Below, one piece after another: positions 1 to 64,000 of a stretch of 64,000 nucleotides of DNA. The stretch spans positions 13,123 to 77,122 of the IMG/VR virus record IMGVR_UViG_3300028490_000007. One strand, 5' to 3'. The translations under genes were made by a program, and so were the position numbers. This DNA is from a virus. Position 1 is the first letter of the stretch; each line of letters starts with the position of its first letter. The notes beneath the pieces were generated by a model that worked only from the letters and a program-made list of their open reading frames with translations, did not search any database and was not told the DNA's origin.

Positions 1-2064
1 TTTGAGAGTTCTGGTTATATATCAGTTAAGTCTTTTGGACAGTTGAATGTCCGTGGTTCTATGATAGAACTAGGTTCAGCAGATGGGTCAAGAGGTTACA
101 GTGTAGCACACTGGCAATCAGCTCACCCTATAAATGTTATATGGGTAGAAACTGCTTCTGGCTCAGACGAGTATGAACCTTGGTATGCAATAAACACACC
201 AGGCTCAACACTATTGTCTTTTTCAGATTTTGCAAACAGCAAAGAGACGGGAAGAATGTTCGAGTGGAATGCTGGAACAATCGAGTTCTCATCTACACTT
301 GGTGAAGGAGCTGTACCTGATAGTGGATGTAAGATAAAAGTTCCAAACATAATCTTCTCAACAGTATCACCTTTCGGAAGCACAACTACTGCAAAGATAC
401 AGTATGACGAAGGCGGTTTCATTTCAATGAAAGACGTGTCGTTCTCTGACTTTAGTGGAACACTTAAGGGTATCGGTCACTTGGACCTTGAAAGAGTTGG
501 TTTTTATGGATCTGCGTATATCCAATATTGTAACGACTTCGATATTAAAGATACTCATGCAGGCATCAAAGACAACTACTCTACAGGCTTAAGTTTCAGC
601 TACTCTTCAAATGGAGTAATGGAAAATATCTCAGGTGCCTCTACCAAAACAAAAGGTGTTACATTTAACTACCTTAAGAATGTTACAGTAGATGGTATTA
701 CAGGTATTGTTGCTAAAAGAGATAGTGCTTCTGACTTCCCTGTGTTCTTGTCTACTGTTCAAGGCTCTGAGTTTAAAAACCTTACTGCTCTAGGGGGTGC
801 TTTGAAGGCATCAAATGTTAGTGCAAGTAGAGTTGTCGGTATTAAAACAATCGACAGTATCAAGCTGATTGAGAATAGCTACAAGGCTACTGCCAACATA
901 GACATTGAGAGTTCTTCTTCTACTGTCTTTAGAGATTGGGAAGTTCCTGTTAATGGTGGAGCTAAGATAGCATACGCCAAAATCAAAAACTCACCAAATA
1001 TTGATATCCTTAAAGCAGACATCCATAGTACATACGCTACAAACGTAGTCTCTGGTGATGTTTCTTTTGGTACTCGTATCTCAGAGATGCATTATGAAGG
1101 CTTCACCGGTGCAGATGCATTTAACATGCCACTGAAAAACAACGGTGTTCTTCTTCAGCACATCACGAGTCCTGTAAGAGGGGAGCTTTCAATAGAAGCT
1201 TCAAATGCTATCATTAAGGGTGCAGATGCTTCTTCCATCAAGACTGACAACCCAGGTGCTTCTGGCTCAAACTTTGCACAACTATATACAAGTGCTACCG
1301 ATGGAAGCCTAGTTTTCATTATGGCAAAAGACTCAACAGAAACACACTTCTTCAATAACCTTATTGGTGATGTAAAGCTATCTAACAATGGACGTGCATA
1401 TTTCAGTAATGTTGGAGACAGTGTAGAAGTCAGAACTCCTTATCGTGTGAAGGGTGTCACTTTCCAGAATGTAGCCCCTGTGATAAATGGATACGGAACA
1501 GCAGTTCTAGCTCTTGACTACTCTATAGACTTAGGTGAAGGCTTCGGGTCATACAAGGCTCTGAATGCCACTAATCTATCAGCAGAGCCTATTGACCCTA
1601 ATGATGGGTTCCTCCTAAAAATAAGAATGGTTGCAGGTACTATATCTGGAACTACTTACATCTCATCAATAGATATGCCTACTTTAGATAGTAGATATGT
1701 ATATCCACTTGACTTTGAGAAGGGTAAGATTATCTTTGACGAGAATGCTTCTATTGATGTTAACGCTAAGTATTTCGCATATTACTCAGATGGATACGGA
1801 ACTGTTGATGCAGAACTTGTAAAAGATGCTGATGGTCAACCTATCACCGGACTTATTGACAATAGAGAATTCGTTGACTTTACGTACGACTTTATCGGAG
1901 ATGAGTCTAATGGACGAGTTGCTGATGAGCCGTTCAATATTACAATCGTGTTCGCAGGTAGCGACATGGGTAAAAACGTGGTTATTTCTCAAGAGTTTGA
2001 CAAAGGGCAAGTAAACGTGTTCTCACTCAGACCTGACAAAGACTACGGTTATGTGGGAGAATAG
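1..2064 (+). CDS. Virion protein with right-handed beta-helix (tailspike/adhesin-like), 5'-truncated
   Basis: Frame is open from base 1 (FESSGYISVKSFGQLNVRG...), so the gene starts upstream of the window. Central region has Asn/Ser/Gly/Ile-rich repeats typical of parallel beta-helices (e.g. SNGVMENISG, KNVTVDGITG, QGSEFKNLTA). Confidence 0.55.
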   Translation, partial: FESSGYISVKSFGQLNVRGSMIELGSADGSRGYSVAHWQSAHPINVIWVETASGSDEYEPWYAINTPGSTLLSFSDFANSKETGRMFEWNAGTIEFSSTLGEGAVPDSGCKIKVPNIIFSTVSPFGSTTTAKIQYDEGGFISMKDVSFSDFSGTLKGIGHLDLERVGFYGSAYIQYCNDFDIKDTHAGIKDNYSTGLSFSYSSNGVMENISGASTKTKGVTFNYLKNVTVDGITGIVAKRDSASDFPVFLSTVQGSEFKNLTALGGALKASNVSASRVVGIKTIDSIKLIENSYKATANIDIESSSSTVFRDWEVPVNGGAKIAYAKIKNSPNIDILKADIHSTYATNVVSGDVSFGTRISEMHYEGFTGADAFNMPLKNNGVLLQHITSPVRGELSIEASNAIIKGADASSIKTDNPGASGSNFAQLYTSATDGSLVFIMAKDSTETHFFNNLIGDVKLSNNGRAYFSNVGDSVEVRTPYRVKGVTFQNVAPVINGYGTAVLALDYSIDLGEGFGSYKALNATNLSAEPIDPNDGFLLKIRMVAGTISGTTYISSIDMPTLDSRYVYPLDFEKGKIIFDENASIDVNAKYFAYYSDGYGTVDAELVKDADGQPITGLIDNREFVDFTYDFIGDESNGRVADEPFNITIVFAGSDMGKNVVISQEFDKGQVNVFSLRPDKDYGYVGE

Positions 2065-2065
2065 A

Positions 2066-2644
2066 ATGAAAATTATTACATTTAAAATACCGGCAACGTC
2101 ATCTTCTACAATACTCGCAAACGCTGTGAATATGCTTGAGTCTATACCTTCTATACCTCTTGATGTAACCAAGTCTTCTTATGTTGGCTCTGGAATATCA
2201 GGAGAGAGGGATGTGTTTGTTATTCTTCCAAGTGAAATACTAGATAGAGACGGGTTCTCTATCTGGTCTATGGAACTAACTATAGGTGGTGATCTAAAAG
2301 ACACTACCGTATTTGAGATAGACAATACAGTGACTCCAATAGTTATTGATCCGGCACCAATTAGAGCAAGAGTTGAGGCTGATATTTCTATGTCGCTAGT
2401 CAGGGCTCTGATTGATGGTCGAACGGAAGCAAAATCTGGAACAGAAACCCTTGTGTTCAACAATGATGATGTCGTTATCCAAAAGATATCAATCGTAGGT
2501 GGAGCCAGAGGTAGTGAGTTTAAAGGGCATATCTTGTCTTGGACTGGGAACAGTGCAACACTGGACACTACCGCCGTAATGTCACACGACAACGAAGGCA
2601 ACCAAGTTTGGGTTCGTGAATTAACACAAGAAGGAGTCCTATAA
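2066..2644 (+). CDS. Putative structural protein
   Basis: ATG at 2066 follows GGAGA. Beta-rich. Coupled to the next gene by a TAATG overlap. Confidence 0.6.
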   Translation: MKIITFKIPATSSSTILANAVNMLESIPSIPLDVTKSSYVGSGISGERDVFVILPSEILDRDGFSIWSMELTIGGDLKDTTVFEIDNTVTPIVIDPAPIRARVEADISMSLVRALIDGRTEAKSGTETLVFNNDDVVIQKISIVGGARGSEFKGHILSWTGNSATLDTTAVMSHDNEGNQVWVRELTQEGVL

Positions 2645-3111
2645 TGGCAAAGGTAACATTTGATGGAGAACGTGAGTTAATTATCGTTGACCCAGGTATC
2701 ACCTCACTAGACGTAAGAGAGGACATTTATTCTGCATGGAAAAGATGGTTCTTGCAATCAGATAACTCAAAGTTCTTTAAAGCTCTGGACATAGTAGGTG
2801 GAAACCCACTTCCAGAAGATCAACTCGGTCTTACTTACTTCCTTTTATCAGGATGGAAGATTAGACCATTTGAAGGAGATCACAGACTTAGAATAAAAGG
2901 TAACTTATATAGACAAGACGGTTCAGACCCAATCGCAGACACTGTAGGCGATTTCAAAGTAACTGTCTCTATGAGAGTTTCCAACCTGATTGATATGGTT
3001 GGCGTAAATGGTTCCACTGGTACAGGTGGCGGAAGCACTGAAGTCATACTCGACCCTGAGTTACTAGATAGTATTTCTAGTCAGGAAGAGTGGACTATCA
3101 CAGCTAGTTAA
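2644..3111 (+). CDS. Phage structural-type hypothetical protein
   Basis: AAGGAG SD. Trp/aromatic core (DIYSAWKRW...YFLLSGWKIRP) resembles conserved phage virion proteins. Confidence 0.6.
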   Translation: MAKVTFDGERELIIVDPGITSLDVREDIYSAWKRWFLQSDNSKFFKALDIVGGNPLPEDQLGLTYFLLSGWKIRPFEGDHRLRIKGNLYRQDGSDPIADTVGDFKVTVSMRVSNLIDMVGVNGSTGTGGGSTEVILDPELLDSISSQEEWTITAS

Positions 3112-3129
3112 AAATAAAAGGAAAATCAA

Positions 3130-3738
3130 ATGATTAAAAAAGTTGGAACCCCGTTCTATTTAGAACTTAACAGTCACCAAAAGTTTTTCGGTGCATCAGG
3201 CTTTGTTACTAAAGTAGTAGACCTTGCAGACGGATCAATCACAACAGCAGCTAACGACGGAGTAGAGATTACTGAAACAATCGCAACACCAGGTACAGCT
3301 ACAGTTGATGCAGCGGCAGCAGCCGGAACAAAACAAATCACTGTTCAATCAGGTGGTGGTATCGAAGATGGTATGGTATTTGCAGACGGTAACGGAAACA
3401 AGTATTATGTTGACAAAGTTGTAGGCGATGTGCTTACTCTTAAGTTTGGACTACTTGATGGTATTGCATACGGAGACACTCTTACTCAAGTTGGTAACAC
3501 AGGTATCTATAAAATAGAACTTACAATCAACTCTGCAGGAAACTTCGGTATCTATATTGCAAATCCTTCAATCAACTTGCGTTCTAAAGGAATTCAATAC
3601 ACGATGAAAGATGTTGTGCTTGAAGATGTAGATGCAAAGCTTGATACAGAATTCGCTGCGATTAACGCAAAACTTGACAGCATTGAAGCTGGAATTACTA
3701 ACAGTGATACTGAAGACTTCACTGTATTCTCAGGGTAA
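3130..3738 (+). CDS. Putative structural/fibre protein
   Basis: AAGGA SD. Small beta domain (AAAGTKQITVQSGGGIEDG) plus C-terminal coiled coil (VDAKLD...INAKLD). Confidence 0.6.
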   Translation: MIKKVGTPFYLELNSHQKFFGASGFVTKVVDLADGSITTAANDGVEITETIATPGTATVDAAAAAGTKQITVQSGGGIEDGMVFADGNGNKYYVDKVVGDVLTLKFGLLDGIAYGDTLTQVGNTGIYKIELTINSAGNFGIYIANPSINLRSKGIQYTMKDVVLEDVDAKLDTEFAAINAKLDSIEAGITNSDTEDFTVFSG

Positions 3739-3748
3739 AGGAACACTT

Positions 3749-4081
3749 ATGACTAACTATATAATCCCAACAATCACTCCTTCTGGAGAAGCTCTTGACC
3801 TGTCTGGTCTTAAATTTCCATGTCGTATTACAGACCTTAGAACGGGTACTGAATATGTACTTGAGTCTGCAGAAGGAAATCCTGTCAAGATGGGACTTCA
3901 GGCATCAGACGTTACTGTTGAAGCATTTACTCCAATGCCTTCTTCTGCAATCATGTCTTTAGATGGAACTGAAACACCTACAGCCTTTGATACTGATGCA
4001 TATAAACCTGTATGGTTTGTCGGTGGAGAATGGTATTATGCTTCTGGCGATATTATGACACAGACTGGCGGCGGAGAATAA
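3749..4081 (+). CDS. Hypothetical protein
   Basis: ATG at 3749 with AAGGA SD is a better start than 3632. Confidence 0.6.
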   Translation: MTNYIIPTITPSGEALDLSGLKFPCRITDLRTGTEYVLESAEGNPVKMGLQASDVTVEAFTPMPSSAIMSLDGTETPTAFDTDAYKPVWFVGGEWYYASGDIMTQTGGGE

Positions 4082-4112
4082 TATGAGAGGGTGCTGTATA
4101 GCATCTTCCATA
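4082..4112 (+). terminator. RNA hairpin after gene end (no U-tract)
   Basis: GAGGGTGCT-GTAT-AGCATCTTC core stem with G.U pairs, immediately after a stop codon. Confidence 0.4.
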
Positions 4113-4125
4113 AGCGAGCTATTTA

Positions 4126-4134
4126 TGATAGAAT
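4126..4134 (+). promoter_or_regulatory. Extended -10 promoter (TGaTAGAAT)
   Basis: TGn + TAGAAT about 35 nt upstream of the ATG at 4169, followed by an A/C-rich leader and AAGGA SD. Confidence 0.55.
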
Positions 4135-4168
4135 ATGCTCATAAACAACAAAAACAAAAGGAACACAC

Positions 4169-6076
4169 ATGCCTAACTTTACTACTCAAATAACAGACGC
4201 AAATGTTATTGCTGAACTACCTGACGTAAGTGTACTTGCCGGTCTCTATGCAGATGACTTAACGCAAGCTAATCTTATTTCTTCAATGAACTCTGTATCT
4301 TTCAGAAAAAAGTTTCAAGCCTTGCTTAACTTTAAACTGTCTGATACTTCAAAGACATCAATGAACGATGCACTAAAAGCAGGATACATCCAATTTGAAA
4401 CAGACAACGGACGAACTGTCACTGAGTCAAACGGAAACGTATTTGTAGATGACAGACTTGTCGCTTTTACTGTTGACGGTTTTGCAGATGGACTATTTGA
4501 AGATGCAACTTTTGCTGCATTATTCTTCACTCCTGAAGTTATCGATGCATTATTCGGTTCAGGAGATGAGTCATTCATTGCTTCATTAACATCAGTATCT
4601 AACTTTTGGGACAAGCTTCTAACAGACGCTACTCTTGCTGCTCACTTTGAGTCTACTTATACTGACATGCTTACATCATTAACTAAAAAAGTTGAAGTTG
4701 CATATGTTAAATATGTTGCATTCAAAGCAGGACTTGATGTACAAAAGTACAAAACAATAGAGTATTTAGCAGAAGACTCACCGGCAATGGATGCCATCTT
4801 CCTTACTCCTGAAGCTAAAGCTATCGAGGGTGACTCTACTTTTGGTGTTAGATCAAGACTTATGTACGTATTCAACACTACTGACCTAGATGCTATTGCA
4901 GATAGTGACGATAACATTGCTAGACTTGTGTCTGACACAGCTCTTCGTAACATTGTTGTAGATATTGATACTGTACTAGCACTTCCTGTTGGAAGCAAGA
5001 TGAGAAACTTTGTTGTTAATAACGATGGGTATTTTGGAGCTATTGCTGCAGAGCGTCTATCTATTGAGACTACAATCTCTTTATCAAACATCTTCTACGA
5101 TGAGACATTTGCCTCTGAAAGAACAGCGTTTGTTCAAGACCAAGAACTTGTAGGTCTATTGTTCGAGAGTGCATTGTATGCTAACTTTGAACAGCAATTC
5201 TATACGGCGTTTACAGCACTTAATGTATCTGCTCAGAAGTTCTCGTTCAAAGTAAATGAAGTAGGAAATACTCTTGCTGCACACTATACGAACTCTTCTT
5301 TTGAAGCTAAGAAATTAGCATTATCTTTGGACTCGTTCACAGAAACTAAAGCAGGAGCTATTTCTACAATCGTAACTGACGAGCGTATCTTCTTTGCTCC
5401 TTATACTTTCATTGACGAAAGTCTTATTGGTGTACAAATCGACCATGGTATTGAGTTTACTAACTCAGACAACTATAACCTATACAATGAGCTTCTTGAT
5501 GACTCATTCAATACTGTTATTGGTGGCTCAGGACATATCCTTGCTATCGCTACAGACGGACGTGTTGTTTCTTCTAAATTCGCAGTTGACTTAAACTTGT
5601 CTACTGAGACTATTGAGAACATTACTGTTTCAGCTAATAATGCATTCATTAAGACAGCAGAGTCTTTCCATGCTATCGGAAACCTTGGTGCAGACAGAGC
5701 TGATATTATCAACACTTTAATCACGAACAAAGACACTCTTTCAAAAGCTGTGTACTTCAACGGTAATGTTCTTGGTCTAGGAACAGATAACAAAATCAAG
5801 ATCGTAGATGCCGCAGGTGTTAGTGACTTGTCTGTAACAGCAGGACTTGACATTGAAGACATTATGGTTATCGCAGGGAAGCTTCTTATTCTTGCTACTG
5901 ATGCAGAGCTTAGTGAAGTGAAAGCAGACAATACTATTGTTGCTATTGCAAGCACTGTCGGAAGCGTTGTATATTCTCAAGATGCTATTGTATGTACTGT
6001 AGCCGGTGCAGAAAGAGCAATCTTCTCAAACTCTGGTACTTGGTTGACTTACGACTTCAACGTAAATACACTTTAA
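4169..6076 (+). CDS. Large acidic virion-type protein; helical N-terminus, degenerate beta-propeller C-terminus
   Basis: 635 aa. C-terminal blades such as GGSGHILAIATDGRVVS and NVLGLGTDNKIKI look RCC1/propeller-like. Confidence 0.5.
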   Translation: MPNFTTQITDANVIAELPDVSVLAGLYADDLTQANLISSMNSVSFRKKFQALLNFKLSDTSKTSMNDALKAGYIQFETDNGRTVTESNGNVFVDDRLVAFTVDGFADGLFEDATFAALFFTPEVIDALFGSGDESFIASLTSVSNFWDKLLTDATLAAHFESTYTDMLTSLTKKVEVAYVKYVAFKAGLDVQKYKTIEYLAEDSPAMDAIFLTPEAKAIEGDSTFGVRSRLMYVFNTTDLDAIADSDDNIARLVSDTALRNIVVDIDTVLALPVGSKMRNFVVNNDGYFGAIAAERLSIETTISLSNIFYDETFASERTAFVQDQELVGLLFESALYANFEQQFYTAFTALNVSAQKFSFKVNEVGNTLAAHYTNSSFEAKKLALSLDSFTETKAGAISTIVTDERIFFAPYTFIDESLIGVQIDHGIEFTNSDNYNLYNELLDDSFNTVIGGSGHILAIATDGRVVSSKFAVDLNLSTETIENITVSANNAFIKTAESFHAIGNLGADRADIINTLITNKDTLSKAVYFNGNVLGLGTDNKIKIVDAAGVSDLSVTAGLDIEDIMVIAGKLLILATDAELSEVKADNTIVAIASTVGSVVYSQDAIVCTVAGAERAIFSNSGTWLTYDFNVNTL

Positions 6077-6085
6077 TAGGAGGAC

Positions 6086-7348
6086 ATGATGGACGTTAAT
6101 CTACCTTATCTCGGATCAAGTGAGGCTTCTGGCCCATCTGTCGAGAATATCAGCATCTCAGGAAACGTAGGCATTTTGGCTGCGGTGGTTCCTGTTAACG
6201 CATCAGTAAGACCTATTGAGGCGATAGCCACAGCAGACTTTATTGTAGGAGCGGACACCACTGAATTTCATGTTGATATAGACATGAAACAAACAGGGAA
6301 CATCCTGCAGAAGTCTGGTACTATCAATATGTCTGGGGATGTTATCCAAGACAGCTCAACGGGAGCAATCCTAACCGGAGAAGCTACTGAGCTTGTCGAA
6401 GAGCCAACTAATGCTCCTGTATTGTCAACGACCATACATGAAGTATCTGTTGATGTTAATGTTGCTCTTCATGGTGAAGCAAAAGAACAAGTAGCTGGGT
6501 CAGTTATTGATGTCAGCTTGGTAAACAAGACTGAAGTCCACTACTATGATATTTCATACAACCTACTAAACCTATTTGCAATTTCTCAGAGAATTCCATT
6601 CTTTGCAGGTAAAATTGTAGCCAGATCAAGTCACTTTGATGATTTCAATATGACTGCAGAAACAACAGAAACAGGTGACGTAATTCTGAATGGCTCTGTC
6701 ATAGAGAGTAATGAACACGAGAGTGTTGAGATTAATGTTCCTGTAACAAGTATCGCCCATGGGTTACTAGACAACTTTACTATGTCTGGCTCAAGTACGA
6801 TCCTAGACTATGTTGCTATCTCCCCTGTCTCTGCATTTGCGGTATCACTATCTATCCCTATAAGCATGAGTGGAAAAGCAGAGAGTGGTTCACAACCACA
6901 GTTCTCTGTGGATGCAGCCATCAACAGTGTGGATGTTCGTCTTACAGCAGAAGTGTATGACCAGGATGCAGTAAGATATGAGATTGCAGATATAGACCAA
7001 GGTGTTGCAGACGGAAAGATTAAGATCTTCCCTAATGAATGGACTTTGTGTTTTGCAAACAAACCTGTTAATGAGGATGGTACTCTGGCAACAGCAACAT
7101 CGTTCCTTATTAATGAGCTTGTTGCAAAGTATGGTTCTGACCTTCATACTAAAATTTCAATGATCGTTGCGAAGCATCCAGAAACCGGTGCCGAGTATAA
7201 CTTTGTTGTTCAAGATGGGTACATTACCCCTGAAGGTTCAATGAACGACTTCCCTATGTGCTATCTTAGAGATGGTGCTTACTACCCTGTGCCTTTTATG
7301 GTACAATCTGTTTCAGATGAAACACTAGAACTAGACTGGGCTGTATAA
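6086..7348 (+). CDS. Putative structural protein (beta-rich, acidic)
   Basis: 420 aa, AGGAGG SD, Val/Ser/Thr-rich. Confidence 0.55.
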   Translation: MMDVNLPYLGSSEASGPSVENISISGNVGILAAVVPVNASVRPIEAIATADFIVGADTTEFHVDIDMKQTGNILQKSGTINMSGDVIQDSSTGAILTGEATELVEEPTNAPVLSTTIHEVSVDVNVALHGEAKEQVAGSVIDVSLVNKTEVHYYDISYNLLNLFAISQRIPFFAGKIVARSSHFDDFNMTAETTETGDVILNGSVIESNEHESVEINVPVTSIAHGLLDNFTMSGSSTILDYVAISPVSAFAVSLSIPISMSGKAESGSQPQFSVDAAINSVDVRLTAEVYDQDAVRYEIADIDQGVADGKIKIFPNEWTLCFANKPVNEDGTLATATSFLINELVAKYGSDLHTKISMIVAKHPETGAEYNFVVQDGYITPEGSMNDFPMCYLRDGAYYPVPFMVQSVSDETLELDWAV

Positions 7349-7374
7349 GCTCGGTCTACTCCCGGAGAAAAACA

Positions 7375-7608
7375 ATGACTATAAATATACTTTTTAAATT
7401 TGACACAGACATGGATACTTTCTTTAGCCAATTCTCAAACAACTTACCAGAAATTGTAAGAACTGCAGAAGTACAGGTTAAGCACAAAAGTGTAGTTCTA
7501 AGCATTGACCCATTCCACGAAGACTCTCTGGACGTAGAGAAAGTCTTGGTGAACGACATAAAACAATACATGAGAGATAATGAAATCGATCATGAGATAA
7601 CAGTATAA
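7375..7608 (+). CDS. Hypothetical protein
   Basis: 77 aa, GGAG SD, fills the gap between operon genes. Confidence 0.6.
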   Translation: MTINILFKFDTDMDTFFSQFSNNLPEIVRTAEVQVKHKSVVLSIDPFHEDSLDVEKVLVNDIKQYMRDNEIDHEITV

Positions 7609-7617
7609 GAGGCAACT

Positions 7618-8925
7618 ATGTTAACAAAGATAATAGACTTTCAGGTAGGACAAATGGAGATTGAGCACAGTTCTTGTTTTGGTGGCGTTTGCCCAATGAC
7701 CAAGACTGCATCAGAGAACCCTCTTGAGAAGATCAACCAAAAGAAAAACCATGCATACCTACATGTTATTGCTATGGGTGCAGGTGACTTCTATGGAGAG
7801 AACAACAATGGTGACTTCTTCTACGAGAAAGACCTTAGAGAATATTACAAGACATTTGAGACAGCAGGTATTTTTGTACAGCATTTCAACAAAGACCCTT
7901 CTAAGTCAATAGGTAATATTGTAAAGGCTATATATAATGAGGACATGCATCGTGTTGAGCTTCTTCTTGAGATAAAAAAGAGTAAAGCAAAAGATATCTA
8001 TGATGATATCGAAGCAGGAAGAAGAATTAAAGTGTCAATGGGTGTTAAGGTTCCTCAAGAGATGTGTTCATATTGTGGCTCAATCACAAAAGGGTCTCTT
8101 GCCAATAGATGTAACCACTTGAAGTTCGAGATGCATGAACAGAAAGAGAATGGCCAAATTGTATATGCTATAAATATACCTCCTATGAATTTCTTTGACA
8201 TATCTGTAGTGCGTAAGCCTGCGGACACTCAAGGGCATGCTTTGTTTCAAAAGGTTGCATCAGAAGAGGAAGAATTTTCTATGCAGGACAAGGTAGCAGA
8301 ACTTGTAAAAAGGATAGAGGCTATAGACGCTCTTCCTAATGCTGTAAGTGTAGACGAGATGGATAAATTCAGAAAAGGGTTCAGTCCAGAAGCTATAGTT
8401 AGAATAGTTAACTCAAAGCATATGATGTTCAAGCCATCAGAAGCACTGTTTATTGGGTCCAAGATGCCCAAGGAGGAGTTTTCTTCATGTCAGGCTACTT
8501 GTGATACTCCGGGCTTCATTAAGATCCTCATGGACAAGCTACATTCACAGCCACCATGTGCAATGATGAAACATGCTTCCGACACAGACTTGGACTACTC
8601 TAATGATTTTATAGCCAAGATAGAAGCTCGTACATTTTTAATCAAAGAAGCCATGAATGCAGTAAACAGCACAGACTTCTTTGGAAACCAGAAGAAGGCA
8701 CGTCCTGCTTCTGTGGCAAGAAGGGCTTTTAATAGACATAAGTTTTCTCAATACAAAGTAAACTTTACTGATGGGAAAAGTGTAACTCTTTCAAGACAGG
8801 GGTTTGGTGTAACATCAGATATCCCTGCATACTATGTAGACCTTGTTGATGATGGGTTTGCTCACAATATCACTGGTGTACGTGCAAATGGAGATGAAGC
8901 AATCTTATATGCAGGAGAGAAGTAA
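7618..8925 (+). CDS. Prohead (capsid maturation) serine protease, HK97/assemblin-like fold with Cys/His Zn-binding insert
   Basis: NNNGDFF motif, candidate catalytic His (FVQHFNKD..SIG), candidate catalytic Ser (VSMG), CSYC...CNH insert and FFDISVVRKPAD end motif, all typical of large-phage prohead proteases. Confidence 0.75.
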   Translation: MLTKIIDFQVGQMEIEHSSCFGGVCPMTKTASENPLEKINQKKNHAYLHVIAMGAGDFYGENNNGDFFYEKDLREYYKTFETAGIFVQHFNKDPSKSIGNIVKAIYNEDMHRVELLLEIKKSKAKDIYDDIEAGRRIKVSMGVKVPQEMCSYCGSITKGSLANRCNHLKFEMHEQKENGQIVYAINIPPMNFFDISVVRKPADTQGHALFQKVASEEEEFSMQDKVAELVKRIEAIDALPNAVSVDEMDKFRKGFSPEAIVRIVNSKHMMFKPSEALFIGSKMPKEEFSSCQATCDTPGFIKILMDKLHSQPPCAMMKHASDTDLDYSNDFIAKIEARTFLIKEAMNAVNSTDFFGNQKKARPASVARRAFNRHKFSQYKVNFTDGKSVTLSRQGFGVTSDIPAYYVDLVDDGFAHNITGVRANGDEAILYAGEK

Positions 8926-10328
8926 TGAGTGGTCACGTTGGAGTTAAGTCTGGACGTGTAAAATCTGTCACAGAAGGCGAGACAGTAATTGAACTAGACA
9001 ACGGTCATGAATTAACACTCCCTAGATATCTAGGAGAAAGTCCAAGAAGAGGAGCTGCTGTAGTAGTAGACTTCTCTTCTGGTGATGCACAAATATTCCC
9101 TGCTCCCCCACTAATGAAAGTATCTAAGCAAAAAAGATACATGAACTTCAATGCTGTTGAGAAAGACGGAACGAAGCCCACAGTAGAGCCTGAGCAGAAG
9201 CCTATGAAGAGAGGCGAGGGAAAGAAGGACGTTCAAGAGATTGCACAATATAGCCTGTTTGGTTTTGCGGATACTCCCTATGGAGCCAGAACCCTTACTG
9301 CAGGAAATGGTAACTTATGCTTTGCAAGTCCAACGGCTGTAGGTATGGCTACCTCTTGTAGTGCAAAATTTATTATACGTGATGATGGAACATCAGAGTT
9401 TGTTACTCCACACTATATGGCACTGGAAGGAAGAACAATAGTAATTAGTTCATTCCATGATAATCTAAAAATAGAAATAGATATATCTTCTTCAAAGCTT
9501 GGAAAGTCCCCTATTGATTTTACGGACTTAAAAGAAAAGCTTGCCAACTTCATGGTAGGAAAAGATATTGTAGAGCCAATGACATATGAAGAGGCTTTCT
9601 TGGCAGTTTCTGGGTCTGCACCAGAAGCAGCATTTCTACAAATGTTCGGGCTTCATTTAGCTGAACTACTTGTGACTTTTAAGTGGGAAAGATTATTGTT
9701 CCGAGGAAATGAACAAACTTTTCACGAGGTATTTGGCTCCGTATCGTCACTGGATGCGATGTACCAATTCTGTCAAGACTGCTACAATACAGACTCTGTG
9801 GCTGAACTGGAAGTATTTCTAATTGACGGACTTCCTGATGATCCAACAGAAGAAGTAAATGTTCCTTCTTGTGAAGATAAGACATATGGAACTATTGGTT
9901 CAATGGGAGCTGTTGTAGGGCAAGACTTCTTTGAGATATTCGCTTTAAACATGACGCTTAAAGATGGTACAGTTATAGAATACAACAGGGCTAAAAGAGT
10001 GTATTCTCTATCCCATGGAATTATGGCTAGTCACCAATGGACATCTTCAAATAAGGGAGCTATCTATTGTGACAACTATACTGTAAATATAGACTCGCTT
10101 GCGTTCCCTGATTTGACGGTGTCCCCATCGGCAGAGGGTTTTTGTGGTGGCACTATTGCTATCCCAACAATTACCTGGGGTGGAGACTTCAACTTAAACG
10201 TGCTTGGTGATGCATCTATTACAGCCGCAGGAGACACTCTCTTGTATGGTGGTGGTAGAGCAATTATCGGAGGTGGATCAAAAGGTATTCTTATTGACTC
10301 CTCTGGTTCGGCAGCAATCACCCTATAG
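8925..10328 (+). CDS. Baseplate central spike (gpV/gp5-like), putative
   Basis: N-terminal OB-fold-like segment (GRVKSV...ESPRRGAAVVVDF). C-terminal short beta-strand repeats (GDFNLNVLGDASITAAGDTLL). Confidence 0.5.
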   Translation: MSGHVGVKSGRVKSVTEGETVIELDNGHELTLPRYLGESPRRGAAVVVDFSSGDAQIFPAPPLMKVSKQKRYMNFNAVEKDGTKPTVEPEQKPMKRGEGKKDVQEIAQYSLFGFADTPYGARTLTAGNGNLCFASPTAVGMATSCSAKFIIRDDGTSEFVTPHYMALEGRTIVISSFHDNLKIEIDISSSKLGKSPIDFTDLKEKLANFMVGKDIVEPMTYEEAFLAVSGSAPEAAFLQMFGLHLAELLVTFKWERLLFRGNEQTFHEVFGSVSSLDAMYQFCQDCYNTDSVAELEVFLIDGLPDDPTEEVNVPSCEDKTYGTIGSMGAVVGQDFFEIFALNMTLKDGTVIEYNRAKRVYSLSHGIMASHQWTSSNKGAIYCDNYTVNIDSLAFPDLTVSPSAEGFCGGTIAIPTITWGGDFNLNVLGDASITAAGDTLLYGGGRAIIGGGSKGILIDSSGSAAITL

Positions 10329-10340
10329 AAAAACACATTT

Positions 10341-10352
10341 TTTGTGTATAAT
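10341..10352 (+). promoter_or_regulatory. sigma70-type -10 (TATAAT) preceded by T-tract
   Basis: TTTTTTGTGTATAAT about 30 nt upstream of the ATG at 10383, with AGGAG SD. Confidence 0.55.
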
Positions 10353-10382
10353 AACAGTAACTAAAAAAACAGGAGTATCAAA

Positions 10383-10925
10383 ATGGCTACTAACTACGAA
10401 CAAATTCAAGCTGACTTAGCTTTATGTAATATCACAATGTGGGAACCGGACTCACTAGCAACAGTACAACTTAGCGTGTGCAGATTAACATGTATGGAGG
10501 GTGAAATTGACAGCGTTGTGACCAAGGTTACTGCGGCAGCAAATGCACTTACAGACATTGAAGATGTTGCGACAACAGACAGTGGGATTAGCGATGTCAA
10601 GTTTCTAATCAACAGTGTTAGAGGTGCTTTCGCATGGGCGATGACTCCAACTATTAGTGGTGTTATTGACTTTTCATACAACCCGAATTCTGAGTTTTAC
10701 AATGACTACATTATTCCAAATGTATCTACTCTTCTTGTGCCTATCGAAGAAGATGATGGTCAAGGTGGAACACAAGCTAGAACCGATGCTGCTATCCTAC
10801 GTGATAGACAGAATAAGCTACAGGCAAGCCCTGCAGATGTTGTAGAAACTACCGTAACTGCACTAAATGCGTTCAAGGCTATTGTTTCAGCTAAGAGAGC
10901 ACAACTAGAAGCAACTTACGCTTAA
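10383..10925 (+). CDS. Hypothetical helical protein
   Basis: 180 aa, AGGAG SD. Confidence 0.6.
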   Translation: MATNYEQIQADLALCNITMWEPDSLATVQLSVCRLTCMEGEIDSVVTKVTAAANALTDIEDVATTDSGISDVKFLINSVRGAFAWAMTPTISGVIDFSYNPNSEFYNDYIIPNVSTLLVPIEEDDGQGGTQARTDAAILRDRQNKLQASPADVVETTVTALNAFKAIVSAKRAQLEATYA

Positions 10926-10934
10926 GGTTAACCC

Positions 10935-12677
10935 ATGGATGCACTAAGAGAACTCAACAAGCTTATGCCAAGCGACGTACAGTTTACTGGTGCAGACATG
11001 CCTTTAACTAAGGCATCTATAATGCCGAAGTTAACACAATTCGCTTCCAAACACCCTTCCCTCTACGCACAAAAGATACACAAAATACGTGAACTCGGAG
11101 AAGAGCTTGCCTACTTAAATGGTCACAACATGGGACCAAAAGATTTAACATATTCAAACCAAAAAGATATTGATAAGCTTCTGTCCACCGAAGATGCTAA
11201 GGTTCGTAAGATGAGCCCAGAAAAAGCAAAGACGCATCTTATCAATGTATTTAATCAAGTCCAGAACATAGTTATGAAAAACAAGGATAACAACCTAGTG
11301 TCTCAGGCTGCTTCTAAGGGAAGAGGTAATCCTGCCACAGCTTCAAGGATTGGAGCAGGAGTTGTATATGCAGTAGATATGAATTCAGAGCCCTACCCCT
11401 TTATGATAAAGAACAGTTTATCTACAGGACTAAATGCTCATGAGCAATATGTATCTGGAGGACAAGCAAGATATGCTGCCGTTCAAGCAGCCGTATCTAC
11501 TTCTGAACCAGGAGCAATGGGCAAGGTTCTTATTGCAAATACCGAAGACCTAAAGATCGCAGAAAAAGATTGTGGGACAAGAAACGGTATCATGGTTCCG
11601 GTTATGGGGAATGATGCTATATCAAGATATGAAGCAGGAACGAACAAACTTGTAGATGAGCAATATCTAAAATCCTTGAGAGCAAGAGGCAAGCGTAAGA
11701 TTAAAGTCCGATCACCAATAACTTGCAAGTCAAGACATGGCGTGTGCTCAATGTGTATGGGAAAAAATTCTAACGGCAATCTTCCAACAGTAGGTCACAA
11801 TGTTGGGATAGAGGCTGCTCAATCTATGTCTGAAAAAGCAATACAGCTCATTCTTAGTGCAAAGCATAATGTCGCAGGTAAGACAGCTTCTCATATTCCT
11901 ACAGGATTTCAGGCAGCCAAGATACTGCTAAACTCGACAGAGAAATTCAAAGGGAAGGCGGCTGTATCCTCTATTGGTGGAAATGTCAAGTCTATACACA
12001 AGCTTACTACTGGTGGGTACAATATCAACATATCGGGAGTAGACCACTTTACTTCACAGCATGTTTCCCCGAAGGTTACAGTTGGGTCAGTGGTAGACAA
12101 GGGAGATATCTTAACTAATGGTATCGCCTCTACAAAAGATATTCTATCCCACAGAGGCGTATTAGAAGCCAGAAAGTATTTGTCTGACGAGTTGGACAAA
12201 GTGCATGGTGGCTCCATAGACAAGAGAAACTTTGAAGTTGTAAGTAGAGGGTATCTAAACCTCGTTAAACCGATGAGCGATAAGTCTCATGGCAATATGA
12301 AAACATTTGACGAATTTGTTCCAACTATAAATGGAACACATATGAAAATGATGAACACATCAGACAAGCAAATAACTAAAAAATTCTTAGCTGAACCGGC
12401 TCTGCATTTTAGCCCAGGTAAACAAATTACAAAAACAGTGGCTGGCTATTTAAAGAAAAATGGGGTAAAATCCGTTAAGGTTTCTCATACTCCTCTTGAT
12501 TACACACCTGTATTCAAGACGTATGAGCAGAGACCTCTATTCAATAAGTCTATGTGGCAACAGATAAACTATAGAGGCATCAAGAAGGGACTCACTGATG
12601 GACTACTGTCCGGAGGTGAAGAGGATCTTAATCATATAAAGTCTGATAGAGCCCGTTTCGCTCTAGGCATACTATAA
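10935..12677 (+). CDS. rpoC: DNA-directed RNA polymerase beta' subunit, C-terminal half (split RpoC, RpoC2-like)
   Basis: Collinear RpoC motifs: ELGEELAYLNGHNMGPKDL, SKGRGN, bridge helix GLNAHEQYVSGGQAR...STSEPG, Zn site DCGT...RSPITC...GVCSMCMG, trigger loop GHNVGIEAAQSMSEKAIQLILSAKH, IDKRNFEVV, C-terminal GIKKGLTDG. No NADFDGD catalytic loop. Confidence 0.9.
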   Translation: MDALRELNKLMPSDVQFTGADMPLTKASIMPKLTQFASKHPSLYAQKIHKIRELGEELAYLNGHNMGPKDLTYSNQKDIDKLLSTEDAKVRKMSPEKAKTHLINVFNQVQNIVMKNKDNNLVSQAASKGRGNPATASRIGAGVVYAVDMNSEPYPFMIKNSLSTGLNAHEQYVSGGQARYAAVQAAVSTSEPGAMGKVLIANTEDLKIAEKDCGTRNGIMVPVMGNDAISRYEAGTNKLVDEQYLKSLRARGKRKIKVRSPITCKSRHGVCSMCMGKNSNGNLPTVGHNVGIEAAQSMSEKAIQLILSAKHNVAGKTASHIPTGFQAAKILLNSTEKFKGKAAVSSIGGNVKSIHKLTTGGYNINISGVDHFTSQHVSPKVTVGSVVDKGDILTNGIASTKDILSHRGVLEARKYLSDELDKVHGGSIDKRNFEVVSRGYLNLVKPMSDKSHGNMKTFDEFVPTINGTHMKMMNTSDKQITKKFLAEPALHFSPGKQITKTVAGYLKKNGVKSVKVSHTPLDYTPVFKTYEQRPLFNKSMWQQINYRGIKKGLTDGLLSGGEEDLNHIKSDRARFALGIL

Positions 12678-12693
12678 AAACAAGGAGAAACAA

Positions 12694-12945
12694 ATGATAG
12701 TAGAATACGTAATTAACCCAGTCAAGATTTCATGGGAATACTTAAAATCGAGCAAGACTCTTATCTTCAACTTCGTCTTAGGTCTCGCAGGAGCAATCGA
12801 GGCATATTCAGGTTTTCTTGGTGGGTTATTCCCAACACAAGAAATATTCGGTATGTTCATGGTGTCAATCGCAACAGTCGGAGCTATGCTTAGATTTGTA
12901 ACGAGTAGACCTCTTTCTGAAAAAGTAGCAGAGGGAGACCTGTAA
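12694..12945 (+). CDS. Holin-like membrane protein
   Basis: 83 aa, two hydrophobic helices, charged C-terminus (RFVTSRPLSEK), first gene of the spanin cluster. Confidence 0.6.
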   Translation: MIVEYVINPVKISWEYLKSSKTLIFNFVLGLAGAIEAYSGFLGGLFPTQEIFGMFMVSIATVGAMLRFVTSRPLSEKVAEGDL

Positions 12946-13250
12946 TGTTTGCTCCAGATATAATGACATATGTACTTGGAGCACTTGTAGCAATACTTGG
13001 TGCTCTCGGCTTATACACTAGAGGACAACACTACAAGATAAAGAGTCTTGACAGTGAAGTTAAAACAGCAGAAGGCAAAGTCGTTGCGGCAAACAAAGTC
13101 GCTAAGATAAGCAAGGCAAAAGCAGATCTTCACAAAGATGTCGCAAAGACTGTAGTGAAGAATACAAATATCTCGAAAGAGAAAGTAAAACAAATTCAGG
13201 AGAAAATCGATGAAATTAAAGATGGCGAAGATTTCACTGTGGTTATCTAG
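12945..13250 (+). CDS. i-spanin (Rz-like), putative
   Basis: N-terminal TM (YVLGALVAILGALGLY) followed by a Lys-rich coiled coil. Overlaps the next gene. Confidence 0.6.
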   Translation: MFAPDIMTYVLGALVAILGALGLYTRGQHYKIKSLDSEVKTAEGKVVAANKVAKISKAKADLHKDVAKTVVKNTNISKEKVKQIQEKIDEIKDGEDFTVVI

Positions 13251-13560
13251 TGTTGCAATCGCTTTCGGGTTGACTGGATGCTTCGGCACCTGTCCTGCTC
13301 CTGTAGTGATTGTTCCAAACCCAGAACTGGTTTACCCAAGCTTTGACACAAATAAGAGCTTGGTTATAAATGGTAGAAAAGAGAACGGGAACATAATCCT
13401 GTCACCTAAAGTGTTCAAGGCTATGACTACCGAACTCGTCGAGCGTAAGTATCAGGTCAAGACTCTTACTCAAATTATGAAGACTTACAACAAGTGGGAC
13501 CCCACTGCAGTACAAGTAAAACAAAAAGAAGAGCCTAGCAAGAATTGGTTCGGCTTCTAA
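13210..13560 (+). CDS. o-spanin (Rz1-like) lipoprotein, putative
   Basis: Signal peptide with lipobox LTGC, Pro-rich segment (CPAPVVIVPNPE), overlaps the i-spanin 3' end. Confidence 0.65.
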   Translation: MKLKMAKISLWLSSVAIAFGLTGCFGTCPAPVVIVPNPELVYPSFDTNKSLVINGRKENGNIILSPKVFKAMTTELVERKYQVKTLTQIMKTYNKWDPTAVQVKQKEEPSKNWFGF

Positions 13561-13573
13561 AACACCTCCAAAT

Positions 13574-13600
13574 TGGGTGCGACTATATCTGTCGTACCTA
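13574..13600 (+). terminator. RNA hairpin after lysis cassette (no U-tract)
   Basis: TGGGTGCGAC-TATATCT-GTCGTACCTA, 10-bp stem with G.U pairs. Confidence 0.45.
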
Positions 13601-13637
13601 CATTCCACAACAAAGCCTATTGTTATCAAAGAACTTT

Positions 13638-13646
13638 TGCTATAAT
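13638..13646 (+). promoter_or_regulatory. Extended -10 promoter (TGcTATAAT)
   Basis: Perfect TGnTATAAT preceded by TTTT, upstream of the ATG at 13696. Confidence 0.65.
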
Positions 13647-13695
13647 ATTGAGAACGTAACTGTATTTTATACAAAACCAATCGGAGTATTGACCA

Positions 13696-14295
13696 ATGAT
13701 TACATGTAAAGAACTAGAAAAGACCGCTGCCTCCGTGGAAGCAGACGGCTTTGAAGATGAAAACCAAGAGAGACTTGAGAAAACAGCACAGGCATTATAC
13801 TTGCTTGACCACCTAGAGAAAGAGATAGCTTCTGACTTTAAGGGTGTTGATTTCGAGAAGACAGCCGGGTTCGGCAAAAAAATGACACGTGGATTAGCTC
13901 AGACAGCAGTTGTTGGTTTGGGCGTAGCTATGGCAGGTAAGCTTGCCGAGCATGCCGAAAAGTCATACGATAAGCATATGTTCAATAAACACCAGAACGG
14001 TCTCATCGCTTTTGCAAGAAGAGAAAACCCTAGCCTTCAAGGTGTAAGCAATGGGAAAATGAAGATGTGGCTACGTAGTGCATATTCTGTTTCTCCCAAA
14101 GTAGCAAACGATCCAATGCTTGCCTCAACCTTTCTAAACACAGCTCATGCCGTAGGTGGTGTTGATTTAAACACTGCCAAGACAGTCAGCGATATAAATG
14201 CAAAAGGGGGAGGAGATTACTCAAAAGTATATGATGCAATTCGTGGATCATCTTCAAATCTCCCCTCTTATGCTATGTCTTCTTCAGGAGCGTAA
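13696..14295 (+). CDS. Putative internal head protein with K-x-A motifs (acidic pro-region + basic/hydrophobic part)
   Basis: LEKTAA, LEKTAQ and FEKTAG in an acidic N-terminus, then GFGKKMTRGLAQTAVVGLGVAMAG. Confidence 0.55.
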   Translation: MITCKELEKTAASVEADGFEDENQERLEKTAQALYLLDHLEKEIASDFKGVDFEKTAGFGKKMTRGLAQTAVVGLGVAMAGKLAEHAEKSYDKHMFNKHQNGLIAFARRENPSLQGVSNGKMKMWLRSAYSVSPKVANDPMLASTFLNTAHAVGGVDLNTAKTVSDINAKGGGDYSKVYDAIRGSSSNLPSYAMSSSGA

Positions 14296-14296
14296 C

Positions 14297-14785
14297 ATGG
14301 GACCACTTGACCAAAAAAATGAAAAAAAGAAACCACAGAAGCCTATCCTCAAGAAAAACAAACCTGTATTTAGTGGCAACTTTGCAGACTTCAATCCTGA
14401 GACAGGAGAAAAAGTAGCAGATGCTCAACAGCAAGGTGCTCTAGCAAAAATGGAAGCTCTTGGTGAGGCGAAGAAAACTAGACGTTCTGCGTCAAACAAA
14501 GAAGAGACACTAAAGGATGCAGCAACCGGTGGTTCTCTATCTTTTCTTGTATCAAATTCAGCGGTAGCAAAAGACAGTACAAGATTTAAGGCTTTAACGG
14601 CACTTCGTAAAAAAGGTCTTATTGGTGTTGGTGGAGCTATTGGGGCAGGTGTACTATCTCAAAGAAAGCAGAAAAGCGAATACAACCGGCAACAAGCTTC
14701 GAGAGAGCTGTTCGCAGGCAAAAAGACTGGTCGTTCAGAAGCGTACAAGAGCTATCTGAATGGTAAGTACAATAAGGACAAATAG
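14297..14785 (+). CDS. Basic protein with Gly-zipper hydrophobic segment
   Basis: ATG at 14297 after AGGAG. Lys/Arg-rich. Contains GLIGVGGAIGAGVL. Confidence 0.6.
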   Translation: MGPLDQKNEKKKPQKPILKKNKPVFSGNFADFNPETGEKVADAQQQGALAKMEALGEAKKTRRSASNKEETLKDAATGGSLSFLVSNSAVAKDSTRFKALTALRKKGLIGVGGAIGAGVLSQRKQKSEYNRQQASRELFAGKKTGRSEAYKSYLNGKYNKDK

Positions 14786-15318
14786 TGTTTGTAAGAGCAA
14801 CTACGGACGATACTAGACTTAAACTCTACAGGGATGTCCTTGCTGTGTTTAAGTCTATTCTTTCTTCTGGTCTTGAAGCATATGGTATAGATACCGAAGC
14901 AGTGATAATAAAAAACACTGTTGACAAGAATGTGAACAGAGCACCTCTTATAGTTTTAGAAAGAGGGGACATGCAGCACGTTCCAAGATCGTTAATGTTC
15001 GGTGAAAAAATCACTGCAGACCTTGTCGCAGGAACTATGAATTCTCATACGGCACACATGATAGAATATCCTATCGAAATAACGTGCTACGGAAACTCTT
15101 ATCTTGAGAGTGAAAAGCTAGGTGGTCTTGCAATGGAAGCTATTCTGACAACAGGTTTAGCTATAATAAAGCAAATGCACCCAAATATAATCGGCTCTGA
15201 GTTTATAGGTTGGGGTAAGTCCGGTCTAGTAGAGGGAAAAGACTCATCTCTTGTCTCTTGTACAGTGCTAGGTAAAGTATTTCTCAAAATTGAGGGATAC
15301 TATTCAATTCAAAATTAA
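14785..15318 (+). CDS. Tail terminator/completion-like protein, putative
   Basis: PLIVLERG...IEITCYGNSYLESEKLG pattern resembles gpU-like neck proteins. GTG start overlaps the upstream TAG. Confidence 0.45.
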   Translation: MFVRATTDDTRLKLYRDVLAVFKSILSSGLEAYGIDTEAVIIKNTVDKNVNRAPLIVLERGDMQHVPRSLMFGEKITADLVAGTMNSHTAHMIEYPIEITCYGNSYLESEKLGGLAMEAILTTGLAIIKQMHPNIIGSEFIGWGKSGLVEGKDSSLVSCTVLGKVFLKIEGYYSIQN

Positions 15319-15329
15319 AGGAACACGAA

Positions 15330-15701
15330 ATGAAAAAAGATATAAATGTAGCAGACTTGGTAGCTTCAGTTACTGACGAGCAAAATGAGAAAAAAGCACT
15401 TAACAAAACTGCTGGACTAGCTTCACTAAAAGAGCGTATGTCTGGAGGAACACTTTCTAAACATGCAGAAGATGCAAAAGTTGTAGCTGATGCGGTAGCT
15501 GATGAGATAGGTGTAAATTCACTTTCTTTGTCTCAACAACTCGAAAAAGTAGCCTCTGAAATGGAAGGTGCAAACTCAGTAGAGGACATTATCAAAATTG
15601 CATCGTCTTTAGACAACTCAGACTTGGCTCATATCTCAACTATCTCAGCAAAAATGGCTGACGTTGTATTTGCTGACCTTCAAAATAAACTAGAAGCATA
15701 A
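15330..15701 (+). CDS. Small helical K-x-A-motif protein (scaffold-like)
   Basis: LNKTAG, LSKHAE, LEKVAS, IIKIAS, AKMAD. Confidence 0.55.
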   Translation: MKKDINVADLVASVTDEQNEKKALNKTAGLASLKERMSGGTLSKHAEDAKVVADAVADEIGVNSLSLSQQLEKVASEMEGANSVEDIIKIASSLDNSDLAHISTISAKMADVVFADLQNKLEA

Positions 15702-15712
15702 GGAGATCCATC

Positions 15713-17539
15713 ATGGCATCAACTATATTAACAGGTAATGATTTCCTTACTAATAGTAACTTGGCTCTAGTTGGCCAAGATGGAAATGTGTCCATTAACA
15801 GAGTGCGTTCAAATGATTATGACGTTGCTCTTGTTTCAAGAGATGCATTCGACTTCACTACGGGTAATAAATCTGTCCGTTTTGTATTCAGCGTGGCTCC
15901 ATATACAACTGCTGCAAGACCGGGTGTTTTCGGTGCCGGTGCAGTAGGTAGATTTGCAAGCCTTGTTGATGACGGAACTTCTATTGAGTGGAAAGGTGAT
16001 ACTTTCAGTTCTCCTTGCCCAGGAACTCCAGATTGTCAAACTATGACAAAATACCAGTGTAATAAATACTACTCTGCAGATGCTTCAAGTTCACACTCTA
16101 TCGTTAAGACAGGTCAGTGCTTTGGAACATCTGGCGACAATACTCATGGGCAACTAGATTTGACTACCGTTGAGACAATAGAAGGTATCGCTTGTGGTAA
16201 TGGGTTTACTGTAATCATGCGTAATACTGGAGTTGTTGAGGTTATCGGAAATGACCAAGGTGGGGACATTGTTGTTCCTGCATCATGTGTCACTTTTGAT
16301 GAGAACGATAGACCCGTCTCTATTGTGGCAGGAGAAGACTTCTTTGTTGTGCTTAAGCGTGACGGTACAGTTGTGTCTGTTGGTTCTATTCTGACAACAG
16401 CATTCTCTACAATCGAAGAAACTATTGTTGAAATGTCAGCAGGTTCAAACTTTGTAGTTCTTCTGTCTTTATCTGGACAGATCTTCAGTATCGGAGGAGC
16501 AGGAGCAAACGGTGAGTTAACTCCACCATCTATAAAGGCATTAAAGGTGTCTGCCAGTGCCAACAGAGCTGTTATTCTTGCAGAGAATGGTAATGTGTAT
16601 GAATGGGGAGAAGGTCTTGCTGATGTCCAGCAGGTTCAATCTATTCCATCTGGCTCACAAGTTATAGATGTTATTGCAGGGGAAAGCTTTTCCATGGCAG
16701 TCCTTAAAGATAGATCTGTTGTTATCTCAGGTTCTGTGCCTGCATATCTTTCTGACATTACAGGAGAGAAGAGTGGTAATGCTGAGAGTATTTCTGAAAT
16801 GGATGATGCCTACGACATGTTCCCTATGCTTAGAAATATAACGGGCGTGAACATCATGGCAGGAGTTCAAGAAGATAATCTTGATAGCACTTATCACAAA
16901 TATGTAGCACCAGATAATACGGTTAAACCTATCGTTGTAGGAAGAGACGGATTTAGTTCTGTATTTACAGGTATACGTGGTGGCTTCAAAGGTGCTATTA
17001 TTGCTAAGACAGACAATGGTGGAGATATGTGTTTTGACCTTAGAGGTTCAGAATACGACCCTTACACAGCAACAGGTCACTTACCAATTTCAACTGACTT
17101 TATCACATCAAATGCGGCAGAGAAATATGAGGTTATAATCTCATTCAGTCCATTTGGTAAGATGATTAAGTTCAGAAAAGTAAGTGGTGAATATGCTCAA
17201 GATATGCCGTTCAAACATTTATCTGTTGAAGAGACAGGATATTCTGCAGGTCGTGTAGCCTTATACGTTAGAAATGCAAAGGACTTCGTTCTTGATTTTG
17301 CAGAAGTTACAGATGAGATAAATGCATCTATTCTTCCTGCTGACATACTGTATAGGGATATGGATACTGCGGTATTACACACTCAGGCTGCAGAGCTAGT
17401 AGTTGACTTGGCTGATGCTGTGGAAACTATTGGTGACGCTGTTACTAAGTCATCTGAGACTGTACGTTCTCTTAATGCGAACTACAAACAAAACTTGGCT
17501 GATATTTTCTCAAGACTTGAGACACTAGAGGCAAACTAA
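15713..17539 (+). CDS. RCC1/BLIP-II repeat beta-propeller protein (fibre/receptor-binding candidate)
   Basis: About 6 RCC1 blades (IACGNGFTVIMRNTGVV, IVAGEDFFVVLKRDGTVVSVG, MSAGSNFVVLLSLSGQIFSIG, AVILAENGNVYEWG, VIAGESFSMAVLKD). C-terminal coiled coil. Confidence 0.8.
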   Translation: MASTILTGNDFLTNSNLALVGQDGNVSINRVRSNDYDVALVSRDAFDFTTGNKSVRFVFSVAPYTTAARPGVFGAGAVGRFASLVDDGTSIEWKGDTFSSPCPGTPDCQTMTKYQCNKYYSADASSSHSIVKTGQCFGTSGDNTHGQLDLTTVETIEGIACGNGFTVIMRNTGVVEVIGNDQGGDIVVPASCVTFDENDRPVSIVAGEDFFVVLKRDGTVVSVGSILTTAFSTIEETIVEMSAGSNFVVLLSLSGQIFSIGGAGANGELTPPSIKALKVSASANRAVILAENGNVYEWGEGLADVQQVQSIPSGSQVIDVIAGESFSMAVLKDRSVVISGSVPAYLSDITGEKSGNAESISEMDDAYDMFPMLRNITGVNIMAGVQEDNLDSTYHKYVAPDNTVKPIVVGRDGFSSVFTGIRGGFKGAIIAKTDNGGDMCFDLRGSEYDPYTATGHLPISTDFITSNAAEKYEVIISFSPFGKMIKFRKVSGEYAQDMPFKHLSVEETGYSAGRVALYVRNAKDFVLDFAEVTDEINASILPADILYRDMDTAVLHTQAAELVVDLADAVETIGDAVTKSSETVRSLNANYKQNLADIFSRLETLEAN

Positions 17540-20500
17540 TGGGTATCGATAACGACTGGTTACTAGAAAACTTATCTGGAAGCTACTCTCTCGGTGCAGT
17601 AGATGATGCTGTTGACTCGCTTATTGGCGAGTACGACACGCTCATCGACAAAATAACTGATGATAAAAGAAACTATATGCTGGAGGCTGTAAGCACTATG
17701 AAAGAAAAGATAATTACTTCGAGGGTCGAAAATGTACTTGAATTGATCGACTCGACACAATTTACGGATGGCGATGAATTCAGGGTCATAGGAACGGGTA
17801 TTACCGTTACGGCACGAAAGTATATCGATGGAGAGACAGGAAGCCCTGCATGGACCATAGAAAAGATAGAGCAAGCAATGAGTGGTTCTTTCGAGGAAGT
17901 TTCAAAAATAGAGACTGCTGCAGTACCAGGTGGGTATTCTAGTGTCTCTAACTCTATGACCAAGAAAGACTTGGCGGAGACTAGGAATGCTATTGCATCA
18001 AACACGGATACAATTACTGTTCCTTTTGCAGAACTTGAGACAGTCGCTACTTCTGACGGGTATTCCATACTTGACATATCTACTTTCATTACGAGGTATA
18101 TCCCGGCACTCACAGAAGGTCAGATAGATCTCGTAAAGCTTAATATAGCATCAGAGCTGAAAAGTGTAAAAGTGTCTGTGTCTAATGTATCCTTTATTGA
18201 ACACAATATGACAGATGGTGAGCTTAAGGGGTCTGGGTCTAAGATTACAGACTATACAGAGACAACAGCAGCCTCGTCAGCATCTCCGTATAGTGATACT
18301 CTACATGTTGTGCTTAACTATGCAGATGACTATGTAGTTAATGTAGGTGGAGTTGACTACACATATTCTGCATCAGACTTTGAAACAGCAGAAGATGTTG
18401 CAGCAGGCATAGAAGGTGAGCTTGGAAACGATACTTCTCTAAACGTATCTACAGATACAGGATATTGGTCTAAAGTGTTTCAGAACGGAAACGGAGATAG
18501 AGTCTTTGGTTGGTATGCTGAAAATACAGATGATGGTGTTTCTTATGAAGTTCAAATGATAGTCCCTACTGGTGTAGCTGACTTTGGCATAGAGCAAGAT
18601 GGTGTAAATCCAGAAAAAATAATAATCACTTTCGAGCATGATGGTTTTGATCCTGTGTATCCACCTATTGCAGATATCAGGGATGCCGTAAATGCTTTTG
18701 CCGATGTGGATATTAGAGTCGTAGTTATGCCAGGGTTCTCTGATGGCGACGAGTATAATACTGCAGACAATGTAACTCTTGAGCAAGGTGCTTCCAAGAT
18801 AGTTATAGAGTCAGCTCAACAGCAAACCATAACTGTATCTACAGCCAAAGCCCACAAGACAAAATTAGTTCACAATACGGACTTCTCTGCAGCTACAGCA
18901 CAGATAGGGGTGTTCGAGGTCGTAAAGTTCAACCCTACAAACACATACTCTGTAACTATTGGTGGACAGCAATTAGATTTAGACCCGTCAGCAAATGGCA
19001 ATGAGTCAGTTGTAGATGAGACGTCTCTTGCTCAAAAAATTGCGTCTATGGTTAATGCTGCGGCACTAGGTGTAGTTGCATCATCTACTGGAACAATAGT
19101 TACTATAGTGGTATCATCTGCAGGCTCTACTATTACAGTGTCTAACTCAGGAGAATTCAATTATGTGCAGCCTATAAGTAGAGACACATTGCTTAGATAT
19201 GACATCAGAAACATTCCTAATGTTAATGCATCTACAATATCTCAATTAAGAAAATCAGGTAATGTGGTAACATCAAAAGGAGAGCCTTTAAATAAAACTG
19301 ATGTGAGCAAATTATCAACTTCAGGGATCGTGTACAGTGACTCATTTATTATGTTTCCACAAGTTCCTACTCTTGTAGACGAGACAGAGAATTTCGTGCA
19401 GAAGATTGGAAGATCAGCAGTTGCACTTGAGCAGACAGTCAAGATAGAGAAAGAGAAAATAGCTACTGCAGGAGATCTTGTTTCTCCGATAGTTAGAAGT
19501 ATGGCTAAGCCATTATTTCCACTTTACTCAACAGATCAAGCAAAGTCTAGTAGATGGTTCTTTGTTGAAGCAGGGGCAAACAGTTTGGCGGCAAGGTCAA
19601 CGATAGGTATCGCATTGTCTACGATAGCTCCAAAAGATTACGAGAAGCTTGTGTTGAAAGATGATAACGCTACATTCTCGTCAGTAAGAGAAAAAAGACT
19701 TCCTAGTGTAGGGCAGAACTATGAGTCTATCATCAGTCTACTTTCCGAGAAGACACAATCATATAATGCAAGTGGGCAGAAAGCAATTATTCCTATCCCC
19801 TCAGATATCGTTTCGTCGAACATGATTGACATAATAGAGGCATACCTAACTAAAGTACAACTTGATGGCTTTATTAAGTTTGCCTTGCTTCCTCAAATAG
19901 TTTCCGGTGACGAGTTTATGAAGATGGACAAACTGAAGGCTGAAGTAGCCAGTATCTTTTCAACACTAGATCTTGTTGGCACGATTGTCTCAGTGAGCGA
20001 TAAATATAGAGTGGTTGTTGACTTTGAAGATTTGGAGCCAGATGTGTGGGCTATTAGAGATGCTTTCACCGGCACAACTTTTGAAGTTGAGCATGTTGTT
20101 CCTGACTTTACATGGGAGACAAAAGCTCCATTCCCTTCAACGGACATAATAGAGCACACAGGTACAAGATATGTAATCAAGCCTGAGATAATGAATAGCT
20201 TTATTATACTAAAAGACCCAGACTCATTATACAAGGCTCTTCTTGAGCTTACCATACAGATAGACGACTCTCTTATGGAGCAAAGGTTTATAGCACTAGC
20301 AGGGTCGTACGTCATTGATGCCTCTAAGGTATTAGAACTGTATGCAGATGAACTGTTCGCATCGTATGTGTTTGGTGTAAACGAGGCCGAGACTCCTCCT
20401 GAAAACAACTACGGGCTTGGGGGCATCCCAATAGATGCTACTGTGACAATGAGTAAGCTTTACTTTAGAAACATGCGTAACCAGGCATTGCCAAAGCCTG

Positions 20501-21711
20501 AGAAAAGATATGCAATGTCAACAGAGCTTACTCTACAGAACTATACCAAGCACCTGTATAGAAAAGTGCATATTGGTGATGTTGACTCAAGAGTTGATAT
20601 TCCATGGAGAGCTGTACTTACAAGAAGAGTATATTCCGGCAGAAAGTGGGTAAATGTTACAACTCTTGGGAACAAGACTGAAGAGACCATAAACAGTTTT
20701 CACATAGAGATAAATAGTGACAGCCCAGTCGAAGATAGAGTATATAGAGAAATAGCTAGAACCGGATATTTCTCATCAAATATAGACCTTGGACTAAACC
20801 ACTTGTCAACTGGAATTTCAACAGAATTTAAAGACTCTGTTTGGAATATACTTATTGATGCTATAGAGATAGCAGACGATGGATCTATTGTGTCCATTAA
20901 CAGTGCTAAGTCATACCTTCAAGCATTGTATCAAGGGTTTGAGCGAATGACGCAGGAGCAGTTTGGTACACTTCTCCTTGGTAGGAGTGCGTATTTTGAG
21001 TTGGAAGACGAGGAGCAAGACGACATATATAGTCCAATCACGACTTTATTCCTAAAGATCCTCTTATACTTCAAAGATAAAAAAGCAACCATAGCATACG
21101 CTAACTGGAATGCTGAGTTTGATAAGATACTAGGTCTACTGTTTATGGATGATGAGTTTGAAGAAGAAATTCTTTCATATGAGGCATTCCTTCTTTGGGT
21201 TGGAGCCATGGGTGCAATGTCTGCATTCTCATGGGAAAGCTCATTGAGTACAGATATCCTAGCTATTGCTGGGTCGGTAGATATGGACGGATATAAAGAA
21301 GCGATACTGAGAGTGGAGACGGCTATGGCTCCAGACTTTGAAAGTGTCAATGAAAATAGTTATAGTACGACAATATCTATGTCCAATGTTGATGGGTTCA
21401 TAATTCCGACCATAAACATAGTAGCAATAAATGTTGCTCCTGTGGCAGATGCTGGACCTGACAAAACAGGTACAACAAGTGTAACTTTTGAGTTGAATGG
21501 ATCTGCAAGTACAGATGCTAACACACTAGACACTTTAACCTACATATGGACTATAGAAACAGACCCTTCGTCTGGAACTGACAGTATTGTCAATTCCGGA
21601 GAAAAGATAGCGAGCTTCACTCCTAGTACAGCAGGGACTTACACAATTAAACTTGTTGTTAGCGACGGAACTCTAAGCAGTGAAGATACTGCAACATATA
21701 CAATCTCATAA
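17539..21711 (+). CDS. Large virion protein with C-terminal PKD/Ig-like domain
   Basis: 1390 aa. C-terminus NVAPVADAGPD...LNGSASTD...LTYIWT...FTPSTAGTYTIKLVVSDG is a canonical PKD-type module. Confidence 0.7.
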   Translation: MGIDNDWLLENLSGSYSLGAVDDAVDSLIGEYDTLIDKITDDKRNYMLEAVSTMKEKIITSRVENVLELIDSTQFTDGDEFRVIGTGITVTARKYIDGETGSPAWTIEKIEQAMSGSFEEVSKIETAAVPGGYSSVSNSMTKKDLAETRNAIASNTDTITVPFAELETVATSDGYSILDISTFITRYIPALTEGQIDLVKLNIASELKSVKVSVSNVSFIEHNMTDGELKGSGSKITDYTETTAASSASPYSDTLHVVLNYADDYVVNVGGVDYTYSASDFETAEDVAAGIEGELGNDTSLNVSTDTGYWSKVFQNGNGDRVFGWYAENTDDGVSYEVQMIVPTGVADFGIEQDGVNPEKIIITFEHDGFDPVYPPIADIRDAVNAFADVDIRVVVMPGFSDGDEYNTADNVTLEQGASKIVIESAQQQTITVSTAKAHKTKLVHNTDFSAATAQIGVFEVVKFNPTNTYSVTIGGQQLDLDPSANGNESVVDETSLAQKIASMVNAAALGVVASSTGTIVTIVVSSAGSTITVSNSGEFNYVQPISRDTLLRYDIRNIPNVNASTISQLRKSGNVVTSKGEPLNKTDVSKLSTSGIVYSDSFIMFPQVPTLVDETENFVQKIGRSAVALEQTVKIEKEKIATAGDLVSPIVRSMAKPLFPLYSTDQAKSSRWFFVEAGANSLAARSTIGIALSTIAPKDYEKLVLKDDNATFSSVREKRLPSVGQNYESIISLLSEKTQSYNASGQKAIIPIPSDIVSSNMIDIIEAYLTKVQLDGFIKFALLPQIVSGDEFMKMDKLKAEVASIFSTLDLVGTIVSVSDKYRVVVDFEDLEPDVWAIRDAFTGTTFEVEHVVPDFTWETKAPFPSTDIIEHTGTRYVIKPEIMNSFIILKDPDSLYKALLELTIQIDDSLMEQRFIALAGSYVIDASKVLELYADELFASYVFGVNEAETPPENNYGLGGIPIDATVTMSKLYFRNMRNQALPKPEKRYAMSTELTLQNYTKHLYRKVHIGDVDSRVDIPWRAVLTRRVYSGRKWVNVTTLGNKTEETINSFHIEINSDSPVEDRVYREIARTGYFSSNIDLGLNHLSTGISTEFKDSVWNILIDAIEIADDGSIVSINSAKSYLQALYQGFERMTQEQFGTLLLGRSAYFELEDEEQDDIYSPITTLFLKILLYFKDKKATIAYANWNAEFDKILGLLFMDDEFEEEILSYEAFLLWVGAMGAMSAFSWESSLSTDILAIAGSVDMDGYKEAILRVETAMAPDFESVNENSYSTTISMSNVDGFIIPTINIVAINVAPVADAGPDKTGTTSVTFELNGSASTDANTLDTLTYIWTIETDPSSGTDSIVNSGEKIASFTPSTAGTYTIKLVVSDGTLSSEDTATYTIS

Positions 21712-21721
21712 GGAGTAAGTA

Positions 21722-21946
21722 GTGAAATATAAAAAACAGGTGGGGCTAGTAACTCACCCGGAACTCAGAGATTTATCCAAGACAAAAACCTTATTCGTTG
21801 ATGGAGTTTCTGCTGCACGTATGGCTCTTGACTCAAAGGATGCCCTTGTCCACGGAGACGTTACAGGAATGTGCGACTTTCTCCTAGCAAAGGGACACAC
21901 CAAGCGACTTTATGATATGATTGCAGACGTAACTATATCACATTAA
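21722..21946 (+). CDS. Hypothetical protein
   Basis: GTG start with AAGGAG SD. Confidence 0.55.
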   Translation: MKYKKQVGLVTHPELRDLSKTKTLFVDGVSAARMALDSKDALVHGDVTGMCDFLLAKGHTKRLYDMIADVTISH

Positions 21947-21955
21947 GGAGAAAAA

Positions 21956-22156
21956 ATGGATTTCCACACTATGTCATGCACGAAGCTGAGAGGCTTTTTG
22001 GAAGGCAAGCGAACCGAATGGTTTACTGACAATATCACACTTACTGATCTTCAACTTATAAAGAGAAGAATGTATCAGTGTAGCCCACAAGTGTATGCAA
22101 AGATGAGTAGATTTTTTGGCTTTGTTGAACACAATATAGCGAGAAAGAGAAAATGA
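21956..22156 (+). CDS. Hypothetical protein
   Basis: AAGGAG SD. ATGA overlap with the next gene. Confidence 0.55.
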   Translation: MDFHTMSCTKLRGFLEGKRTEWFTDNITLTDLQLIKRRMYQCSPQVYAKMSRFFGFVEHNIARKRK

Positions 22157-22368
22157 GATGGCTTCGTGAGAAATTAAATCCTGTATCTAAAACAACATCT
22201 ATACATTCTCAAATGTATGTATTTGATGAGCACACGGAGGCAACTGTATATGCAGACCTTATGACGCAAATAGAGCAGAGTCCAAATCTGGAACTTGTAA
22301 AAGAAGAAGAGAATTGGGATCAAACAGGTATTCTTACGAAGATTGTAACATATAGAAGAAGGAGCTGA
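22153..22368 (+). CDS. Hypothetical protein
   Basis: 71 aa, translationally coupled. Confidence 0.55.
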   Translation: MRWLREKLNPVSKTTSIHSQMYVFDEHTEATVYADLMTQIEQSPNLELVKEEENWDQTGILTKIVTYRRRS

Positions 22369-22369
22369 C

Positions 22370-22699
22370 ATGGCCAAGAGTGACTTAACTAAACTTGAGA
22401 TTTCTGGAGTGCTGAGAAAAATGCATATCTTTAATTCATTAGACATAGAGACTGGTTTAATAGAGGGCAAGACAGATAGTATCAGGAAGTCACACAGGGT
22501 AGGGCTCAACACCTTTGCAAGCGGTGGATACAATGAGAAATTCGGTATCGACATGATGAATAAGATTGTTGGAGGGAATGGCATCATAGCTGTATCTGCA
22601 ACAAGAGGTCTCGACTTCGCTATATTCACAATAGACATAAAGTCTGTCTTTGATGACAGAACACTACAAATTAAATACCCACACGGAGGATATAAATAA
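22370..22699 (+). CDS. Hypothetical protein
   Basis: 109 aa, AAGGAG SD. Confidence 0.55.
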   Translation: MAKSDLTKLEISGVLRKMHIFNSLDIETGLIEGKTDSIRKSHRVGLNTFASGGYNEKFGIDMMNKIVGGNGIIAVSATRGLDFAIFTIDIKSVFDDRTLQIKYPHGGYK

Positions 22700-23379
22700 T
22701 GGCAAATATTGTTATAAATGCAGGTGTTTCTAAGATATACAAGAATAAAGCTTCTGGTATAGCTTCAGCACTTAAAGGGAAAAGTATTATTGGGTTCATG
22801 GATGTGAGACCAGTAAAATACAAAAACAAGACAAAGCACATAGCCGGTCTAAGATATGATAAAAATGAGAGAACATTTTTCCTCACCTCCCCAAAGAGAG
22901 CTGACGCTGTAAATATTGGTGTCTTTATTTCTACATATGACCTTGAACTTGTTCACGGTAAGATTATGGCAAAAGAGGAGCTTCGTGATGTGTACGAGCT
23001 TCCGTCTGTGTCGGCCAAGTTTGAAAGAGGTGGATATGATAAAGAAATGGAAGCTGCACCCGGAGAGCGAACAGTAAACGTGCAGCCAAAAAAAGTAAAC
23101 CTTAAGATCATAGTTGCAACTGCAACAGACAGGCTTATCTTGAGAAACTCCAAGGGGTTTATTTTCACTTGTGACTTCAAAGATGGAAAATGGTATACAT
23201 TGCGACCTGGGACAAAAAAAGCTACAATATACAATATGAAAACAGACGACTTAGAAAGTGCCAGTGTATTTAGAGACTCTCTACCTTTCCCTGCACTTGA
23301 CAGAAAGCTGTTCGACAACTCATCTATGCTTGAATTTGAAGATTTCGACATGGATAAGCACATCAAAGAAAACGTGTAA
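22699..23379 (+). CDS. Hypothetical basic protein
   Basis: 226 aa, TAATG coupling. Confidence 0.6.
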   Translation: MANIVINAGVSKIYKNKASGIASALKGKSIIGFMDVRPVKYKNKTKHIAGLRYDKNERTFFLTSPKRADAVNIGVFISTYDLELVHGKIMAKEELRDVYELPSVSAKFERGGYDKEMEAAPGERTVNVQPKKVNLKIIVATATDRLILRNSKGFIFTCDFKDGKWYTLRPGTKKATIYNMKTDDLESASVFRDSLPFPALDRKLFDNSSMLEFEDFDMDKHIKENV

Positions 23380-23391
23380 CAGGAGACAATT

Positions 23392-24783
23392 ATGGCAAGG
23401 AATTTCGACTTTAAAAAGTATAAAGCTATCGTAGATTATATTCAGGGGTCAACTGGTGGAATAACCACATCAATAGACAACCTCCTTAAGGGGAGCATTG
23501 AACTAAGAAGAAATTCCGTAGCTTCTATTGTTAAGTACAGTACGTCAATCAAAGAGGTTGTTATCGGGAGACTGACATCAACCATCAGGACTGACATATG
23601 GGCTTCCTCTGGTGATATAAAGCTTGCAGTTATCGCAGGTACTACAGTATCATTTGAGGAAGACTATAAATATGAGCCTGACTCTATGTTGCCATCATCC
23701 ATAAACCCAAGCATACTTAATGCTATTGGTGAGAAGTTTGTAAGGAAGAGTAGTGGAGAAATTGTCCTTCAGAGAGAATATTCTCCATCAGTAACAACTT
23801 TTGCAGACGGTGATATTCCAAGCATTCTCTTCCTAAAGGAAAATTATGTAACGAAACAAGATGGAACTTTCTATGGAAAGGTGATCTTAGCCTCTGACTC
23901 TAAGAGTAACCGGAAGTCTGCAGTAAATGGAATTATAGCCGAGAAACTATCTGGGACCTCAAAAGAAAAAAAAGAAATGCGTACCTATTCAAAAAAGGTG
24001 TTGTCCAACTTTTTTGATGTTGCAGATAACGGAAAGATATCAATGTCGTCAAATCCAACAGCTCTCGTTGTTGGACCAGGTGTTGTGCTATCAGATGCAC
24101 CTACAGAGAAGTCATTAATCACGTCTAGTAACATTTACAGTGCAGCAGTGAGAAAAGACCTCTCAAACATGACTCCTTGTGTCATGGAAACAAGTGGAGT
24201 AGGGATAGATAAAGTATTAACAGAAGACGATGCTATGGTTGATATATTATCAATAGGTACAATTACAGAAGATGTTCATACTCTTCCTAAAGACTGTCAG
24301 CCGGGGTACACGACTTCTATAATTCACGCCTCGATTGAAGATATGTCAAACAACTCTGTTCTTGATAAGTATGGTGTGATTGAAATGGAAGGAATACTAA
24401 ACTTAGATAAAGAGCAGTTTAGACCTACTGAAGCTGTCTCTATGTTTACTAGGCTATTTGCCTTGACGCCTCTAGGACACACTCCTGCCCAAGAAGATGT
24501 TGTTAAAGCTCGTGGAAAAACAGCATCTACAATAAAGCTCGTTTATGAAATGGTTGCATCTAGGCTACTTATAGAAAACAGAGGCTTGTTTATTGACAAT
24601 AGAGAATACTTAAATCAAGTAGCCATATCATCACTGTTGTTAAAGCCTACATCGTCCCCGGAATTCAATAGACGACCAGTATTGCAGTCTCTAGTTAACG
24701 ACATAGCAACTGTCAGAGATCTATCTGACATGCTGAATGGCATCACCTCTTCTACTTCCACTGGAAAAGTAAGGAGTTGGTAG
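23392..24783 (+). CDS. Hypothetical protein (tail/baseplate region)
   Basis: 463 aa, AGGAG SD, no recognised motif. Confidence 0.6.
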   Translation: MARNFDFKKYKAIVDYIQGSTGGITTSIDNLLKGSIELRRNSVASIVKYSTSIKEVVIGRLTSTIRTDIWASSGDIKLAVIAGTTVSFEEDYKYEPDSMLPSSINPSILNAIGEKFVRKSSGEIVLQREYSPSVTTFADGDIPSILFLKENYVTKQDGTFYGKVILASDSKSNRKSAVNGIIAEKLSGTSKEKKEMRTYSKKVLSNFFDVADNGKISMSSNPTALVVGPGVVLSDAPTEKSLITSSNIYSAAVRKDLSNMTPCVMETSGVGIDKVLTEDDAMVDILSIGTITEDVHTLPKDCQPGYTTSIIHASIEDMSNNSVLDKYGVIEMEGILNLDKEQFRPTEAVSMFTRLFALTPLGHTPAQEDVVKARGKTASTIKLVYEMVASRLLIENRGLFIDNREYLNQVAISSLLLKPTSSPEFNRRPVLQSLVNDIATVRDLSDMLNGITSSTSTGKVRSW

Positions 24784-26160
24784 ATGGCTTTCTTGGAAGA
24801 TGTGCTCACCCCCATGCTGGGAATATATACAATTACTGCAAGGTCTGAGTTTAATGGATTTGCCCAATGGTATACTATTAACGTAGAGCGTTCTCCAAGT
24901 TCAGAGTTTGCGGCACCAGAGGGATATATTATGACATCCTCAAACGAAGTAATCAGTACGGCAGGAGTAGCGTTAATAGAGACTTATGTACCAAAAATGA
25001 TACTAGATATACAGAAGCTAATTCTTGTACTTCCCAGTCAAGATGCAAAGCCTGACAGCGGACCGACATCAAAGGTTCCAGTGTTCTCATATGTAGACGC
25101 TGCTGATATTGCAGACCATGCTTTAAATATCCCTTATGTTCTTAATGCCCTACTTACTAAAGTCGGGTCTGAGGCAGGAGTTACAATGTCTTCTTCTCTC
25201 CAACAGACATATATATTGTTTGGTCAATACTTTGTAGTCCCACCGTATACGATAACATATATGCTACAAGTAAGCAGGCTTACTCCTATGAGTGCTATGG
25301 GGACAATATATCAAGGGCTAGGACTTGTCCTTAAGCAACAGACTGGAGGGGAATTCGTTCTTACTGACTTGACAACACTAATGGGTGGTCCAGCCACTTC
25401 TGTGAGTAGTGGTAATATCGTGTCGGTTACTTCTGGGTACGACTTTACGAGAATACCAAAGACGCAATCTATTCACTTTGATGCCGGTGGAGACATAACA
25501 GATACCGACTTAACAAAGAGACAAGATGCCGAAGCTATTGGAAACGCAGACTTGGAGAGCCACAGTAATTATGCCAACAACCATTTGCTTACCAGAGGTA
25601 CAGCAGGAGCTGCCGTTTCGGTAGCTGTAGGATCTGATGCTCATATGGTTCAAGAACCAGTGCCTCTTCTTATGACCGCAGGGCTAAAAGATATTATCCC
25701 AGACGGTGATGGTAAAGCTACTATATCACTAGGTGATGTAGAAAAGGTAGTACAGCTTGAGCGTATAAAGAAGGTCAATGACCAACTGTTTGCTAAGGTT
25801 GACATGAATGCTACAGAAGAAGAATGGAACTATGCTGCGGCTAAAGTTGTACTTGTTGCCTTGTTTATGGAGAAACTACAAGCTATAATGAGTCTAAAGA
25901 TATTAATGGCATCATCGTCCAAAACAGCAGTTGTAGATGATACTCTTGTTGAAGCATATGGAAATATTGAGTTCTCTGATGGAGAAGTATCCCTTCAGAA
26001 GGCTGTAATAAGCAATACGGGGGTGGAACAAGTTACTGAAGAGGGGAATTTGGCAGACCACGGATTTGTCATCGGAGTAACTCTGGTACTACAAGCAGGA
26101 CTTCAGACATCAACAGTATCCTATGTAAACTTATCAGAAGCATATGAAGGAATTTTTTAA
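24784..26160 (+). CDS. Hypothetical protein (possible baseplate hub)
   Basis: 458 aa, AAGGAG SD. Function suggested by position and composition only. Confidence 0.5.
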   Translation: MAFLEDVLTPMLGIYTITARSEFNGFAQWYTINVERSPSSEFAAPEGYIMTSSNEVISTAGVALIETYVPKMILDIQKLILVLPSQDAKPDSGPTSKVPVFSYVDAADIADHALNIPYVLNALLTKVGSEAGVTMSSSLQQTYILFGQYFVVPPYTITYMLQVSRLTPMSAMGTIYQGLGLVLKQQTGGEFVLTDLTTLMGGPATSVSSGNIVSVTSGYDFTRIPKTQSIHFDAGGDITDTDLTKRQDAEAIGNADLESHSNYANNHLLTRGTAGAAVSVAVGSDAHMVQEPVPLLMTAGLKDIIPDGDGKATISLGDVEKVVQLERIKKVNDQLFAKVDMNATEEEWNYAAAKVVLVALFMEKLQAIMSLKILMASSSKTAVVDDTLVEAYGNIEFSDGEVSLQKAVISNTGVEQVTEEGNLADHGFVIGVTLVLQAGLQTSTVSYVNLSEAYEGIF

Positions 26161-26456
26161 TGGAAACACTAGACGTAGTAGTAGGTAACACGGTTGACTT
26201 TTTTGTGGACGTAGAGGGTATGACAGACTCCCCTACTGAGGCAAAGATTGAGATTTACAAAAACAAAGTATATGGTATTGGACTAGAAGAAATAGTTGAT
26301 ACTTTCTTGCCATCTCTCATATCGGGGCAGACTATTCAGTTCTCCTTTGATACCGATGTGATGGCACCTATCCCCTCTGTGCTGTATGGGCGTTTTTTTG
26401 TTAACGATAATGGCAAGAAGATAAACGCCTATTTCAAGCTAAAATTTATATACTGA
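26160..26456 (+). CDS. Small beta-sandwich protein (BppU N-terminal-like, tentative)
   Basis: 98 aa, starts VVGNTVDFFVDV, all-beta pattern. Confidence 0.45.
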   Translation: METLDVVVGNTVDFFVDVEGMTDSPTEAKIEIYKNKVYGIGLEEIVDTFLPSLISGQTIQFSFDTDVMAPIPSVLYGRFFVNDNGKKINAYFKLKFIY

Positions 26457-26481
26457 CTTTTGCACAAAGTTAAGGTATAAT
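26453..26481 (+). promoter_or_regulatory. sigma70-type promoter CTGACT-17-TATAAT
   Basis: -35 at 26453-26458, 17-nt spacer, -10 at 26476-26481, then AAGGA SD and ATG at 26518. Confidence 0.6.
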
Positions 26482-26517
26482 TACAGTGTTATTAAACACA
26501 CATAAAAGGAATACCCT

Positions 26518-27360
26518 ATGGCATTAAGAAAAAGAAGAATTGGATCGATTGACGGTCTTACAAACCTACTAGCTAGTAAGGTTGGCGTAGCAGCTATTAT
26601 GGCTGCAAAAGCTGACGTTGAAGCTTCAAACAGTGTTTCTACAGTTGCATCATCTGCAGCAGTGAACGAAATTGTATTAGGTTTAACTAACCAAATCAAC
26701 AACTTGTCTACAGGAATGAATGGACTTATTGATGATGCGGCTGACACAGGTAACACTGTAACTTGGTCTGTTGATAAGATCAAAGGATACGTTGCATCTG
26801 TTGATGACTCTATTGTTGTCTCTGACATCTCTGAGAGAGATAATGTTTCTGACGTATACGACTCATTGATTGCATATGTAATTGATACTACTGGAGATAC
26901 TTCTCTTGGTAATGAAGAAGGTACTGCTGCGGCATATATCTACATTGACGGTTCAGGTTGGGCTCTTTTACAGATCCTTGCACAGAACATTGACGTAACT
27001 CCATTCGTTAAGTATTCTGACATCGTTAACGATCTTACTACTGGTGGTACAATGGTTCCATTGTCTGCTGAGCAAGGTAAAGAACTTAAAAGTCTTGTTG
27101 ACGCTGCGGCTGACTCAACTGAGATTGCTGTTGATAACGGACTTGTTATTACTGGTGACGGATTTGACTCTACATACACTCCTGTTGGAGCTGTTATCGG
27201 AGGAACTGCAGAAGTTGAAGTATCGTCTGGCGTTTGGGACGTTGTTGATATTGTTGCAGGTGCAAATGGTAAAGCATGGCTTTTACTTCCAACTACAGCT
27301 AACGAGTACGATGGTAAAACTTGTCGTATCTCATACCTTAAGTCTTCTACTGAAGCATAA
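26518..27360 (+). CDS. Fibre-like structural protein
   Basis: Contains phage fibre repeat motifs TWSVDKI and DIVNDLTTGGTMVPLSAEQGKELK. Confidence 0.6.
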   Translation: MALRKRRIGSIDGLTNLLASKVGVAAIMAAKADVEASNSVSTVASSAAVNEIVLGLTNQINNLSTGMNGLIDDAADTGNTVTWSVDKIKGYVASVDDSIVVSDISERDNVSDVYDSLIAYVIDTTGDTSLGNEEGTAAAYIYIDGSGWALLQILAQNIDVTPFVKYSDIVNDLTTGGTMVPLSAEQGKELKSLVDAAADSTEIAVDNGLVITGDGFDSTYTPVGAVIGGTAEVEVSSGVWDVVDIVAGANGKAWLLLPTTANEYDGKTCRISYLKSSTEA

Positions 27361-27366
27361 TCTACC

Positions 27367-27388
27367 AGGCAGGGGGCTTCCCTTGCCT
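27367..27388 (+). terminator. RNA hairpin after gene end (no immediate U-tract)
   Basis: AGGCAGGGG-GCTT-CCCTTGCCT, 9-bp stem. Confidence 0.5.
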
Positions 27389-27443
27389 ACCCTCCACATA
27401 AAACCACCCTTTTTACATTGTTTGTTTTTATTAAACTTTACGC

Positions 27444-27449
27444 TATAAT
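27444..27449 (+). promoter_or_regulatory. -10 element TATAAT with T-rich upstream region
   Basis: Lies 45-50 nt upstream of the ATG at 27494, followed by an A-rich leader and AAGGA SD. Confidence 0.55.
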
Positions 27450-27493
27450 ACTGTTGTGGGCAAAACCAAATCAAAACAGAAAGGAATAATGTC

Positions 27494-28939
27494 ATGACAT
27501 TTTTTCAAAAAGTAGCAAGCTTCGGACAAGCAGTTCAAGCAAGCGAGGACGTAGAAAGCATCGTAAAAGTTGCAGCAGAGAGTGATGTATCACGTAACGA
27601 TCTTATTGTATTACACAACCTAACAGTAGGTAATGTATACACAGGTGAAGATATTGTAAAAGTTGCAGAGGACGAAGCAGATAGTATTCTACTTGTAGCT
27701 GTATCAGCATACGAGAAAGTAGCATCTGGAGAAATCGACGAAGCACAAGCTATCTCAATGGTAGAAGAAGCTGGTCTTGTAGCAGACGATCTTTATGACG
27801 TTGCAGGTCTTATTGACAAGCAAGCATCAGAAGCTGGCGTTGTTGCAGATCAAGATGTATGGGAAAAAGTAGCTGAAGCTCATGAGTTCCTTGTAGAAGC
27901 AGGACTAGATCCAGTAGCTTCAATGGAATTTGCTGAAACTTATTCTGCTGCAGAAGATGGAGAAGCTCAAGATAAAGTAGCTTCAGAATTTGACGGGCTA
28001 GACGAAGAGTCTTTTGACAAAATCGCAGAAGCTCATGAATTCCTTTCAGACATTGAAGGTGTTTCGCTTACTGATCTTATGGATGAGTATGACAAAGAAG
28101 CAGGTTCTAAAGTTGACGCTGCAAAAAAAGCACTTAACTCTGTGAAAGACGATCTTTCAGGAGAAAAGTCTAAGCGTGTAGCTAAGTCAATGAAATCTGG
28201 TCTTTGGAATAAAAAATCTAAAGAAGATGTTGGAATGAAGTCATTCGGTGTCTATTCGCAGAAGAACCTTAAAGGTAAGCAGAAAGCTGTAGAAAACCGT
28301 AAGCATTTAGCACGTGGTGGAGCAGCAGTAGCAGCACTTGGTGCAACTGGTGCAGCGGCAGGCTCAATGAGTAAAGAAGCATCAGAAGCATTCCAAGCAG
28401 AAGATGCAGTATGGGAAAAAGTAGCTGAAGCTCATGAGTTCCTTGTAGAAGCAGGACTTGATCCAGTAAATTCAATGGAATTCGCTGAGACTTTCTCTGC
28501 AGCAGAAGATGAAGAGGCTCAAGATAAAGTAGCTTCAGAGTTTGATGGTCTTGATGAAGAGTCAATCGATAAGATTGCTGAAGCACATGAGTTCCTTTCA
28601 GACATCGAAGGTATTTCGCTTACTGACCTTATGGGTGAGATTGAGAAAGAAGCCGGTTCTAAAGTAGACGCTGTTAAAAAAGGTCTAAAGAGAGCTAAAG
28701 ATGACTTTACTGGTGCAAATGCTAAAGCAGTTGATAAGTCAATGAAATCTGGTCTTTGGAATAAAAAATCTAAAGAAGCTGCAGGCGTTAAATCGTTTAA
28801 AGGCTACAGCAACAAGACACTTAAGGGTAAGCAGAAAGCTGTTCATACTCGTAAGAACTTAACTCGTGCAGGTGTTGTTGCCGGTGGTACTGCTGTTGCA
28901 GCAACTGGTGCAGACGCTACATTTAACGGTAGAGGGTAA
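27494..28939 (+). CDS. K-x-A-motif polyprotein-like head protein with internal duplication
   Basis: About 15 K-x-A motifs. Alternates acidic blocks and Lys-rich blocks that end in Gly/Ala hydrophobic stretches. Confidence 0.65.
   Translation: MTFFQKVASFGQAVQASEDVESIVKVAAESDVSRNDLIVLHNLTVGNVYTGEDIVKVAEDEADSILLVAVSAYEKVASGEIDEAQAISMVEEAGLVADDLYDVAGLIDKQASEAGVVADQDVWEKVAEAHEFLVEAGLDPVASMEFAETYSAAEDGEAQDKVASEFDGLDEESFDKIAEAHEFLSDIEGVSLTDLMDEYDKEAGSKVDAAKKALNSVKDDLSGEKSKRVAKSMKSGLWNKKSKEDVGMKSFGVYSQKNLKGKQKAVENRKHLARGGAAVAALGATGAAAGSMSKEASEAFQAEDAVWEKVAEAHEFLVEAGLDPVNSMEFAETFSAAEDEEAQDKVASEFDGLDEESIDKIAEAHEFLSDIEGISLTDLMGEIEKEAGSKVDAVKKGLKRAKDDFTGANAKAVDKSMKSGLWNKKSKEAAGVKSFKGYSNKTLKGKQKAVHTRKNLTRAGVVAGGTAVAATGADATFNGRG
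27857..28939 (+). repeat. Intragenic tandem duplication, 552-nt (184-aa) period
   Basis: GTATGGGAAAAAGTAGCTGAAGCTCATGAGTTCCTTGTAGAAGCAGG at 27857 and 28409. KSMKSGLWNKKSKE occurs in both copies. Confidence 0.95.
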
Positions 28940-28962
28940 AACCTCTACTTAAGGAGTAGACC

Positions 28963-29211
28963 ATGAGCACTTATTCTTTTGCAAGAGATGCGATGTCTGG
29001 CAAGTCTGTCAGACAAGCTAAGAAACTTAGAAAAAGTCTAAAAGCAAGTGGTGCTAACGATGCAACAATGAAAGCAGCTTCTAAAAGCGTAAGGAAATCC
29101 AAAGCGGAAAGTACATACGTTAGAGGAACTGCTGCCGCTGGTGCAGGTGGAGCATACATTGCTACAAAAGACAAGAAAGACGACGATAGCTTTATCCCAA
29201 AAGACTATTGA
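28963..29211 (+). CDS. Small basic protein with Gly/Ala stretch
   Basis: 82 aa, AAGGAG SD, Lys/Arg-rich, contains VRGTAAAGAGGAYIAT. Confidence 0.6.
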   Translation: MSTYSFARDAMSGKSVRQAKKLRKSLKASGANDATMKAASKSVRKSKAESTYVRGTAAAGAGGAYIATKDKKDDDSFIPKDY

Positions 29212-29272
29212 CTTTCACCCTCCCATCCAAGGATGCGAGGACTGAGGGCCCATGAAAAGACAAGGACATAGA

Positions 29273-30328
29273 ATGGACTATAAAACACTAGCCATATCAA
29301 TAGCATCAGCAGAAGACCCTTACGGTGAATTTGCAAAAGAAGCGTCGGATTTAGACGAAGTGCATAAGACAACTCTAGCAAGAGAAGTTAATAAGCAAAT
29401 GTTTATAAGCAGACTAGACGGACGAGAAGGTGATGGACATATCGACTTCGACGTTATAGAACCTGAGTTGAAAGATACTCATGTGACAAAAAGTGTAGGA
29501 GATCCAACTGTGGAAAAAGTAGCATCAGAACAGCCTAGCAAATCTCCTCTTGAGAAGAGAGCTATGGTTGAAGACTCTATGTTTGTCGTTGCACCAAGAC
29601 AGACTATTAAAGCAAAATCAACAACAGGTGGAAGTGCTAAAACTTTCAGAAAAATAGCAGAGCATATTATAGACGATGACTTAGATAGAATTTCAGACAA
29701 AGAGAAACAAGCTTTTGATGAAACTAAAGTCAGAGCTGTAGCTTTATTGAATGATATGTTTGGTGCAGAGCTAGAAGGCATCACTAAGATGGCTGACGAT
29801 GCCTCTGAGCTTAGATCCGTGATAGGTGCAGCCATTGGTAAGGGATTGAGTAATGTAGTCCCTGAGATAGTAGCTATATCAAATGACGCAGAGAGTACGC
29901 TTCTTAAGGTGGCATCAGTTGATTTAGATGACACTAGAGCTAAGGCTGTCGATGCTTCACTTGACTATATGGTTAATCTGAACGAAGCAAAAGCATTGGT
30001 GAAACAAGCTTCCACACAACAAGAACTTGATAAGCTTGCATTCATCGCCCCATTGCTAGGGGGAATAGCTCGCTTGGGTTTTAATGTAGCCAAGGGTGCA
30101 GCCAAAGGTGGCCGTGCTCTTGGCAAGGGTGCGTGGGGGACAATGAAGCTACCTGGTAGAGTTACCGGTGCGACTAAGAACCTGCTCACTTTGAAAAACC
30201 CAGCTAAGGGTTGGAAGGATGGAGGGGGCTTAATGACAACATTAGGAACCACTGCTGTTCTTGGAGGGGCTGCTCTTACAGCAGGTCCAACTATGGATAA
30301 ATATCAAGAAATGACACAACGCATATAG
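29273..30328 (+). CDS. K-x-A-motif head protein with cationic amphipathic C-terminal segment
   Basis: ATG at 29273 after AAGGA. About 9 K-x-A motifs in an acidic region, then FIAPLLGGIARLGFNVAKGAAKGG...TAVLGGAALTAG. Confidence 0.6.
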   Translation: MDYKTLAISIASAEDPYGEFAKEASDLDEVHKTTLAREVNKQMFISRLDGREGDGHIDFDVIEPELKDTHVTKSVGDPTVEKVASEQPSKSPLEKRAMVEDSMFVVAPRQTIKAKSTTGGSAKTFRKIAEHIIDDDLDRISDKEKQAFDETKVRAVALLNDMFGAELEGITKMADDASELRSVIGAAIGKGLSNVVPEIVAISNDAESTLLKVASVDLDDTRAKAVDASLDYMVNLNEAKALVKQASTQQELDKLAFIAPLLGGIARLGFNVAKGAAKGGRALGKGAWGTMKLPGRVTGATKNLLTLKNPAKGWKDGGGLMTTLGTTAVLGGAALTAGPTMDKYQEMTQRI

Positions 30329-30353
30329 TGTCGTTAATTAAAGGGAACGCACT

Positions 30354-31604
30354 ATGAACATTGAACTTATAAAGTCACGCTTTACTCCAGAGATGCTTGG
30401 AGCTATAAAAAACGAAGTTGATACTTTTGTGCAGGAGCGTTTCACTCTTGATGACTACACGATAAACAAACACCTTATTGACACATTCTTCATTCAGCCA
30501 ATCTTCTATTCCACCTTACTGAACTACTACACGATGTATGAACAGCGTTCCACATTGTCTTTGTCTGACATATATAGTGACGATGCAATCTCTCCAACAA
30601 AAAAGGATGCGTACTTCGCTTCTTTTGCTGCGGACATAGGGATTAATACCACAAACATGTCATCAGAGGATATGGTCTCTGCCATAGAGAATAGACTTAC
30701 TGTGTCAGATACAAGAATTCACTCTGACATGATGAGAATTGTTAAACAATACGACAAGGCGATAGATGGTGCAACTGGTGTATTTTGGACGATGTTCAGA
30801 AACTCACCAGACCACATGTATTTTAGTCACAATAAGTTTGGTGCCGCAATGATGTACGAAGATCTAGTATCTGAGGTTGAGATTGTAGATATCATGAACC
30901 AACCTATTACCATGGGAGATATTGAGAAATACAGAACAATGTCTAATTCCGGTAGAGTTACTAACTTTATAGATATCTATGTGGACACTCATACCTTTAA
31001 GGAACAGCTCGTAATAACTCTCGCTGACGGGGAGACAGACACATATGTTCTCCCTGCTAAAAAATGGAAGAAAATTGAAGTAAGCGAAGCGGACAAAAAC
31101 AATATTAAATGTACAAATATGGAAGGTGGGTATATAGGATTTGCCTCACGGTCTATAACATTTGAAGCAAAAGGTCCACTAAACACAGTGATTAACCTAG
31201 AAAGCTATCTTGATGATGTCGTAGTTGAAGATCAAGTCAAGTCAGACAATCCAACATATGACATTGAGTTTTTCGGACTACTCCCAGTATATGTAGATAT
31301 TAAACTTCAAAATCAGAACTCGATAGCCAGAGTAGCTTCATATCTTGGTACACCTTTAGATGGTAGCAAATGGACAATGAAAGTGTCAGAGCTTTCGAGA
31401 GTATTACAGAAGAGTGGAAACTCTATAGTGGGCATGGATGCTGTAATCTGGATAAATCCTCTTATTAGTAAAAAGATATCCATCTACAACAACAACTTGG
31501 CACTAAGCCCAAAGTCTATATTCTCGTGGATAGATATTGACAATACATGTATCAAGGCTTCCACAATTACTGATTTGGAGACAGGCGATGTTACAAGCCT
31601 ATAA
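30354..31604 (+). CDS. Baseplate wedge (J/gp6-like), tentative
   Basis: 416 aa upstream of the tape measure. N-terminal DTFFIQP...SLSDI...DAYFASF loosely resembles baseplate-J N-termini. Confidence 0.35.
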   Translation: MNIELIKSRFTPEMLGAIKNEVDTFVQERFTLDDYTINKHLIDTFFIQPIFYSTLLNYYTMYEQRSTLSLSDIYSDDAISPTKKDAYFASFAADIGINTTNMSSEDMVSAIENRLTVSDTRIHSDMMRIVKQYDKAIDGATGVFWTMFRNSPDHMYFSHNKFGAAMMYEDLVSEVEIVDIMNQPITMGDIEKYRTMSNSGRVTNFIDIYVDTHTFKEQLVITLADGETDTYVLPAKKWKKIEVSEADKNNIKCTNMEGGYIGFASRSITFEAKGPLNTVINLESYLDDVVVEDQVKSDNPTYDIEFFGLLPVYVDIKLQNQNSIARVASYLGTPLDGSKWTMKVSELSRVLQKSGNSIVGMDAVIWINPLISKKISIYNNNLALSPKSIFSWIDIDNTCIKASTITDLETGDVTSL

Positions 31605-32310
31605 TTCACTTTATCCATATCAGTTTGAAGCGTTGAAAGATGATGAGTATATAATAGCTGCCACAAGCAGATTAGACTCACACAACTCCATAATAAATGC
31701 TAACATATTGTCGTCAAAAACAGGTGTTCTTATACTCCCATCAACGATACATGATATCGATGCAACCACTTTTGAATTTAGAGACGGTAAAGGTGAGCCT
31801 ATCACGACAGAGATAGTTAAAATAAACTCTGGTAACGGGTGGGTAAATGTTGGACTTAGTGGACCAATACAGAACACAAATGACTTATACTTGGAAAAAG
31901 GTAAAGTGGTTTTTGTTCAATTCTTAACACCTGCAATCCTCTACAATAAAACGCTTACTGGAGACATATCTACAGACGGAGTTATGTTTTCAAAGACATA
32001 TTACTCTAGGCTAGAGATGTTATATAACTTTAGACTTGGATGTCACTATTGTAAGGTTCCAGAGACCATAACAAGCATAGACCTACTGACTGGAGATATT
32101 GAAACCAATGAGGGTTCTTTCCATACAGACTATCCTTTGTCTATATCTTATTTGGTTGGGGACACTGTTCCCATTGGCGAGTTTGTAGATAAGGCAGTCA
32201 CTCTCACTCTCGAACCTCCATACGTTAAAGTTTCCATAAAAAAAGAGTATCATTACATAAAAAGAATATTCTCGTTCGACTCTAATAAGATTATCGAACT
32301 CCTAGACTAA
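31588..32310 (+). CDS. Baseplate/tail protein, putative
   Basis: ATG at 31588 overlaps the previous gene. Lies immediately before the tape measure. Confidence 0.4.
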   Translation: MLQAYNSLYPYQFEALKDDEYIIAATSRLDSHNSIINANILSSKTGVLILPSTIHDIDATTFEFRDGKGEPITTEIVKINSGNGWVNVGLSGPIQNTNDLYLEKGKVVFVQFLTPAILYNKTLTGDISTDGVMFSKTYYSRLEMLYNFRLGCHYCKVPETITSIDLLTGDIETNEGSFHTDYPLSISYLVGDTVPIGEFVDKAVTLTLEPPYVKVSIKKEYHYIKRIFSFDSNKIIELLD

Positions 32311-32322
32311 CAAGGACACACT

Positions 32323-35300
32323 ATGATCGATCCGTATATCCAACAATCACAAGCAAGTATGTATATGAGCCCTTGGCAGGGTTTCACGTCTAGTCCAGGA
32401 ATGATGTCTGGTGGACCACAAGGATATATGGGTACAGGCAGTATGTCTAACATGCAGAACCAATTTGGTGGTGGAGGCTCAGGTGTAGGATCTTCTGCAT
32501 ATGGAGCTATGTACGACAATCCATTTACAACAGCTTTTGCTATGCAGAGGACAAATGTACTGGCTAGACCAAAAGGGGCTCATTTTGCAGGGTTTCAAGC
32601 TCATGCAGACAATATTGCAATGGGTACTGGTGCGGCAATGACTGCAACAGGAATGGAAATGGGAGGAAGCCTTGCCGGAGGTGTAGCAGGTGCAGCAATG
32701 GGTTCAGCTATACTTCCTGGTATCGGAACACTTATTGGTGGTATAGCAGGTTCTATGCTTGGTGGGTCTGCCGGAGAAATGGCAGGAGGTGCTTTTGCAA
32801 ATAGAGCAGGTGCTCAAACAGAAGTTCATAGATCCCTTATGGGGTTAGCAAATCCAAGTAGCCCGTATGGTGGCGGTTTTGGTATGGGTAAAAAAGATAC
32901 CAAAGATATTTTCCGTGGAATGGAGAAAATGGCAGGAGACGATCCGTACTTTGGAATGGGCGACATTAGTAGAATACTCGATGAGGGTATTAAATCAGGA
33001 AACATAAAAGGTGGCTCTGGTTCAGGAGATATAAAATCCAAACTAAAAGGTCTGAAAGAAACAGCTAAAAGTCTAGTTGAGATATTCGGTGATAGTGATA
33101 TATCTGAGATAATGGATACATTGAGACGATTAAACGGAACAGGAATGTCTAACTCTCAGGCAGTTCAAACATCAAGAACAATCGGAATGGCTGCTCGTGC
33201 TATGGGAATGAAAGAAGGGGATATGTTCAACCGTGTGTCTCAGGACTCACAAGCAAAAGCAGATGCAGGAATTATGACAGAGGGAGATGCCTTAATTAAT
33301 GACTCTACAAATCTTCTTGCATTTAAGTACAGTGGTGACTTGAAAGATAGATTTACAGGCAATGATGACTTCATTAAAAAGGCAGGAGCATCAATGAGTA
33401 AGTACACTAAATTACTAAGTGGTAATTCAGGTGCACACATGCTCGCAACTAAGAATGAGGCCAGTGAAGCGGCATTAATGGCGATTGCGGAAGCAACAGC
33501 AAAAACTAATGTCGGAGGCAAAGAAGCCTTTACTAATCTGTCGAGAGAAGACCAGGTAAAAGAGCGTCAGAAGGCAATGACACAAGTTATAAACCAACAA
33601 AAGAATGGAGTGGCTCTAACAGGAATGGTCGCAAGTCTTTCTGCAAACGGAACACTTGAGGAAAAAGATCGCTCCGATATCCTTCATGGTAACACGGTGG
33701 CTCTCACTAAAAGAATGAGTCCTGTCTCTACAGACTATACAACAGGTGACGACTATGTTAAGAACCAAGGAGACAGACAAGCTAGGGTGATAAAAAAGGC
33801 ATACAATGACACCATAGCTCAATACTACTCTGGAACTTCTGTCACAGAACAGGACAAATACGTGGCTGATGTACTTGACCAAAAAGGTGAGGCACAATAC
33901 AAGAGTGCTATAAATAAAGAGGTCCAAGGGGAACAGGCAAGTGCTATGAGTAAGTCTGGGTCTTTTGACTCAAGATGGCAAGCTATGTTGACTCAGATGT
34001 CATCAGCATGGGGTCAGTTTACAGAAGACATTGTAGGCAAAACAAAGATGGCTCTCACTGGAATGCAGACAGGGCCTGCTGCTAGTGCGGCAAGTATGTC
34101 AGCTACGGTTAATGTGGCCAACTCTTCTTCTATCGCACAAATGTATGATGACAAAGCAAGTCCTACATTCGACTCTGCTGATATGGTAACAACTGGAGAT
34201 AGAGGCACTAGCATCTCAAATTCTTGGAGTTGGAGAAGTAATGAAGTAAATACGATGGTCAGAGGCATGGCACATCAGGCAGGTCTTGACAAGGGTAGTC
34301 TAGGTACTATGAATGTAGAAGAATTGTCAGCAATGACAAAGAGTGGCTTTGCAAGTGAGGCATCAAGAATAGAAGGGTTAAACGAGACAGACCAAAGCTT
34401 CAAGCCTGTCATAGAGGGAAGCAAATCTATGGCAGAGCTATCATCAGAGATGACAGAAATAGGGGGAGATGGATACACTAAAAAACTTGAAGCATTCGCT
34501 ACAAAAGTGAAAACATCAAACCTTAAAGGTGCAGACGGAATGAACACTGCCGTGACTGACATAAATAATGATGGAGCTGACATATTCAATACTGGTTCGG
34601 CAACAAGATATGGGCTGTCTGTATTGTCTAACGAGAGTGAGCAGAGCTTATTCGGATTAGACCTTCTTGGTGGAGATGCCAAGGCGAGAGGAAAGCAAAC
34701 ACAAACAGTAGATGATATGGTTCTGCTTAATAAGACTGGTCAGAAGCACAACATGGCTGTAAAGAATGCAATGAGTGTTGCTTCTAGTGTTGACTTTGAA
34801 CAATTAAAGGCAGACATTGGAGATCTTGGTTCAAGAGACGGTGTAGCACAATACCTAGAAGAGTCTGGTGTTGGCAAAGATTTAGACAAGCAGTCCAAGG
34901 CTGTATTGTCTCAAGCTTTGAGAGCAGGTCATGGAGACAAGACAAAGACAAAAGAGGCATTCAGATATCAAGCCGGCACTGCTAAAGAAACCATACGCTC
35001 AGGAACAAACTTTCATTCAACAATGAGAACCCTTGGGTTTAAGGTTGAAGGAAGTGTCTCTAAACAACAAATAGACAGACTGGGTAAAGAGTTGGAGTTT
35101 GCAGGGACAAGAGCTGTACTTGACAAGACTGAAGAGGACACAAGCCCTATGGCTAGACGACTAAAAGGGTATCAGTCAATAATTAGGGAACAGCAAGGGT
35201 TCGCTGATGACAAAGAGGGTAATGCAAAAGCACTAGAAATTATGCATGCCCAAGGAAGACAACTTCAAAGAACTTCTGGTGAGCAAGCAATGGCTTCTCA

Positions 35301-37914
35301 GCAACCATTTAGCACAATGGGTAGACTATTCAAGCAGAAAGACACAGTTGAGGAGCAGGAGAGCTTTGGCTCAAACCTAGTTAAAGATGCAGTGGCACTA
35401 GATGCTTCTTCTCAAATGCTAGGAAAAACAGAGAGTGAGAAGAAGGCTATCTTTCAGGCAGCTCAAACATTTGGTTCTCTATCTGGAGGAGATGATGGTG
35501 CTCTGGTTATGCCTGCTAATGTTAAGAAATGGAAGAATGACCATTCAGACATGAGTAAGGAAGATATTCTTATTGCACAAAAGTTATCTCGTGTAGATAA
35601 AATAAAAGGCATAAGTTTTAAAGAATTTAGTAGTGCTACCGGTGATGGTGCGATGCTGGACGCTGCAAAGAAAACTGCTGAGAATGTATTTGGTAAATCC
35701 TTGAATACAAAAAACGAAGTAGCTCAGAGTCTAGGGTTGCTGGGTACATTCAAACAAGGAGCCGATGGAAAGTTTGCTTCAATGACAGATACTGAACTTA
35801 TGCAAAAAGAGAAGGTCGCTAGGTCCAAAGATTTCAAAGAAAGAGATTTTACAGAAAGAGCGTTGGTCAATGCTGCCGACAACTACAAGAAGAGAACACA
35901 CCATGATGCAGATGCAACACAACTATCTGCACAGATGTTTACTGACGCAGGGATTAGTGGTATGACAAGAGGTAGTGTTGCTGATAAAATGAATGGTTCG
36001 GCAAGAAGCCTTTCAGAGGATCTATTGAGTCAGATAAACCAAAACCTAGTACGCTTAGTACAGAAAGCTGAAAACCCAGCAGGTAAGTCCCAGAACAATA
36101 ATGTTTATGGGGATGGTGGTGATGGCAACATGGGAGGAGCCAACAACCCTATCGTGACAGACATTTCTCTAAATCAAGATACAGAAGCCAAGAAGATACC
36201 TGTATCCAAGTCCCCTGAAGACACAGTAAGACAAGATGCTCCGATAGAAGTCAGTGGTGGAAACAAGCAAGCCAAGCCAATTAAAGGAAATGAGCCTGCA
36301 ACAACTGGGTCGGATAAGGCACCTCCTCCTGCACCTACTCCAGTAGCATATTCAGTCGAGGCTATAACAGAGAAGAAGAACAAGAGTGGGGATATGTATA
36401 ATCCTACTGTTGGTGGATCTTCAAGAAGTACCGTAGTGTCAAAAAAGGGTGTAAGCTTTGATGGTCTACAGAAAGACACAGCGAAACTAATGTTGGTAGC
36501 AAGTAGATCCATGGCCAGCGATGGTCATTCTATGATTGTAACTTCAGGGACGGACAGACCTGAAGGGTACGTTGGACCAAACGGGAAACCGGGTAAGTCG
36601 AAACATGAAGATGGAAAAGCCTTTGATATAGGAATAAAATCCTTCAAGAATAAAGATGAGGCAAGAGCTGCAGGTAAGAAAGCCTTGGCAAGAATGCAAA
36701 AAGGATATACAGGAGGGATTGAAGCCATTGAAGAAAAAGGTCATATCCATTTTGAGTTCAATGATGACAAAGAAAAGTCCGGATACATAGAAGACAATAA
36801 GGCTATGGATGCAACAAAATTTGGGCAAAAGAGAAAAGCCTCAAACCTACAGTCTGTACAGTTAGGCGTTGGTGGGTCAGCAAAATCCGATGCAGTTGAC
36901 GCAATAGGAGCGAAAGCACCTCCTAAATTAAAAGCCACTAAAGAAGAGGCCGAAGCATCCAAAAAAACGATGAAGGAACTGTACAAGAGAGCGACTGGTG
37001 GACTTCGTGACTTCATAGATAAGAGAACTACAGACCGTGCCAATGATGACAGAACTATGCACCATGGAGATAGCCTAGTTATAAAAGAGCAAATAAAGAC
37101 AGATAGGGTAAAAGGCAAAACAGCAAAAACTACGGTCTTGAAAAAAGCAGGGTTTGATAAAGATGGCAAGGCATATGAACATATAACAACCAAAGAGTTC
37201 AAGCAGAACATAAAAAAACCGGTATCTCGTCACAAAGAAGACAGCAAAGATAAAGTCCGTGAGTCAACTCAGTTTGGAAAAAACTCATTTGTTGTGTCGG
37301 ACACAGAAACAGGTGAGTCATCTGAATACAAGAAGAACTCAAAAGTAAACAGTATGACCATGGTTGACAAAGATACAAAAAAGATGGAGGGAAGTATACC
37401 TCTTGCTTCTAAGTCTGGAGAAAAAGATGGTCCTCATGAGTCAACTCAGTTTGGGAAAAACTCATTTACTGTAACTGACACTGAAACAGGAAAATCAGAA
37501 GAATACAGCAAGAGCCTAAAGACCAATAGTATTGCAGTTGTGGATAGCAAGAGTAAGAAAGTGGAGAGTGTGTCAGATATTAAGCCTATGTCTGAAAAAC
37601 AAGTGTCCGCAGAACTTGAGAAAGTGTCCCCAGGGAAAGGATCGGGTGGTCCAAAGTCAGAGGCATTCTCAGCCAAAGTAAAAGGTGACATCAAGGCTCC
37701 TTCATATAAAGAATATCAAGACTCCATAACAGGAGGAGATGTTGCTATGCAGAAAACAATGTCCTCGAAAGAAGACAAGAAGACAAAAGGTGATACAAAG
37801 AGAGACATGGCTAGTCAGACCACTTCTCTTCTTGAGAGAATTGCTAAGGCTACAGAGGCTGTCTCAAGTGCAATGAGTGGGAGTGCACCTGTAGTTAAAA
37901 AGCAGAAGAGTTAA
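32323..37914 (+). CDS. Tape measure protein with Gly-zipper TM segment and peptidase M15 domain
   Basis: 1863 aa, Ala/Gly/Met/Lys-rich and helical. GGSLAGGVAGAAMGSAILPGIGTLIGGIAG TM-like segment. M15 motifs SKHEDGKAFDI (H-x6-D) and GHIHFE. C-terminal LLERIA. Confidence 0.75.
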   Translation: MIDPYIQQSQASMYMSPWQGFTSSPGMMSGGPQGYMGTGSMSNMQNQFGGGGSGVGSSAYGAMYDNPFTTAFAMQRTNVLARPKGAHFAGFQAHADNIAMGTGAAMTATGMEMGGSLAGGVAGAAMGSAILPGIGTLIGGIAGSMLGGSAGEMAGGAFANRAGAQTEVHRSLMGLANPSSPYGGGFGMGKKDTKDIFRGMEKMAGDDPYFGMGDISRILDEGIKSGNIKGGSGSGDIKSKLKGLKETAKSLVEIFGDSDISEIMDTLRRLNGTGMSNSQAVQTSRTIGMAARAMGMKEGDMFNRVSQDSQAKADAGIMTEGDALINDSTNLLAFKYSGDLKDRFTGNDDFIKKAGASMSKYTKLLSGNSGAHMLATKNEASEAALMAIAEATAKTNVGGKEAFTNLSREDQVKERQKAMTQVINQQKNGVALTGMVASLSANGTLEEKDRSDILHGNTVALTKRMSPVSTDYTTGDDYVKNQGDRQARVIKKAYNDTIAQYYSGTSVTEQDKYVADVLDQKGEAQYKSAINKEVQGEQASAMSKSGSFDSRWQAMLTQMSSAWGQFTEDIVGKTKMALTGMQTGPAASAASMSATVNVANSSSIAQMYDDKASPTFDSADMVTTGDRGTSISNSWSWRSNEVNTMVRGMAHQAGLDKGSLGTMNVEELSAMTKSGFASEASRIEGLNETDQSFKPVIEGSKSMAELSSEMTEIGGDGYTKKLEAFATKVKTSNLKGADGMNTAVTDINNDGADIFNTGSATRYGLSVLSNESEQSLFGLDLLGGDAKARGKQTQTVDDMVLLNKTGQKHNMAVKNAMSVASSVDFEQLKADIGDLGSRDGVAQYLEESGVGKDLDKQSKAVLSQALRAGHGDKTKTKEAFRYQAGTAKETIRSGTNFHSTMRTLGFKVEGSVSKQQIDRLGKELEFAGTRAVLDKTEEDTSPMARRLKGYQSIIREQQGFADDKEGNAKALEIMHAQGRQLQRTSGEQAMASQQPFSTMGRLFKQKDTVEEQESFGSNLVKDAVALDASSQMLGKTESEKKAIFQAAQTFGSLSGGDDGALVMPANVKKWKNDHSDMSKEDILIAQKLSRVDKIKGISFKEFSSATGDGAMLDAAKKTAENVFGKSLNTKNEVAQSLGLLGTFKQGADGKFASMTDTELMQKEKVARSKDFKERDFTERALVNAADNYKKRTHHDADATQLSAQMFTDAGISGMTRGSVADKMNGSARSLSEDLLSQINQNLVRLVQKAENPAGKSQNNNVYGDGGDGNMGGANNPIVTDISLNQDTEAKKIPVSKSPEDTVRQDAPIEVSGGNKQAKPIKGNEPATTGSDKAPPPAPTPVAYSVEAITEKKNKSGDMYNPTVGGSSRSTVVSKKGVSFDGLQKDTAKLMLVASRSMASDGHSMIVTSGTDRPEGYVGPNGKPGKSKHEDGKAFDIGIKSFKNKDEARAAGKKALARMQKGYTGGIEAIEEKGHIHFEFNDDKEKSGYIEDNKAMDATKFGQKRKASNLQSVQLGVGGSAKSDAVDAIGAKAPPKLKATKEEAEASKKTMKELYKRATGGLRDFIDKRTTDRANDDRTMHHGDSLVIKEQIKTDRVKGKTAKTTVLKKAGFDKDGKAYEHITTKEFKQNIKKPVSRHKEDSKDKVRESTQFGKNSFVVSDTETGESSEYKKNSKVNSMTMVDKDTKKMEGSIPLASKSGEKDGPHESTQFGKNSFTVTDTETGKSEEYSKSLKTNSIAVVDSKSKKVESVSDIKPMSEKQVSAELEKVSPGKGSGGPKSEAFSAKVKGDIKAPSYKEYQDSITGGDVAMQKTMSSKEDKKTKGDTKRDMASQTTSLLERIAKATEAVSSAMSGSAPVVKKQKS
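37261..37570 (+). repeat. Two-copy 59-aa (177-nt period) repeat in the tape measure C-terminus
   Basis: ESTQFGKNSFVVSDTETGES at 37261 and ESTQFGKNSFTVTDTETGKS at 37438. Confidence 0.9.
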
Positions 37915-37931
37915 TAATATATGTGTCTAAG

Positions 37932-37959
37932 TTGACTTTTGTTCTAAATACGATATACT
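37932..37959 (+). promoter_or_regulatory. sigma70-type promoter TTGACT-16-TATACT
   Basis: Intergenic, upstream of groES (GAGGAG SD). Confidence 0.6.
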
Positions 37960-37997
37960 TCTATAGTTAAAAAACACTTAAATATAGAGGAGACAGT

Positions 37998-38252
37998 ATG
38001 ATAAAAGCTTTTGAAGACAAAATATTAGCCAAACGTGTAGGTGAAGATAACCTTACATCAAAGGGCGTAGTTAAAACTTCTACCAATAAAGAGAAGCCGT
38101 TAAAGGTGGTTATTATTGACAGTGCAGTCAGTGAAGTGGTAAAAGGTGATACCTTTCTTATTGCGAGATTTTCAGGAATGGAATTTGAGTTCGAGAATGA
38201 AGAATATCTGACTATTGGTATCGATGATATAATCGCAAGGATTACGTCATGA
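37998..38252 (+). CDS. groES: Co-chaperonin GroES (Cpn10)
   Basis: IKAFEDKILAKR...VKGDTFLIARFSGMEFEFENEEYLTIGIDDIIARI matches the Cpn10 pattern. ATGA overlap with groEL. Confidence 0.85.
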   Translation: MIKAFEDKILAKRVGEDNLTSKGVVKTSTNKEKPLKVVIIDSAVSEVVKGDTFLIARFSGMEFEFENEEYLTIGIDDIIARITS

Positions 38253-39685
38253 TAAAATCAACAGGTCCTAATTCTAATGAGTTTGTCAAAAATGTGATGG
38301 AGCAAGTATCTTCTTTGGTTGAGGTAACATACGGTCCCAGTGGTGGATTTGTAGTCTTATCAAATGGAAATACCTCACTAGCAACAAAAGATGGAGTTTC
38401 TGTTATTAGAGCACTCGTCTCCAATGATGATTTAGAACAAGCAGTCATTAGTGTGATACAAGAAGCAGCCTTGAATACTCTTTCTAAAGCAGGTGATGGT
38501 ACGACGACAACCATTGTTCTTGCAAACCAACTACTCAAATCATTCTCTACTTACGACTATATGAAAAAAGAAGAAATCATCAAGTCTGTAAAAGAGGAAA
38601 TCCGAAAAAAAAGCAAACCTGTAACTATTGGGTCAGATGCACTTACGTCTATCGCTATGACCTCAACATCTGGAGATAAGTCATTGGCGAAAACAGTATT
38701 GGAAGCTTTCACCATAGCAGAGAGCCACGGTATCTCTGGCGTTATTGCAGAGCCTCATTTAGGAAGATGTACTTCCGTGGATACTGTTGATGGAATAAGC
38801 TTTACCGGTAATATGATTGACACTATATTCTATGATAGCCAAGAGCTTAGAACAAAGAGTGCTATTGATCCACATATTATATTTGCTATGGATGAGGTGT
38901 CTGGTGAAGATGATATAGTTGAACTCATAACTACCTGTGTAAACAAAGGGGTTGAAGATCTAATTATTATCGCTCCATCTTTTGCAATGACCTCCTTATC
39001 TGCTCTGTCTATAAACCATAAGGTCTCAATGAACCTAATGCCTATTGCAGTAGATGGTGGTGATGCAGTCCGAACAAAAATGGCTATTCAGGCTATTGCC
39101 ACTGCTTTAGGAGCAACTATTGTTGGTGAAGAAAGTGGAGTGTCTATCGGCGATGTCTCAGAGGATATGATTATCCCCGTAGGAAAGATCTCTATATCTG
39201 GTAAATCTGTTGTTGTCTCAGGATACGATAACAGTTCAAAGGAGAGCATCAACGAACTCGTCAATAGATATGAGTCAAAGCTTAGAGCCGTTGCTTCAGA
39301 TGAAGAAAGAGACATGATTAAAACTCTCATCTCAATCCTCAAGAAAAAAATGGTAAAAGTCATAGTTGGAGGGCACACTTTAAACTCAATCACTGAGAGA
39401 AAAGACCGTGCTGACGACTGTATAAACTCTGTAGAACTAGCACTAAAAGGCGGTGTCGTTCCAGGAGCAGGACGAGCATATACCAACATGGGGATAGGCA
39501 TCAATACTGGCACGAATATAGATAAGGCTGTAGAGGCTGTATCTAGGATAATCAACAAAGGGGAAGTGTCTCCTACAGCACTCCAAACCCTAGACCCGAC
39601 AATAGTCGCAGAGATCGTCGCAGAGCAGGCTATAGAGCTTGCATTCATGCTAGGTATGACAAGAGCTGTCGTACTTACACAATAA
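38249..39685 (+). CDS. groEL: Chaperonin GroEL-like (Cpn60), short and divergent
   Basis: TYGPSG, TKDGVSV, AGDGTTT, ERKDRADD and GGVVPGAG motifs. 478 aa, no GGM tail. Confidence 0.92.
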   Translation: MIKSTGPNSNEFVKNVMEQVSSLVEVTYGPSGGFVVLSNGNTSLATKDGVSVIRALVSNDDLEQAVISVIQEAALNTLSKAGDGTTTTIVLANQLLKSFSTYDYMKKEEIIKSVKEEIRKKSKPVTIGSDALTSIAMTSTSGDKSLAKTVLEAFTIAESHGISGVIAEPHLGRCTSVDTVDGISFTGNMIDTIFYDSQELRTKSAIDPHIIFAMDEVSGEDDIVELITTCVNKGVEDLIIIAPSFAMTSLSALSINHKVSMNLMPIAVDGGDAVRTKMAIQAIATALGATIVGEESGVSIGDVSEDMIIPVGKISISGKSVVVSGYDNSSKESINELVNRYESKLRAVASDEERDMIKTLISILKKKMVKVIVGGHTLNSITERKDRADDCINSVELALKGGVVPGAGRAYTNMGIGINTGTNIDKAVEAVSRIINKGEVSPTALQTLDPTIVAEIVAEQAIELAFMLGMTRAVVLTQ

Positions 39686-39696
39686 AAGGAACCCAA

Positions 39697-40467
39697 ATGA
39701 AAAACAGTATCACCCCCCCATCAGACACAGAAGAGACAGCCAAGCAAACTGCAGAAGAGAAGTTTGAAGAGTTCAAGAAAGTAGAGTCAGCAAATGATAA
39801 GCTCACAGAGGACAACATTTCTACGGAGGCTATAGATTTTGAAGAAAGTTCTTTTCTTGAAAAAAATAAACATGCAGGTCAAAAAACAGAGGCTCCAAAA
39901 GAAGAAGACGAAGATAATGCTGAAGCATATGAACAAAGCTTCGTAGACAAAGAAATGAATAAGGCTGAAGAAGAAGATCTTTCTCCTGAAGAAGCAATGG
40001 ATAAGGTTATTCGAGAAATAGCAGACCAACCATTTGAAGTGGCTATGTCAAACCTTGAAGTGGAGAAGAACCAAGTAGTAGAAGCTGCCTCTGGTATATT
40101 CTCTTCTAAGGGGTACTTTGAGAAAGACTACTCACTTCCTTTTGGAGGAGAGGTAACAATGAGAAGCAAGACAGTAAATGACTATGTTGACTACACAGAA
40201 TACGTAAGACGTTTATTGTTAGATCCTATCTCTCAAAAAGAGTTTGATACCTTCACTCAAATGAGAAACTTGTCATATGCTATTGTTGCTATTGACGGAG
40301 ATGATATCTCGGAGTTGTCAATAGACGATAAATTTGCATTGCTGACGGGAATGAGCGAAATCAAGATTACTGCCATAATCAACAATACGAAAGTTTTCTG
40401 GAGAATTACCCACCTTTTACTACACCCAGGTCTAGTCGATTTTTTAGCACAAACGCCAGAGGAGTAA
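39697..40467 (+). CDS. Tail assembly chaperone (gpG-like)
   Basis: Acidic N-terminus, YFEKDYSLPFGGEVTMRS core, in-frame slippery heptamer near the 3' end. Confidence 0.65.
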   Translation: MKNSITPPSDTEETAKQTAEEKFEEFKKVESANDKLTEDNISTEAIDFEESSFLEKNKHAGQKTEAPKEEDEDNAEAYEQSFVDKEMNKAEEEDLSPEEAMDKVIREIADQPFEVAMSNLEVEKNQVVEAASGIFSSKGYFEKDYSLPFGGEVTMRSKTVNDYVDYTEYVRRLLLDPISQKEFDTFTQMRNLSYAIVAIDGDDISELSIDDKFALLTGMSEIKITAIINNTKVFWRITHLLLHPGLVDFLAQTPEE

Positions 40468-40475
40468 TTCTCTGG
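40440..40475 (+). promoter_or_regulatory. -1 programmed ribosomal frameshift signal
   Basis: T TTT TTA (40440-40446) is in the correct phase. After a 9-nt spacer comes the hairpin CCAGAGGA-GTAA-TTCTCTGG. The -1 frame is open to 40688. Confidence 0.8.
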
Positions 40476-40688
40476 GCCTTCAAGAGGCTTGATGCTATGG
40501 ACTCACCTCCTGAGCATTCCCTTGAAAAGAGTGTTCTTGAAGGTTTGTTATCATATAGGGCTAGACGAAATAACATGATGAGCATCAATAGTTCGCTGCT
40601 TGGAGTGTATGGTAGCCTGCTTGCTGCAGGAGGCGGAGACGCAACAGATATAGACGACTTGATAAGAGAAATGTCTACTGGCCTTTAA
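40446..40688 (+). CDS. gpT-like frameshift extension of the tail chaperone (fusion about 330 aa)
   Basis: -1 frame reads STNARGVILWAFKRLDA then joins the listed ORF 40497..40688 with no stop. Confidence 0.7.
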   Translation, partial: STNARGVILWAFKRLDAMDSPPEHSLEKSVLEGLLSYRARRNNMMSINSSLLGVYGSLLAAGGGDATDIDDLIREMSTGL

Positions 40689-40697
40689 GGAGGGTTT

Positions 40698-42524
40698 ATG
40701 AGTAACATATTTAAAAAATCTATTGAGTTAATAAACTCTTGCATGAGCACCAATATTACCATTACTGGAGACATGTATATCGTAGATGGTCTATACTTCA
40801 AGAACTTCAAGAGAATGATATCTCACCTTGGAATAGAAGATGATTTAATGGACAGTATGAGACAACATAGAGCGTTGTATTCATTAGCTAGGCATTATAA
40901 GTCTTACCCTGAACCGGCATATGACAACTTTGCATGGCAGGGAGCTAAAGGCGAATACTTTACGAGGCAGAATGTGTATAGAGACGGGGATGCATATGTT
41001 GCTAATGTGGACTTCCGTATCCGTATGCCTTGGGGAATGATTGACATAAAGAAAACAAACAGAATTCAGCCGGCATACACAATGGAGGGATTTGACACAG
41101 GCATCATACTTGTACGAAGCAGATCTGACGCAGAAGTATTTTGTCCAGACAAAAGTATGCTTAGGTTTATCAACCATGATACAAATGCGATGAAGGCATC
41201 TATACTTAGTAGCTATATCACAAAGAGAGCAAGTAGCGAAGTGAAGAATATCGTAATATCTGATATGTTCCCATCTCTGCTTAATGCATGCAAGGCAGGG
41301 CTTGTTTCTGAAATATCTTGTGCCAAGTCAAAAGAAAGAGCATTCGCCAAAGTATTGCTTCTTGACAGGGATGCAATGGCTGTATCTCACCTCCGAATAA
41401 ATGGCGTAACACCCGTATTGTTTATTGCTCAATACATCTCCGTTCTAACAAACAAAGAGGTTAGAATTGGCGTACAGAATGGGATATTTGCATGCAGGGA
41501 AACAGGAGAGGCGATCCCAGACATTTTTGCATCCTTGCTTGCAATTAATGCAGAGATGCCTTCTCCTGTAGCTCCAGAGATAAAAGCTTTCATCTTCAAG
41601 ACAGTTGATGCATTCTACTCAATAAGCTATGGGTACAGAACATCTGTGACTGAAAAGTTTGGAGGTACGGTTCATGTTTATACCGGAAAATCAGATAACA
41701 AGACCGCAAGAAAGGTAGCAAGTGCAATCACAAGCCTTCCTGTAATAAAAGATGAACTGAAAGATATCAAGATAAAAGATGTAGTGTCTTTAGTCCATGA
41801 GTATTTAGGGGCAAAGAGGAAAACAAATGCCTCTGACAACTCAAGTATTGAATTCGGTGGAGTTGATATGGTGATGGACTTTACAAATGGGGCACTTGTC
41901 TTTAATGATATCGGGAACAAGTCAGTCTCTGCAAGGTGGCTCTCGTCTCCAAATTTGGGCAGGAAGCCAACAGGACATGCAAGTAGAGCAATGACCTTCA
42001 AGTATATCTTTTCGTCCACAGAGGATGCACAGAGAGCTTTAAGGGGGACATACTTGATGAGTCTATCTGTACTCTTTGATGTTCCCTGCAGAATAGCAGT
42101 ATCTGCTAATACAACTAAAGCAGCAAGGAATGTTGTTAGGTATTTTTCATCCACTGCCTTTAATACATTCAGTTCGTCTTTTAAGCATCCGGATATTATG
42201 TCTTTTTCTGGTAGGGAAGTTGCTGTGATTATGGAGAGGGAAGAGGCTGATTTTGGTGGACTAACGCACAAGATTGTGATCTTAAGGGACGAAGAAGATG
42301 CTGAAATAGACTTCTATACGGGAGCACTTTCTCCTGCCAAAAGCACAAGCCTGTATAACTTACAGGTCACAAATCCTGACAAATGGTATATCTACTATCT
42401 TGGTAAAATGCTGAAAGAGTTGGCTGAAGAGTATTCCGACATGGAGCAGTTAAAAGCACACATGTCTATAGGCGACAATTTGAAGAGGTTTGTTGATGCA
42501 GCAGAGGTTGACTCAATCTATTAG
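40698..42524 (+). CDS. Hypothetical protein
   Basis: 608 aa, AAGGAGG SD. Last + strand gene; overlaps the convergent gene by 12 bp. Confidence 0.65.
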   Translation: MSNIFKKSIELINSCMSTNITITGDMYIVDGLYFKNFKRMISHLGIEDDLMDSMRQHRALYSLARHYKSYPEPAYDNFAWQGAKGEYFTRQNVYRDGDAYVANVDFRIRMPWGMIDIKKTNRIQPAYTMEGFDTGIILVRSRSDAEVFCPDKSMLRFINHDTNAMKASILSSYITKRASSEVKNIVISDMFPSLLNACKAGLVSEISCAKSKERAFAKVLLLDRDAMAVSHLRINGVTPVLFIAQYISVLTNKEVRIGVQNGIFACRETGEAIPDIFASLLAINAEMPSPVAPEIKAFIFKTVDAFYSISYGYRTSVTEKFGGTVHVYTGKSDNKTARKVASAITSLPVIKDELKDIKIKDVVSLVHEYLGAKRKTNASDNSSIEFGGVDMVMDFTNGALVFNDIGNKSVSARWLSSPNLGRKPTGHASRAMTFKYIFSSTEDAQRALRGTYLMSLSVLFDVPCRIAVSANTTKAARNVVRYFSSTAFNTFSSSFKHPDIMSFSGREVAVIMEREEADFGGLTHKIVILRDEEDAEIDFYTGALSPAKSTSLYNLQVTNPDKWYIYYLGKMLKELAEEYSDMEQLKAHMSIGDNLKRFVDAAEVDSIY

Positions 42525-43295
42525 GTTGAGCATCTTTGATACCCTTGCATCATTAGGCTTGATAAGGATACCTATAAACATAGTTGATGTTCTAACACTA
42601 CCTATGTTTGCTATTGTCCTGTCTGAAACTTCGTAGAATTGCTTGTCTGACAAGTCCGCAAAGATTGTACCTTTAACAAAGTCTGTTCTAGCATATGTTT
42701 GAAACACTGCTTGTTCTCGTATTTTTGAACCACTATTGTTAAACTCTTGCTTGCTTTGAGTTTTGATCTTTTTACAGAGAATGTCTGTCTTGTTGAACTC
42801 TGCATCAGAACAAGTACAAGTAGATGATATCGGTTGCCCTAACTCTTCATCCCAACACTCTTCACACTTAGCTGCAGTAAGAGATTGCGTTAGTACCCTG
42901 ACAGTTGTTCCGGAGAACCTTGCAAGTTGATTAAATTCAACTGTGAGCTTATTCACAATTCCATATAATGCTTCAATCCCCTTCGGCGAAATCTGGAAAG
43001 TATTTGTAGTGTCCACAAAAATATCATTGACGTCAAAAAATTGCATATTGAAGTTCTTGTAATAGATGGAGTCAAAAGGTAGTCTATTTAAGTCTACTGT
43101 TATTTGCCCTGTTCCTGTGTCTACACGCACAACAGAGTTCTCAGATACACCAGAGGTAGCATCAAAGACATCAATCTCTTGATCTTCTGACCCCGAAACA
43201 CTGAGCAACAATTTGGCTTTAGCAAAAGTTATCTGTGTCCCTATCGTAAACTTAAAAGATGAGGCGGTATTGCTTACTATTGATATATTAAGCAT
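42513..43295 (-). CDS. Head completion/neck protein with Cys cluster, putative
   Basis: N-terminal beta domain plus CEECWDEELGQPISSTCTC. Last gene of the capsid operon. Confidence 0.4.
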   Translation of the reverse strand: MLNISIVSNTASSFKFTIGTQITFAKAKLLLSVSGSEDQEIDVFDATSGVSENSVVRVDTGTGQITVDLNRLPFDSIYYKNFNMQFFDVNDIFVDTTNTFQISPKGIEALYGIVNKLTVEFNQLARFSGTTVRVLTQSLTAAKCEECWDEELGQPISSTCTCSDAEFNKTDILCKKIKTQSKQEFNNSGSKIREQAVFQTYARTDFVKGTIFADLSDKQFYEVSDRTIANIGSVRTSTMFIGILIKPNDARVSKMLNLID

Positions 43296-43746
43296 GAGTG
43301 ATTATCTGTTCGTCTGCACCCTTCACAGACTTAACTTCATTTGTATTCACTGAAACAACTTGTCCATTCCCTAGTTCAACATCAACACGATCCCTATACA
43401 CAACAACATTACTCATAGAGTCTTCATTGACGACTTCTATCTTCATGGTCTCAAGGATCTCTTTACTGAGCATGTACTGCTCAGAGAAAGTCTTATTCAT
43501 TGCACTGAAGTATTCGTTTACTTTGTCGATGTTACGATTTAGTACATTTGTTACCTGGGTTATATTCCCAATACGCTCAAGCTCTATATCATTCATGTTA
43601 TAACCCCTATCTCTTAGTTTGGCGACTATTTTATTGATAGCCTTTTCCATGCTCTCTGAAACAGCATTCATGCCTGTGATATCAAATCCAACTTCAGGAT
43701 AATTAACAAAATCAACCATTGCCATAGAAATAACTTTAGCTACCAT
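43288..43746 (-). CDS. Hypothetical protein (gp25-like baseplate, tentative)
   Basis: ATG at 43746 with AGGAGG SD. FDITGMNAVSESMEK loosely resembles gp25-like N-termini. Confidence 0.4.
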   Translation of the reverse strand: MVAKVISMAMVDFVNYPEVGFDITGMNAVSESMEKAINKIVAKLRDRGYNMNDIELERIGNITQVTNVLNRNIDKVNEYFSAMNKTFSEQYMLSKEILETMKIEVVNEDSMSNVVVYRDRVDVELGNGQVVSVNTNEVKSVKGADEQIITHA

Positions 43747-43747
43747 A

Positions 43748-44374
43748 TTATACCTCCTGCGTATTGTTTCGTATATATGATTTACGCATTCTAGCACGAA
43801 GCTTATTAAGACCACTATAGTACGCACCATTTGACATACCAGTATGCTTCAGTGCCTTTGGCGTTGACATGCCTTTCTCTATAGTCTCTGATATCTTCTT
43901 TTCTTTACCAGACAGGTCAGGCAATAGTGACTGCATAGAGACATAATTTGTCCCTCCACCAAACTTGTCAGTTACGACAGCTTTTATTTGACCCATCTTC
44001 TTATATTTGTTTACAAACTTTGACTTAAAGCCTGTGTGCTTAGCTAGTTCTGCATCTGTAGCATCTCTACCATGCATCATGTAAAGCTCATCATTAGCTG
44101 TTCTCAACTTGTTTATTGCCATACCTACGTCTTCACTAACTTTTAAGTTAGAACTAGACTCGTGTACGTCTCTCTTCAGTTTGTTGAGGTGATTGCTTAG
44201 GTGAGTTTTAAATGAGGCATTCTTTGTTTTATCAAAAGTACGCTCTGCATTTTGCGAGTACGTATATAGCTTATAATCCAGTTCAGCAGGAGATAGCTCT
44301 GACGAGTATGTCCGTTTGAAGTGGTTTATTGTATCCATATGGCCTGAGACCATAGGACTATATACGTTGCTCAT
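43748..44374 (-). CDS. sigma70-family RNA polymerase sigma factor (regions 2-3-4, divergent)
   Basis: Region 2 AERTFDKTKNASFKTHL, region 3 INKLRTANDELYMMHGRDATDAELAKHTG, region-4-like HTH LSGKEKKI...GMSTPKALKHTGMS. Confidence 0.8.
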   Translation of the reverse strand: MSNVYSPMVSGHMDTINHFKRTYSSELSPAELDYKLYTYSQNAERTFDKTKNASFKTHLSNHLNKLKRDVHESSSNLKVSEDVGMAINKLRTANDELYMMHGRDATDAELAKHTGFKSKFVNKYKKMGQIKAVVTDKFGGGTNYVSMQSLLPDLSGKEKKISETIEKGMSTPKALKHTGMSNGAYYSGLNKLRARMRKSYIRNNTQEV

Positions 44375-44689
44375 TTACGGAGTGTAGCCAATTACATCTG
44401 TAGCCCATACGGACTCTGCGATGACAAAAGGCTTTCCTGAAGAGTAAGACTCCCCTTCAAATAGTGAAAGGCCACTTTGAGGAATTTGCCCATTACCATC
44501 TACAATACTTGCTTGGTGTTGCTCGTACATCTCTAGTGCGATATATCCCACAAGGGCCTCATTATTTACTGAGAACAAGGGTTCATTCTTGTTTACTGCA
44601 GAGACGGTTTCATTTAGTTTAATAACTGCATTTCCCTTAATGAGCCCTTCTGCGTCAGCGGTTGGTGCTGCTGTTGGTATCATTGCCAT
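44375..44689 (-). CDS. Hypothetical protein (capsid operon)
   Basis: 104 aa, AAGGA SD. Confidence 0.55.
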   Translation of the reverse strand: MAMIPTAAPTADAEGLIKGNAVIKLNETVSAVNKNEPLFSVNNEALVGYIALEMYEQHQASIVDGNGQIPQSGLSLFEGESYSSGKPFVIAESVWATDVIGYTP

Positions 44690-44699
44690 TTTATATCCT

Positions 44700-44969
44700 T
44701 TACACCGGTACTTTGACCATTGTTACTTGGCCTTGGAATTTTGTGTATCCGGCTATCCCGGAAATCTGAGCACTGATAACGGCTGTTTTAGTTGCTGTAT
44801 CAGATGCGTTGTCTATACTTCCTGCACTACTCACGAGTCCTGCAGCAGTAATCTTCTCGCCTTCATTACGGTAAATCCAGTCTACAGGCTTAGCTGTTCC
44901 TGCACCGAAAAAAGGAGATAAACTCTTTTCTGTTCCTGCTCTATGGTCGAGCATGATATCGTCTGCCAT
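44700..44969 (-). CDS. Hypothetical protein (capsid operon)
   Basis: ATG at 44969 (MADDIML) with AAGGA SD. Confidence 0.55.
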   Translation of the reverse strand: MADDIMLDHRAGTEKSLSPFFGAGTAKPVDWIYRNEGEKITAAGLVSSAGSIDNASDTATKTAVISAQISGIAGYTKFQGQVTMVKVPV

Positions 44970-44979
44970 GGTAGATCCT

Positions 44980-45954
44980 TTATTTTTGTTGCGTAGCCAC
45001 AAACATAGCTATAGCTTCTTTCTCTTGTGGACTTGCAGCATCTGTAACATTCTTTAACATGTTTATGTCAAGTGTTCCTTCGCTAAACAATTCCGATACA
45101 AGAGGTCGAGGAAAGACGTCTGTCCAGTCCTCTGCATCTATTGATGCAATCTTTTCCGTTGGAACTTCTTCATCCCCTATGCTATACACATCAGACACTT
45201 GACCTGGTATAACAAGTTCTAAGATAGCTTCTTCAGCAGTCTTCTCGAACCCGTTAACTTCATCAAGATCTAACATATCAAACACAAGAGAGGCAACCTT
45301 CTCTACTGAGTAGAGATTGGTCCCACTTAATTCAGATGCTAACTTTTCATAGCTATCATCCCCCGTAAGTAGTTTTCTGTCATGTAGAATGCTTCGTGCC
45401 GTTGAGATGTCTATAGTACCATACAACCCAAGAGAAAGAGTAGTGTCAGATACAGGCTCGCCAAGCTCTTCAGCTTTCTTAACCAGTTGTCTGTTAGCAA
45501 CTACTAAATCTTCCGAGGACAGCATACTAGCTACCTTCTCAAGTGCACTGCTTGACATCCTAAGAGTGTCAGCATCCACAACAGGAAGTTTACGTTGAGC
45601 TGGAAGAAGGAAATCAGAAGCGTCTAATTGCTCAGGCTCTGATGCCACTTTTTCCAACGAACCGATTTGAACATCTAGTCCAAACAAAGCACATGCTTCT
45701 TCACACGCTTCCTTGACAAAGCCGGGAACGTCTTCGTTCCCTTCAAGGTAAACACTTGACACAAGAGCATGTGCAGGTGAGTATATTGGGAACAACTTTT
45801 CATCCGGCCAAGCGAAAGCCTCTTTTGTGAGATCATTTCGTTCGTCCATAGGCAACGCTGCAACTTTTTCAAGTCGGTGTGCTGCCCCATCAGTCTCGGC
45901 AATTTTTTCCTTAAGGATTATCATATCCACGTCATTGAGTGCATCAATTAGCAT
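44980..45954 (-). CDS. Acidic K-x-A-rich scaffold-like head protein with two DUF6582-like repeats
   Basis: About 12 K-x-A motifs (LEKVAA, LEKVAS x2, YEKLAS, VEKVAS, FEKTAE, TEKIAS). Repeats FAWPDEKLFPI and FLLPAQRKLPV. Confidence 0.6.
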   Translation of the reverse strand: MLIDALNDVDMIILKEKIAETDGAAHRLEKVAALPMDERNDLTKEAFAWPDEKLFPIYSPAHALVSSVYLEGNEDVPGFVKEACEEACALFGLDVQIGSLEKVASEPEQLDASDFLLPAQRKLPVVDADTLRMSSSALEKVASMLSSEDLVVANRQLVKKAEELGEPVSDTTLSLGLYGTIDISTARSILHDRKLLTGDDSYEKLASELSGTNLYSVEKVASLVFDMLDLDEVNGFEKTAEEAILELVIPGQVSDVYSIGDEEVPTEKIASIDAEDWTDVFPRPLVSELFSEGTLDINMLKNVTDAASPQEKEAIAMFVATQQK

Positions 45955-46051
45955 GGTGTCCTCCTTCAGAAAGCATTTGCTTTAGGTACTTGATGATTAG
46001 ATGAGCTAAAATCATTCTCTCTATCTTCTCTTTACATACTCCGTCAAGCAT
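45944..46051 (-). CDS. Small ORF missed by the track (35 aa)
   Basis: AAGGGG SD, then MLDGVCKEKIERMILAHLIIKYLKQMLSEGGHHAN*. Fills the intergenic gap exactly and overlaps the next start. Confidence 0.5.
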   Translation of the reverse strand: MLDGVCKEKIERMILAHLIIKYLKQMLSEGGHHAN

Positions 46052-46063
46052 ATTAGCCCCTTA

Positions 46064-46519
46064 CTATTTTGTACGCTTTGTGCGTTTAGGTGCTGCTACA
46101 GTTTCGATAACTTCAGGTTCTTCCTTTACAGGAGCCTCTTCAATTTTCTCTTCTGTTACAGCTTCTTTTTCTGTAGCGTCTGAAGCATCTGCTTCACTTG
46201 TTTGTGTTTCTGTTTTTTCAGTTTCGCTATCAGGGTCAGTTTTATCTTCTCCAGCATTTGCGTCTGGTGTTGTGTCAGTAGCTACAGGAGGATTTTTATC
46301 CTCCGTAGTTTCTACAACATCTTCACTATTATCTGCTGAAGTTGATTTACCGGCATTACCAAAAGACAATCTTCTCTCTTTAATCATACGATCAATGTAA
46401 GATGCTTTACGCTCAAAGTCTTTTTGTAAAATCTTCTCTGTCTTGCCGGGTTCGATTGTAGTCATTCCGACTGCAATGTTCCCCTTAGACAGATTTGTTA
46501 GGTAAATATCAACTCTCAT
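46064..46519 (-). CDS. Hypothetical protein with acidic low-complexity tail
   Basis: Immediately downstream of the capsid gene. T/E/D/K-rich disordered C-half ending PKRTKRTK. Confidence 0.6.
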   Translation of the reverse strand: MRVDIYLTNLSKGNIAVGMTTIEPGKTEKILQKDFERKASYIDRMIKERRLSFGNAGKSTSADNSEDVVETTEDKNPPVATDTTPDANAGEDKTDPDSETEKTETQTSEADASDATEKEAVTEEKIEEAPVKEEPEVIETVAAPKRTKRTK

Positions 46520-46528
46520 ATCAGATCC

Positions 46529-47506
46529 TTATGCTTCGATGTCGGTGAATACACCCTTGTAAACACCTTTAGTGTTACCAATAGCGTGTGCGATATACGC
46601 TTCACTGTCCATAGTCATCATATCTCTATCAACTTCCATGTAAGAAGTGTGATCTTGAAGGATGAAGAAGTGTCCATACATGTCTTGAGGAGCGAAAGTA
46701 TAAATTTCGTTGTTCTTAACAATGTGTGACTTGATTGTTGTAACGATCTTCTTATTCCAGAAGTCAGAGATGTTATCCACACCATCTTCCCAGAATTTAG
46801 AAACAACGCTATCACCAACTTCTTGCATAGTCATATGCATAAGCTCTTGGATAAGAGTCTCTGTCAATAGAACAGTTTTGTTTGCGATACGGTTACGTGT
46901 CGGCATTTGGAACAAGAACACCAAGTTTGACTTGTCTAATGTTTCACCATTATCGAAGTATACTGTTTGTCCTGAGAAACGCTTGTTACCTTGAGTAGTA
47001 AGGTTTCCACCGTTTGCTGCTTTAAACGCTGTCTCTTCGTCACCAAGAACTTGGTTAACTCCACCCATAACTGTCAAGTCTTCAACTTCATACATTGCTT
47101 CCGAGATACGATCTCTAAACAATTTCTTGTAGTCAGTCTTAACTGTCATCATTTCCATTTTTGATTTACGGATCTTCTCAGATACAACTTTTTGGAAGTA
47201 AACTGTGTAACGATCTGTTTCATGGTAACGGAACTCACCACGACCACGTAAAGGAACTGTCATTGCACGTGCATCAACATCTCTCTCTACCATGATTGCT
47301 GGTTGGTCTGTATGCTCAGTAGGAACTAAGTCTTTTGGTGAAATATATGTAGGTTCAACGATCTTACGAGCGAAGCCTTTTTCACGAATTTTGTCTTGGA
47401 TAAAAAGTGAGATACCCTCTGCTGCTTCTTTAACAAATTCAGGGTCACTGAATAGTCTTGAAACGAACTGGCTTGAACTCACTGTAGTAGATACTGCTGG
47501 TTTCAT
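46529..47506 (-). CDS. Major capsid protein (HK97 fold)
   Basis: 325 aa with strong SD, downstream of terminase and scaffold-like genes. IREKGFARKIVEP...AMTVPLRG...ISEAMYEVEDL pattern typical of large-phage capsid proteins. Confidence 0.78.
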   Translation of the reverse strand: MKPAVSTTVSSSQFVSRLFSDPEFVKEAAEGISLFIQDKIREKGFARKIVEPTYISPKDLVPTEHTDQPAIMVERDVDARAMTVPLRGRGEFRYHETDRYTVYFQKVVSEKIRKSKMEMMTVKTDYKKLFRDRISEAMYEVEDLTVMGGVNQVLGDEETAFKAANGGNLTTQGNKRFSGQTVYFDNGETLDKSNLVFLFQMPTRNRIANKTVLLTETLIQELMHMTMQEVGDSVVSKFWEDGVDNISDFWNKKIVTTIKSHIVKNNEIYTFAPQDMYGHFFILQDHTSYMEVDRDMMTMDSEAYIAHAIGNTKGVYKGVFTDIEA

Positions 47507-47517
47507 GTGTTCTCCTT

Positions 47518-47949
47518 TTAACCAAGTACGATAGCGAGCCAGTCGGTTCCACGACCAACAACTGCACCAACTTCAATAGTATTTGTTCCGTCAACGTGAA
47601 CAATAACACCATCTTTTAAAGATACATTGTCGCCTGCTGCAAACGCCGTACCATCCTCTTCATACATTTTAGTGTGAATTAACATCTCACCAAAAAAACC
47701 TTCTACTACGCCGGCAGGTTTCATTCTGTCAAGCATATCATTGTAGTGGCTATCTTCTGTTACAAGAAAAAAAGCTTTCTTTGTATCAGTAAGTGTAATT
47801 TTTGCTCCGTCATAACCAACAAACTCACCAGACTTTACAGCCTCGCCATTCGCCAATTCGATTTCTAGTTTCGGTAAAGCAAGAAAATCTGGAGACACAA
47901 TGTGTACCATTTCTCGTCTACCGAATACCTTATCTGTTTTATAACCCAT
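47518..47949 (-). CDS. Capsid decoration/cement protein, putative
   Basis: 143 aa beta-rich protein directly upstream of the capsid gene (FAAGDNVSLKDG..VGAVVG). Confidence 0.55.
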   Translation of the reverse strand: MGYKTDKVFGRREMVHIVSPDFLALPKLEIELANGEAVKSGEFVGYDGAKITLTDTKKAFFLVTEDSHYNDMLDRMKPAGVVEGFFGEMLIHTKMYEEDGTAFAAGDNVSLKDGVIVHVDGTNTIEVGAVVGRGTDWLAIVLG

Positions 47950-47972
47950 AGGAAATTCCTTCTGTTTTAATT

Positions 47973-48299
47973 TTATTCAAAGTCACTAGGTGACTCGCCT
48001 GAGAGGATCATGTCCAGTCTCGCTTCCGAAGATAAGTCTGAACTCATCGATGGAAGGTCGTCTGCCGATGACCCAAATCCGTTTCCACTTCTAAATGAAA
48101 AACCTTCTTCCGCCTCTTTCTGCAGTGCGGTTTCATGTTTAACATCAGAAGGATCAGAAATCTGGTCCTTCTCTAGGCTTGCTACCTTCAATAACAATTC
48201 GTCTCTCTCAGATGTGATAATTGCTTTTGCGTCAGTAAGATTTTGTATCTCTGTTGCCGCAGCTCTCAACTGAGAAGCGACATGTTGTCTTGTGTGCAT
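47973..48299 (-). CDS. Small coiled-coil scaffold-like protein with K-x-A motifs
   Basis: ATG at 48299 with AAGGGA SD. LLKVAS and LQKEAE. First gene of the capsid operon. Confidence 0.55.
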   Translation of the reverse strand: MHTRQHVASQLRAAATEIQNLTDAKAIITSERDELLLKVASLEKDQISDPSDVKHETALQKEAEEGFSFRSGNGFGSSADDLPSMSSDLSSEARLDMILSGESPSDFE

Positions 48300-48327
48300 A
48301 GTAGTCCCTTGCATTAGTGTTTATAAA

Positions 48328-48336
48328 ATAGTAGCA
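48328..48336 (-). promoter_or_regulatory. Extended -10 promoter (TGcTACTAT) for the capsid operon
   Basis: Minus strand reads TTTTTTCGCCAAATTGTGCTACTAT, about 30 nt upstream of the ATG at 48299. Confidence 0.55.
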
Positions 48337-48369
48337 CAATTTGGCGAAAAAACCAATAGGTGCTTCTTT

Positions 48370-49953
48370 TTAGTAGAATGAAACCGCATTTTTATGATGC
48401 ATATACGCATACATTCCAAATACAATGGCGTGTAGCGTGTCATCTGGCTTCATTGTACTGTGAGTCCACATCTTTCTTCCCTGTTTCGTCTCTTGCTCAA
48501 ATTCGGCAAGGATATCAGCAACAAAGAAGCGTGAGTCATCATAGTCTGGAAAAATAAAGTTAAGAGTACGTCCACCTGAAAGTCTCTGTGGTTTAAATTT
48601 CTTTATCAACATCCCCATTATAGTATCAATACCTTGGGTTTTGTTTAGTTGGATCATGTTTCGGTCAGCATCATATGAAAAACTTCCATTCCCCATATAC
48701 ATAACTTGCCTAAACCTATTATATCCTAAAGCCTGCATCATGTCAGCATTCTGTATCATACCCATACCTGCATCGGCACCTACAACATCACATTGAAATA
48801 GTCGAGCTGTCTTCACTAATTCGTCTGCCTGAGTATTCGTTCCTCCTGGAGGGAAAATCTTACCCCATACCATTTCCATATTTCCATCTTTTCTGTGACC
48901 CATTACAACAGCGACAGTTCGTGACTTTATAAGTACACCATCTCCCGTCCAGTCAATACCCATAAAGAAGCCATGGTATCCCTTCATCCACTCTTTGTTT
49001 GGAGTGTGTGTCATCTTTCCGCCAGTACACATTTCTTTCATCATGTCCAAGTTCAAGAAACGCTGTGCAGCACCATTTGGAATACCTAGAACTTCTTGGT
49101 TGAACTTCTCTGGTGTGTATGTCTGATACTTAGTCCATACCTCTGCCCACTTTGACTCTGAAGTATGAAAAGGCAGACAGATCTGAGGAATTCTAAATGC
49201 AACATAGTTTGCATGCTTGTCCCCTGTTTCCATCCACTCACCATTGTGTACAGATATTGGCTTTCTACACTTCATGTTGTTACATATGAGACCCTCTTTT
49301 GATATGTTTCTCAAATCCAATATATTCCACTTGTGGCAATGCTTACAGTGTATCATTCTCTCCATCTTGTTAGAGAGTTCCCATATTACACCAGTTGTAT
49401 TCTCTAAACTCTTTGCAGTACCGGCATAGGTGATGACAGGTTCTTTTGACGAGGTAGTTACTTCCTCAATAGCAGGAAGAATATCATAGTCTATGTCTTG
49501 GGCTTCGTCTATGTATAAATCATCGGCAGACTTACCACGCACACGTACGGGGTCCATTCCTGTGATAGATGCATAGGTAAGTTCGATATAGCTTCCGATT
49601 ATGTTCTTCTTGAAGAATACGTCGTTCTGTGCGTCCTTTCCTGTGAAGGCTGCTTTCAGATGAGGTGTATCATCTATTATCTTTTGCAGCTTAGTCTTGG
49701 AGAAGGTTTTTGTTTGTGACTCTAGTGGGGCTACATACAAGGCTCTGTTTGGGTGTCTAATAATAGATTTTGTCCCAAGCTTGGCTGCAAGATATACAGT
49801 CTTCCCGACCTGTCTACCTGCAGTAATCATCATCTTTCTCTCGTCAACATCGTACGGTAGCCTAAAAGCCTCGTACTGGTCAAAGTCTAGCTTCATCCCA
49901 TCTATATGCACATACTTATCAATAAAATGCGATACTCTTTCATCTGTCTTCAT
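48370..49953 (-). CDS. terL: Terminase large subunit
   Basis: Walker A AGRQVGKT, Walker B LYIDEAQD, Zn finger CKHC...CNNMKC, RNase H-like nuclease MGIDW...ADAG...PDDTLHA. Confidence 0.93.
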   Translation of the reverse strand: MKTDERVSHFIDKYVHIDGMKLDFDQYEAFRLPYDVDERKMMITAGRQVGKTVYLAAKLGTKSIIRHPNRALYVAPLESQTKTFSKTKLQKIIDDTPHLKAAFTGKDAQNDVFFKKNIIGSYIELTYASITGMDPVRVRGKSADDLYIDEAQDIDYDILPAIEEVTTSSKEPVITYAGTAKSLENTTGVIWELSNKMERMIHCKHCHKWNILDLRNISKEGLICNNMKCRKPISVHNGEWMETGDKHANYVAFRIPQICLPFHTSESKWAEVWTKYQTYTPEKFNQEVLGIPNGAAQRFLNLDMMKEMCTGGKMTHTPNKEWMKGYHGFFMGIDWTGDGVLIKSRTVAVVMGHRKDGNMEMVWGKIFPPGGTNTQADELVKTARLFQCDVVGADAGMGMIQNADMMQALGYNRFRQVMYMGNGSFSYDADRNMIQLNKTQGIDTIMGMLIKKFKPQRLSGGRTLNFIFPDYDDSRFFVADILAEFEQETKQGRKMWTHSTMKPDDTLHAIVFGMYAYMHHKNAVSFY

Positions 49954-50667
49954 TTACTTCCCTTTTAAGTGCTTAATCTCTTTCTGTAACTCATTTAGTT
50001 TAGCATGCATGTACTGGAATATAGGCTTATGCATTTCCATGAAATTTGCCTGTGCAGAACTCATCTCCTTGTCCACATTCGTACCACATACTGACAACAA
50101 CTCGCCTTCATCGCAAATTATTGACTCGTAGTAGTCTTTATCGTAATACTCAAAAAAGTCACTGAACTTTTGAATATTCAATATGTATGGTGGCATAGTC
50201 CACCCATCTGATTTAAGACAAGCAACAACATATCGAAGTGCATCACCACGAAGAGGAACATTGTCCGCATTATAGATAGCCATCAATACGATGATTGTCC
50301 AGATAGCCTTGGCAGGCTCGACAAAATCTACAATAGCAGTTTCAACGTCATCGTCACAAAAAACATCAACTGCAATATTGAAATATTCTGGCACAGTCAA
50401 CACTCTATCTGGATCTGCAATCAAAGCTTTAGCCATTACAGCTTTCTGCACTACGTTGGGTGCAGTTCTGTCTTTTAAAAGTATATACTGTATAGTCTCG
50501 TTCTCATACTCAAGTATATCCTCTCCTATGACCTTAGCTGCTCCATAGAAGCAAAGTATCGCAGGTAAGTCAGAGTTTGTTGCCAACGCATATTTTGTTG
50601 CGTCCTCGTCAAGCTCATTCATTGCATCCGATATCTTCTTGCTAAAATCTAAAAGTATATTCTTCAT
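49954..50667 (-). CDS. Hypothetical helical protein adjacent to terL
   Basis: 237 aa; its stop abuts the terL ATG. Confidence 0.6.
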   Translation of the reverse strand: MKNILLDFSKKISDAMNELDEDATKYALATNSDLPAILCFYGAAKVIGEDILEYENETIQYILLKDRTAPNVVQKAVMAKALIADPDRVLTVPEYFNIAVDVFCDDDVETAIVDFVEPAKAIWTIIVLMAIYNADNVPLRGDALRYVVACLKSDGWTMPPYILNIQKFSDFFEYYDKDYYESIICDEGELLSVCGTNVDKEMSSAQANFMEMHKPIFQYMHAKLNELQKEIKHLKGK

Positions 50668-51942
50668 CTAAACTCCTGTGAATTCCACAGTGATGTTTCC
50701 TGAGCTGTCTATCTGACCTTCTGATTTGACAACCTTATCTAATCCCCATTGCCATGTTCTAGCAATAAGATATTCATCGCCTATCATTTTATCGTCACGT
50801 CTTAGACCATAATTCAGACCACCTGCTGTAGTTGCAAATATTCCAATAAACTCATCGCATCCTGTTCCGTAGCCGTATTGTAGCAGAACTGTTCCATTAG
50901 AAGAAGGAATTCCTTTAACTTCTATACAATCTGGAGATGTTTTTATATAGTTCTTGTAGTATTCATTGTCCATAGGGAATACAATCTCTTCACTCGTTTC
51001 ATTGTTGATTATCTTAATGCTAGTTAAGTAAACGAATGCCTGAGTCTTGTTTAGCAACTCATACACCTTAGCCACATCTTCCATAGTAGACATATTTATA
51101 CTAATGCTCTCCGTATGAACAACAGCCAAATAAGCCTTCTTAAGAAGTGATACTTGCTCTGAATGTTTCGATACCATCCAATCAGCCATCAGTCTATATA
51201 GAACTTCGTATGGTATTGTGTCAATAAGGATACTCTTCTCAACAAGCATTCTCGCAAACAAAATCCCGTCAGCAAAAATTTCAGGGATTTCATCTGAGTT
51301 GGGAGATACATTTAGTGTCCTAAAGAACATCTTGGTTGTCTTGTCTTTTTCCACCTGGGACATCTCCGAAGGAAGCACGTCCTCAAATGATTTATTGTGG
51401 GACAATATCCCTTTTATGATAGTAGGGATAACATGGTCTTGGCTTACTCCTACTGAGGACTGCATTATGTTCTGCATTTTTGACTCTACTTCAATCAAGA
51501 CTACATTGGCTAATACGTGAAGTCCTATATCCATCAATGGCTGTATAGCTTCTCGTGCTGTGGCTCGTGCTGCATCTATATCAGTAAATGCCACACTGTT
51601 TGAGTTTACAGCTACTGGTCGCTCATTTAGGGATAGAGATACATCAATGACTCTTCCGTACCCGTCAAGATGAGGGTTTGTCAAAGACAATAAAATCTCT
51701 TCCCCATATGCAATACCTCTAACTGCATTTACTGCTGTGTCGCTCATATCCACAATTCCGTTGTCTAGTAAATTGTTTACCTGTGGGACAAAGAATAAAT
51801 CAAAACTCTCTTCACGAGGCACAATGTATGCAGCAAAGTAAAAATGGGGCACAACACTCCCAAAGTAAATCTTATAGGCTAGAGTGTTTCCCTCTGTGTT
51901 GTTTCCAATCTTAAAGTACATAACTTTTTTTAGCTGTATCAT
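50668..51942 (-). CDS. Hypothetical protein
   Basis: 424 aa, coupled on both sides. Confidence 0.6.
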   Translation of the reverse strand: MIQLKKVMYFKIGNNTEGNTLAYKIYFGSVVPHFYFAAYIVPREESFDLFFVPQVNNLLDNGIVDMSDTAVNAVRGIAYGEEILLSLTNPHLDGYGRVIDVSLSLNERPVAVNSNSVAFTDIDAARATAREAIQPLMDIGLHVLANVVLIEVESKMQNIMQSSVGVSQDHVIPTIIKGILSHNKSFEDVLPSEMSQVEKDKTTKMFFRTLNVSPNSDEIPEIFADGILFARMLVEKSILIDTIPYEVLYRLMADWMVSKHSEQVSLLKKAYLAVVHTESISINMSTMEDVAKVYELLNKTQAFVYLTSIKIINNETSEEIVFPMDNEYYKNYIKTSPDCIEVKGIPSSNGTVLLQYGYGTGCDEFIGIFATTAGGLNYGLRRDDKMIGDEYLIARTWQWGLDKVVKSEGQIDSSGNITVEFTGV

Positions 51943-52820
51943 CTACAACCCCCTTTTAATTCATTGATTATACCGCACACCTTATTAAGAACTTGACCCA
52001 TTTTTGAGTAAACATGATTGTATGTATTCATATTGTTTGCCCACCAAGGGTTCCACATTCTGCCTTCGTCATGACTAAGCATACCCGGCATATTAGCAGA
52101 AGCTCTAAAGTTGTAAGCAGTAGCTGAATATGTCTCCATTCCATCTTTATACGTTGATACAACCATATCGGTATCAGCTCGATCTACATTGACTCCAACG
52201 CCAACAATAGTGTCACCCAATACTACTATTGTAAACATTGTTGTTCTATGAGATCCATAGTAGCTTACCCAGACACCTCTAACCTTATACACTGTGACTA
52301 GATGACGCTTGTCTGTCTCAAGAGAAGCCAGTGTAGAATTTCCCATCTTGAGACTTGTACCACTCACAAATACTCTGTGTGTCCCTTGGCTATTGATAAT
52401 ATCATATGTGCCTGGCTTTTTTAGTACGAAAGACGTAGCATACGCAAAATAATCTTCTCTTCTCTCTACATGGATACCTGTGCCTATTTCAAACACACTT
52501 GTTTCTTCTGCATCAGGAAAACTGTCACAATCAATTATCTTGAGACCATTTTCTTTCTTCATGAAAAGGCAAGGGTCATTCATTACTCTATGGTTTACAG
52601 GGTATCCATTAGAGGCAAGATAGTCTTCTTCTGCAATAAAATTTAGCTTCACAACTTTTTCAAATTCAAGTGTATCATTGAAGATAGACAAGTCCATAGA
52701 ACTTGTGTATCCATTCTGACATGCCACTCGTGGAGTTATTGTCTTAACGACAGGGATAACACCTTCTCTAGCCTTGGTCACAGATACCATTTCCGCTGTT
52801 GCTTCATTGTAATATTTCAT
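51939..52820 (-). CDS. Hypothetical protein
   Basis: 293 aa, AAGGA SD. Confidence 0.6.
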   Translation of the reverse strand: MKYYNEATAEMVSVTKAREGVIPVVKTITPRVACQNGYTSSMDLSIFNDTLEFEKVVKLNFIAEEDYLASNGYPVNHRVMNDPCLFMKKENGLKIIDCDSFPDAEETSVFEIGTGIHVERREDYFAYATSFVLKKPGTYDIINSQGTHRVFVSGTSLKMGNSTLASLETDKRHLVTVYKVRGVWVSYYGSHRTTMFTIVVLGDTIVGVGVNVDRADTDMVVSTYKDGMETYSATAYNFRASANMPGMLSHDEGRMWNPWWANNMNTYNHVYSKMGQVLNKVCGIINELKGGCR

Positions 52821-52829
52821 CTATTTTCC

Positions 52830-54059
52830 TTATACAAAAATGTTATTTAGTAGGTCGCCTGCATAATTAATAGCAAAGACGTTGCCCTCTTCAGTGTATG
52901 CCTTGTTCTTGTCGCAATCAACATAGAATTCTGAGTCCTGCAATTTCATTGCTAAGTCTCCGGACGTTGCTACATCTGCAATGTCCGCATCAAAGGCATA
53001 CTTAAGAGTGTCCCCATCAAGTTCAAGTGCTGCATTTGTAAGCATGGCTGAAATGGTTTGAATATGTGTTTTGTCAAAGATAGTAAACTTCTTCTCAAAA
53101 GGATCAAACTCTACAGGGATAATTCCGTATGTTGTTTTCACGAATATATAAACAAGTCTAGCATCATCAGTAGGCGTCAATACGAAAACAATATTATCAA
53201 ACAATGAATACTCTGCAATATCTACAGAATGGATTGTAGAGTCAATACCATATCTATCCTGGTAGTATCCTACTTTTGACTTGTTGGTGACAGTTGTCAC
53301 TGGGGCTGATGTAATATAATCAAACATGACATCCTCTGCCTCTTGTGTCCCATTACTTAGAAAGCCTATATACTCTACAGGCATTCGTGATGGAGCAAAC
53401 AGTACAGAGTGTCTACGCTTTGACATGTTCGCCACAAAGAATGCTTTTCCTGTAGATCTTCTAACTCCATATCCAGACGCTCTATTTACTGATGCCATGA
53501 TATAGTTTTCATCCTCTTCTACTTCTTCCGTGAAGTTGTTTTGGTTAAACATGATATTTAATCTATTTACAAATATCTCAAGGGCTCCTTCAGCAAAATA
53601 CGTAGTTGGGCTAAACTCATATTCAAAAGGCTCATTCATAGGAGGCAAGTAATCAAACATTCTTCTTGCCGTTTTAGGGATGTCTTCAGTAAAGTCATAA
53701 ACCCCTCTTGCATACCTAAAGTTTCCAAATATAAATCTGTACGCCCCAAGTTCAACGTCAAACACAAACGACTCACGTAGAAACTTTATAAGATTGTCGT
53801 ACTGACCAAACATATGTAATGAAACTACAGACATGTAATTATCGTAAGGACCATACATCTCACCAGTAGCAAGATCTCTCACTCCGAATTCAAGACCGGG
53901 GTCAATGCCAACATACACTGCATGCTTGTCAAAGAAGAAGCATAAATCGTAGTCTGGATAGATATCTGCATCCACAATCTCGTGTCTTGACTCTCTAAGG
54001 TTAAAGAATAGAATTCCACTTTTAAACGCTGCTGATTTAGGTGACATAGTTGCTTTCAT
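52830..54059 (-). CDS. Hypothetical protein (Phe/Tyr-rich)
   Basis: 409 aa, TAATG coupling. Confidence 0.6.
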   Translation of the reverse strand: MKATMSPKSAAFKSGILFFNLRESRHEIVDADIYPDYDLCFFFDKHAVYVGIDPGLEFGVRDLATGEMYGPYDNYMSVVSLHMFGQYDNLIKFLRESFVFDVELGAYRFIFGNFRYARGVYDFTEDIPKTARRMFDYLPPMNEPFEYEFSPTTYFAEGALEIFVNRLNIMFNQNNFTEEVEEDENYIMASVNRASGYGVRRSTGKAFFVANMSKRRHSVLFAPSRMPVEYIGFLSNGTQEAEDVMFDYITSAPVTTVTNKSKVGYYQDRYGIDSTIHSVDIAEYSLFDNIVFVLTPTDDARLVYIFVKTTYGIIPVEFDPFEKKFTIFDKTHIQTISAMLTNAALELDGDTLKYAFDADIADVATSGDLAMKLQDSEFYVDCDKNKAYTEEGNVFAINYAGDLLNNIFV

Positions 54060-55540
54060 TAGTTATCTCCAAAGATATAATTGTGTAGATCTGCAGATGC
54101 AGTGTTTATCACAGCTCTTGCCGTATTCTTGCCTCTAGGAAGCTCATACTTGCCCACATAGAATGCATCGTCCACTGTATCCTCGAACAGGCTATTCTCA
54201 AGCGTGATACCTGTGGCAGTCTTAGATTGAATAATTCCTACTGTTGACATCCCCTCAAGCTTAATACGTTGACCGAGGAAGAACCCTACTGTATTGTCTA
54301 GTGGGATAGTAACACTGTTTCCTGCTATATCCATCGATACCTTGGTTGTCACCATTTCCCCAGAAGGAGTATGATCTAGTGCTTCAAAAGAAACAGAAAC
54401 TGTACCTTCTGGCAGAACCTCATTAAACACGATTGAGGTTGCATCAAAGTCCACGACTCTATAGTCGATAGCATTTACCGTACAGGTTCTTCCTATATGA
54501 GCTACATTTTCCCCAACAAACGAATACTTTTCTGGAGTGTCTACATCTTGAGTCAATGTAGGTGCCCAAGCTCTATAAGGGTTAACTTCTGGAGAGACAA
54601 TAGTTGTCCCTTCTTCAAACAGTTCAGGGGTCAAGTCTTTGATGATAGTCATATTGTCCTCTGCTCGCATAAAAAATACAAGCGTGTTGAATGTGCCATC
54701 TATTGTCACTTTTCTCAAGTGTAAGGATTGGTTGTCCTCAACAAAGATACGCTTCGTTCTTCTCTCTGCATCCACTGATAGTGTACTTGCATATTCTGGT
54801 AGTATCTCATAGTATTCATTGAACACCTGGGCATCAGGAAAGGTTGCCTCTCGTGCAGTAAGGGGCATGTCGAAGAATATCTTATTCCAAGAGGTAGCCG
54901 TAACTTCTCTGCGAACAAAACCTGCAGCAACACTACCAAAGATAACTTCCATACCATACGTAACTTTTTCTGTATTTTCAACAAGTATGTAATTCTGCCC
55001 AACACCGGCATATTCCATAATTACAGTTTCAAACATAAGAGATCCTTGTCTAGGGAAACCCTTAACAAAAACCCCTTCCTCTATCTCTGGCTTAAAGTCA
55101 ACAAGGAAATTGTTATTACCTATTGCGACTCCTCCATTTTTAGTGTTCAGTTCCCCAAGAATTGTGTTATTGTTACCCACAACAATATCATCATCATCGT
55201 ATGTTTTTAAATCCAAATGGTTCTGACTGCCAAGAGTTATAGATAAATTGATATCCCCACTTTCTCTTGTCATTAGACGTATTCTTCCATTATTCTCAGT
55301 TCCCACGTCTGTAGTCAATTCAGCAGTAAACACCTCGCCTCTCTTGGTGGCTATTCTTCGCTTATAGAATTCAATAGTATTGAAGTTCCCATACTCATTA
55401 ATAATAAGAGATGACAGTCTTGTGGAGAGTTTGTTTCCAATGGCTGCCAAGAAAGATGTTTCATCCACTTCGCCGTTGATAGTATTAGGGACAACATTTC
55501 TGTATGCCCCTCTGGTTACTTTTCTGCTTTTAGGTATCAT
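54059..55540 (-). CDS. Beta-repeat structural-type protein
   Basis: IVVGNNN/VAIGNNN repeats and several small beta modules (AGVGQNYILVEN..YGMEVIFG; IAGNSVTIPLDNTVGFFLGQRIKL). Confidence 0.5.
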   Translation of the reverse strand: MIPKSRKVTRGAYRNVVPNTINGEVDETSFLAAIGNKLSTRLSSLIINEYGNFNTIEFYKRRIATKRGEVFTAELTTDVGTENNGRIRLMTRESGDINLSITLGSQNHLDLKTYDDDDIVVGNNNTILGELNTKNGGVAIGNNNFLVDFKPEIEEGVFVKGFPRQGSLMFETVIMEYAGVGQNYILVENTEKVTYGMEVIFGSVAAGFVRREVTATSWNKIFFDMPLTAREATFPDAQVFNEYYEILPEYASTLSVDAERRTKRIFVEDNQSLHLRKVTIDGTFNTLVFFMRAEDNMTIIKDLTPELFEEGTTIVSPEVNPYRAWAPTLTQDVDTPEKYSFVGENVAHIGRTCTVNAIDYRVVDFDATSIVFNEVLPEGTVSVSFEALDHTPSGEMVTTKVSMDIAGNSVTIPLDNTVGFFLGQRIKLEGMSTVGIIQSKTATGITLENSLFEDTVDDAFYVGKYELPRGKNTARAVINTASADLHNYIFGDN

Positions 55541-55543
55541 AGG

Positions 55544-57475
55544 TTATTCCTCAATCACATATTCTTTGGCTAGGATAAATCCATAGCTGTCTGCATTCTT
55601 GTAGTAAACTCTATAGAATTGACCACTCACACCATTTACAGCTTCAGCAATTATCATTGTTGAGTTAGTAAAAGGGTACACATGGGAGTTCCCATCTAAG
55701 TCTTTATAGTTTAGGCTTGAAATATTACAGGTCATAGCGAATGTATAATCTGCATTGATAGCGTTAAGCATAGGAAGGAGTGCATCTTTCTCGAAGTAGT
55801 CATACGAGCTACCTTGAGCGATACGTCCATATATGGCCCCTGTCGCAGGCTGATAGTTTATCTGTAGGTTCGCTAAGTCTCCATCAGCATCAGGTGAAGC
55901 AACGACAGCAAGTGTGTCATAGGTCAAGTTTAGTTGTGGGAATGCATACGTATTATCCAAAACATTCACATACAGTGTCCGTGTCAATATCTTTATCGTA
56001 TCAGGCTCAAGAGTAATGGCACCATTCGTAAATAGAGTCTCTGCGGTATCTGACACGTTATCAAAAGATTTCTTCAAGACAATATTCAAAACAGCAGTAT
56101 TCCCAAGACTCCACAACGGGTTGCTTGAATATCGAGGGAAGGTTTTTGTGGAAGTTACAGTCTTCGTACCACTCTTCACTGTTATTGTAGCTTTATATCT
56201 TGTCGGCTGATCTTCAATCACAACCTTGACATACTTAGATGAGCTTTCTCTGTTGAATACAATTTCAAGAGTATCCCTTTTGTCTCTATAGGAATACAGT
56301 TTATAGTTAGACTTGAAACTTCCTACTCCAAATCTAAACTTGTCATAGGCATCGTGAGCCATACTGTTAGCATTTGCAACAAGAGCAACATAGTCCAGTG
56401 AACTGTCAATGTTTTTTATGGTTATCTCAGTGTTGGATATCTTCACTCTACATGCTCTTCCGTAAGATACGGTAGCAGACATTAAGGCACACTCATCATC
56501 ACCTACTGGTGTCTTGATGTAATAATAGTCCACATAGACATACGAGCTGTATACTCTCGCATACCCTATATATGTCTTAGTGGAGCATTCAATTAGTCCG
56601 TCAATATAATGAGTGGAAGTATTGACTGCTGATTTCAATCTATCTTTGTTGAACTCTGCAAAGTGTCCTGCATCATCACCGACTCCAATTCTAACAAAAG
56701 AAAACTGGTCGTTTTTTAGGTACTCCGGACTCTCTGAGGGAAACCATATCGCTGCTTGTGAAACACCAAACCCATAATTGTCAACAGGAAAATACTGGTG
56801 TCCAAAATCATCTAAAATCAAACTTGAGTAGTCAAGGGTTATCTCTTTTTCAGTAAATACTCCTGCAGGACCATCTATGACAGAATAGGACAAGTCAAAA
56901 GGTGTAGCCGGAGTATCATAGTCAACTATATTCATTGAAGAGAAGTCTCCGTTCAGCCTCGCATATAAGTCATCTGTGTTGATGGTTATATCAAGATCCG
57001 TGCCGGTTATATTCAAGTCTCCAGTGACAGCAGTTCCATTATAGATAAGAGATGTGTTATCCCAAGACAGAGAGAAGTCGAAATCACCTGTCGCAACGAT
57101 TGTCTTAGAGGTAAGGTTAATGTCTACCTCTAGGTTCCCATCCAGAGTAGCAATAGTGAATGCGAGAAGATCTTGAAGTATTGCATCTCTATTAAAACTA
57201 CCACTCCACTGAACAAACCCTCGCTCAATAGATGGTCTGGTTACATATGTCATATTTGATGATCCATTTGCGACCTTTGCGGTCTTAAATAGAATATCAT
57301 TATGCTTGTACGCTATTCTTGATGACCCGATATTTATCCCTAGTGCGATATCGTTATCTGCAAATATATTCACGGCATTAGTTGAAGCCTTGATGTTGGT
57401 CTCTGTGAATATTGTTTCTAGGGGCATCAAAGCGGATGATACCCAGTTGTTATCTAACTTGTATAGATATGCCAT
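55544..57475 (-). CDS. Hypothetical beta-rich protein
   Basis: 643 aa, AAGGAG SD. Confidence 0.6.
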   Translation of the reverse strand: MAYLYKLDNNWVSSALMPLETIFTETNIKASTNAVNIFADNDIALGINIGSSRIAYKHNDILFKTAKVANGSSNMTYVTRPSIERGFVQWSGSFNRDAILQDLLAFTIATLDGNLEVDINLTSKTIVATGDFDFSLSWDNTSLIYNGTAVTGDLNITGTDLDITINTDDLYARLNGDFSSMNIVDYDTPATPFDLSYSVIDGPAGVFTEKEITLDYSSLILDDFGHQYFPVDNYGFGVSQAAIWFPSESPEYLKNDQFSFVRIGVGDDAGHFAEFNKDRLKSAVNTSTHYIDGLIECSTKTYIGYARVYSSYVYVDYYYIKTPVGDDECALMSATVSYGRACRVKISNTEITIKNIDSSLDYVALVANANSMAHDAYDKFRFGVGSFKSNYKLYSYRDKRDTLEIVFNRESSSKYVKVVIEDQPTRYKATITVKSGTKTVTSTKTFPRYSSNPLWSLGNTAVLNIVLKKSFDNVSDTAETLFTNGAITLEPDTIKILTRTLYVNVLDNTYAFPQLNLTYDTLAVVASPDADGDLANLQINYQPATGAIYGRIAQGSSYDYFEKDALLPMLNAINADYTFAMTCNISSLNYKDLDGNSHVYPFTNSTMIIAEAVNGVSGQFYRVYYKNADSYGFILAKEYVIEE

Positions 57476-60228
57476 TAGTTCTCCTTAAATTGTAAATACT
57501 GAGCTTTTGTAACATCAAAGCCAATAGAGTAAGAATTTCCTATCGTAAACTCATCTATAGACACAAAACCATTGTCTTCCAGTCCCTCGACAGGCCAAGG
57601 AGTAAGTGCATTGTTATACTCTGCTCCTGTAATGGTTGTTGATATCTCACCGTTCGCCCCATCAAAAGACAATGCTTTTGCTTGACTCGTAGGTGTATCT
57701 GCGTCTATTTGAGTCCCTCCGATTGTAATAATATTGCCTGCAATAGCTAGTGAATTTGACTCTTCCCCAGAGATCATAAACATTCTATTACCGTATGATA
57801 CCGAAACTGTACCACTTAAGCCAAGAGTCTGTGCTGAAATCATTGCTGCAACAACTCTAACATCAAAGGCTATACCTACATCAAAAGCTGACTCAAATAC
57901 TATCATTCCGAAGTGCTGGAACGCCTTGTCGTGCTGTATATTCGTATCCATAGTAGCACCCATCATGTAAGAGAAGGCTGTATCATCGGAGACTATATTG
58001 TGCTTGAGACCGCTTCTGTACTCGATGGACCCTCCATCAAAACTGATTGTAGCTGTTTTTTCCTCGTCCTCAATCATCATCACAATAGTGAAGCTCTCTG
58101 CTCCAAGTGCGATACTTTTTATATCCACATTTTTGTTAGCATAAACACCTGTTGCTATTTTTCTGTATATAGATACATTTTTCTCAAAAGACTTTTTCAA
58201 TATAGCAATGGAACTTGGTCTAGGAATGTATGTCCCCTCAAGAACATCAGTACCAGACAAGTCATCAAACATAATTATGCCCTTCGATGAAGAGGTGATA
58301 GACATAATATTGTTTGTCTCATCAAGATACTTTTCGTGCATGACATCTTCAGAAAATAAAGCATTTCCTTCCATGGAAACAAAAGATGAGTTGGCTGTCT
58401 TTGATGGCTTGAAAGTTCCGATAGATCCATAGACTAGAAAGTCTTTAATCTTATTCTCATCGATGGAACTAATATACTTACTGAATAAGTATGGCAAATC
58501 ATCAGGGGAGGATACCACTTCTTTCTTCGCATAGTTGATATAGTACACTTTGTCTTTTCGGATATTGTATATTGCAACAATGTCGGTATCTTTATATGAA
58601 AACATAACTGAGTATAACAAGTCTTTAGTGTCCCTTCTTACCCCGGTTATTCCATAAGTAGGCTCCTCTAACAATCTACACAACATAATATAATCACTGA
58701 AATTCGATATGTTTATTCCTGATACAGTAATTTGGTCAGGGTTTATGGCAAAAGTAACGCCTCCAAAATCAGTAGCATGATCCTGCGTATCTAATCTTGA
58801 GGAGTCAGTAGAAATGACAAGAGCATCTTTGCTAGATAGGCTTTTAACTTCTGTCTTGGTGCCATTCTTCACAGTCAACTCTTCTGCAATAAAATCAACA
58901 CTGTCAAATCTATACAGAGGAGACAAAAAGTCACCACCTGTAAGTTGCTTAAAGCTACTGGTATTCCCCTGCATGAGCTGAGAGTGCTTTATCATAGATG
59001 CTGTTTTTATACTGAACACATATCTATTGTTGGAAGCAGACATATATCCTTTTTTACCAAATACTATTTCTCGTGTATCAATAGGCTCCACAGTTTCATC
59101 TCCTGTTGCCAAGTCAGTAACATAGAAGCTACCAATCTCACCTGAGCTATTGACTTTTGAGACATCTGCGTTTAAAATTCTCTCAGGTAGATACCTGAAC
59201 TCATATCTCTTTTCTACTTTTCTGCCAAAAAAGTCTCTACAATTAGACACAGATATACAATGAAGAAGCTTATCTGTCTCTCCATCAACGGCACTGAAGT
59301 AATCAACCTTCCCTTTAATCAAAAGGTTTTCTTTGAGGTCATATATGGTCATTGAGTTGTGTTGAACTGCTGGGAACAAGAGTGTTATCTCAGAATAGAT
59401 GTTGCGGTCACGAGCTGCATTAAAGACATATGTCTTATACTCCTCATCACGGCTGTGCACCAGGTAGTATTGCATAGACATACTCAACCCAAAGAATTCA
59501 AGTATTCCATTGTTGTAGAAGTAGTCCGTCCCTGCAATAGAAACAGCTCCATCCTCTTTCAATTCAAGGTCTTTGAGTTGTTCGTTTTGTCTAAAGATGT
59601 AGTGGTTCTCAAAATCTTGAGGTGGAATAATCACAAGACTTAGACCCTCGCAATCCCCATCTAAATTAAAGATGTTGAAGTATCCATCCACTGTGTCCGG
59701 AACCACTTTCCCATTTACTGATGTCAAAGTAGGCATATAAGAAGTTTTCTTGTTACCTTTCTTGTAGTAGTAATTAACATCATTGATTGTCAACTCAACA
59801 GATATAGGTTGTAGCTTGAAGTTGGACAGGACAGCTCTATCTGAAATCTCTTGCTTGTCCTGAATGACTTTGAACTCTATTGTTGTACCCTCTTGAAAAC
59901 TGTCTATTGTAATTGCGTTATTTACGATATCTAAGATTACTTTCTTTGACAAAATAACAGACACTTTTTTCCCGATAAGATGATACTCATCAGTTTCCTC
60001 TGTGACAGCAATCTTATGGGAGTTGTAGAAACCATACAGAGAAACTTGTGCAGCTTGGTCAAACTCACTAAGGTCTATTTCTATATAGAAAAACTCGTCA
60101 AGGTTATACTTGAACTCTATTTGGATACTGTGTCTATAGTGGCTATAACTCGGTGTTATCTTTGTCACTATCCCAGATGCAGGCGTATACACCTCATTTG
60201 TTGGTAGTATGTACATTAATGGTATCAT
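57475..60228 (-). CDS. Hypothetical large beta-rich protein
   Basis: 917 aa, AAGGA SD. Confidence 0.6.
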   Translation of the reverse strand: MIPLMYILPTNEVYTPASGIVTKITPSYSHYRHSIQIEFKYNLDEFFYIEIDLSEFDQAAQVSLYGFYNSHKIAVTEETDEYHLIGKKVSVILSKKVILDIVNNAITIDSFQEGTTIEFKVIQDKQEISDRAVLSNFKLQPISVELTINDVNYYYKKGNKKTSYMPTLTSVNGKVVPDTVDGYFNIFNLDGDCEGLSLVIIPPQDFENHYIFRQNEQLKDLELKEDGAVSIAGTDYFYNNGILEFFGLSMSMQYYLVHSRDEEYKTYVFNAARDRNIYSEITLLFPAVQHNSMTIYDLKENLLIKGKVDYFSAVDGETDKLLHCISVSNCRDFFGRKVEKRYEFRYLPERILNADVSKVNSSGEIGSFYVTDLATGDETVEPIDTREIVFGKKGYMSASNNRYVFSIKTASMIKHSQLMQGNTSSFKQLTGGDFLSPLYRFDSVDFIAEELTVKNGTKTEVKSLSSKDALVISTDSSRLDTQDHATDFGGVTFAINPDQITVSGINISNFSDYIMLCRLLEEPTYGITGVRRDTKDLLYSVMFSYKDTDIVAIYNIRKDKVYYINYAKKEVVSSPDDLPYLFSKYISSIDENKIKDFLVYGSIGTFKPSKTANSSFVSMEGNALFSEDVMHEKYLDETNNIMSITSSSKGIIMFDDLSGTDVLEGTYIPRPSSIAILKKSFEKNVSIYRKIATGVYANKNVDIKSIALGAESFTIVMMIEDEEKTATISFDGGSIEYRSGLKHNIVSDDTAFSYMMGATMDTNIQHDKAFQHFGMIVFESAFDVGIAFDVRVVAAMISAQTLGLSGTVSVSYGNRMFMISGEESNSLAIAGNIITIGGTQIDADTPTSQAKALSFDGANGEISTTITGAEYNNALTPWPVEGLEDNGFVSIDEFTIGNSYSIGFDVTKAQYLQFKEN

Positions 60229-60238
60229 TCAATCTTCC

Positions 60239-63200
60239 TTATTCAAAAGTTACTTGGTAAATTATGCCGTCAAGAGCAAGTGCTTCATCTATTCCAATAT
60301 CGGCCATGACTAAATCAATATCATAGACCACTTTTGGTTCAGACGTATAGCTCTCATGATCTTTCCAGTAGACAAGACCTTCCCCTCCAAGAGCAAATAT
60401 GTATTTATCTCCGAATGGGCTTATGAATTCTCTAGCTTCTCCAAAGTCAATGATTTTGAAATCGCCTTCCATATCTTTCATTCGTGGAACAATGCTGTTC
60501 ACGCTCTTGATACTCATTACTACCCTCGTGAGGTTCTCTTTTGAGTATTTTGTTGGCAAGAAACGCTTCGTCCTATACATTTGTATATACGATCCATCTG
60601 ATACAATCTTACTTAGAGGATAGTTCTGAAGCATAGCCATACTATATACAGCAGCGTCACTACCATCTTTCTTTACAGTTAAGCTACTATCGTCAAGAGA
60701 CACATGAACTTTGTATGGCTCATTGTTATTGTTGAACCCTAGTATCTCACTAGAGACATCTGTATCGCCTGCTGATATCTTTACTTGTGCATCAAACACA
60801 CCTACTGCAACTGATAATAGATTATACTCTGTTTCCTCTTGTAGGGTGTTGTTCATGAGTAGGTATTGCTTGCTCATAACATCATCTGCCAAGCTTGACT
60901 CGTAATAGTCATATACCCCCAAGGCAACTCTCTTATATCCCTCTAATGACTTGTAATGGTCATGGAGAAGGATATCAAAAGACGCTATCAGTAGAGGGAA
61001 ACTTACAATGTCTAAATTCATTGTATTGTCTATCTTCAACTTCTTCATTTTATAGTCATATGCCAAAGTAAGTGCTTTCTGTCCATTCTTGGTGATAGAC
61101 ATAGAGAAGGCATATATCTCACCATCAATAACGACGTTGAGTGCTTTATTTACGGACAAGGTATCTACTACTGCGAACTCGCCTGTATTTACTCCAAACA
61201 GCATCTTCCCATACTTACTGTATAGCTGTGCTCCTGCCTTCATGTTGTTAATGTTCATCATAGCATCGACATCATGACCTATCTCATAAGCTGAGTCGTA
61301 TGCATCACTCACTTGAAGATCAGAGTAGTTAATCTCATACTCTTTTCTTAGCTTGCCAAAATAATGCGTATCATCATCACCAACATACCCTTTGAACCCA
61401 GTCTTTGCATCTGCCATTAACTGCTCAAATATGTTAGGCATAAGCATTGTATTCTGAACACGCTCTACCTTCTTTGAATATACAATATCTCGTGCTTGTA
61501 GCATCATCTCGTCGTAAGAGAATGAAAGTTTTCTTTGTGCGTCCAAGATATGCTCTACGATGTATCTCATACCTGGGTTGTCATTTATGGTTGATGTTTT
61601 TATAGAGCCAACAACTATAGCCATATACGCATCATGCATATACTGCTTATAGTCATCATCCCAATCATTTGAGTCAAAGAATACCTTCTTGTCATAGATA
61701 GCTCGATATCCATCTGTCATCTCTCTGGACAATGTAACTACATCGTTATCAACATATGTTGTAAACTCTGCATTGTCTATTGCCTCTGCAGGGAAGAAAT
61801 CTTCGCCACAAAAATACCACTCGCCATCAAGAGTATGTCCAAGAGATACTGTTGCAATGATTTCGTCTGGCTGACGGTAGATGTATGCGACCTGCTTCAT
61901 CTTTTTGAGCATCTGATTTAAACTTATCTCAATACCAAGCTCATCTATACTCTCTTCTATTGACAGGACAAAATCTTCTCTACATGAGTTTGTCATTTCC
62001 GGCTGCATGTTAAATACGGGCATAATGGCAGCAAACTCTTGTGAGCTTAGTGTATTGTTCGTATTGATAAGGTTGAACCCAGATATCTCAGACACAAGAG
62101 ACTTTTGATACATCTCGTACGCATCGTCAAGTTCACCATTGTATGTTCTATACATTGGACCTTGGAATAGTTTTTTAGATGGGTTGTTTATAACATCATT
62201 TGCGTTGAACTTTAAGTACGAAGAAGTGAACAGTTCTGATCCTACAATTTTCTTAATTATCTTATCCCTGTCTGTTTTACATGGCAGGTCGCCTTTTGTT
62301 ATAACATCCACATACTCAAGATGACTGCTCTTTTGGAGAACCTCGTTTATGTTGCCGATAAGTCCGATAGTTACAGTGAACGCTTGTTGCGGTGTAGATA
62401 TTGTATCGTTATACACAATCCTATTCTGCATGTTTAAAATTCTGTATTTCGTGGAGGCTACTCCGAAATCAACAAGCATATTATATTCATCTTGCCCCAA
62501 GTAAGAGTATATACGCTTCAATTTGGCTTTCATCATAACTTTTATCTTGTCTGCAAAAATGCCTGCAGAACCACTATCTACAAGATCTTTAAATTTTGCA
62601 TCATTAGATATCTTGACTGCCCCATGTGAACTTGTCACGGTCATATCAGTTAAGTCGTCACGTCTATCAACAATCGCACGTTCAAAAACATAACTGTCTT
62701 TAAATAATCCGTGGAAAGAACTCAGTGCGATATAGTTGTCTGGTTCAGTGACTCCGACAGGACTCATCACTTCTAAAAATGAAACCAAGAATGGCTCTTC
62801 TAGGATATATTGAGTAGCAGACAGGTACTGATCGCCATCTCTTGAAAAGATAGGACCCTCTGGTGCATCAAGTGGGTTAGACAGCATTGTATATCTTTGC
62901 TCTCTCTGACTACGTTGGTGTACAAGCTCATACTCTTGACCTGGATCAAGTACAATGTCAAAATCGTCGATGTCTGTCTTTACAAAGTTTTTGTCATCAT
63001 ACACTGCACGTTTAATGTCGTACTTATATTTTGACACATTCACTCTCACTCTAAAGTCAGATGTGTTCTTCACGACAGTCAAGTTCGTTGTGTTCTCTAC
63101 AATTATCTCGGACATAAGTCTATTTTTTCCATACGAGTTAATTTCGTCTGCATAGTCCTGATGAGTAAAAGGAACAAGTTCGCCTGCATATATACCCATC

Positions 63201-63676
63201 TTCATTGTCTTTGTGGATACATCATGGAAGATTAGCATATACCCATCTAGGTAATCATGTGTGCCTGTTATATCCATTCTGTCAACATAAACCATTTTGT
63301 CGAACTCGAAACCTTCAATACCATCCACGCCAGAAAGGTCTATACCGAACAGTGAGTTAACTGTCGAAACCGTAGTAGAAGAAACAACCTCGTTCTCGAT
63401 GGTATCAAGCACTGCTGCTACTGCCTGCTCATCAAAGATTATATCATTCTTGTAATATATTTTTCCGTCAAGTTTCTCAAGTCTACTTCCTTGGAGTTGT
63501 TTTGATACAGCATGTATCTCTCCGTCGTAATTTACAAATGCGATCTCTATTGGCAAGTTACTGTCAACTGTCTTTCTAGTGAAGTACATTGATATCCCTG
63601 CAATACCATTTATCTTCTTTTGCTCTACATAGGTAAGTCCTATGGCTTGGTCCATAATCGTATAAAATCCGGCCAT
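60239..63676 (-). CDS. Hypothetical large protein
   Basis: 1145 aa, AAGGAG SD, Tyr/Asp/Ile-rich, no recognised motif. Confidence 0.6.
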   Translation of the reverse strand: MAGFYTIMDQAIGLTYVEQKKINGIAGISMYFTRKTVDSNLPIEIAFVNYDGEIHAVSKQLQGSRLEKLDGKIYYKNDIIFDEQAVAAVLDTIENEVVSSTTVSTVNSLFGIDLSGVDGIEGFEFDKMVYVDRMDITGTHDYLDGYMLIFHDVSTKTMKMGIYAGELVPFTHQDYADEINSYGKNRLMSEIIVENTTNLTVVKNTSDFRVRVNVSKYKYDIKRAVYDDKNFVKTDIDDFDIVLDPGQEYELVHQRSQREQRYTMLSNPLDAPEGPIFSRDGDQYLSATQYILEEPFLVSFLEVMSPVGVTEPDNYIALSSFHGLFKDSYVFERAIVDRRDDLTDMTVTSSHGAVKISNDAKFKDLVDSGSAGIFADKIKVMMKAKLKRIYSYLGQDEYNMLVDFGVASTKYRILNMQNRIVYNDTISTPQQAFTVTIGLIGNINEVLQKSSHLEYVDVITKGDLPCKTDRDKIIKKIVGSELFTSSYLKFNANDVINNPSKKLFQGPMYRTYNGELDDAYEMYQKSLVSEISGFNLINTNNTLSSQEFAAIMPVFNMQPEMTNSCREDFVLSIEESIDELGIEISLNQMLKKMKQVAYIYRQPDEIIATVSLGHTLDGEWYFCGEDFFPAEAIDNAEFTTYVDNDVVTLSREMTDGYRAIYDKKVFFDSNDWDDDYKQYMHDAYMAIVVGSIKTSTINDNPGMRYIVEHILDAQRKLSFSYDEMMLQARDIVYSKKVERVQNTMLMPNIFEQLMADAKTGFKGYVGDDDTHYFGKLRKEYEINYSDLQVSDAYDSAYEIGHDVDAMMNINNMKAGAQLYSKYGKMLFGVNTGEFAVVDTLSVNKALNVVIDGEIYAFSMSITKNGQKALTLAYDYKMKKLKIDNTMNLDIVSFPLLIASFDILLHDHYKSLEGYKRVALGVYDYYESSLADDVMSKQYLLMNNTLQEETEYNLLSVAVGVFDAQVKISAGDTDVSSEILGFNNNNEPYKVHVSLDDSSLTVKKDGSDAAVYSMAMLQNYPLSKIVSDGSYIQMYRTKRFLPTKYSKENLTRVVMSIKSVNSIVPRMKDMEGDFKIIDFGEAREFISPFGDKYIFALGGEGLVYWKDHESYTSEPKVVYDIDLVMADIGIDEALALDGIIYQVTFE

Positions 63677-64000
63677 TATATAACTCCTTGAGTGTTGTAT
63701 ATTTTGTTCGGTGCCTGAGTCATCTTGTTCATGAGATTAAGATTTCCGACATGATGTCTGTATTGGTATTTTTTTACCATCTCTATAATGATGTCTGGCT
63801 CAGCTCTGTTCTCTGCAGCATAACGATCACTAGCATCTGTAGGCAAATTACCAAAGGAGAAAGATGCAACTCTTGTCGTGTCAGCAAGCTTTATGGATAT
63901 CTTTTTTCTTAGTGTACCATATGCCACCGCATCTATTGTTGACCTAGCTATAAACATTCTTCTGCCATCAACAAAACTTACAATATCGAATACTTTATCC
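63676..64000 (-). CDS. Hypothetical protein, 5'-truncated by the window edge
   Basis: Frame stays open from 63957 to the window end (...DKVFDIVSFVDGRRMFIARS). Confidence 0.55.
   Translation of the reverse strand, partial: DKVFDIVSFVDGRRMFIARSTIDAVAYGTLRKKISIKLADTTRVASFSFGNLPTDASDRYAAENRAEPDIIIEMVKKYQYRHHVGNLNLMNKMTQAPNKIYNTQGVI

Follow-up and report, generated by a model that had tools for sequence, protein, structure and literature searches.

Prohead proteases determine which proteins remain in the phage head. The T4 enzyme, gp21, acts on gp23, gp24, gp22, gp67, gp68, IPI-III and Alt; it trims the capsid protein N-terminally, cuts core proteins repeatedly and frees basic internal proteins from acidic propeptides; gp21 itself has a motif near each end, and T4 capsid targeting uses a 10-residue sequence (PMC9026906). 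In the phiKZ/SPN3US group, propeptides carry multiple redundant sites (PMC5694885; PMC10052503). The characterised relatives of the protease described here recognise P3-x-P1, with Ser favoured at P1' in SPN3US (PMC10052503). SPN3US gp245 autocleaves 25 aa past its catalytic Asp (PMC5694885), and it, phiKZ gp175 and T4 gp21 are all processed at the C-terminal boundary after the catalytic domain (PMC5694885; PMC9026906). Herpesvirus assemblins, which have the same fold, cleave after Ala, usually before Ser, and the enzyme is freed from a C-terminal scaffold-like part right after its catalytic domain, with a second site downstream (PMC4498786).

We analyzed 64,000 nucleotides (the window) from the genome of an uncultured phage of about 190 kb, just below the usual "jumbo" threshold. 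A set of its proteins carries a pattern, hydrophobic-x-Lys-x-Ala (h-x-K-x-A), usually followed by Ser, Glu or Ala. Because this motif is enriched, strict, conserved and tied to the protease, we read it as a cleavage code: it is probably what the phage's own prohead protease, an enzyme of the gp21/assemblin fold, recognises in its substrates. We found no description of a phage protease with Lys at P3 and Ala at P1 in the literature searched, and the first-pass annotation had likewise called this specificity unfamiliar among phages.

We counted h-x-K-x-A and K-x-A separately and used composition-preserving shuffles as the baseline. Seven proteins, named here by their first coordinate, together hold 45 h-x-K-x-A and 60 K-x-A in 2033 aa, with 6.0 h-x-K-x-A expected by shuffle. 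The other 48 window proteins hold 20 h-x-K-x-A in 18558 aa, or 0.11 per 100 aa versus 2.2 in the seven, a difference of about 20-fold; most of these motif-poor genes had no PHROG or Pfam match, and their "tail/baseplate" labels are putative. For the three densest proteins (27494, 29252 and 44980) none of 5000 shuffles reached the observed h-x-K-x-A count, all three were Bonferroni-significant in the window, and their counterparts in five other genomes were likewise. The claims of the first-pass annotation held up on these points: it had counted about 50 copies, mostly in these genes (its 29273 is 29252 here), with low density elsewhere, and its quoted examples, MTKTAS at 7696, FQKVAS at 8245 and FVKEAAE at capsid residues 24-30, were correctly placed.

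Features of the proposed processing system in the window, with motif counts for the seven motif-rich proteins
Feature	Position	Strand	K-x-A	h-x-K-x-A	Shuffle mean	Basis or remarks
Prohead (head-maturation) serine protease, 435 aa	7618..8925	+	7	5	1.0	PHROG, tblastn, AF2 fold
N-terminal boundary site M-T-K-T-A-S (K29/A31)	7696..7713	+				Invariant K29, A31
C-terminal boundary site F-Q-K-V-A-S (K212/A214), candidate autoprocessing ("release") site	8245..8262	+				
MMKHAS (K318) and LIKEAM (K343), protease C-terminal region	8563..8652	+				Kept in 3-4 of 4 close relatives
199-aa candidate substrate	13696..14295	+	5	3	0.63	N-terminal sites K9, K29, K55; conserved basic 142-aa C-terminal part
123-aa acidic candidate substrate, 4-6 sites	15330..15701	+	6	4	0.5	Shuffle test, conservation
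481-aa candidate polyprotein	27494..28939	+	17	12	2.0	Acidic stretches with 12 sites and two basic ~93-aa modules
358-aa candidate substrate, 10 sites	29252..30328	+	11	10	1.1	Shuffle test
324-aa very acidic (net -37) helical two-domain protein, 9-12 sites	44980..45954	-	12	9	0.64	Candidate scaffold/core protein
Invariant site L-E-K-V-A-S (K102/A104), inter-domain linker of 44980	45640..45657	-				
Major capsid protein, 325 aa	46529..47506	-				Similarity to Arash capsid protein
Capsid N-terminal site F-V-K-E-A-A (K26)	47420..47437	-				Kept in all close relatives
113-aa acidic candidate substrate, sites K43, K66	47973..48314	-	2	2	0.11	Shuffle test, conservation

The pattern is strict. When patterns with three fixed positions were enumerated without bias across the proteome of the window, EK.A, K.AS, VAS, L.K.A and KVA came out on top. 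The variants h.R.A, h.K.S, h.K.G and h.K.T showed no excess, being at or below expectation. The 45 sites comprise 38 different 9-mers, and codons vary between sites, so the motif is a protein-level signal. Neither Glu-ending motif was enriched, with 20 observed versus 22.2 expected for the T4-type (L/I)-x-E and 57 versus 47.4 (P 0.054, not significant) for the phiKZ/SPN3US-type (S/A/G)-x-E, and Glu inside such motifs was conserved no better than other Glu, in keeping with the non-Glu specificity first proposed. The proposed likeness to herpesvirus sites stood as to Ala at P1 and Ser at P1'; the full herpes-type pattern was not enriched ((V/L/I)-x-A, 47 versus 47.5 expected; [VLI].AS, 4 versus 3.9).

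The protease matched phrog_18299 (E 1.5e-12) and phrog_3244 (E 2e-3), both "head maturation protease", and tblastn matched annotated capsid maturation proteases; no Pfam family matched at E <= 0.01. C-terminal to its catalytic domain (about residues 32-209) lie a helical region (222-348) and then a small beta domain (373-435). Residues 39-200 of the AF2 model matched T4 gp21 (5jbl_A) with a Z of 11.0 and an rmsd of 2.8 over 128 aligned residues, and the matches ranked 2-34 were herpesvirus assemblins (Z 7-10.4). On this model the product of 7618-8925 is an enzyme of the T4 gp21/herpesvirus assemblin fold, the kinship that the first-pass annotation had suggested. S140, the Ser of VSMG that had been picked out as catalytic, and H89 are invariant across 55 homologues; hhalign aligned S140 with T4 Ser140 and put H89 no more than two residues away from T4 His85, in a profile match that is weak (E 0.1). 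H111 and H167 are also invariant in these homologues, which makes them, with H89, possible members of an assemblin-type Ser-His-His triad, and D194 (at least 90% conserved) and D203 (invariant) are candidates for the acidic third member of the triad.

Motif copies bracket the catalytic domain in every homologue examined, as they had been seen to do in the window. All four residues K29, A31, K212 and A214 are invariant in the 55 homologues and V213 is at least 90% conserved, while the residues past the second site vary (KVASH, KVASL, KVAST). Around the catalytic domain, the only disordered linkers are those that hold these two sites, the first in segment 9-31 (pLDDT <50) and the second in the low-confidence linker 210-219, which corresponds to the boundary where gp245, gp175 and gp21 are processed. 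Further downstream, K318 lies in a loop and K343 ends helix 330-348, ahead of the disordered residues 348-370. Among the motif hits, VRKPAD, within the catalytic domain, and KEAFAWP, in a conserved core, are probably structural rather than sites.

Over 94% of its length, the capsid protein shares 29% identity with the protein annotated as major capsid protein in Salmonella phage Arash (E 6e-31). Its site is kept at this distance, as GLVKEAG (K27) in Arash and GLTKEAG (K27) in Vibrio phage D69, and the predicted cut after A28 would give a capsid protein of 297 aa.

The motif-rich candidate substrates had no family match, and their head location is putative. In 27494 an internal duplication of 184 aa, with copies 76% identical, inflates the motif count, and 9 motifs versus 1.18 by shuffle remained after one copy was removed; cutting at its sites is predicted to yield acidic peptides of 8-51 aa together with modules of charge +13 and +16. 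Orthologues of 29252 in three genomes (G001, G002 and G003) were significantly motif-enriched too. The excess in 15330 had a P of 0.0004, and its K44, K73 and K89 sites are kept in all four relatives at an overall identity of 39-58%. For 13696 (P 0.017) and 47973 (P 0.005) significance holds by the per-protein shuffle and is lost after correction; the sites of the former are kept in G001 and G003, and both sites of the latter in G002 and G003 at 43% identity. The predicted fragments of 13696 have charges of -5, -3 and then +8, and this protein is weakly similar to Arash gp221, whose gene adjoins the Arash protease gene. N-terminal motif copies exist (K6 of 27494, K9 of 13696) and are not the rule.

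The gene for 44980 lies downstream of the capsid gene, and 3-11 sites are kept in all 52 of its homologues, down to 23% identity. Its AF2 model had a mean pLDDT of 87.8, and a fold search with it gave no informative match. The pLDDT falls below 50 in a single segment, residues 100-106, which carries the protein's one invariant site (K102 and A104, 100% conserved in the 52 homologues). Many of the other sites sit within helices of the confidently folded model, which would have to unfold before the protease could gain access to them.

We also examined more distant phages. Arash and D69 share with the window only the protease, the capsid protein, the terminase and RNA polymerase parts, and in both, non-homologous acidic proteins adjoining the protease and capsid genes were significantly motif-enriched. 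Judged from these sequence comparisons, the motif tracks the enzyme rather than descent. Virion proteomics of Arash lists the motif-rich gp220, gp222, gp223 and gp225 at high "coverage" and gives no peptide termini. That preparation also contains RNA polymerase, helicase and ribonucleotide reductase. The data set is too inclusive to establish head location, and it gives no sign that motif-rich proteins are removed. The closest cultured-phage proteases outside the clade are phage G gp19 and the protease fusions of Bixzunavirus (mycobacteriophage cluster C). Phage G gp19 has LVKTAA before the catalytic domain, equivalent to the N-terminal boundary site (LTKQAA in Arash), and ILEKVAS and LLKIAS after it; its motif excess (7 versus 0.79) is the one significant excess among phage G proteins. 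Kamryn gp97, from a mycobacteriophage, has KLKHAE and NNKTAG at the matching boundaries, with the hydrophobic P5 lost. Proteome-wide enrichment was not found in phage G or in a mycobacteriophage with a related protease, and a literature search for processing of gp19 or the Bixzunavirus protease returned nothing.

Across orthologues, conservation peaked only at the hydrophobic P5 (85%), Lys at P3 (74%) and Ala at P1 (76%), with flanks at 35-50%; Lys and Ala outside the motif were 45-47% conserved. Motif sites in non-enriched proteins were mostly unconserved, and besides the capsid site only K594 of 43-2064 was kept in all three orthologues. Pro is absent at P4, P2 and P1', and Ser makes up 39% of the residues right after the motif Ala.

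One alternative is that the motif is a short docking or targeting signal, comparable to a capsid-targeting sequence in multiple copies, that brings these proteins to the protease, the scaffold or the inside of the capsid and is itself uncut. The many copies in proteins adjoining the head genes of Arash and D69, the copies within helices of a folded protein, the detection of motif-rich Arash proteins in particle preparations and the precedent of the T4 targeting sequence would all suit such a signal. However, a charge contact would accept Arg and a packing contact Ser or Gly, and neither is enriched; the i, i+2, i+4 footprint without Pro better suits an extended peptide in an enzyme cleft; and the invariant copies in the disordered linkers on both sides of the catalytic domain, like the copy at the capsid N-terminus, would go unexplained. 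We consider a docking signal unlikely. A tag of the T4 type was also considered and rejected: that tag is single, N-terminal, about 10 residues long and cut once, whereas the motif spans 5-6 residues, with as many as 12 copies in one protein, most of them internal.

If the motif is a cleavage site, the scissile bond is most likely the one after Ala (hydrophobic P5, Lys P3, Ala P1 and Ser, Glu or Ala at P1'), because this register fits the family rule of P3-x-P1 and the Ser preference at P1'. A slightly less probable alternative than docking is that the motif is indeed protease recognition, with the cut at another bond, after Lys or one to two residues past Ala, or with another protease as the reader. 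The register is drawn solely from analogy, cleavage of the HK97 capsid protein is said to follow a Lys, and A.E is mildly enriched (31 versus 21.1, P 0.016), Glu being frequent two residues past Ala. Yet Glu at P2' is found at only 19% of sites and is unconserved at the invariant protease site, Glu in Glu-type motifs is no better conserved than elsewhere, conservation stops at Ala/P1', which is what Ala at P1 would predict, and no second head protease was seen within the window.

Two further readings have very little to recommend them. That there is no trans-acting reader, and the pattern is a by-product of amphipathic repeats or duplications in acidic Lys/Ala-rich proteins, is strongly disfavoured: the proteins do contain much Lys, Ala and Glu, several sites are helical and 27494 is partly duplicated, but shuffles preserving composition give 6 sites versus 45, enrichment persists without the duplicate copy, beyond P5-P1' the information does not exceed 0.25 bit (193 sites), leaving no longer repeat unit, and the motif also occurs in non-homologous proteins of distant phages and in the protease linkers. 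It is just as improbable that the Lys becomes covalently modified or cross-linked, with its neighbours read by the modifier, since, although Lys is required and Arg does not substitute, no candidate modifying enzyme tracks with the motif and positions at protease domain boundaries and the capsid N-terminus suit processing better.

Under the cleavage code, the protease and its substrates would be built into the prohead, where the active enzyme would free its own catalytic domain by cuts at K29-A31 and K212-A214. The capsid protein would lose 28 N-terminal residues, and in 44980 a first cut in the exposed linker would be followed by cuts at other sites. In 13696, 15330, 27494, 29252 and 47973 the acidic parts would be chopped into peptides of about 10-50 aa able to exit the shell, and the basic modules, two of about 93 aa from 27494 and one of 142 aa from 13696, would remain inside with the DNA.

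To our knowledge, all characterised prohead proteases of this family cleave after Glu, the rules being known for a handful of phages. Ala at P1 would thus be a large change, which counts against the cleavage reading. We put at about even the chances that the T4/phiKZ-type prohead protease changed its specificity, exchanging Glu for Ala at P1 and taking Lys at P3, in a large, nearly wholly uncultured clade of phages of about 160-190 kb. The clade includes the cultured phages Arash (Salmonella) and D69, D181 and D148 (Vibrio), and Bacillus phage G shows traces of the change. This would be the first phage enzyme with an assemblin-like cut after Ala. If so, processed head proteins and injected cargo could be predicted from sequence in a clade with almost no database matches, the motif listing the processed head proteome and packaged basic cargo where nearly all genes are otherwise unannotatable. 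The system would also offer a natural enzyme pair (Glu versus Ala at P1, small or hydrophobic versus Lys at P3) for specificity evolution in the phage-herpesvirus fold, and a tag that could be transferred to foreign proteins to bring them into capsids, like the T4 targeting sequence. Arash and the Vibrio phages are in culture, so the cleavage claim is directly testable.

Among known systems, T4 gp21 (5jbl; MEROPS S77) is the best structural match, with the catalytic Ser aligned, and it too reads a very short motif at P3 and P1. The T4 enzyme, however, cleaves after Glu at (L/I)-x-E, where the window pattern is K-x-A. The window protease is twice as long as gp21; helical and beta parts extend it at the C-terminus, its catalytic domain contains a Cys/His insertion, and its gene lies 38 kb away from the capsid gene, unlike in T4. 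phiKZ gp175 and SPN3US gp245 (MEROPS S80) are distant sequence relatives, with "head maturation protease" matches in Erwinia, Dickeya and Xanthomonas jumbo phages, but they cleave at (S/A/G)-x-E, while the window motif has Lys at P3, Ala at P1 and a hydrophobic P5. The release and maturational layout of herpesvirus assemblin (pUL26, MEROPS S21) corresponds to K212 plus K318/K343 of the window protease. Herpesvirus sites have V/L/I at P3 and are few per protein, whereas those of the window have Lys at P3 and can number 10 per protein; the two share only Ala at P1 and Ser at P1'.

We counted the hydrophobic-x-Lys-x-Ala motif (h-x-K-x-A) in the 55 translated, non-overlapping ORFs of the window. 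Seven proteins, comprising the prohead protease (7618, proteins being named by window start) and six candidate substrates (13696, 15330, 27494, 29252, 44980 and 47973), held 45 copies in 2033 amino acids, while the remaining 48 held 20 copies in 18558 amino acids, giving densities of 2.21 versus 0.11 per 100 amino acids; no depletion of the motif was visible in those remaining proteins. Only 6.0 copies were expected in the seven, and the dense K-x-A motif that the first-pass annotation had noticed in dispersed proteins is thus confirmed and extended. The excess also held against the shuffled controls proposed there: 27494 had 12 sites (shuffle mean 2.0), 29252 had 10 (1.1) and 44980 had 9 (0.64), numbers reached by 0 of 5000 composition-preserving shuffles in each case. 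The gene for 27494 contains a tandem duplication, detected by BLAST and missed by Tandem Repeats Finder, which has a period limit of 500; with one of the two 184-aa copies removed, 9 sites remained versus 1.18 expected.

Enumeration of all three-fixed-residue patterns across the whole window proteome placed EK.A, K.AS, VAS, L.K.A and KVA at the top, so the motif was not chosen by eye alone. Within the seven proteins, the variants h.R.A (2 versus 1.9 expected) and h.K.S (4 versus 3.9) were at background, h.K.G was absent (3.5 expected), and shifted spacings were also at background. A DNA-level motif can be dismissed because codon use varied at the sites, Lys being encoded by AAA and AAG and Ala by all four codons; with 38 different 9-mers encoding the 45 sites and motif genes on both strands, the signal lies in the protein.

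The window covers positions 13123-77122 of an IMG/VR viral contig, 77 kb long and with an estimated completeness of 41%. Its close relatives include G001, a complete genome of 187,664 bp with terminal repeats and a capsid protein 98% identical, and two contigs that stand further away, G002 and G003 (capsid identity 85-87%). We aligned the seven motif-rich proteins (identity 31-73%) and the capsid protein (85-98%) with their orthologues in these three genomes. Motif Lys was kept in 74% of alignment cells and motif Ala in 76%, compared with 47% and 45% for other Lys and Ala; the first-pass annotation had proposed such a check of conservation. The footprint was narrow: P5 was hydrophobic in 85% of cells (scored by class), P3 was Lys in 74% and P1 was Ala in 76%, with 35-50% elsewhere. 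Most of the 20 matches in the remaining window proteins, which served as a control, lacked such conservation; the exceptions were the capsid protein site and a match in the 43-2064 protein, each kept in all three orthologues, and a terminase match kept in two of them. The 43-2064 match could be a genuine lone site or just belong to a conserved fold. All 52 homologues of 44980, down to 23% identity, retained 3-11 motif copies; the K102/A104 site was 100% conserved while the other copies shifted position, as would be expected if density rather than position were selected. Judged by these comparisons, the motif sites are under selection.

The protease matched PHROG families named head maturation protease as well as annotated maturation proteases of Gordonia, Erwinia, Dickeya and Xanthomonas phages; it had no Pfam match, and a sequence search against PDB chains returned nothing relevant. 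In an AlphaFold2 model built from 55 homologues, the confident domain spanned residues 32-209, and its best structural match was T4 gp21 (5jbl; Z 11.0, rmsd 2.8 Å over 128 residues), followed by herpesvirus assemblins (Z 10.4 to ~7), matches that rest on structural re-alignment, plain Foldseek E-values all being >0.01. The serine of the VSMG motif singled out in the first-pass annotation is S140. It was invariant among the 55 homologues, as was H89, and a weak profile alignment placed S140 on T4 Ser140. The two motif copies reported on either side of the catalytic domain held up as well: K29, A31, K212 and A214 were among just 40 invariant columns, and both copies lay in disordered segments of the model (residues 9-31 and 210-219). 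Homologues of only 40% identity carried the C-terminal copy as LQKVAS, LEKAAS or LNKVAS. The boundary motif occupies the same place as self-processing in known enzymes: in SPN3US gp245 the self-cut falls at AQE-203, 25 residues past the catalytic Asp, and takes off a C-terminal part that is believed to direct the enzyme to the prohead (PMC5694885), and C-termini are also lost from phiKZ gp175 and T4 gp21 (PMC5694885, PMC9026906). The catalytic domain also holds an insertion, placed after the catalytic Ser and before the acidic residue, that resembles a zinc-binding knuckle; T4 gp21 has no such feature.

The sole cultured relatives are far off: the capsid proteins of Salmonella phage Arash and Vibrio phages D69, D181 and D148 are 29% identical to that of the window, and their proteases 32-39%. 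When all window proteins were compared with the Arash and D69 proteomes by BLAST, matches were limited to the protease, capsid protein, large terminase, part of RNA polymerase beta', a sigma factor and two weak matches; 15330, 27494, 29252, 44980 and 47973 had no counterpart. L.K.A or M.K.A nevertheless ranked among the top over-represented patterns in both phages, and four proteins in each had a Bonferroni-significant excess, three of which directly flank the protease and capsid genes (gp220, gp223 and gp225 in Arash, and likewise in D69). Both proteases held 6 copies versus ~1 expected. The motif follows the protease rather than common descent, and the sequence comparisons argue strongly for a link between the two. 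In the Arash virion data, the "coverage" of Table 2 cannot reveal processing, and the supplementary tables give gene features without peptides.

A logo of 193 K-x-A sites pooled from 19 significant proteins of six genomes had L/F/I/M at P5 (1.17 bit), E/V/D/T at P4 (0.70 bit), fixed K at P3, V/E/I at P2 with Asp and Pro absent (0.71 bit), fixed A at P1, and S (39%), E (15%) or A (10%) at P1' with Pro absent (0.76 bit); there was no preference beyond P1' (<=0.25 bit). Further afield, gp19 of Bacillus phage G carries LVKTAA before its catalytic domain and ILEKVAS and LLKIAS after it; alone among the 630 ORFs of that phage, it has significantly more copies than expected (7 versus 0.79). A mycobacteriophage protease fusion (Bixzunavirus type, Kamryn gp97) had K-x-A at both boundaries and no enrichment anywhere. 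These sequences give a hint that boundary sites may be older than proteome-wide use of the motif. One phage G paper, when examined, contained no cleavage data. The phage G portal protein, gp14, has FQMAKQAAS near its N-terminus (K18).

Known motifs of this protease family read P3 and P1 (L/I-x-E, S/A/G-x-E and A-x-E), the SPN3US protease favours Ser at P1' (PMC10052503), and the proteases of herpesviruses, which have this fold, cleave between Ala and a following Ser or Thr (PMC4498786). In this frame K-x-A-S reads as Lys at P3, Ala at P1 and Ser at P1', so that a cut after Ala is argued by analogy rather than shown. The herpesvirus pattern (V/L/I)-x-A was itself at background, which restricts the likeness to P1 and P1'. 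The first-pass annotation had named cleavage after Glu as a result that would refute its reading. Among motifs of the Glu type, [LI].E occurred 20 times versus 22.2 expected and [SAG].E 57 times versus 47.4 (P 0.054), and Glu within them was conserved no better than other Glu. Being near background and without extra conservation, these motifs are not the hidden signal. Glu lay two residues past Ala at only 19% of sites and was not retained at the invariant protease site. To place the bond, a free-standing 82-aa neighbour was aligned with the basic modules of 27494, without success (E 0.66), and a search for naturally truncated proteases ending at the site gave one match, which resembled a frameshift artefact.

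The capsid protein has one copy at residue 26, the FVKEAA of the first-pass annotation, which is kept as GLVKEAG in Arash and GLTKEAG in D69. Cut after Ala, it would shed 28 residues, and the position matches the N-terminal trimming of T4 gp23 and SPN3US gp75. The same cut would release from 27494 two basic modules of ~93 aa (+13 and +16) along with acidic peptides 8-51 aa long. It would break 13696 down into acidic peptides from the N-terminus and a basic product of 142 aa (+8), and 44980 (net -37) into ten acidic pieces. 44980 is not disordered (model mean pLDDT 87.8); between its two helical domains lies the one segment modelled with low confidence, residues 100-106, which is the invariant LEKVASE site. 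The other copies lie at helix ends or within helices in the model, a point against a simple dicing picture; they would be accessible only once a first cut had loosened the fold. Nothing informative came from fold searches with 44980: the matches were helical bundles at weak scores (Z 5.6 at best) and two phage proteins without a name. An 802-aa protein of G001, which had no Pfam match, is a likely further substrate, judged by its sites, and is missing from the incomplete source contig. PHROG and Pfam searches left most neighbouring genes of the window without a named family, so that the "tail" and "baseplate" labels of the first-pass annotation are tentative; the 1390-aa protein may be a surface or fibre protein, given its C-terminal domain.

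Coordinates of features (window positions unless another source is named)
Feature	Source	Position	Strand	Details
43-2064 protein	window	43-2064		K594 (LVKDADG), outside the enriched set
Prohead protease	window	7618-8925		
Insertion in protease	window	8065-8118		residues 150-167; invariant C150, C153, C165, H167 (CxxC...CxH)
580-aa protein	window	10935-12677		matches RNA polymerase beta/beta' PHROGs; homologues in Arash (gp216) and D69, near their protease genes
1390-aa protein	window	17539-21711		C-terminal PKD domain (residues 1298-1389, E 3e-7)
Tandem duplication in 27494	window	27827-28939		552 nt; protein copies 76% identical, each an acidic site-rich half and a basic ~93-aa module with a Gly/Ala-rich stretch at the end
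82-aa neighbour of 27494	window	28963-29211		
GroEL-like chaperonin gene	window	38249-39685		phrog_5725, E 5e-62; among virion genes
Sigma-like protein	window	43748-44374		matches Arash gp10
Capsid protein	window	46529-47506	-	
802-aa protein	G001, outside window	66894-69302 (L015:6894-9302)		six good sites versus 1.1 expected: FEKLAS twice, HKLAS, FYKVAS, FVKTAS, IVKTAQ
ORF of similar size	G003	157436-159808		8 sites versus 1.6 expected
gp19	Bacillus phage G	L058:8704-9606		

The first-pass annotation had proposed K-x-A as the specificity of the protease. Its observation is confirmed, and its interpretation as a protease code is partly supported: the bracketing sites, the capsid site and the Arash and D69 results make a strong case for the link between motif and protease; that the protease cuts at the motif, at which bond it does so, and that the substrates sit in the head are inferred. 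A literature search for a K-x-A cutting rule found none, and reviews state that Glu precedes the cut in every phage enzyme of this family characterised so far (PMC5694885, PMC10052503, PMC9026906). In T4, core proteins are broken down to small peptides, which exit the head, and basic internal proteins remain with the DNA (PMC9026906); by analogy, the products predicted here would mirror that processing. A prohead protease with multi-site substrates is a well-known kind of system, in which a Lys-x-Ala specificity would be new.

Follow-up and report, generated by a model that had tools for sequence, protein, structure and literature searches.

What are the proteins in which an acidic part is followed, at a short motif, by a basic part with a Gly/Ala-rich patch? 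The window (the whole stretch of 64,000 nt analyzed here) belongs to an uncultured phage of ~190 kb (IMG/VR record IMGVR_UViG_3300028490_000007), and it encodes several such proteins together with free-standing acidic or basic ones; four of the genes are labeled F1 (g13696), F2 (g14297), F3 (g27494), and F4 (g29273). In the initial annotation, they were seen as bacteriocin- or antimicrobial peptide (AMP)-precursor-like polyproteins. In our reading, the set is probably made of precursors of prohead-core and internal-head proteins of an Arash-like large myovirus. Judged by sequence, these proteins look like a new version of the processed internal head proteins of T4, not like an AMP system. The features are the following (positions in the window).

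13696–14295, plus strand: F1 protein, with an acidic leader and a basic, predicted mature part (from charge, homology, and an AF2 model)
14297–14785, plus strand: F2, a free-standing basic protein (from charge and homologs in loci L006 and L007)
15330–15701, plus strand: small acidic protein (−8) with four strict K-x-A sites and without basic cargo
27494–28102, plus strand: acidic module 1 of g27494 (residues 1–203, charge −41)
28103–28381, plus strand: basic module 1 of g27494 (residues 204–296, charge +13, Lys-rich)
28382–28654, plus strand: acidic module 2 of g27494 (residues 297–387, charge −25)
28655–28939, plus strand: basic module 2 of g27494 (residues 388–481, charge +16)
28963–29211, plus strand: free-standing basic protein of 82 amino acids with the Gly/Ala patch GTAAAGAGGAY
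29273–30040, plus strand: N-terminal part of g29273 (residues 1–256, charge −16), a conserved helical domain
30041–30328, plus strand: tail of g29273 (residues 257–351, charge +10), Gly/Lys-rich and predicted disordered

The sequences quoted in the initial annotation are present where it placed them, and the sharp flip of charge at a hydrophobic-x-K-x-A site is confirmed in g13696 (−8/+8), g27494 (−41/+13 and −25/+16), and g29273 (−16/+10). In g13696, the flip between residues 1–57 and 58–199 coincides with FEKTA/GFGKK at nt 13867, the predicted mature start (a slash marks each predicted cut). The acidic leader contains three K-x-A sites, and the predicted mature part is composed of a short basic linker, a conserved Gly/Ala patch (GLGVAMAG), and a helical domain (pLDDT 80–90 over residues 90–155 of the AF2 model). 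In g29273, the boundary is LDKLA/FIAPLL at nt 30041. The start at 29273 is backed by the N-termini of homologs, and the N-terminal part (pLDDT 80–90 for residues 1–50 and 121–250) contains nine strict K-x-A sites, of which five are invariant across homologs; the longer ORF that starts at 29252 has 10. An amphipathic helix (FIAPLLGGIARLGF...) opens the tail, whose end has a Gly/Ala patch and a conserved GP-x-M-x-KYQ motif.

The acid-to-basic boundaries of g27494 are YDKEA/G and IEKEA/G. Acidic module 1, the best-conserved part of the F3 family, has nine K-x-A sites, which would leave pieces of 8–36 residues; acidic module 2 is a duplicate of its second half. Basic module 1 ends with a Gly/Ala patch and then a SKEA/S site, and basic module 2 with a terminal Gly/Ala patch and then the stop codon. 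The module described earlier as present twice corresponds to an internal duplication of 552 nt (84% nucleotide identity over 300 nt, 76% amino acid identity), which Tandem Repeats Finder missed (period limit 500) and another repeat search found. The two neighbors g14297 (+18) and g28963 (+10) are indeed free-standing basic proteins with a Gly/Ala patch (GVGGAIGAG in g14297). A conserved P-x-T-G-E-K-V/I-A site is present at residue 41 of g14297; the stretch ahead of this GEKVA site is basic (+4), not acidic. Homologs of F2 adjoin the F1 homolog in L006 and L007, with site and patch invariant. The small acidic g15330 is a probable core or scaffold-like accessory protein.

With the strict motif defined as [LIVFMWY]-x-K-x-A, there are 12 sites in g27494 (2.1 expected), 10 in g29273 (1.1 expected), three in g13696 (0.66 expected), and four in g15330 (0.46 expected); in most of the contig's remaining ORFs, such sites are rare. 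Across 46 strict sites in nine proteins, P5 is L/F/I, P4 E/D, P3 K, P1 A, and P1′ S/E/A/G. In the homologs, the motif is enriched 14- to 16-fold in the acidic parts (136 vs. 9.9 expected and 102 vs. 6.4) and occurs at chance frequency in the basic parts. The latter frequency led us to reject the idea of a basic cargo that avoids the cleavage motif; without depletion there, selection for an intact mature peptide is not visible. The K-x-A columns are invariant in the F1, F2, F3, and F4 alignments, and the boundary sites are invariant or nearly so. Elsewhere in the window, strict sites concentrate in three proteins, at the N-terminus in the case of the capsid protein.

7618–8925, plus strand: probable prohead (head maturation) protease (from phrog_18299 and tblastn)
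44980–45954, minus strand: acidic (−37) scaffold-like protein near the capsid gene (from its motif count)
46529–47506, minus strand: major capsid protein (with an N-terminal K-x-A site)

The protease matches phrog_18299 ("head maturation protease," E 1.5e-12) and, in tblastn, Arash gp222, D181_0277, and phage G gp19, as well as the annotated head maturation proteases of Erwinia phage Yoloswag and Ralstonia phage RSL1; a PDB sequence search returned no relative. It has five strict K-x-A sites (1.1 expected), one N-terminal (MTKTA/S) and several after the catalytic part. The scaffold-like protein has nine strict and 12 loose sites, the last one followed by a short hydrophobic C-terminal peptide. 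In the capsid protein, the site FVKEA/A at residue 26 is conserved as LVKEA/G in Arash and LTKEA/G in D181. Since K-x-A is common to protease, scaffold-like protein, and capsid protein, prohead processing is the natural reading. By motif statistics and conservation, K-x-A marks the predicted propeptide/mature boundaries and is shared with all three, as in T4-type processing, and the acid-to-basic switch of the precursors lies at conserved sites of the same kind. One could instead take K-x-A as a structural helix motif of acidic helical proteins, without any processing, and the charge flip as a domain boundary; coverage of the acidic regions in the Arash proteome (see below) would suit this. 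We regard it as highly improbable: in three phages, the capsid protein carries K-x-A at a conserved N-terminal position, and the protease carries it behind the catalytic part, places that match those cut in T4- and phiKZ-type phages; the motif columns are also invariant while neighboring columns vary.

The pattern of charge and motif is conserved in 15 to 24 metagenomic homologs per family and is found also in the cultured phages Arash (Salmonella) and D181 (Vibrio); synteny was followed in five JGI loci together with these two phages. The order acidic part, basic part, Gly/Ala patch is kept in all 24 F3 homologs and all 16 F4 homologs. F1 has 15 close homologs and, by profile search, a wider family of 238 clusters, in which the motif occurs at most 40 residues upstream of a Gly-rich patch in 74 of 118 members (15.9 expected; median distance 17 residues). 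Nothing was found in PHROG scans of ten diverse F1 relatives or in tblastn of two diverse F1 relatives against cultured phages, nor with g29273 by megablast and tblastn against cultured phages; IMG/VR scans with g13696 and g29273 gave no relatives.

In Arash and D181, the counterparts lie directly around the genes for protease, scaffold-like protein, and capsid protein, in the order small core proteins, protease, scaffold-like protein, two or three small genes, capsid gene; this order resembles 67-68-21-22-23 of T4. The protein g13696 is homologous to Arash gp221 and D181_0276, whose genes immediately precede that of the protease. The architecture of g29273 recurs in Arash gp220 and D181_0275, and an acidic repeat-bearing protein (gp223/0278) with a basic Gly/Ala-patch protein (gp224/0279) mirrors g27494 and g28963; the latter is like D181_0279 and Arash gp224 in composition and position. 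The K-x-A motif occurs in Arash gp220, gp222, gp223, and gp225 and in their D181 counterparts, as well as, at the same N-terminal position, in both capsid proteins. By sequence, homology to Arash and D181 proteins is established for F1 and not beyond: searches with g29273, g27494, and g14297 against the whole genomes of both phages found nothing, and the profile comparisons of F4 with gp220 (hhalign probability 4.6%) and of F3 with gp223 and with the scaffold-like protein gave weak, non-significant collinear matches. The proteins gp220–gp225 and 0275–0280 are annotated only as "structural" or "hypothetical."

Mass spectrometry detected Arash gp220–gp225 in virion preparations with 80%–100% coverage (PMC10585845). 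The coverage of gp220, gp221, and gp223 is 95%–100%, so that their acidic parts are detected as well (PMC10585845). The preparation lists 116 annotated phage proteins, metabolic enzymes included, and for this reason cannot separate mature heads from precursors (PMC10585845). The Arash paper mentions neither protease nor cleavage (PMC10585845).

The acidic parts had been taken as spacers that neutralize a cargo. They are, however, the most conserved parts, look folded, and occur free of cargo or tail in L006 and L007 (L004 is without the gene), and in Arash and D181, acidic and basic partners, fused in this phage, are separate genes. A tailless acidic protein bears also on another explanation, in which the basic tail with its patch binds the interior of the capsid shell and tethers the acidic scaffold-like domains until a cut at the boundary frees the scaffold, as an analog of the C-terminal tails of herpesvirus or P22 scaffolding proteins. 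Each tail is at the C-terminus, and an invariant site splits it from the scaffold-like part; g44980 ends likewise with a K-x-A site and a short hydrophobic peptide, and P1 Ala with P1′ Ser resembles the sites of herpesvirus assemblin. Such anchoring is nevertheless improbable, with g14297, g28963, D181_0279, and Arash gp224 being basic Gly/Ala proteins without scaffold, the basic regions long (59–136 residues) and highly variable in length, and the acidic protein kept without a tail in L006 and L007.

For precursors of internal-head proteins, we infer the following course. Precursors and acidic scaffold would enter the DNA-free prohead together, and the phage's own protease (7618–8925) would cut after Ala in the motif hydrophobic-[E/D]-K-x-A/(S/E/A/G). 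The acidic, helical, conserved parts (the g13696 leader, the g27494 acidic modules, and the g29273 N-domain) would be chopped into pieces of about 8–60 residues; they may serve as assembly, targeting, or charge-balancing modules and be cleared like T4 scaffold fragments. The basic fragments with their Gly/Ala patches (~93–94 residues from g27494, 95 from g29273) would be retained in the head, a fate that mature g13696 (142 residues), g14297, and g28963 would share. There, they could offset the charge of the DNA, and they may exit with it at infection.

T4 provides the precedent: its acidic scaffold/core is chopped into small peptides, while other core proteins shed a propeptide, remain in the head, and reach the host together with the DNA (PMC9958956). 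The cores of T4 and SPN3US are processed likewise (PMC9958956, PMC5694885). The proposal, already made in the initial annotation, that basic fragments remain in the head fits this precedent and the presence of the Arash counterparts in virion preparations (PMC10585845). As in T4 (with protease gp21, scaffold gp22, core gp67/gp68, internal IPI–III, and Alt as the set compared), the head-module genes lie around the prohead protease. There are differences. The motif ends in Ala here and in Glu in T4 (L/I-x-E); the propeptides are conserved, multi-site, and 57–256 residues long, vs. 10–20 residues for the T4 capsid targeting sequence; and acidic and basic modules are fused and duplicated within one polypeptide. 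To our knowledge, T4 internal proteins have no Gly/Ala patch, unlike the retained parts here. Searches of PHROG, Pfam, and BFVD gave no sequence or fold similarity to T4 IPI–III, gp67, or gp68 or to phiKZ internal proteins; membership in those T4 families is rejected, and the resemblance is functional only. For all six proteins, PHROG and Pfam scans had no meaningful match, and the ESM Atlas no usable leads. The AF2 models show confident helical domains and disordered tails; with Foldseek against BFVD, nothing is significant (best E 0.02–0.08, TM below 0.3).

In the giant phages phiKZ, 201phi2-1, and SPN3US, a propeptide of more than 100 residues is present in many inner-head or ejection proteins; its extra internal sites are thought to yield fragments small enough to exit the capsid, and the gp175/gp245-type protease trims itself at the C-terminus too (PMC5694885). 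Cleavage by these proteases follows Glu (A/S/G-x-E), and the proteins are unrelated in sequence to the present ones (PMC5694885). The T4/phiKZ-type code (L/I/A/S/G)-x-E does not describe the present sites, where the enriched motif has Ala at its end and Lys at P3. No theme of charge flip or Gly/Ala patch is known to be described for these phages; the words "acidic" and "charge" are absent from PMC10052503.

Could the retained fragments act on membranes? Gly/Ala patches are confined, among the 94 ORFs examined, to the proteins described here, g24784 (once), and the tape measure protein. Of the proposed Gly-zipper, the Gly/Ala-rich patches are real, but the canonical pattern is not consistently there: (G/A/S)xxxGxxxG is absent from the g13696 and g27494 patches and partial in others. 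For the patches, predicted insertion energies range from +3.4 to +9.3 kcal/mol, whereas true membrane helices nearby give −0.2 to +1.7 kcal/mol; each of the three families has a median near +5, and no value below 0 occurs among 149 F1 relatives. With such values and an inconsistent zipper, transmembrane glycine-zipper channel formers are rejected.

The g29273 tail starts, over ~30 residues, as a cationic amphipathic helix that is conserved and has a hydrophobic moment of 0.63 (magainin 0.51 and melittin 0.55 on the same scale). The initial annotation had suggested this measure, and the amphipathy exceeds that of shuffles in 15 of 16 F4 homologs, although the sequence varies, and is near-significant in Arash gp220 and D181_0275. 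One could imagine the cleaved basic fragments as membrane-active, AMP-like peptides that exit along with the DNA, insert into the inner membrane of the host, and serve as conduit, pore, or depolarizing agent, a role that can coexist with that of head precursors. In addition to the helix, five proteins and the tape measure protein share patches of small residues, some with GxxxG, and weak hydrophobicity suits a protein that must stay soluble in the producing cell. We hold this to be unlikely, given the insertion energies and the missing zippers; basic amphipathic helices bind DNA or acidic proteins too, the F3 basic region is not alignable and keeps its composition alone, no holin or pore-former family is matched in PHROG/Pfam, and, with the acidic/cationic pattern present in all, only g29273, of the five proteins, has a clearly AMP-like segment, where its tail begins.

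In their charge pattern, an anionic pro-part followed by a cationic Gly/Ala part, these proteins are like AMP and class II bacteriocin precursors, with AMP-like amphipathy in one segment. Those, however, have a secretion leader, a double-glycine site, a transporter, or an immunity gene, none of which accompanies the present genes, the acidic part is here a conserved autonomous module, and the neighbors are virion genes. No bacteriocin, C39 peptidase, or ABC-transporter family of Pfam matched these proteins, and PHROG/Pfam gave no export leader. The framing as bacteriocin/AMP-precursor polyproteins is not supported, and the likeness is only an analogy. In adenovirus, a capsid-internal protease frees basic DNA-associated peptides and a membrane-lytic protein from precursors (pVII, pX/mu, and pVI). 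That system is an established example of what had been proposed here; by analogy only, with lineage, protease, and motif unrelated. Quite unlikely, in our estimate, is a wider version, with a widespread clade of large phages (Arash-like phages and, for the F1 module, at least 238 protein clusters). Their heads would contain Gly/Ala peptides of weak hydrophobicity, activated by the protease and kept soluble and inert in the prohead by acidic partners. After ejection, these peptides would co-assemble in the host envelope into the DNA conduit or a depolarizing factor, a phage equivalent of adenovirus protein VI or the nodavirus gamma peptide coupled to an undescribed Ala-specific cleavage code.

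For head precursors, the fusion of acidic and basic parts suggests how very basic proteins might, by a simple rule, be brought into a prohead that still lacks DNA: acidic modules would take the place of the DNA until, cut to pieces, they give way to it. Should the cuts be confirmed, K-x-A would allow head-internal and ejected proteins to be predicted from sequence in a large, almost uncharacterized group of phages with Arash and D181 as cultured entry points. The recurring Gly/Ala patch (in five proteins, with the F1 module in 238 clusters) is an unexplained and testable hallmark of these head proteins, and what the fragments do, whether they condense DNA, take part in assembly, or enter membranes, matters for DNA delivery by large myoviruses.

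The window comes from an uncultured large phage, within a contig of 77 kb; metagenomic homologues of its proteins are carried on contigs of 183–192 kb. It encodes a split RNA polymerase β′ fragment, a GroEL-like chaperonin, and a large terminase, together with:

7618–8925, plus strand: head-maturation protease (phrog_18299, E 1.5e-12)
46529–47506, minus strand: capsid protein

Among cultured phages, Salmonella phage Arash and the Vibrio phages D69, D148, and D181 come closest (identities of 29–31% for the terminase and 32–39% for the protease). Remoter relatives of the protease occur in Erwinia phage Yoloswag and Ralstonia phage RSL1 (both annotated as head maturation protease), as well as in Bacillus phage G and many mycobacteriophages (e.g., Alice and Myrna). 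Directly upstream of g13696 (head-set proteins are named by their start) lie three small ORFs (12694–13560, plus strand). The first encodes an 83-aa membrane protein; the product of the second (101 aa) combines a membrane helix at its N terminus with a charged coil; and the third, which overlaps, encodes 116 aa with a lipobox (LTGC). Set among virion genes, the trio resembles a lysis cassette with holin and spanin genes.

The initial annotation described a sharp change of charge at a K-x-A motif in three head-set proteins, and all the sequences it quoted are found where it placed them. The segment charges bear out the switch (↓ marks the predicted cut). In g13696, the charge is –8 through FEKTA and then +8; in g29273, –16 through LDKLA and then +10. 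In g27494, acidic (–41), basic (+13), acidic (–25), and basic (+16) segments follow one another, with switch points at YDKEA↓G and IEKEA↓G, and the internal 552-nt duplication is genuine (84% nucleotide and 76% amino acid identity). The proteins g14297 (+18) and g28963 (+10) are, as had been noted, free-standing and basic, each with a Gly/Ala patch. Among the 94 ORFs of the contig, comparable patches occur only in these proteins, in g24784 (once), and in the tape measure protein (three times), the last being the sole other strong ones. In the tape measure protein (1863 aa; 32323–37914, plus strand), the three Gly-rich hydrophobic patches are successive and near the N terminus (residues 98–152).

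In its strict form, [LIVFMWY]-x-K-x-A, the motif exceeds expectation (observed/expected) in the protease (5/1.1), g13696 (3/0.66), g15330 (4/0.46), g27494 (12/2.1), g29273 (10/1.1), the acidic scaffold-like protein g44980 (9/0.7), and g47973 (2/0.09). Over 46 sites, the logo reads L/F/I, E/D, K, V/E/T, A↓S/E/A/G, E/D. Over all homologues, the motif is enriched 14–16 times in the acidic parts (136 vs. 9.9 expected; 102 vs. 6.4) and is at chance in the basic parts (5 vs. 6.0; 16 vs. 12.9). In the family of g29273 (16 homologues), many of the invariant columns are K-x-A sites (K22/A24, K82/A84/S85, K212–S215, A246, K254/A256, with K244 of the K244-x-A246 site nearly invariant), and the columns around them vary. 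The capsid protein has one such site (FVKEA↓A) 26 residues from its N terminus, where the capsid proteins of Arash and D181 also carry the motif. The protease itself has a site near its N terminus (MTKTA↓S, at about residue 31) and four or more sites past its catalytic part, a layout that suggests trimming at both ends. Proteases of the T4 and phiKZ types self-trim after the catalytic part (PMC5694885), and, to judge from the structure of T4 gp21, that enzyme removes an N-terminal peptide from itself as part of its activation (PMC9958956). With the motif at these positions in the capsid and protease sequences, an absence of processing at K-x-A is unlikely; the motif has the properties expected of a protease code. 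Every T4- or phiKZ-type protease published cuts after Glu (PMC5694885), and the present code ends in Ala; the specificity would therefore differ. The paper describing Arash mentions neither protease nor cleavage (PMC10585845).

At the C terminus of the scaffold-like protein (44980–45954, minus strand), a K-x-A site (QEKEA) precedes a final peptide of 10 hydrophobic and basic residues; D181_0278 ends with LVKEA↓AAAGK. These C-terminal ends are similar in layout to the herpesvirus scaffold maturation site, where cleavage frees a capsid-binding tail.

The g13696 family (F1) is broad: a profile search gave no fewer than 238 clusters (50% identity). Among cultured phages, only Arash (gp221) and D181 (0276) were found to contain it, in both directly upstream of the protease. 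Two members searched against cultured phages gave no matches, and a PHROG scan of ten members matched no family. The core of F1 is a Gly-rich patch with a helical domain (the domain at pLDDT 80–90, AF2); the Gly/Ala patch and two leader sites are conserved. Leaders range from about 10 to >400 residues, and a motif lies at most 40 residues upstream of the patch in 74 of 118 members (15.9 expected; median distance 17 residues). Homologues of g14297 (F2) adjoin F1 in the metagenomic loci L006 and L007, with an invariant GEK(V/I)A site and GGAI patch.

In all 24 homologues of g27494 (F3), about 200–225 acidic residues are followed by 75–160 basic residues and a terminal Gly/Ala patch. The acidic parts can be aligned well; of the basic part, only the composition is preserved. 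In L006 and L007 the acidic module stands alone, and in locus L004 the gene is absent. Directly upstream of the cargo-less acidic protein of these two distant relatives (L006 8780–9226; L007 8802–9227), a basic protein of 141–148 aa is inserted; its motif GLPDI...FEVK is nuclease-like, of PD-(D/E)xK/VRR-NUC type by eye. Arash and D181 encode the acidic repeat protein (gp223/0278) and the basic Gly/Ala protein (gp224/0279) in two neighboring genes, located between those for the protease and the capsid protein. Seven F3 homologues have two units, as does g27494. In such proteins (27494–28939 and P0035–P0041), units within one protein are often more alike (45–77% identity) than corresponding units across phages (43–64%), and no unit-1 to unit-1 orthology signal was found among them. 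Such a pattern suggests either concerted evolution through gene conversion or duplications that arose repeatedly and independently.

The g29273 family (F4) has a conserved N-terminal helical domain (pLDDT 80–90) and, in 16 of 16 homologues, a Gly/Lys-rich tail of 59–136 residues (+7 to +15) that is predicted to be disordered. Arash gp220 and D181_0275 are built alike, with some ten sites ahead of NKEA↓FIGSVV... or LKEA↓FVSAA..., respectively; homology is not statistically established. Membrane-active peptides had been proposed for this set, and the tail of g29273 fits in part: its first 30 or so residues are predicted to form a cationic amphipathic helix, with a hydrophobic moment of 0.63 (magainin 0.51, melittin 0.55, same scale). 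Although its sequence changes, this segment is more amphipathic than shuffled controls in 15 of the 16 homologues; in Arash gp220 and D181_0275, the excess is borderline. The Gly/Ala patches are only weakly hydrophobic, with predicted insertion energies of +3.4 to +9.3 kcal/mol (vs. –0.2 to +1.7 for membrane helices of neighboring genes), a median of about +5 in three families, and values below zero in 0 of 149 F1 relatives; nor is the canonical glycine-zipper pattern that had been invoked consistently present. Tail amphipathy is conserved, and weak hydrophobicity would be expected if the protein has to remain in solution while the cell makes it; a role at the membrane following ejection is therefore possible and could coexist with a role in the head.

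The likeness to precursors of antimicrobial peptides or bacteriocins is one of analogy only. Export leader, transporter, and bacteriocin family match are all absent; the acidic parts, far from being spacers, are the most conserved and best folded; cargo-less relatives exist; and the partners are split in Arash and D181. The observation of the initial annotation holds and its interpretation is supported in part.

With the architecture, motif statistics, conservation, and synteny established here, the most likely mechanism is one in which these proteins are precursors of prohead-core or internal-head proteins; its cleavage, retention, and function are what we infer. Very basic proteins would enter the DNA-free prohead with acidic partner modules, to which they are fused here but not in Arash or D181, where the partners are separate. 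The protease would cut the acidic modules at multiple sites, the small pieces would exit, and the basic fragments would stay with the DNA. T4 likewise cuts up gp22, gp67, and gp68 into small exiting pieces (PMC9958956), and the long propeptides of SPN3US are thought to be cut up in the same way (PMC5694885). Tails anchoring the proteins to the shell, as in the C-terminal scaffold tails of herpesviruses or P22, would suit the C-terminal position, but they do not sit well with the basic proteins that stand alone or with acidic ones lacking a tail, and we regard this as improbable. Head-core processing does not explain everything neatly: the motif is not avoided in the cargo, and coverage of the acidic parts in the Arash virion proteome is 95–100%, in a preparation with 116 proteins listed, metabolic enzymes included. 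Head-core and internal proteins processed by a protease are known; what is new, as read from these sequences, is the putative cleavage code and the fused acidic/basic design.
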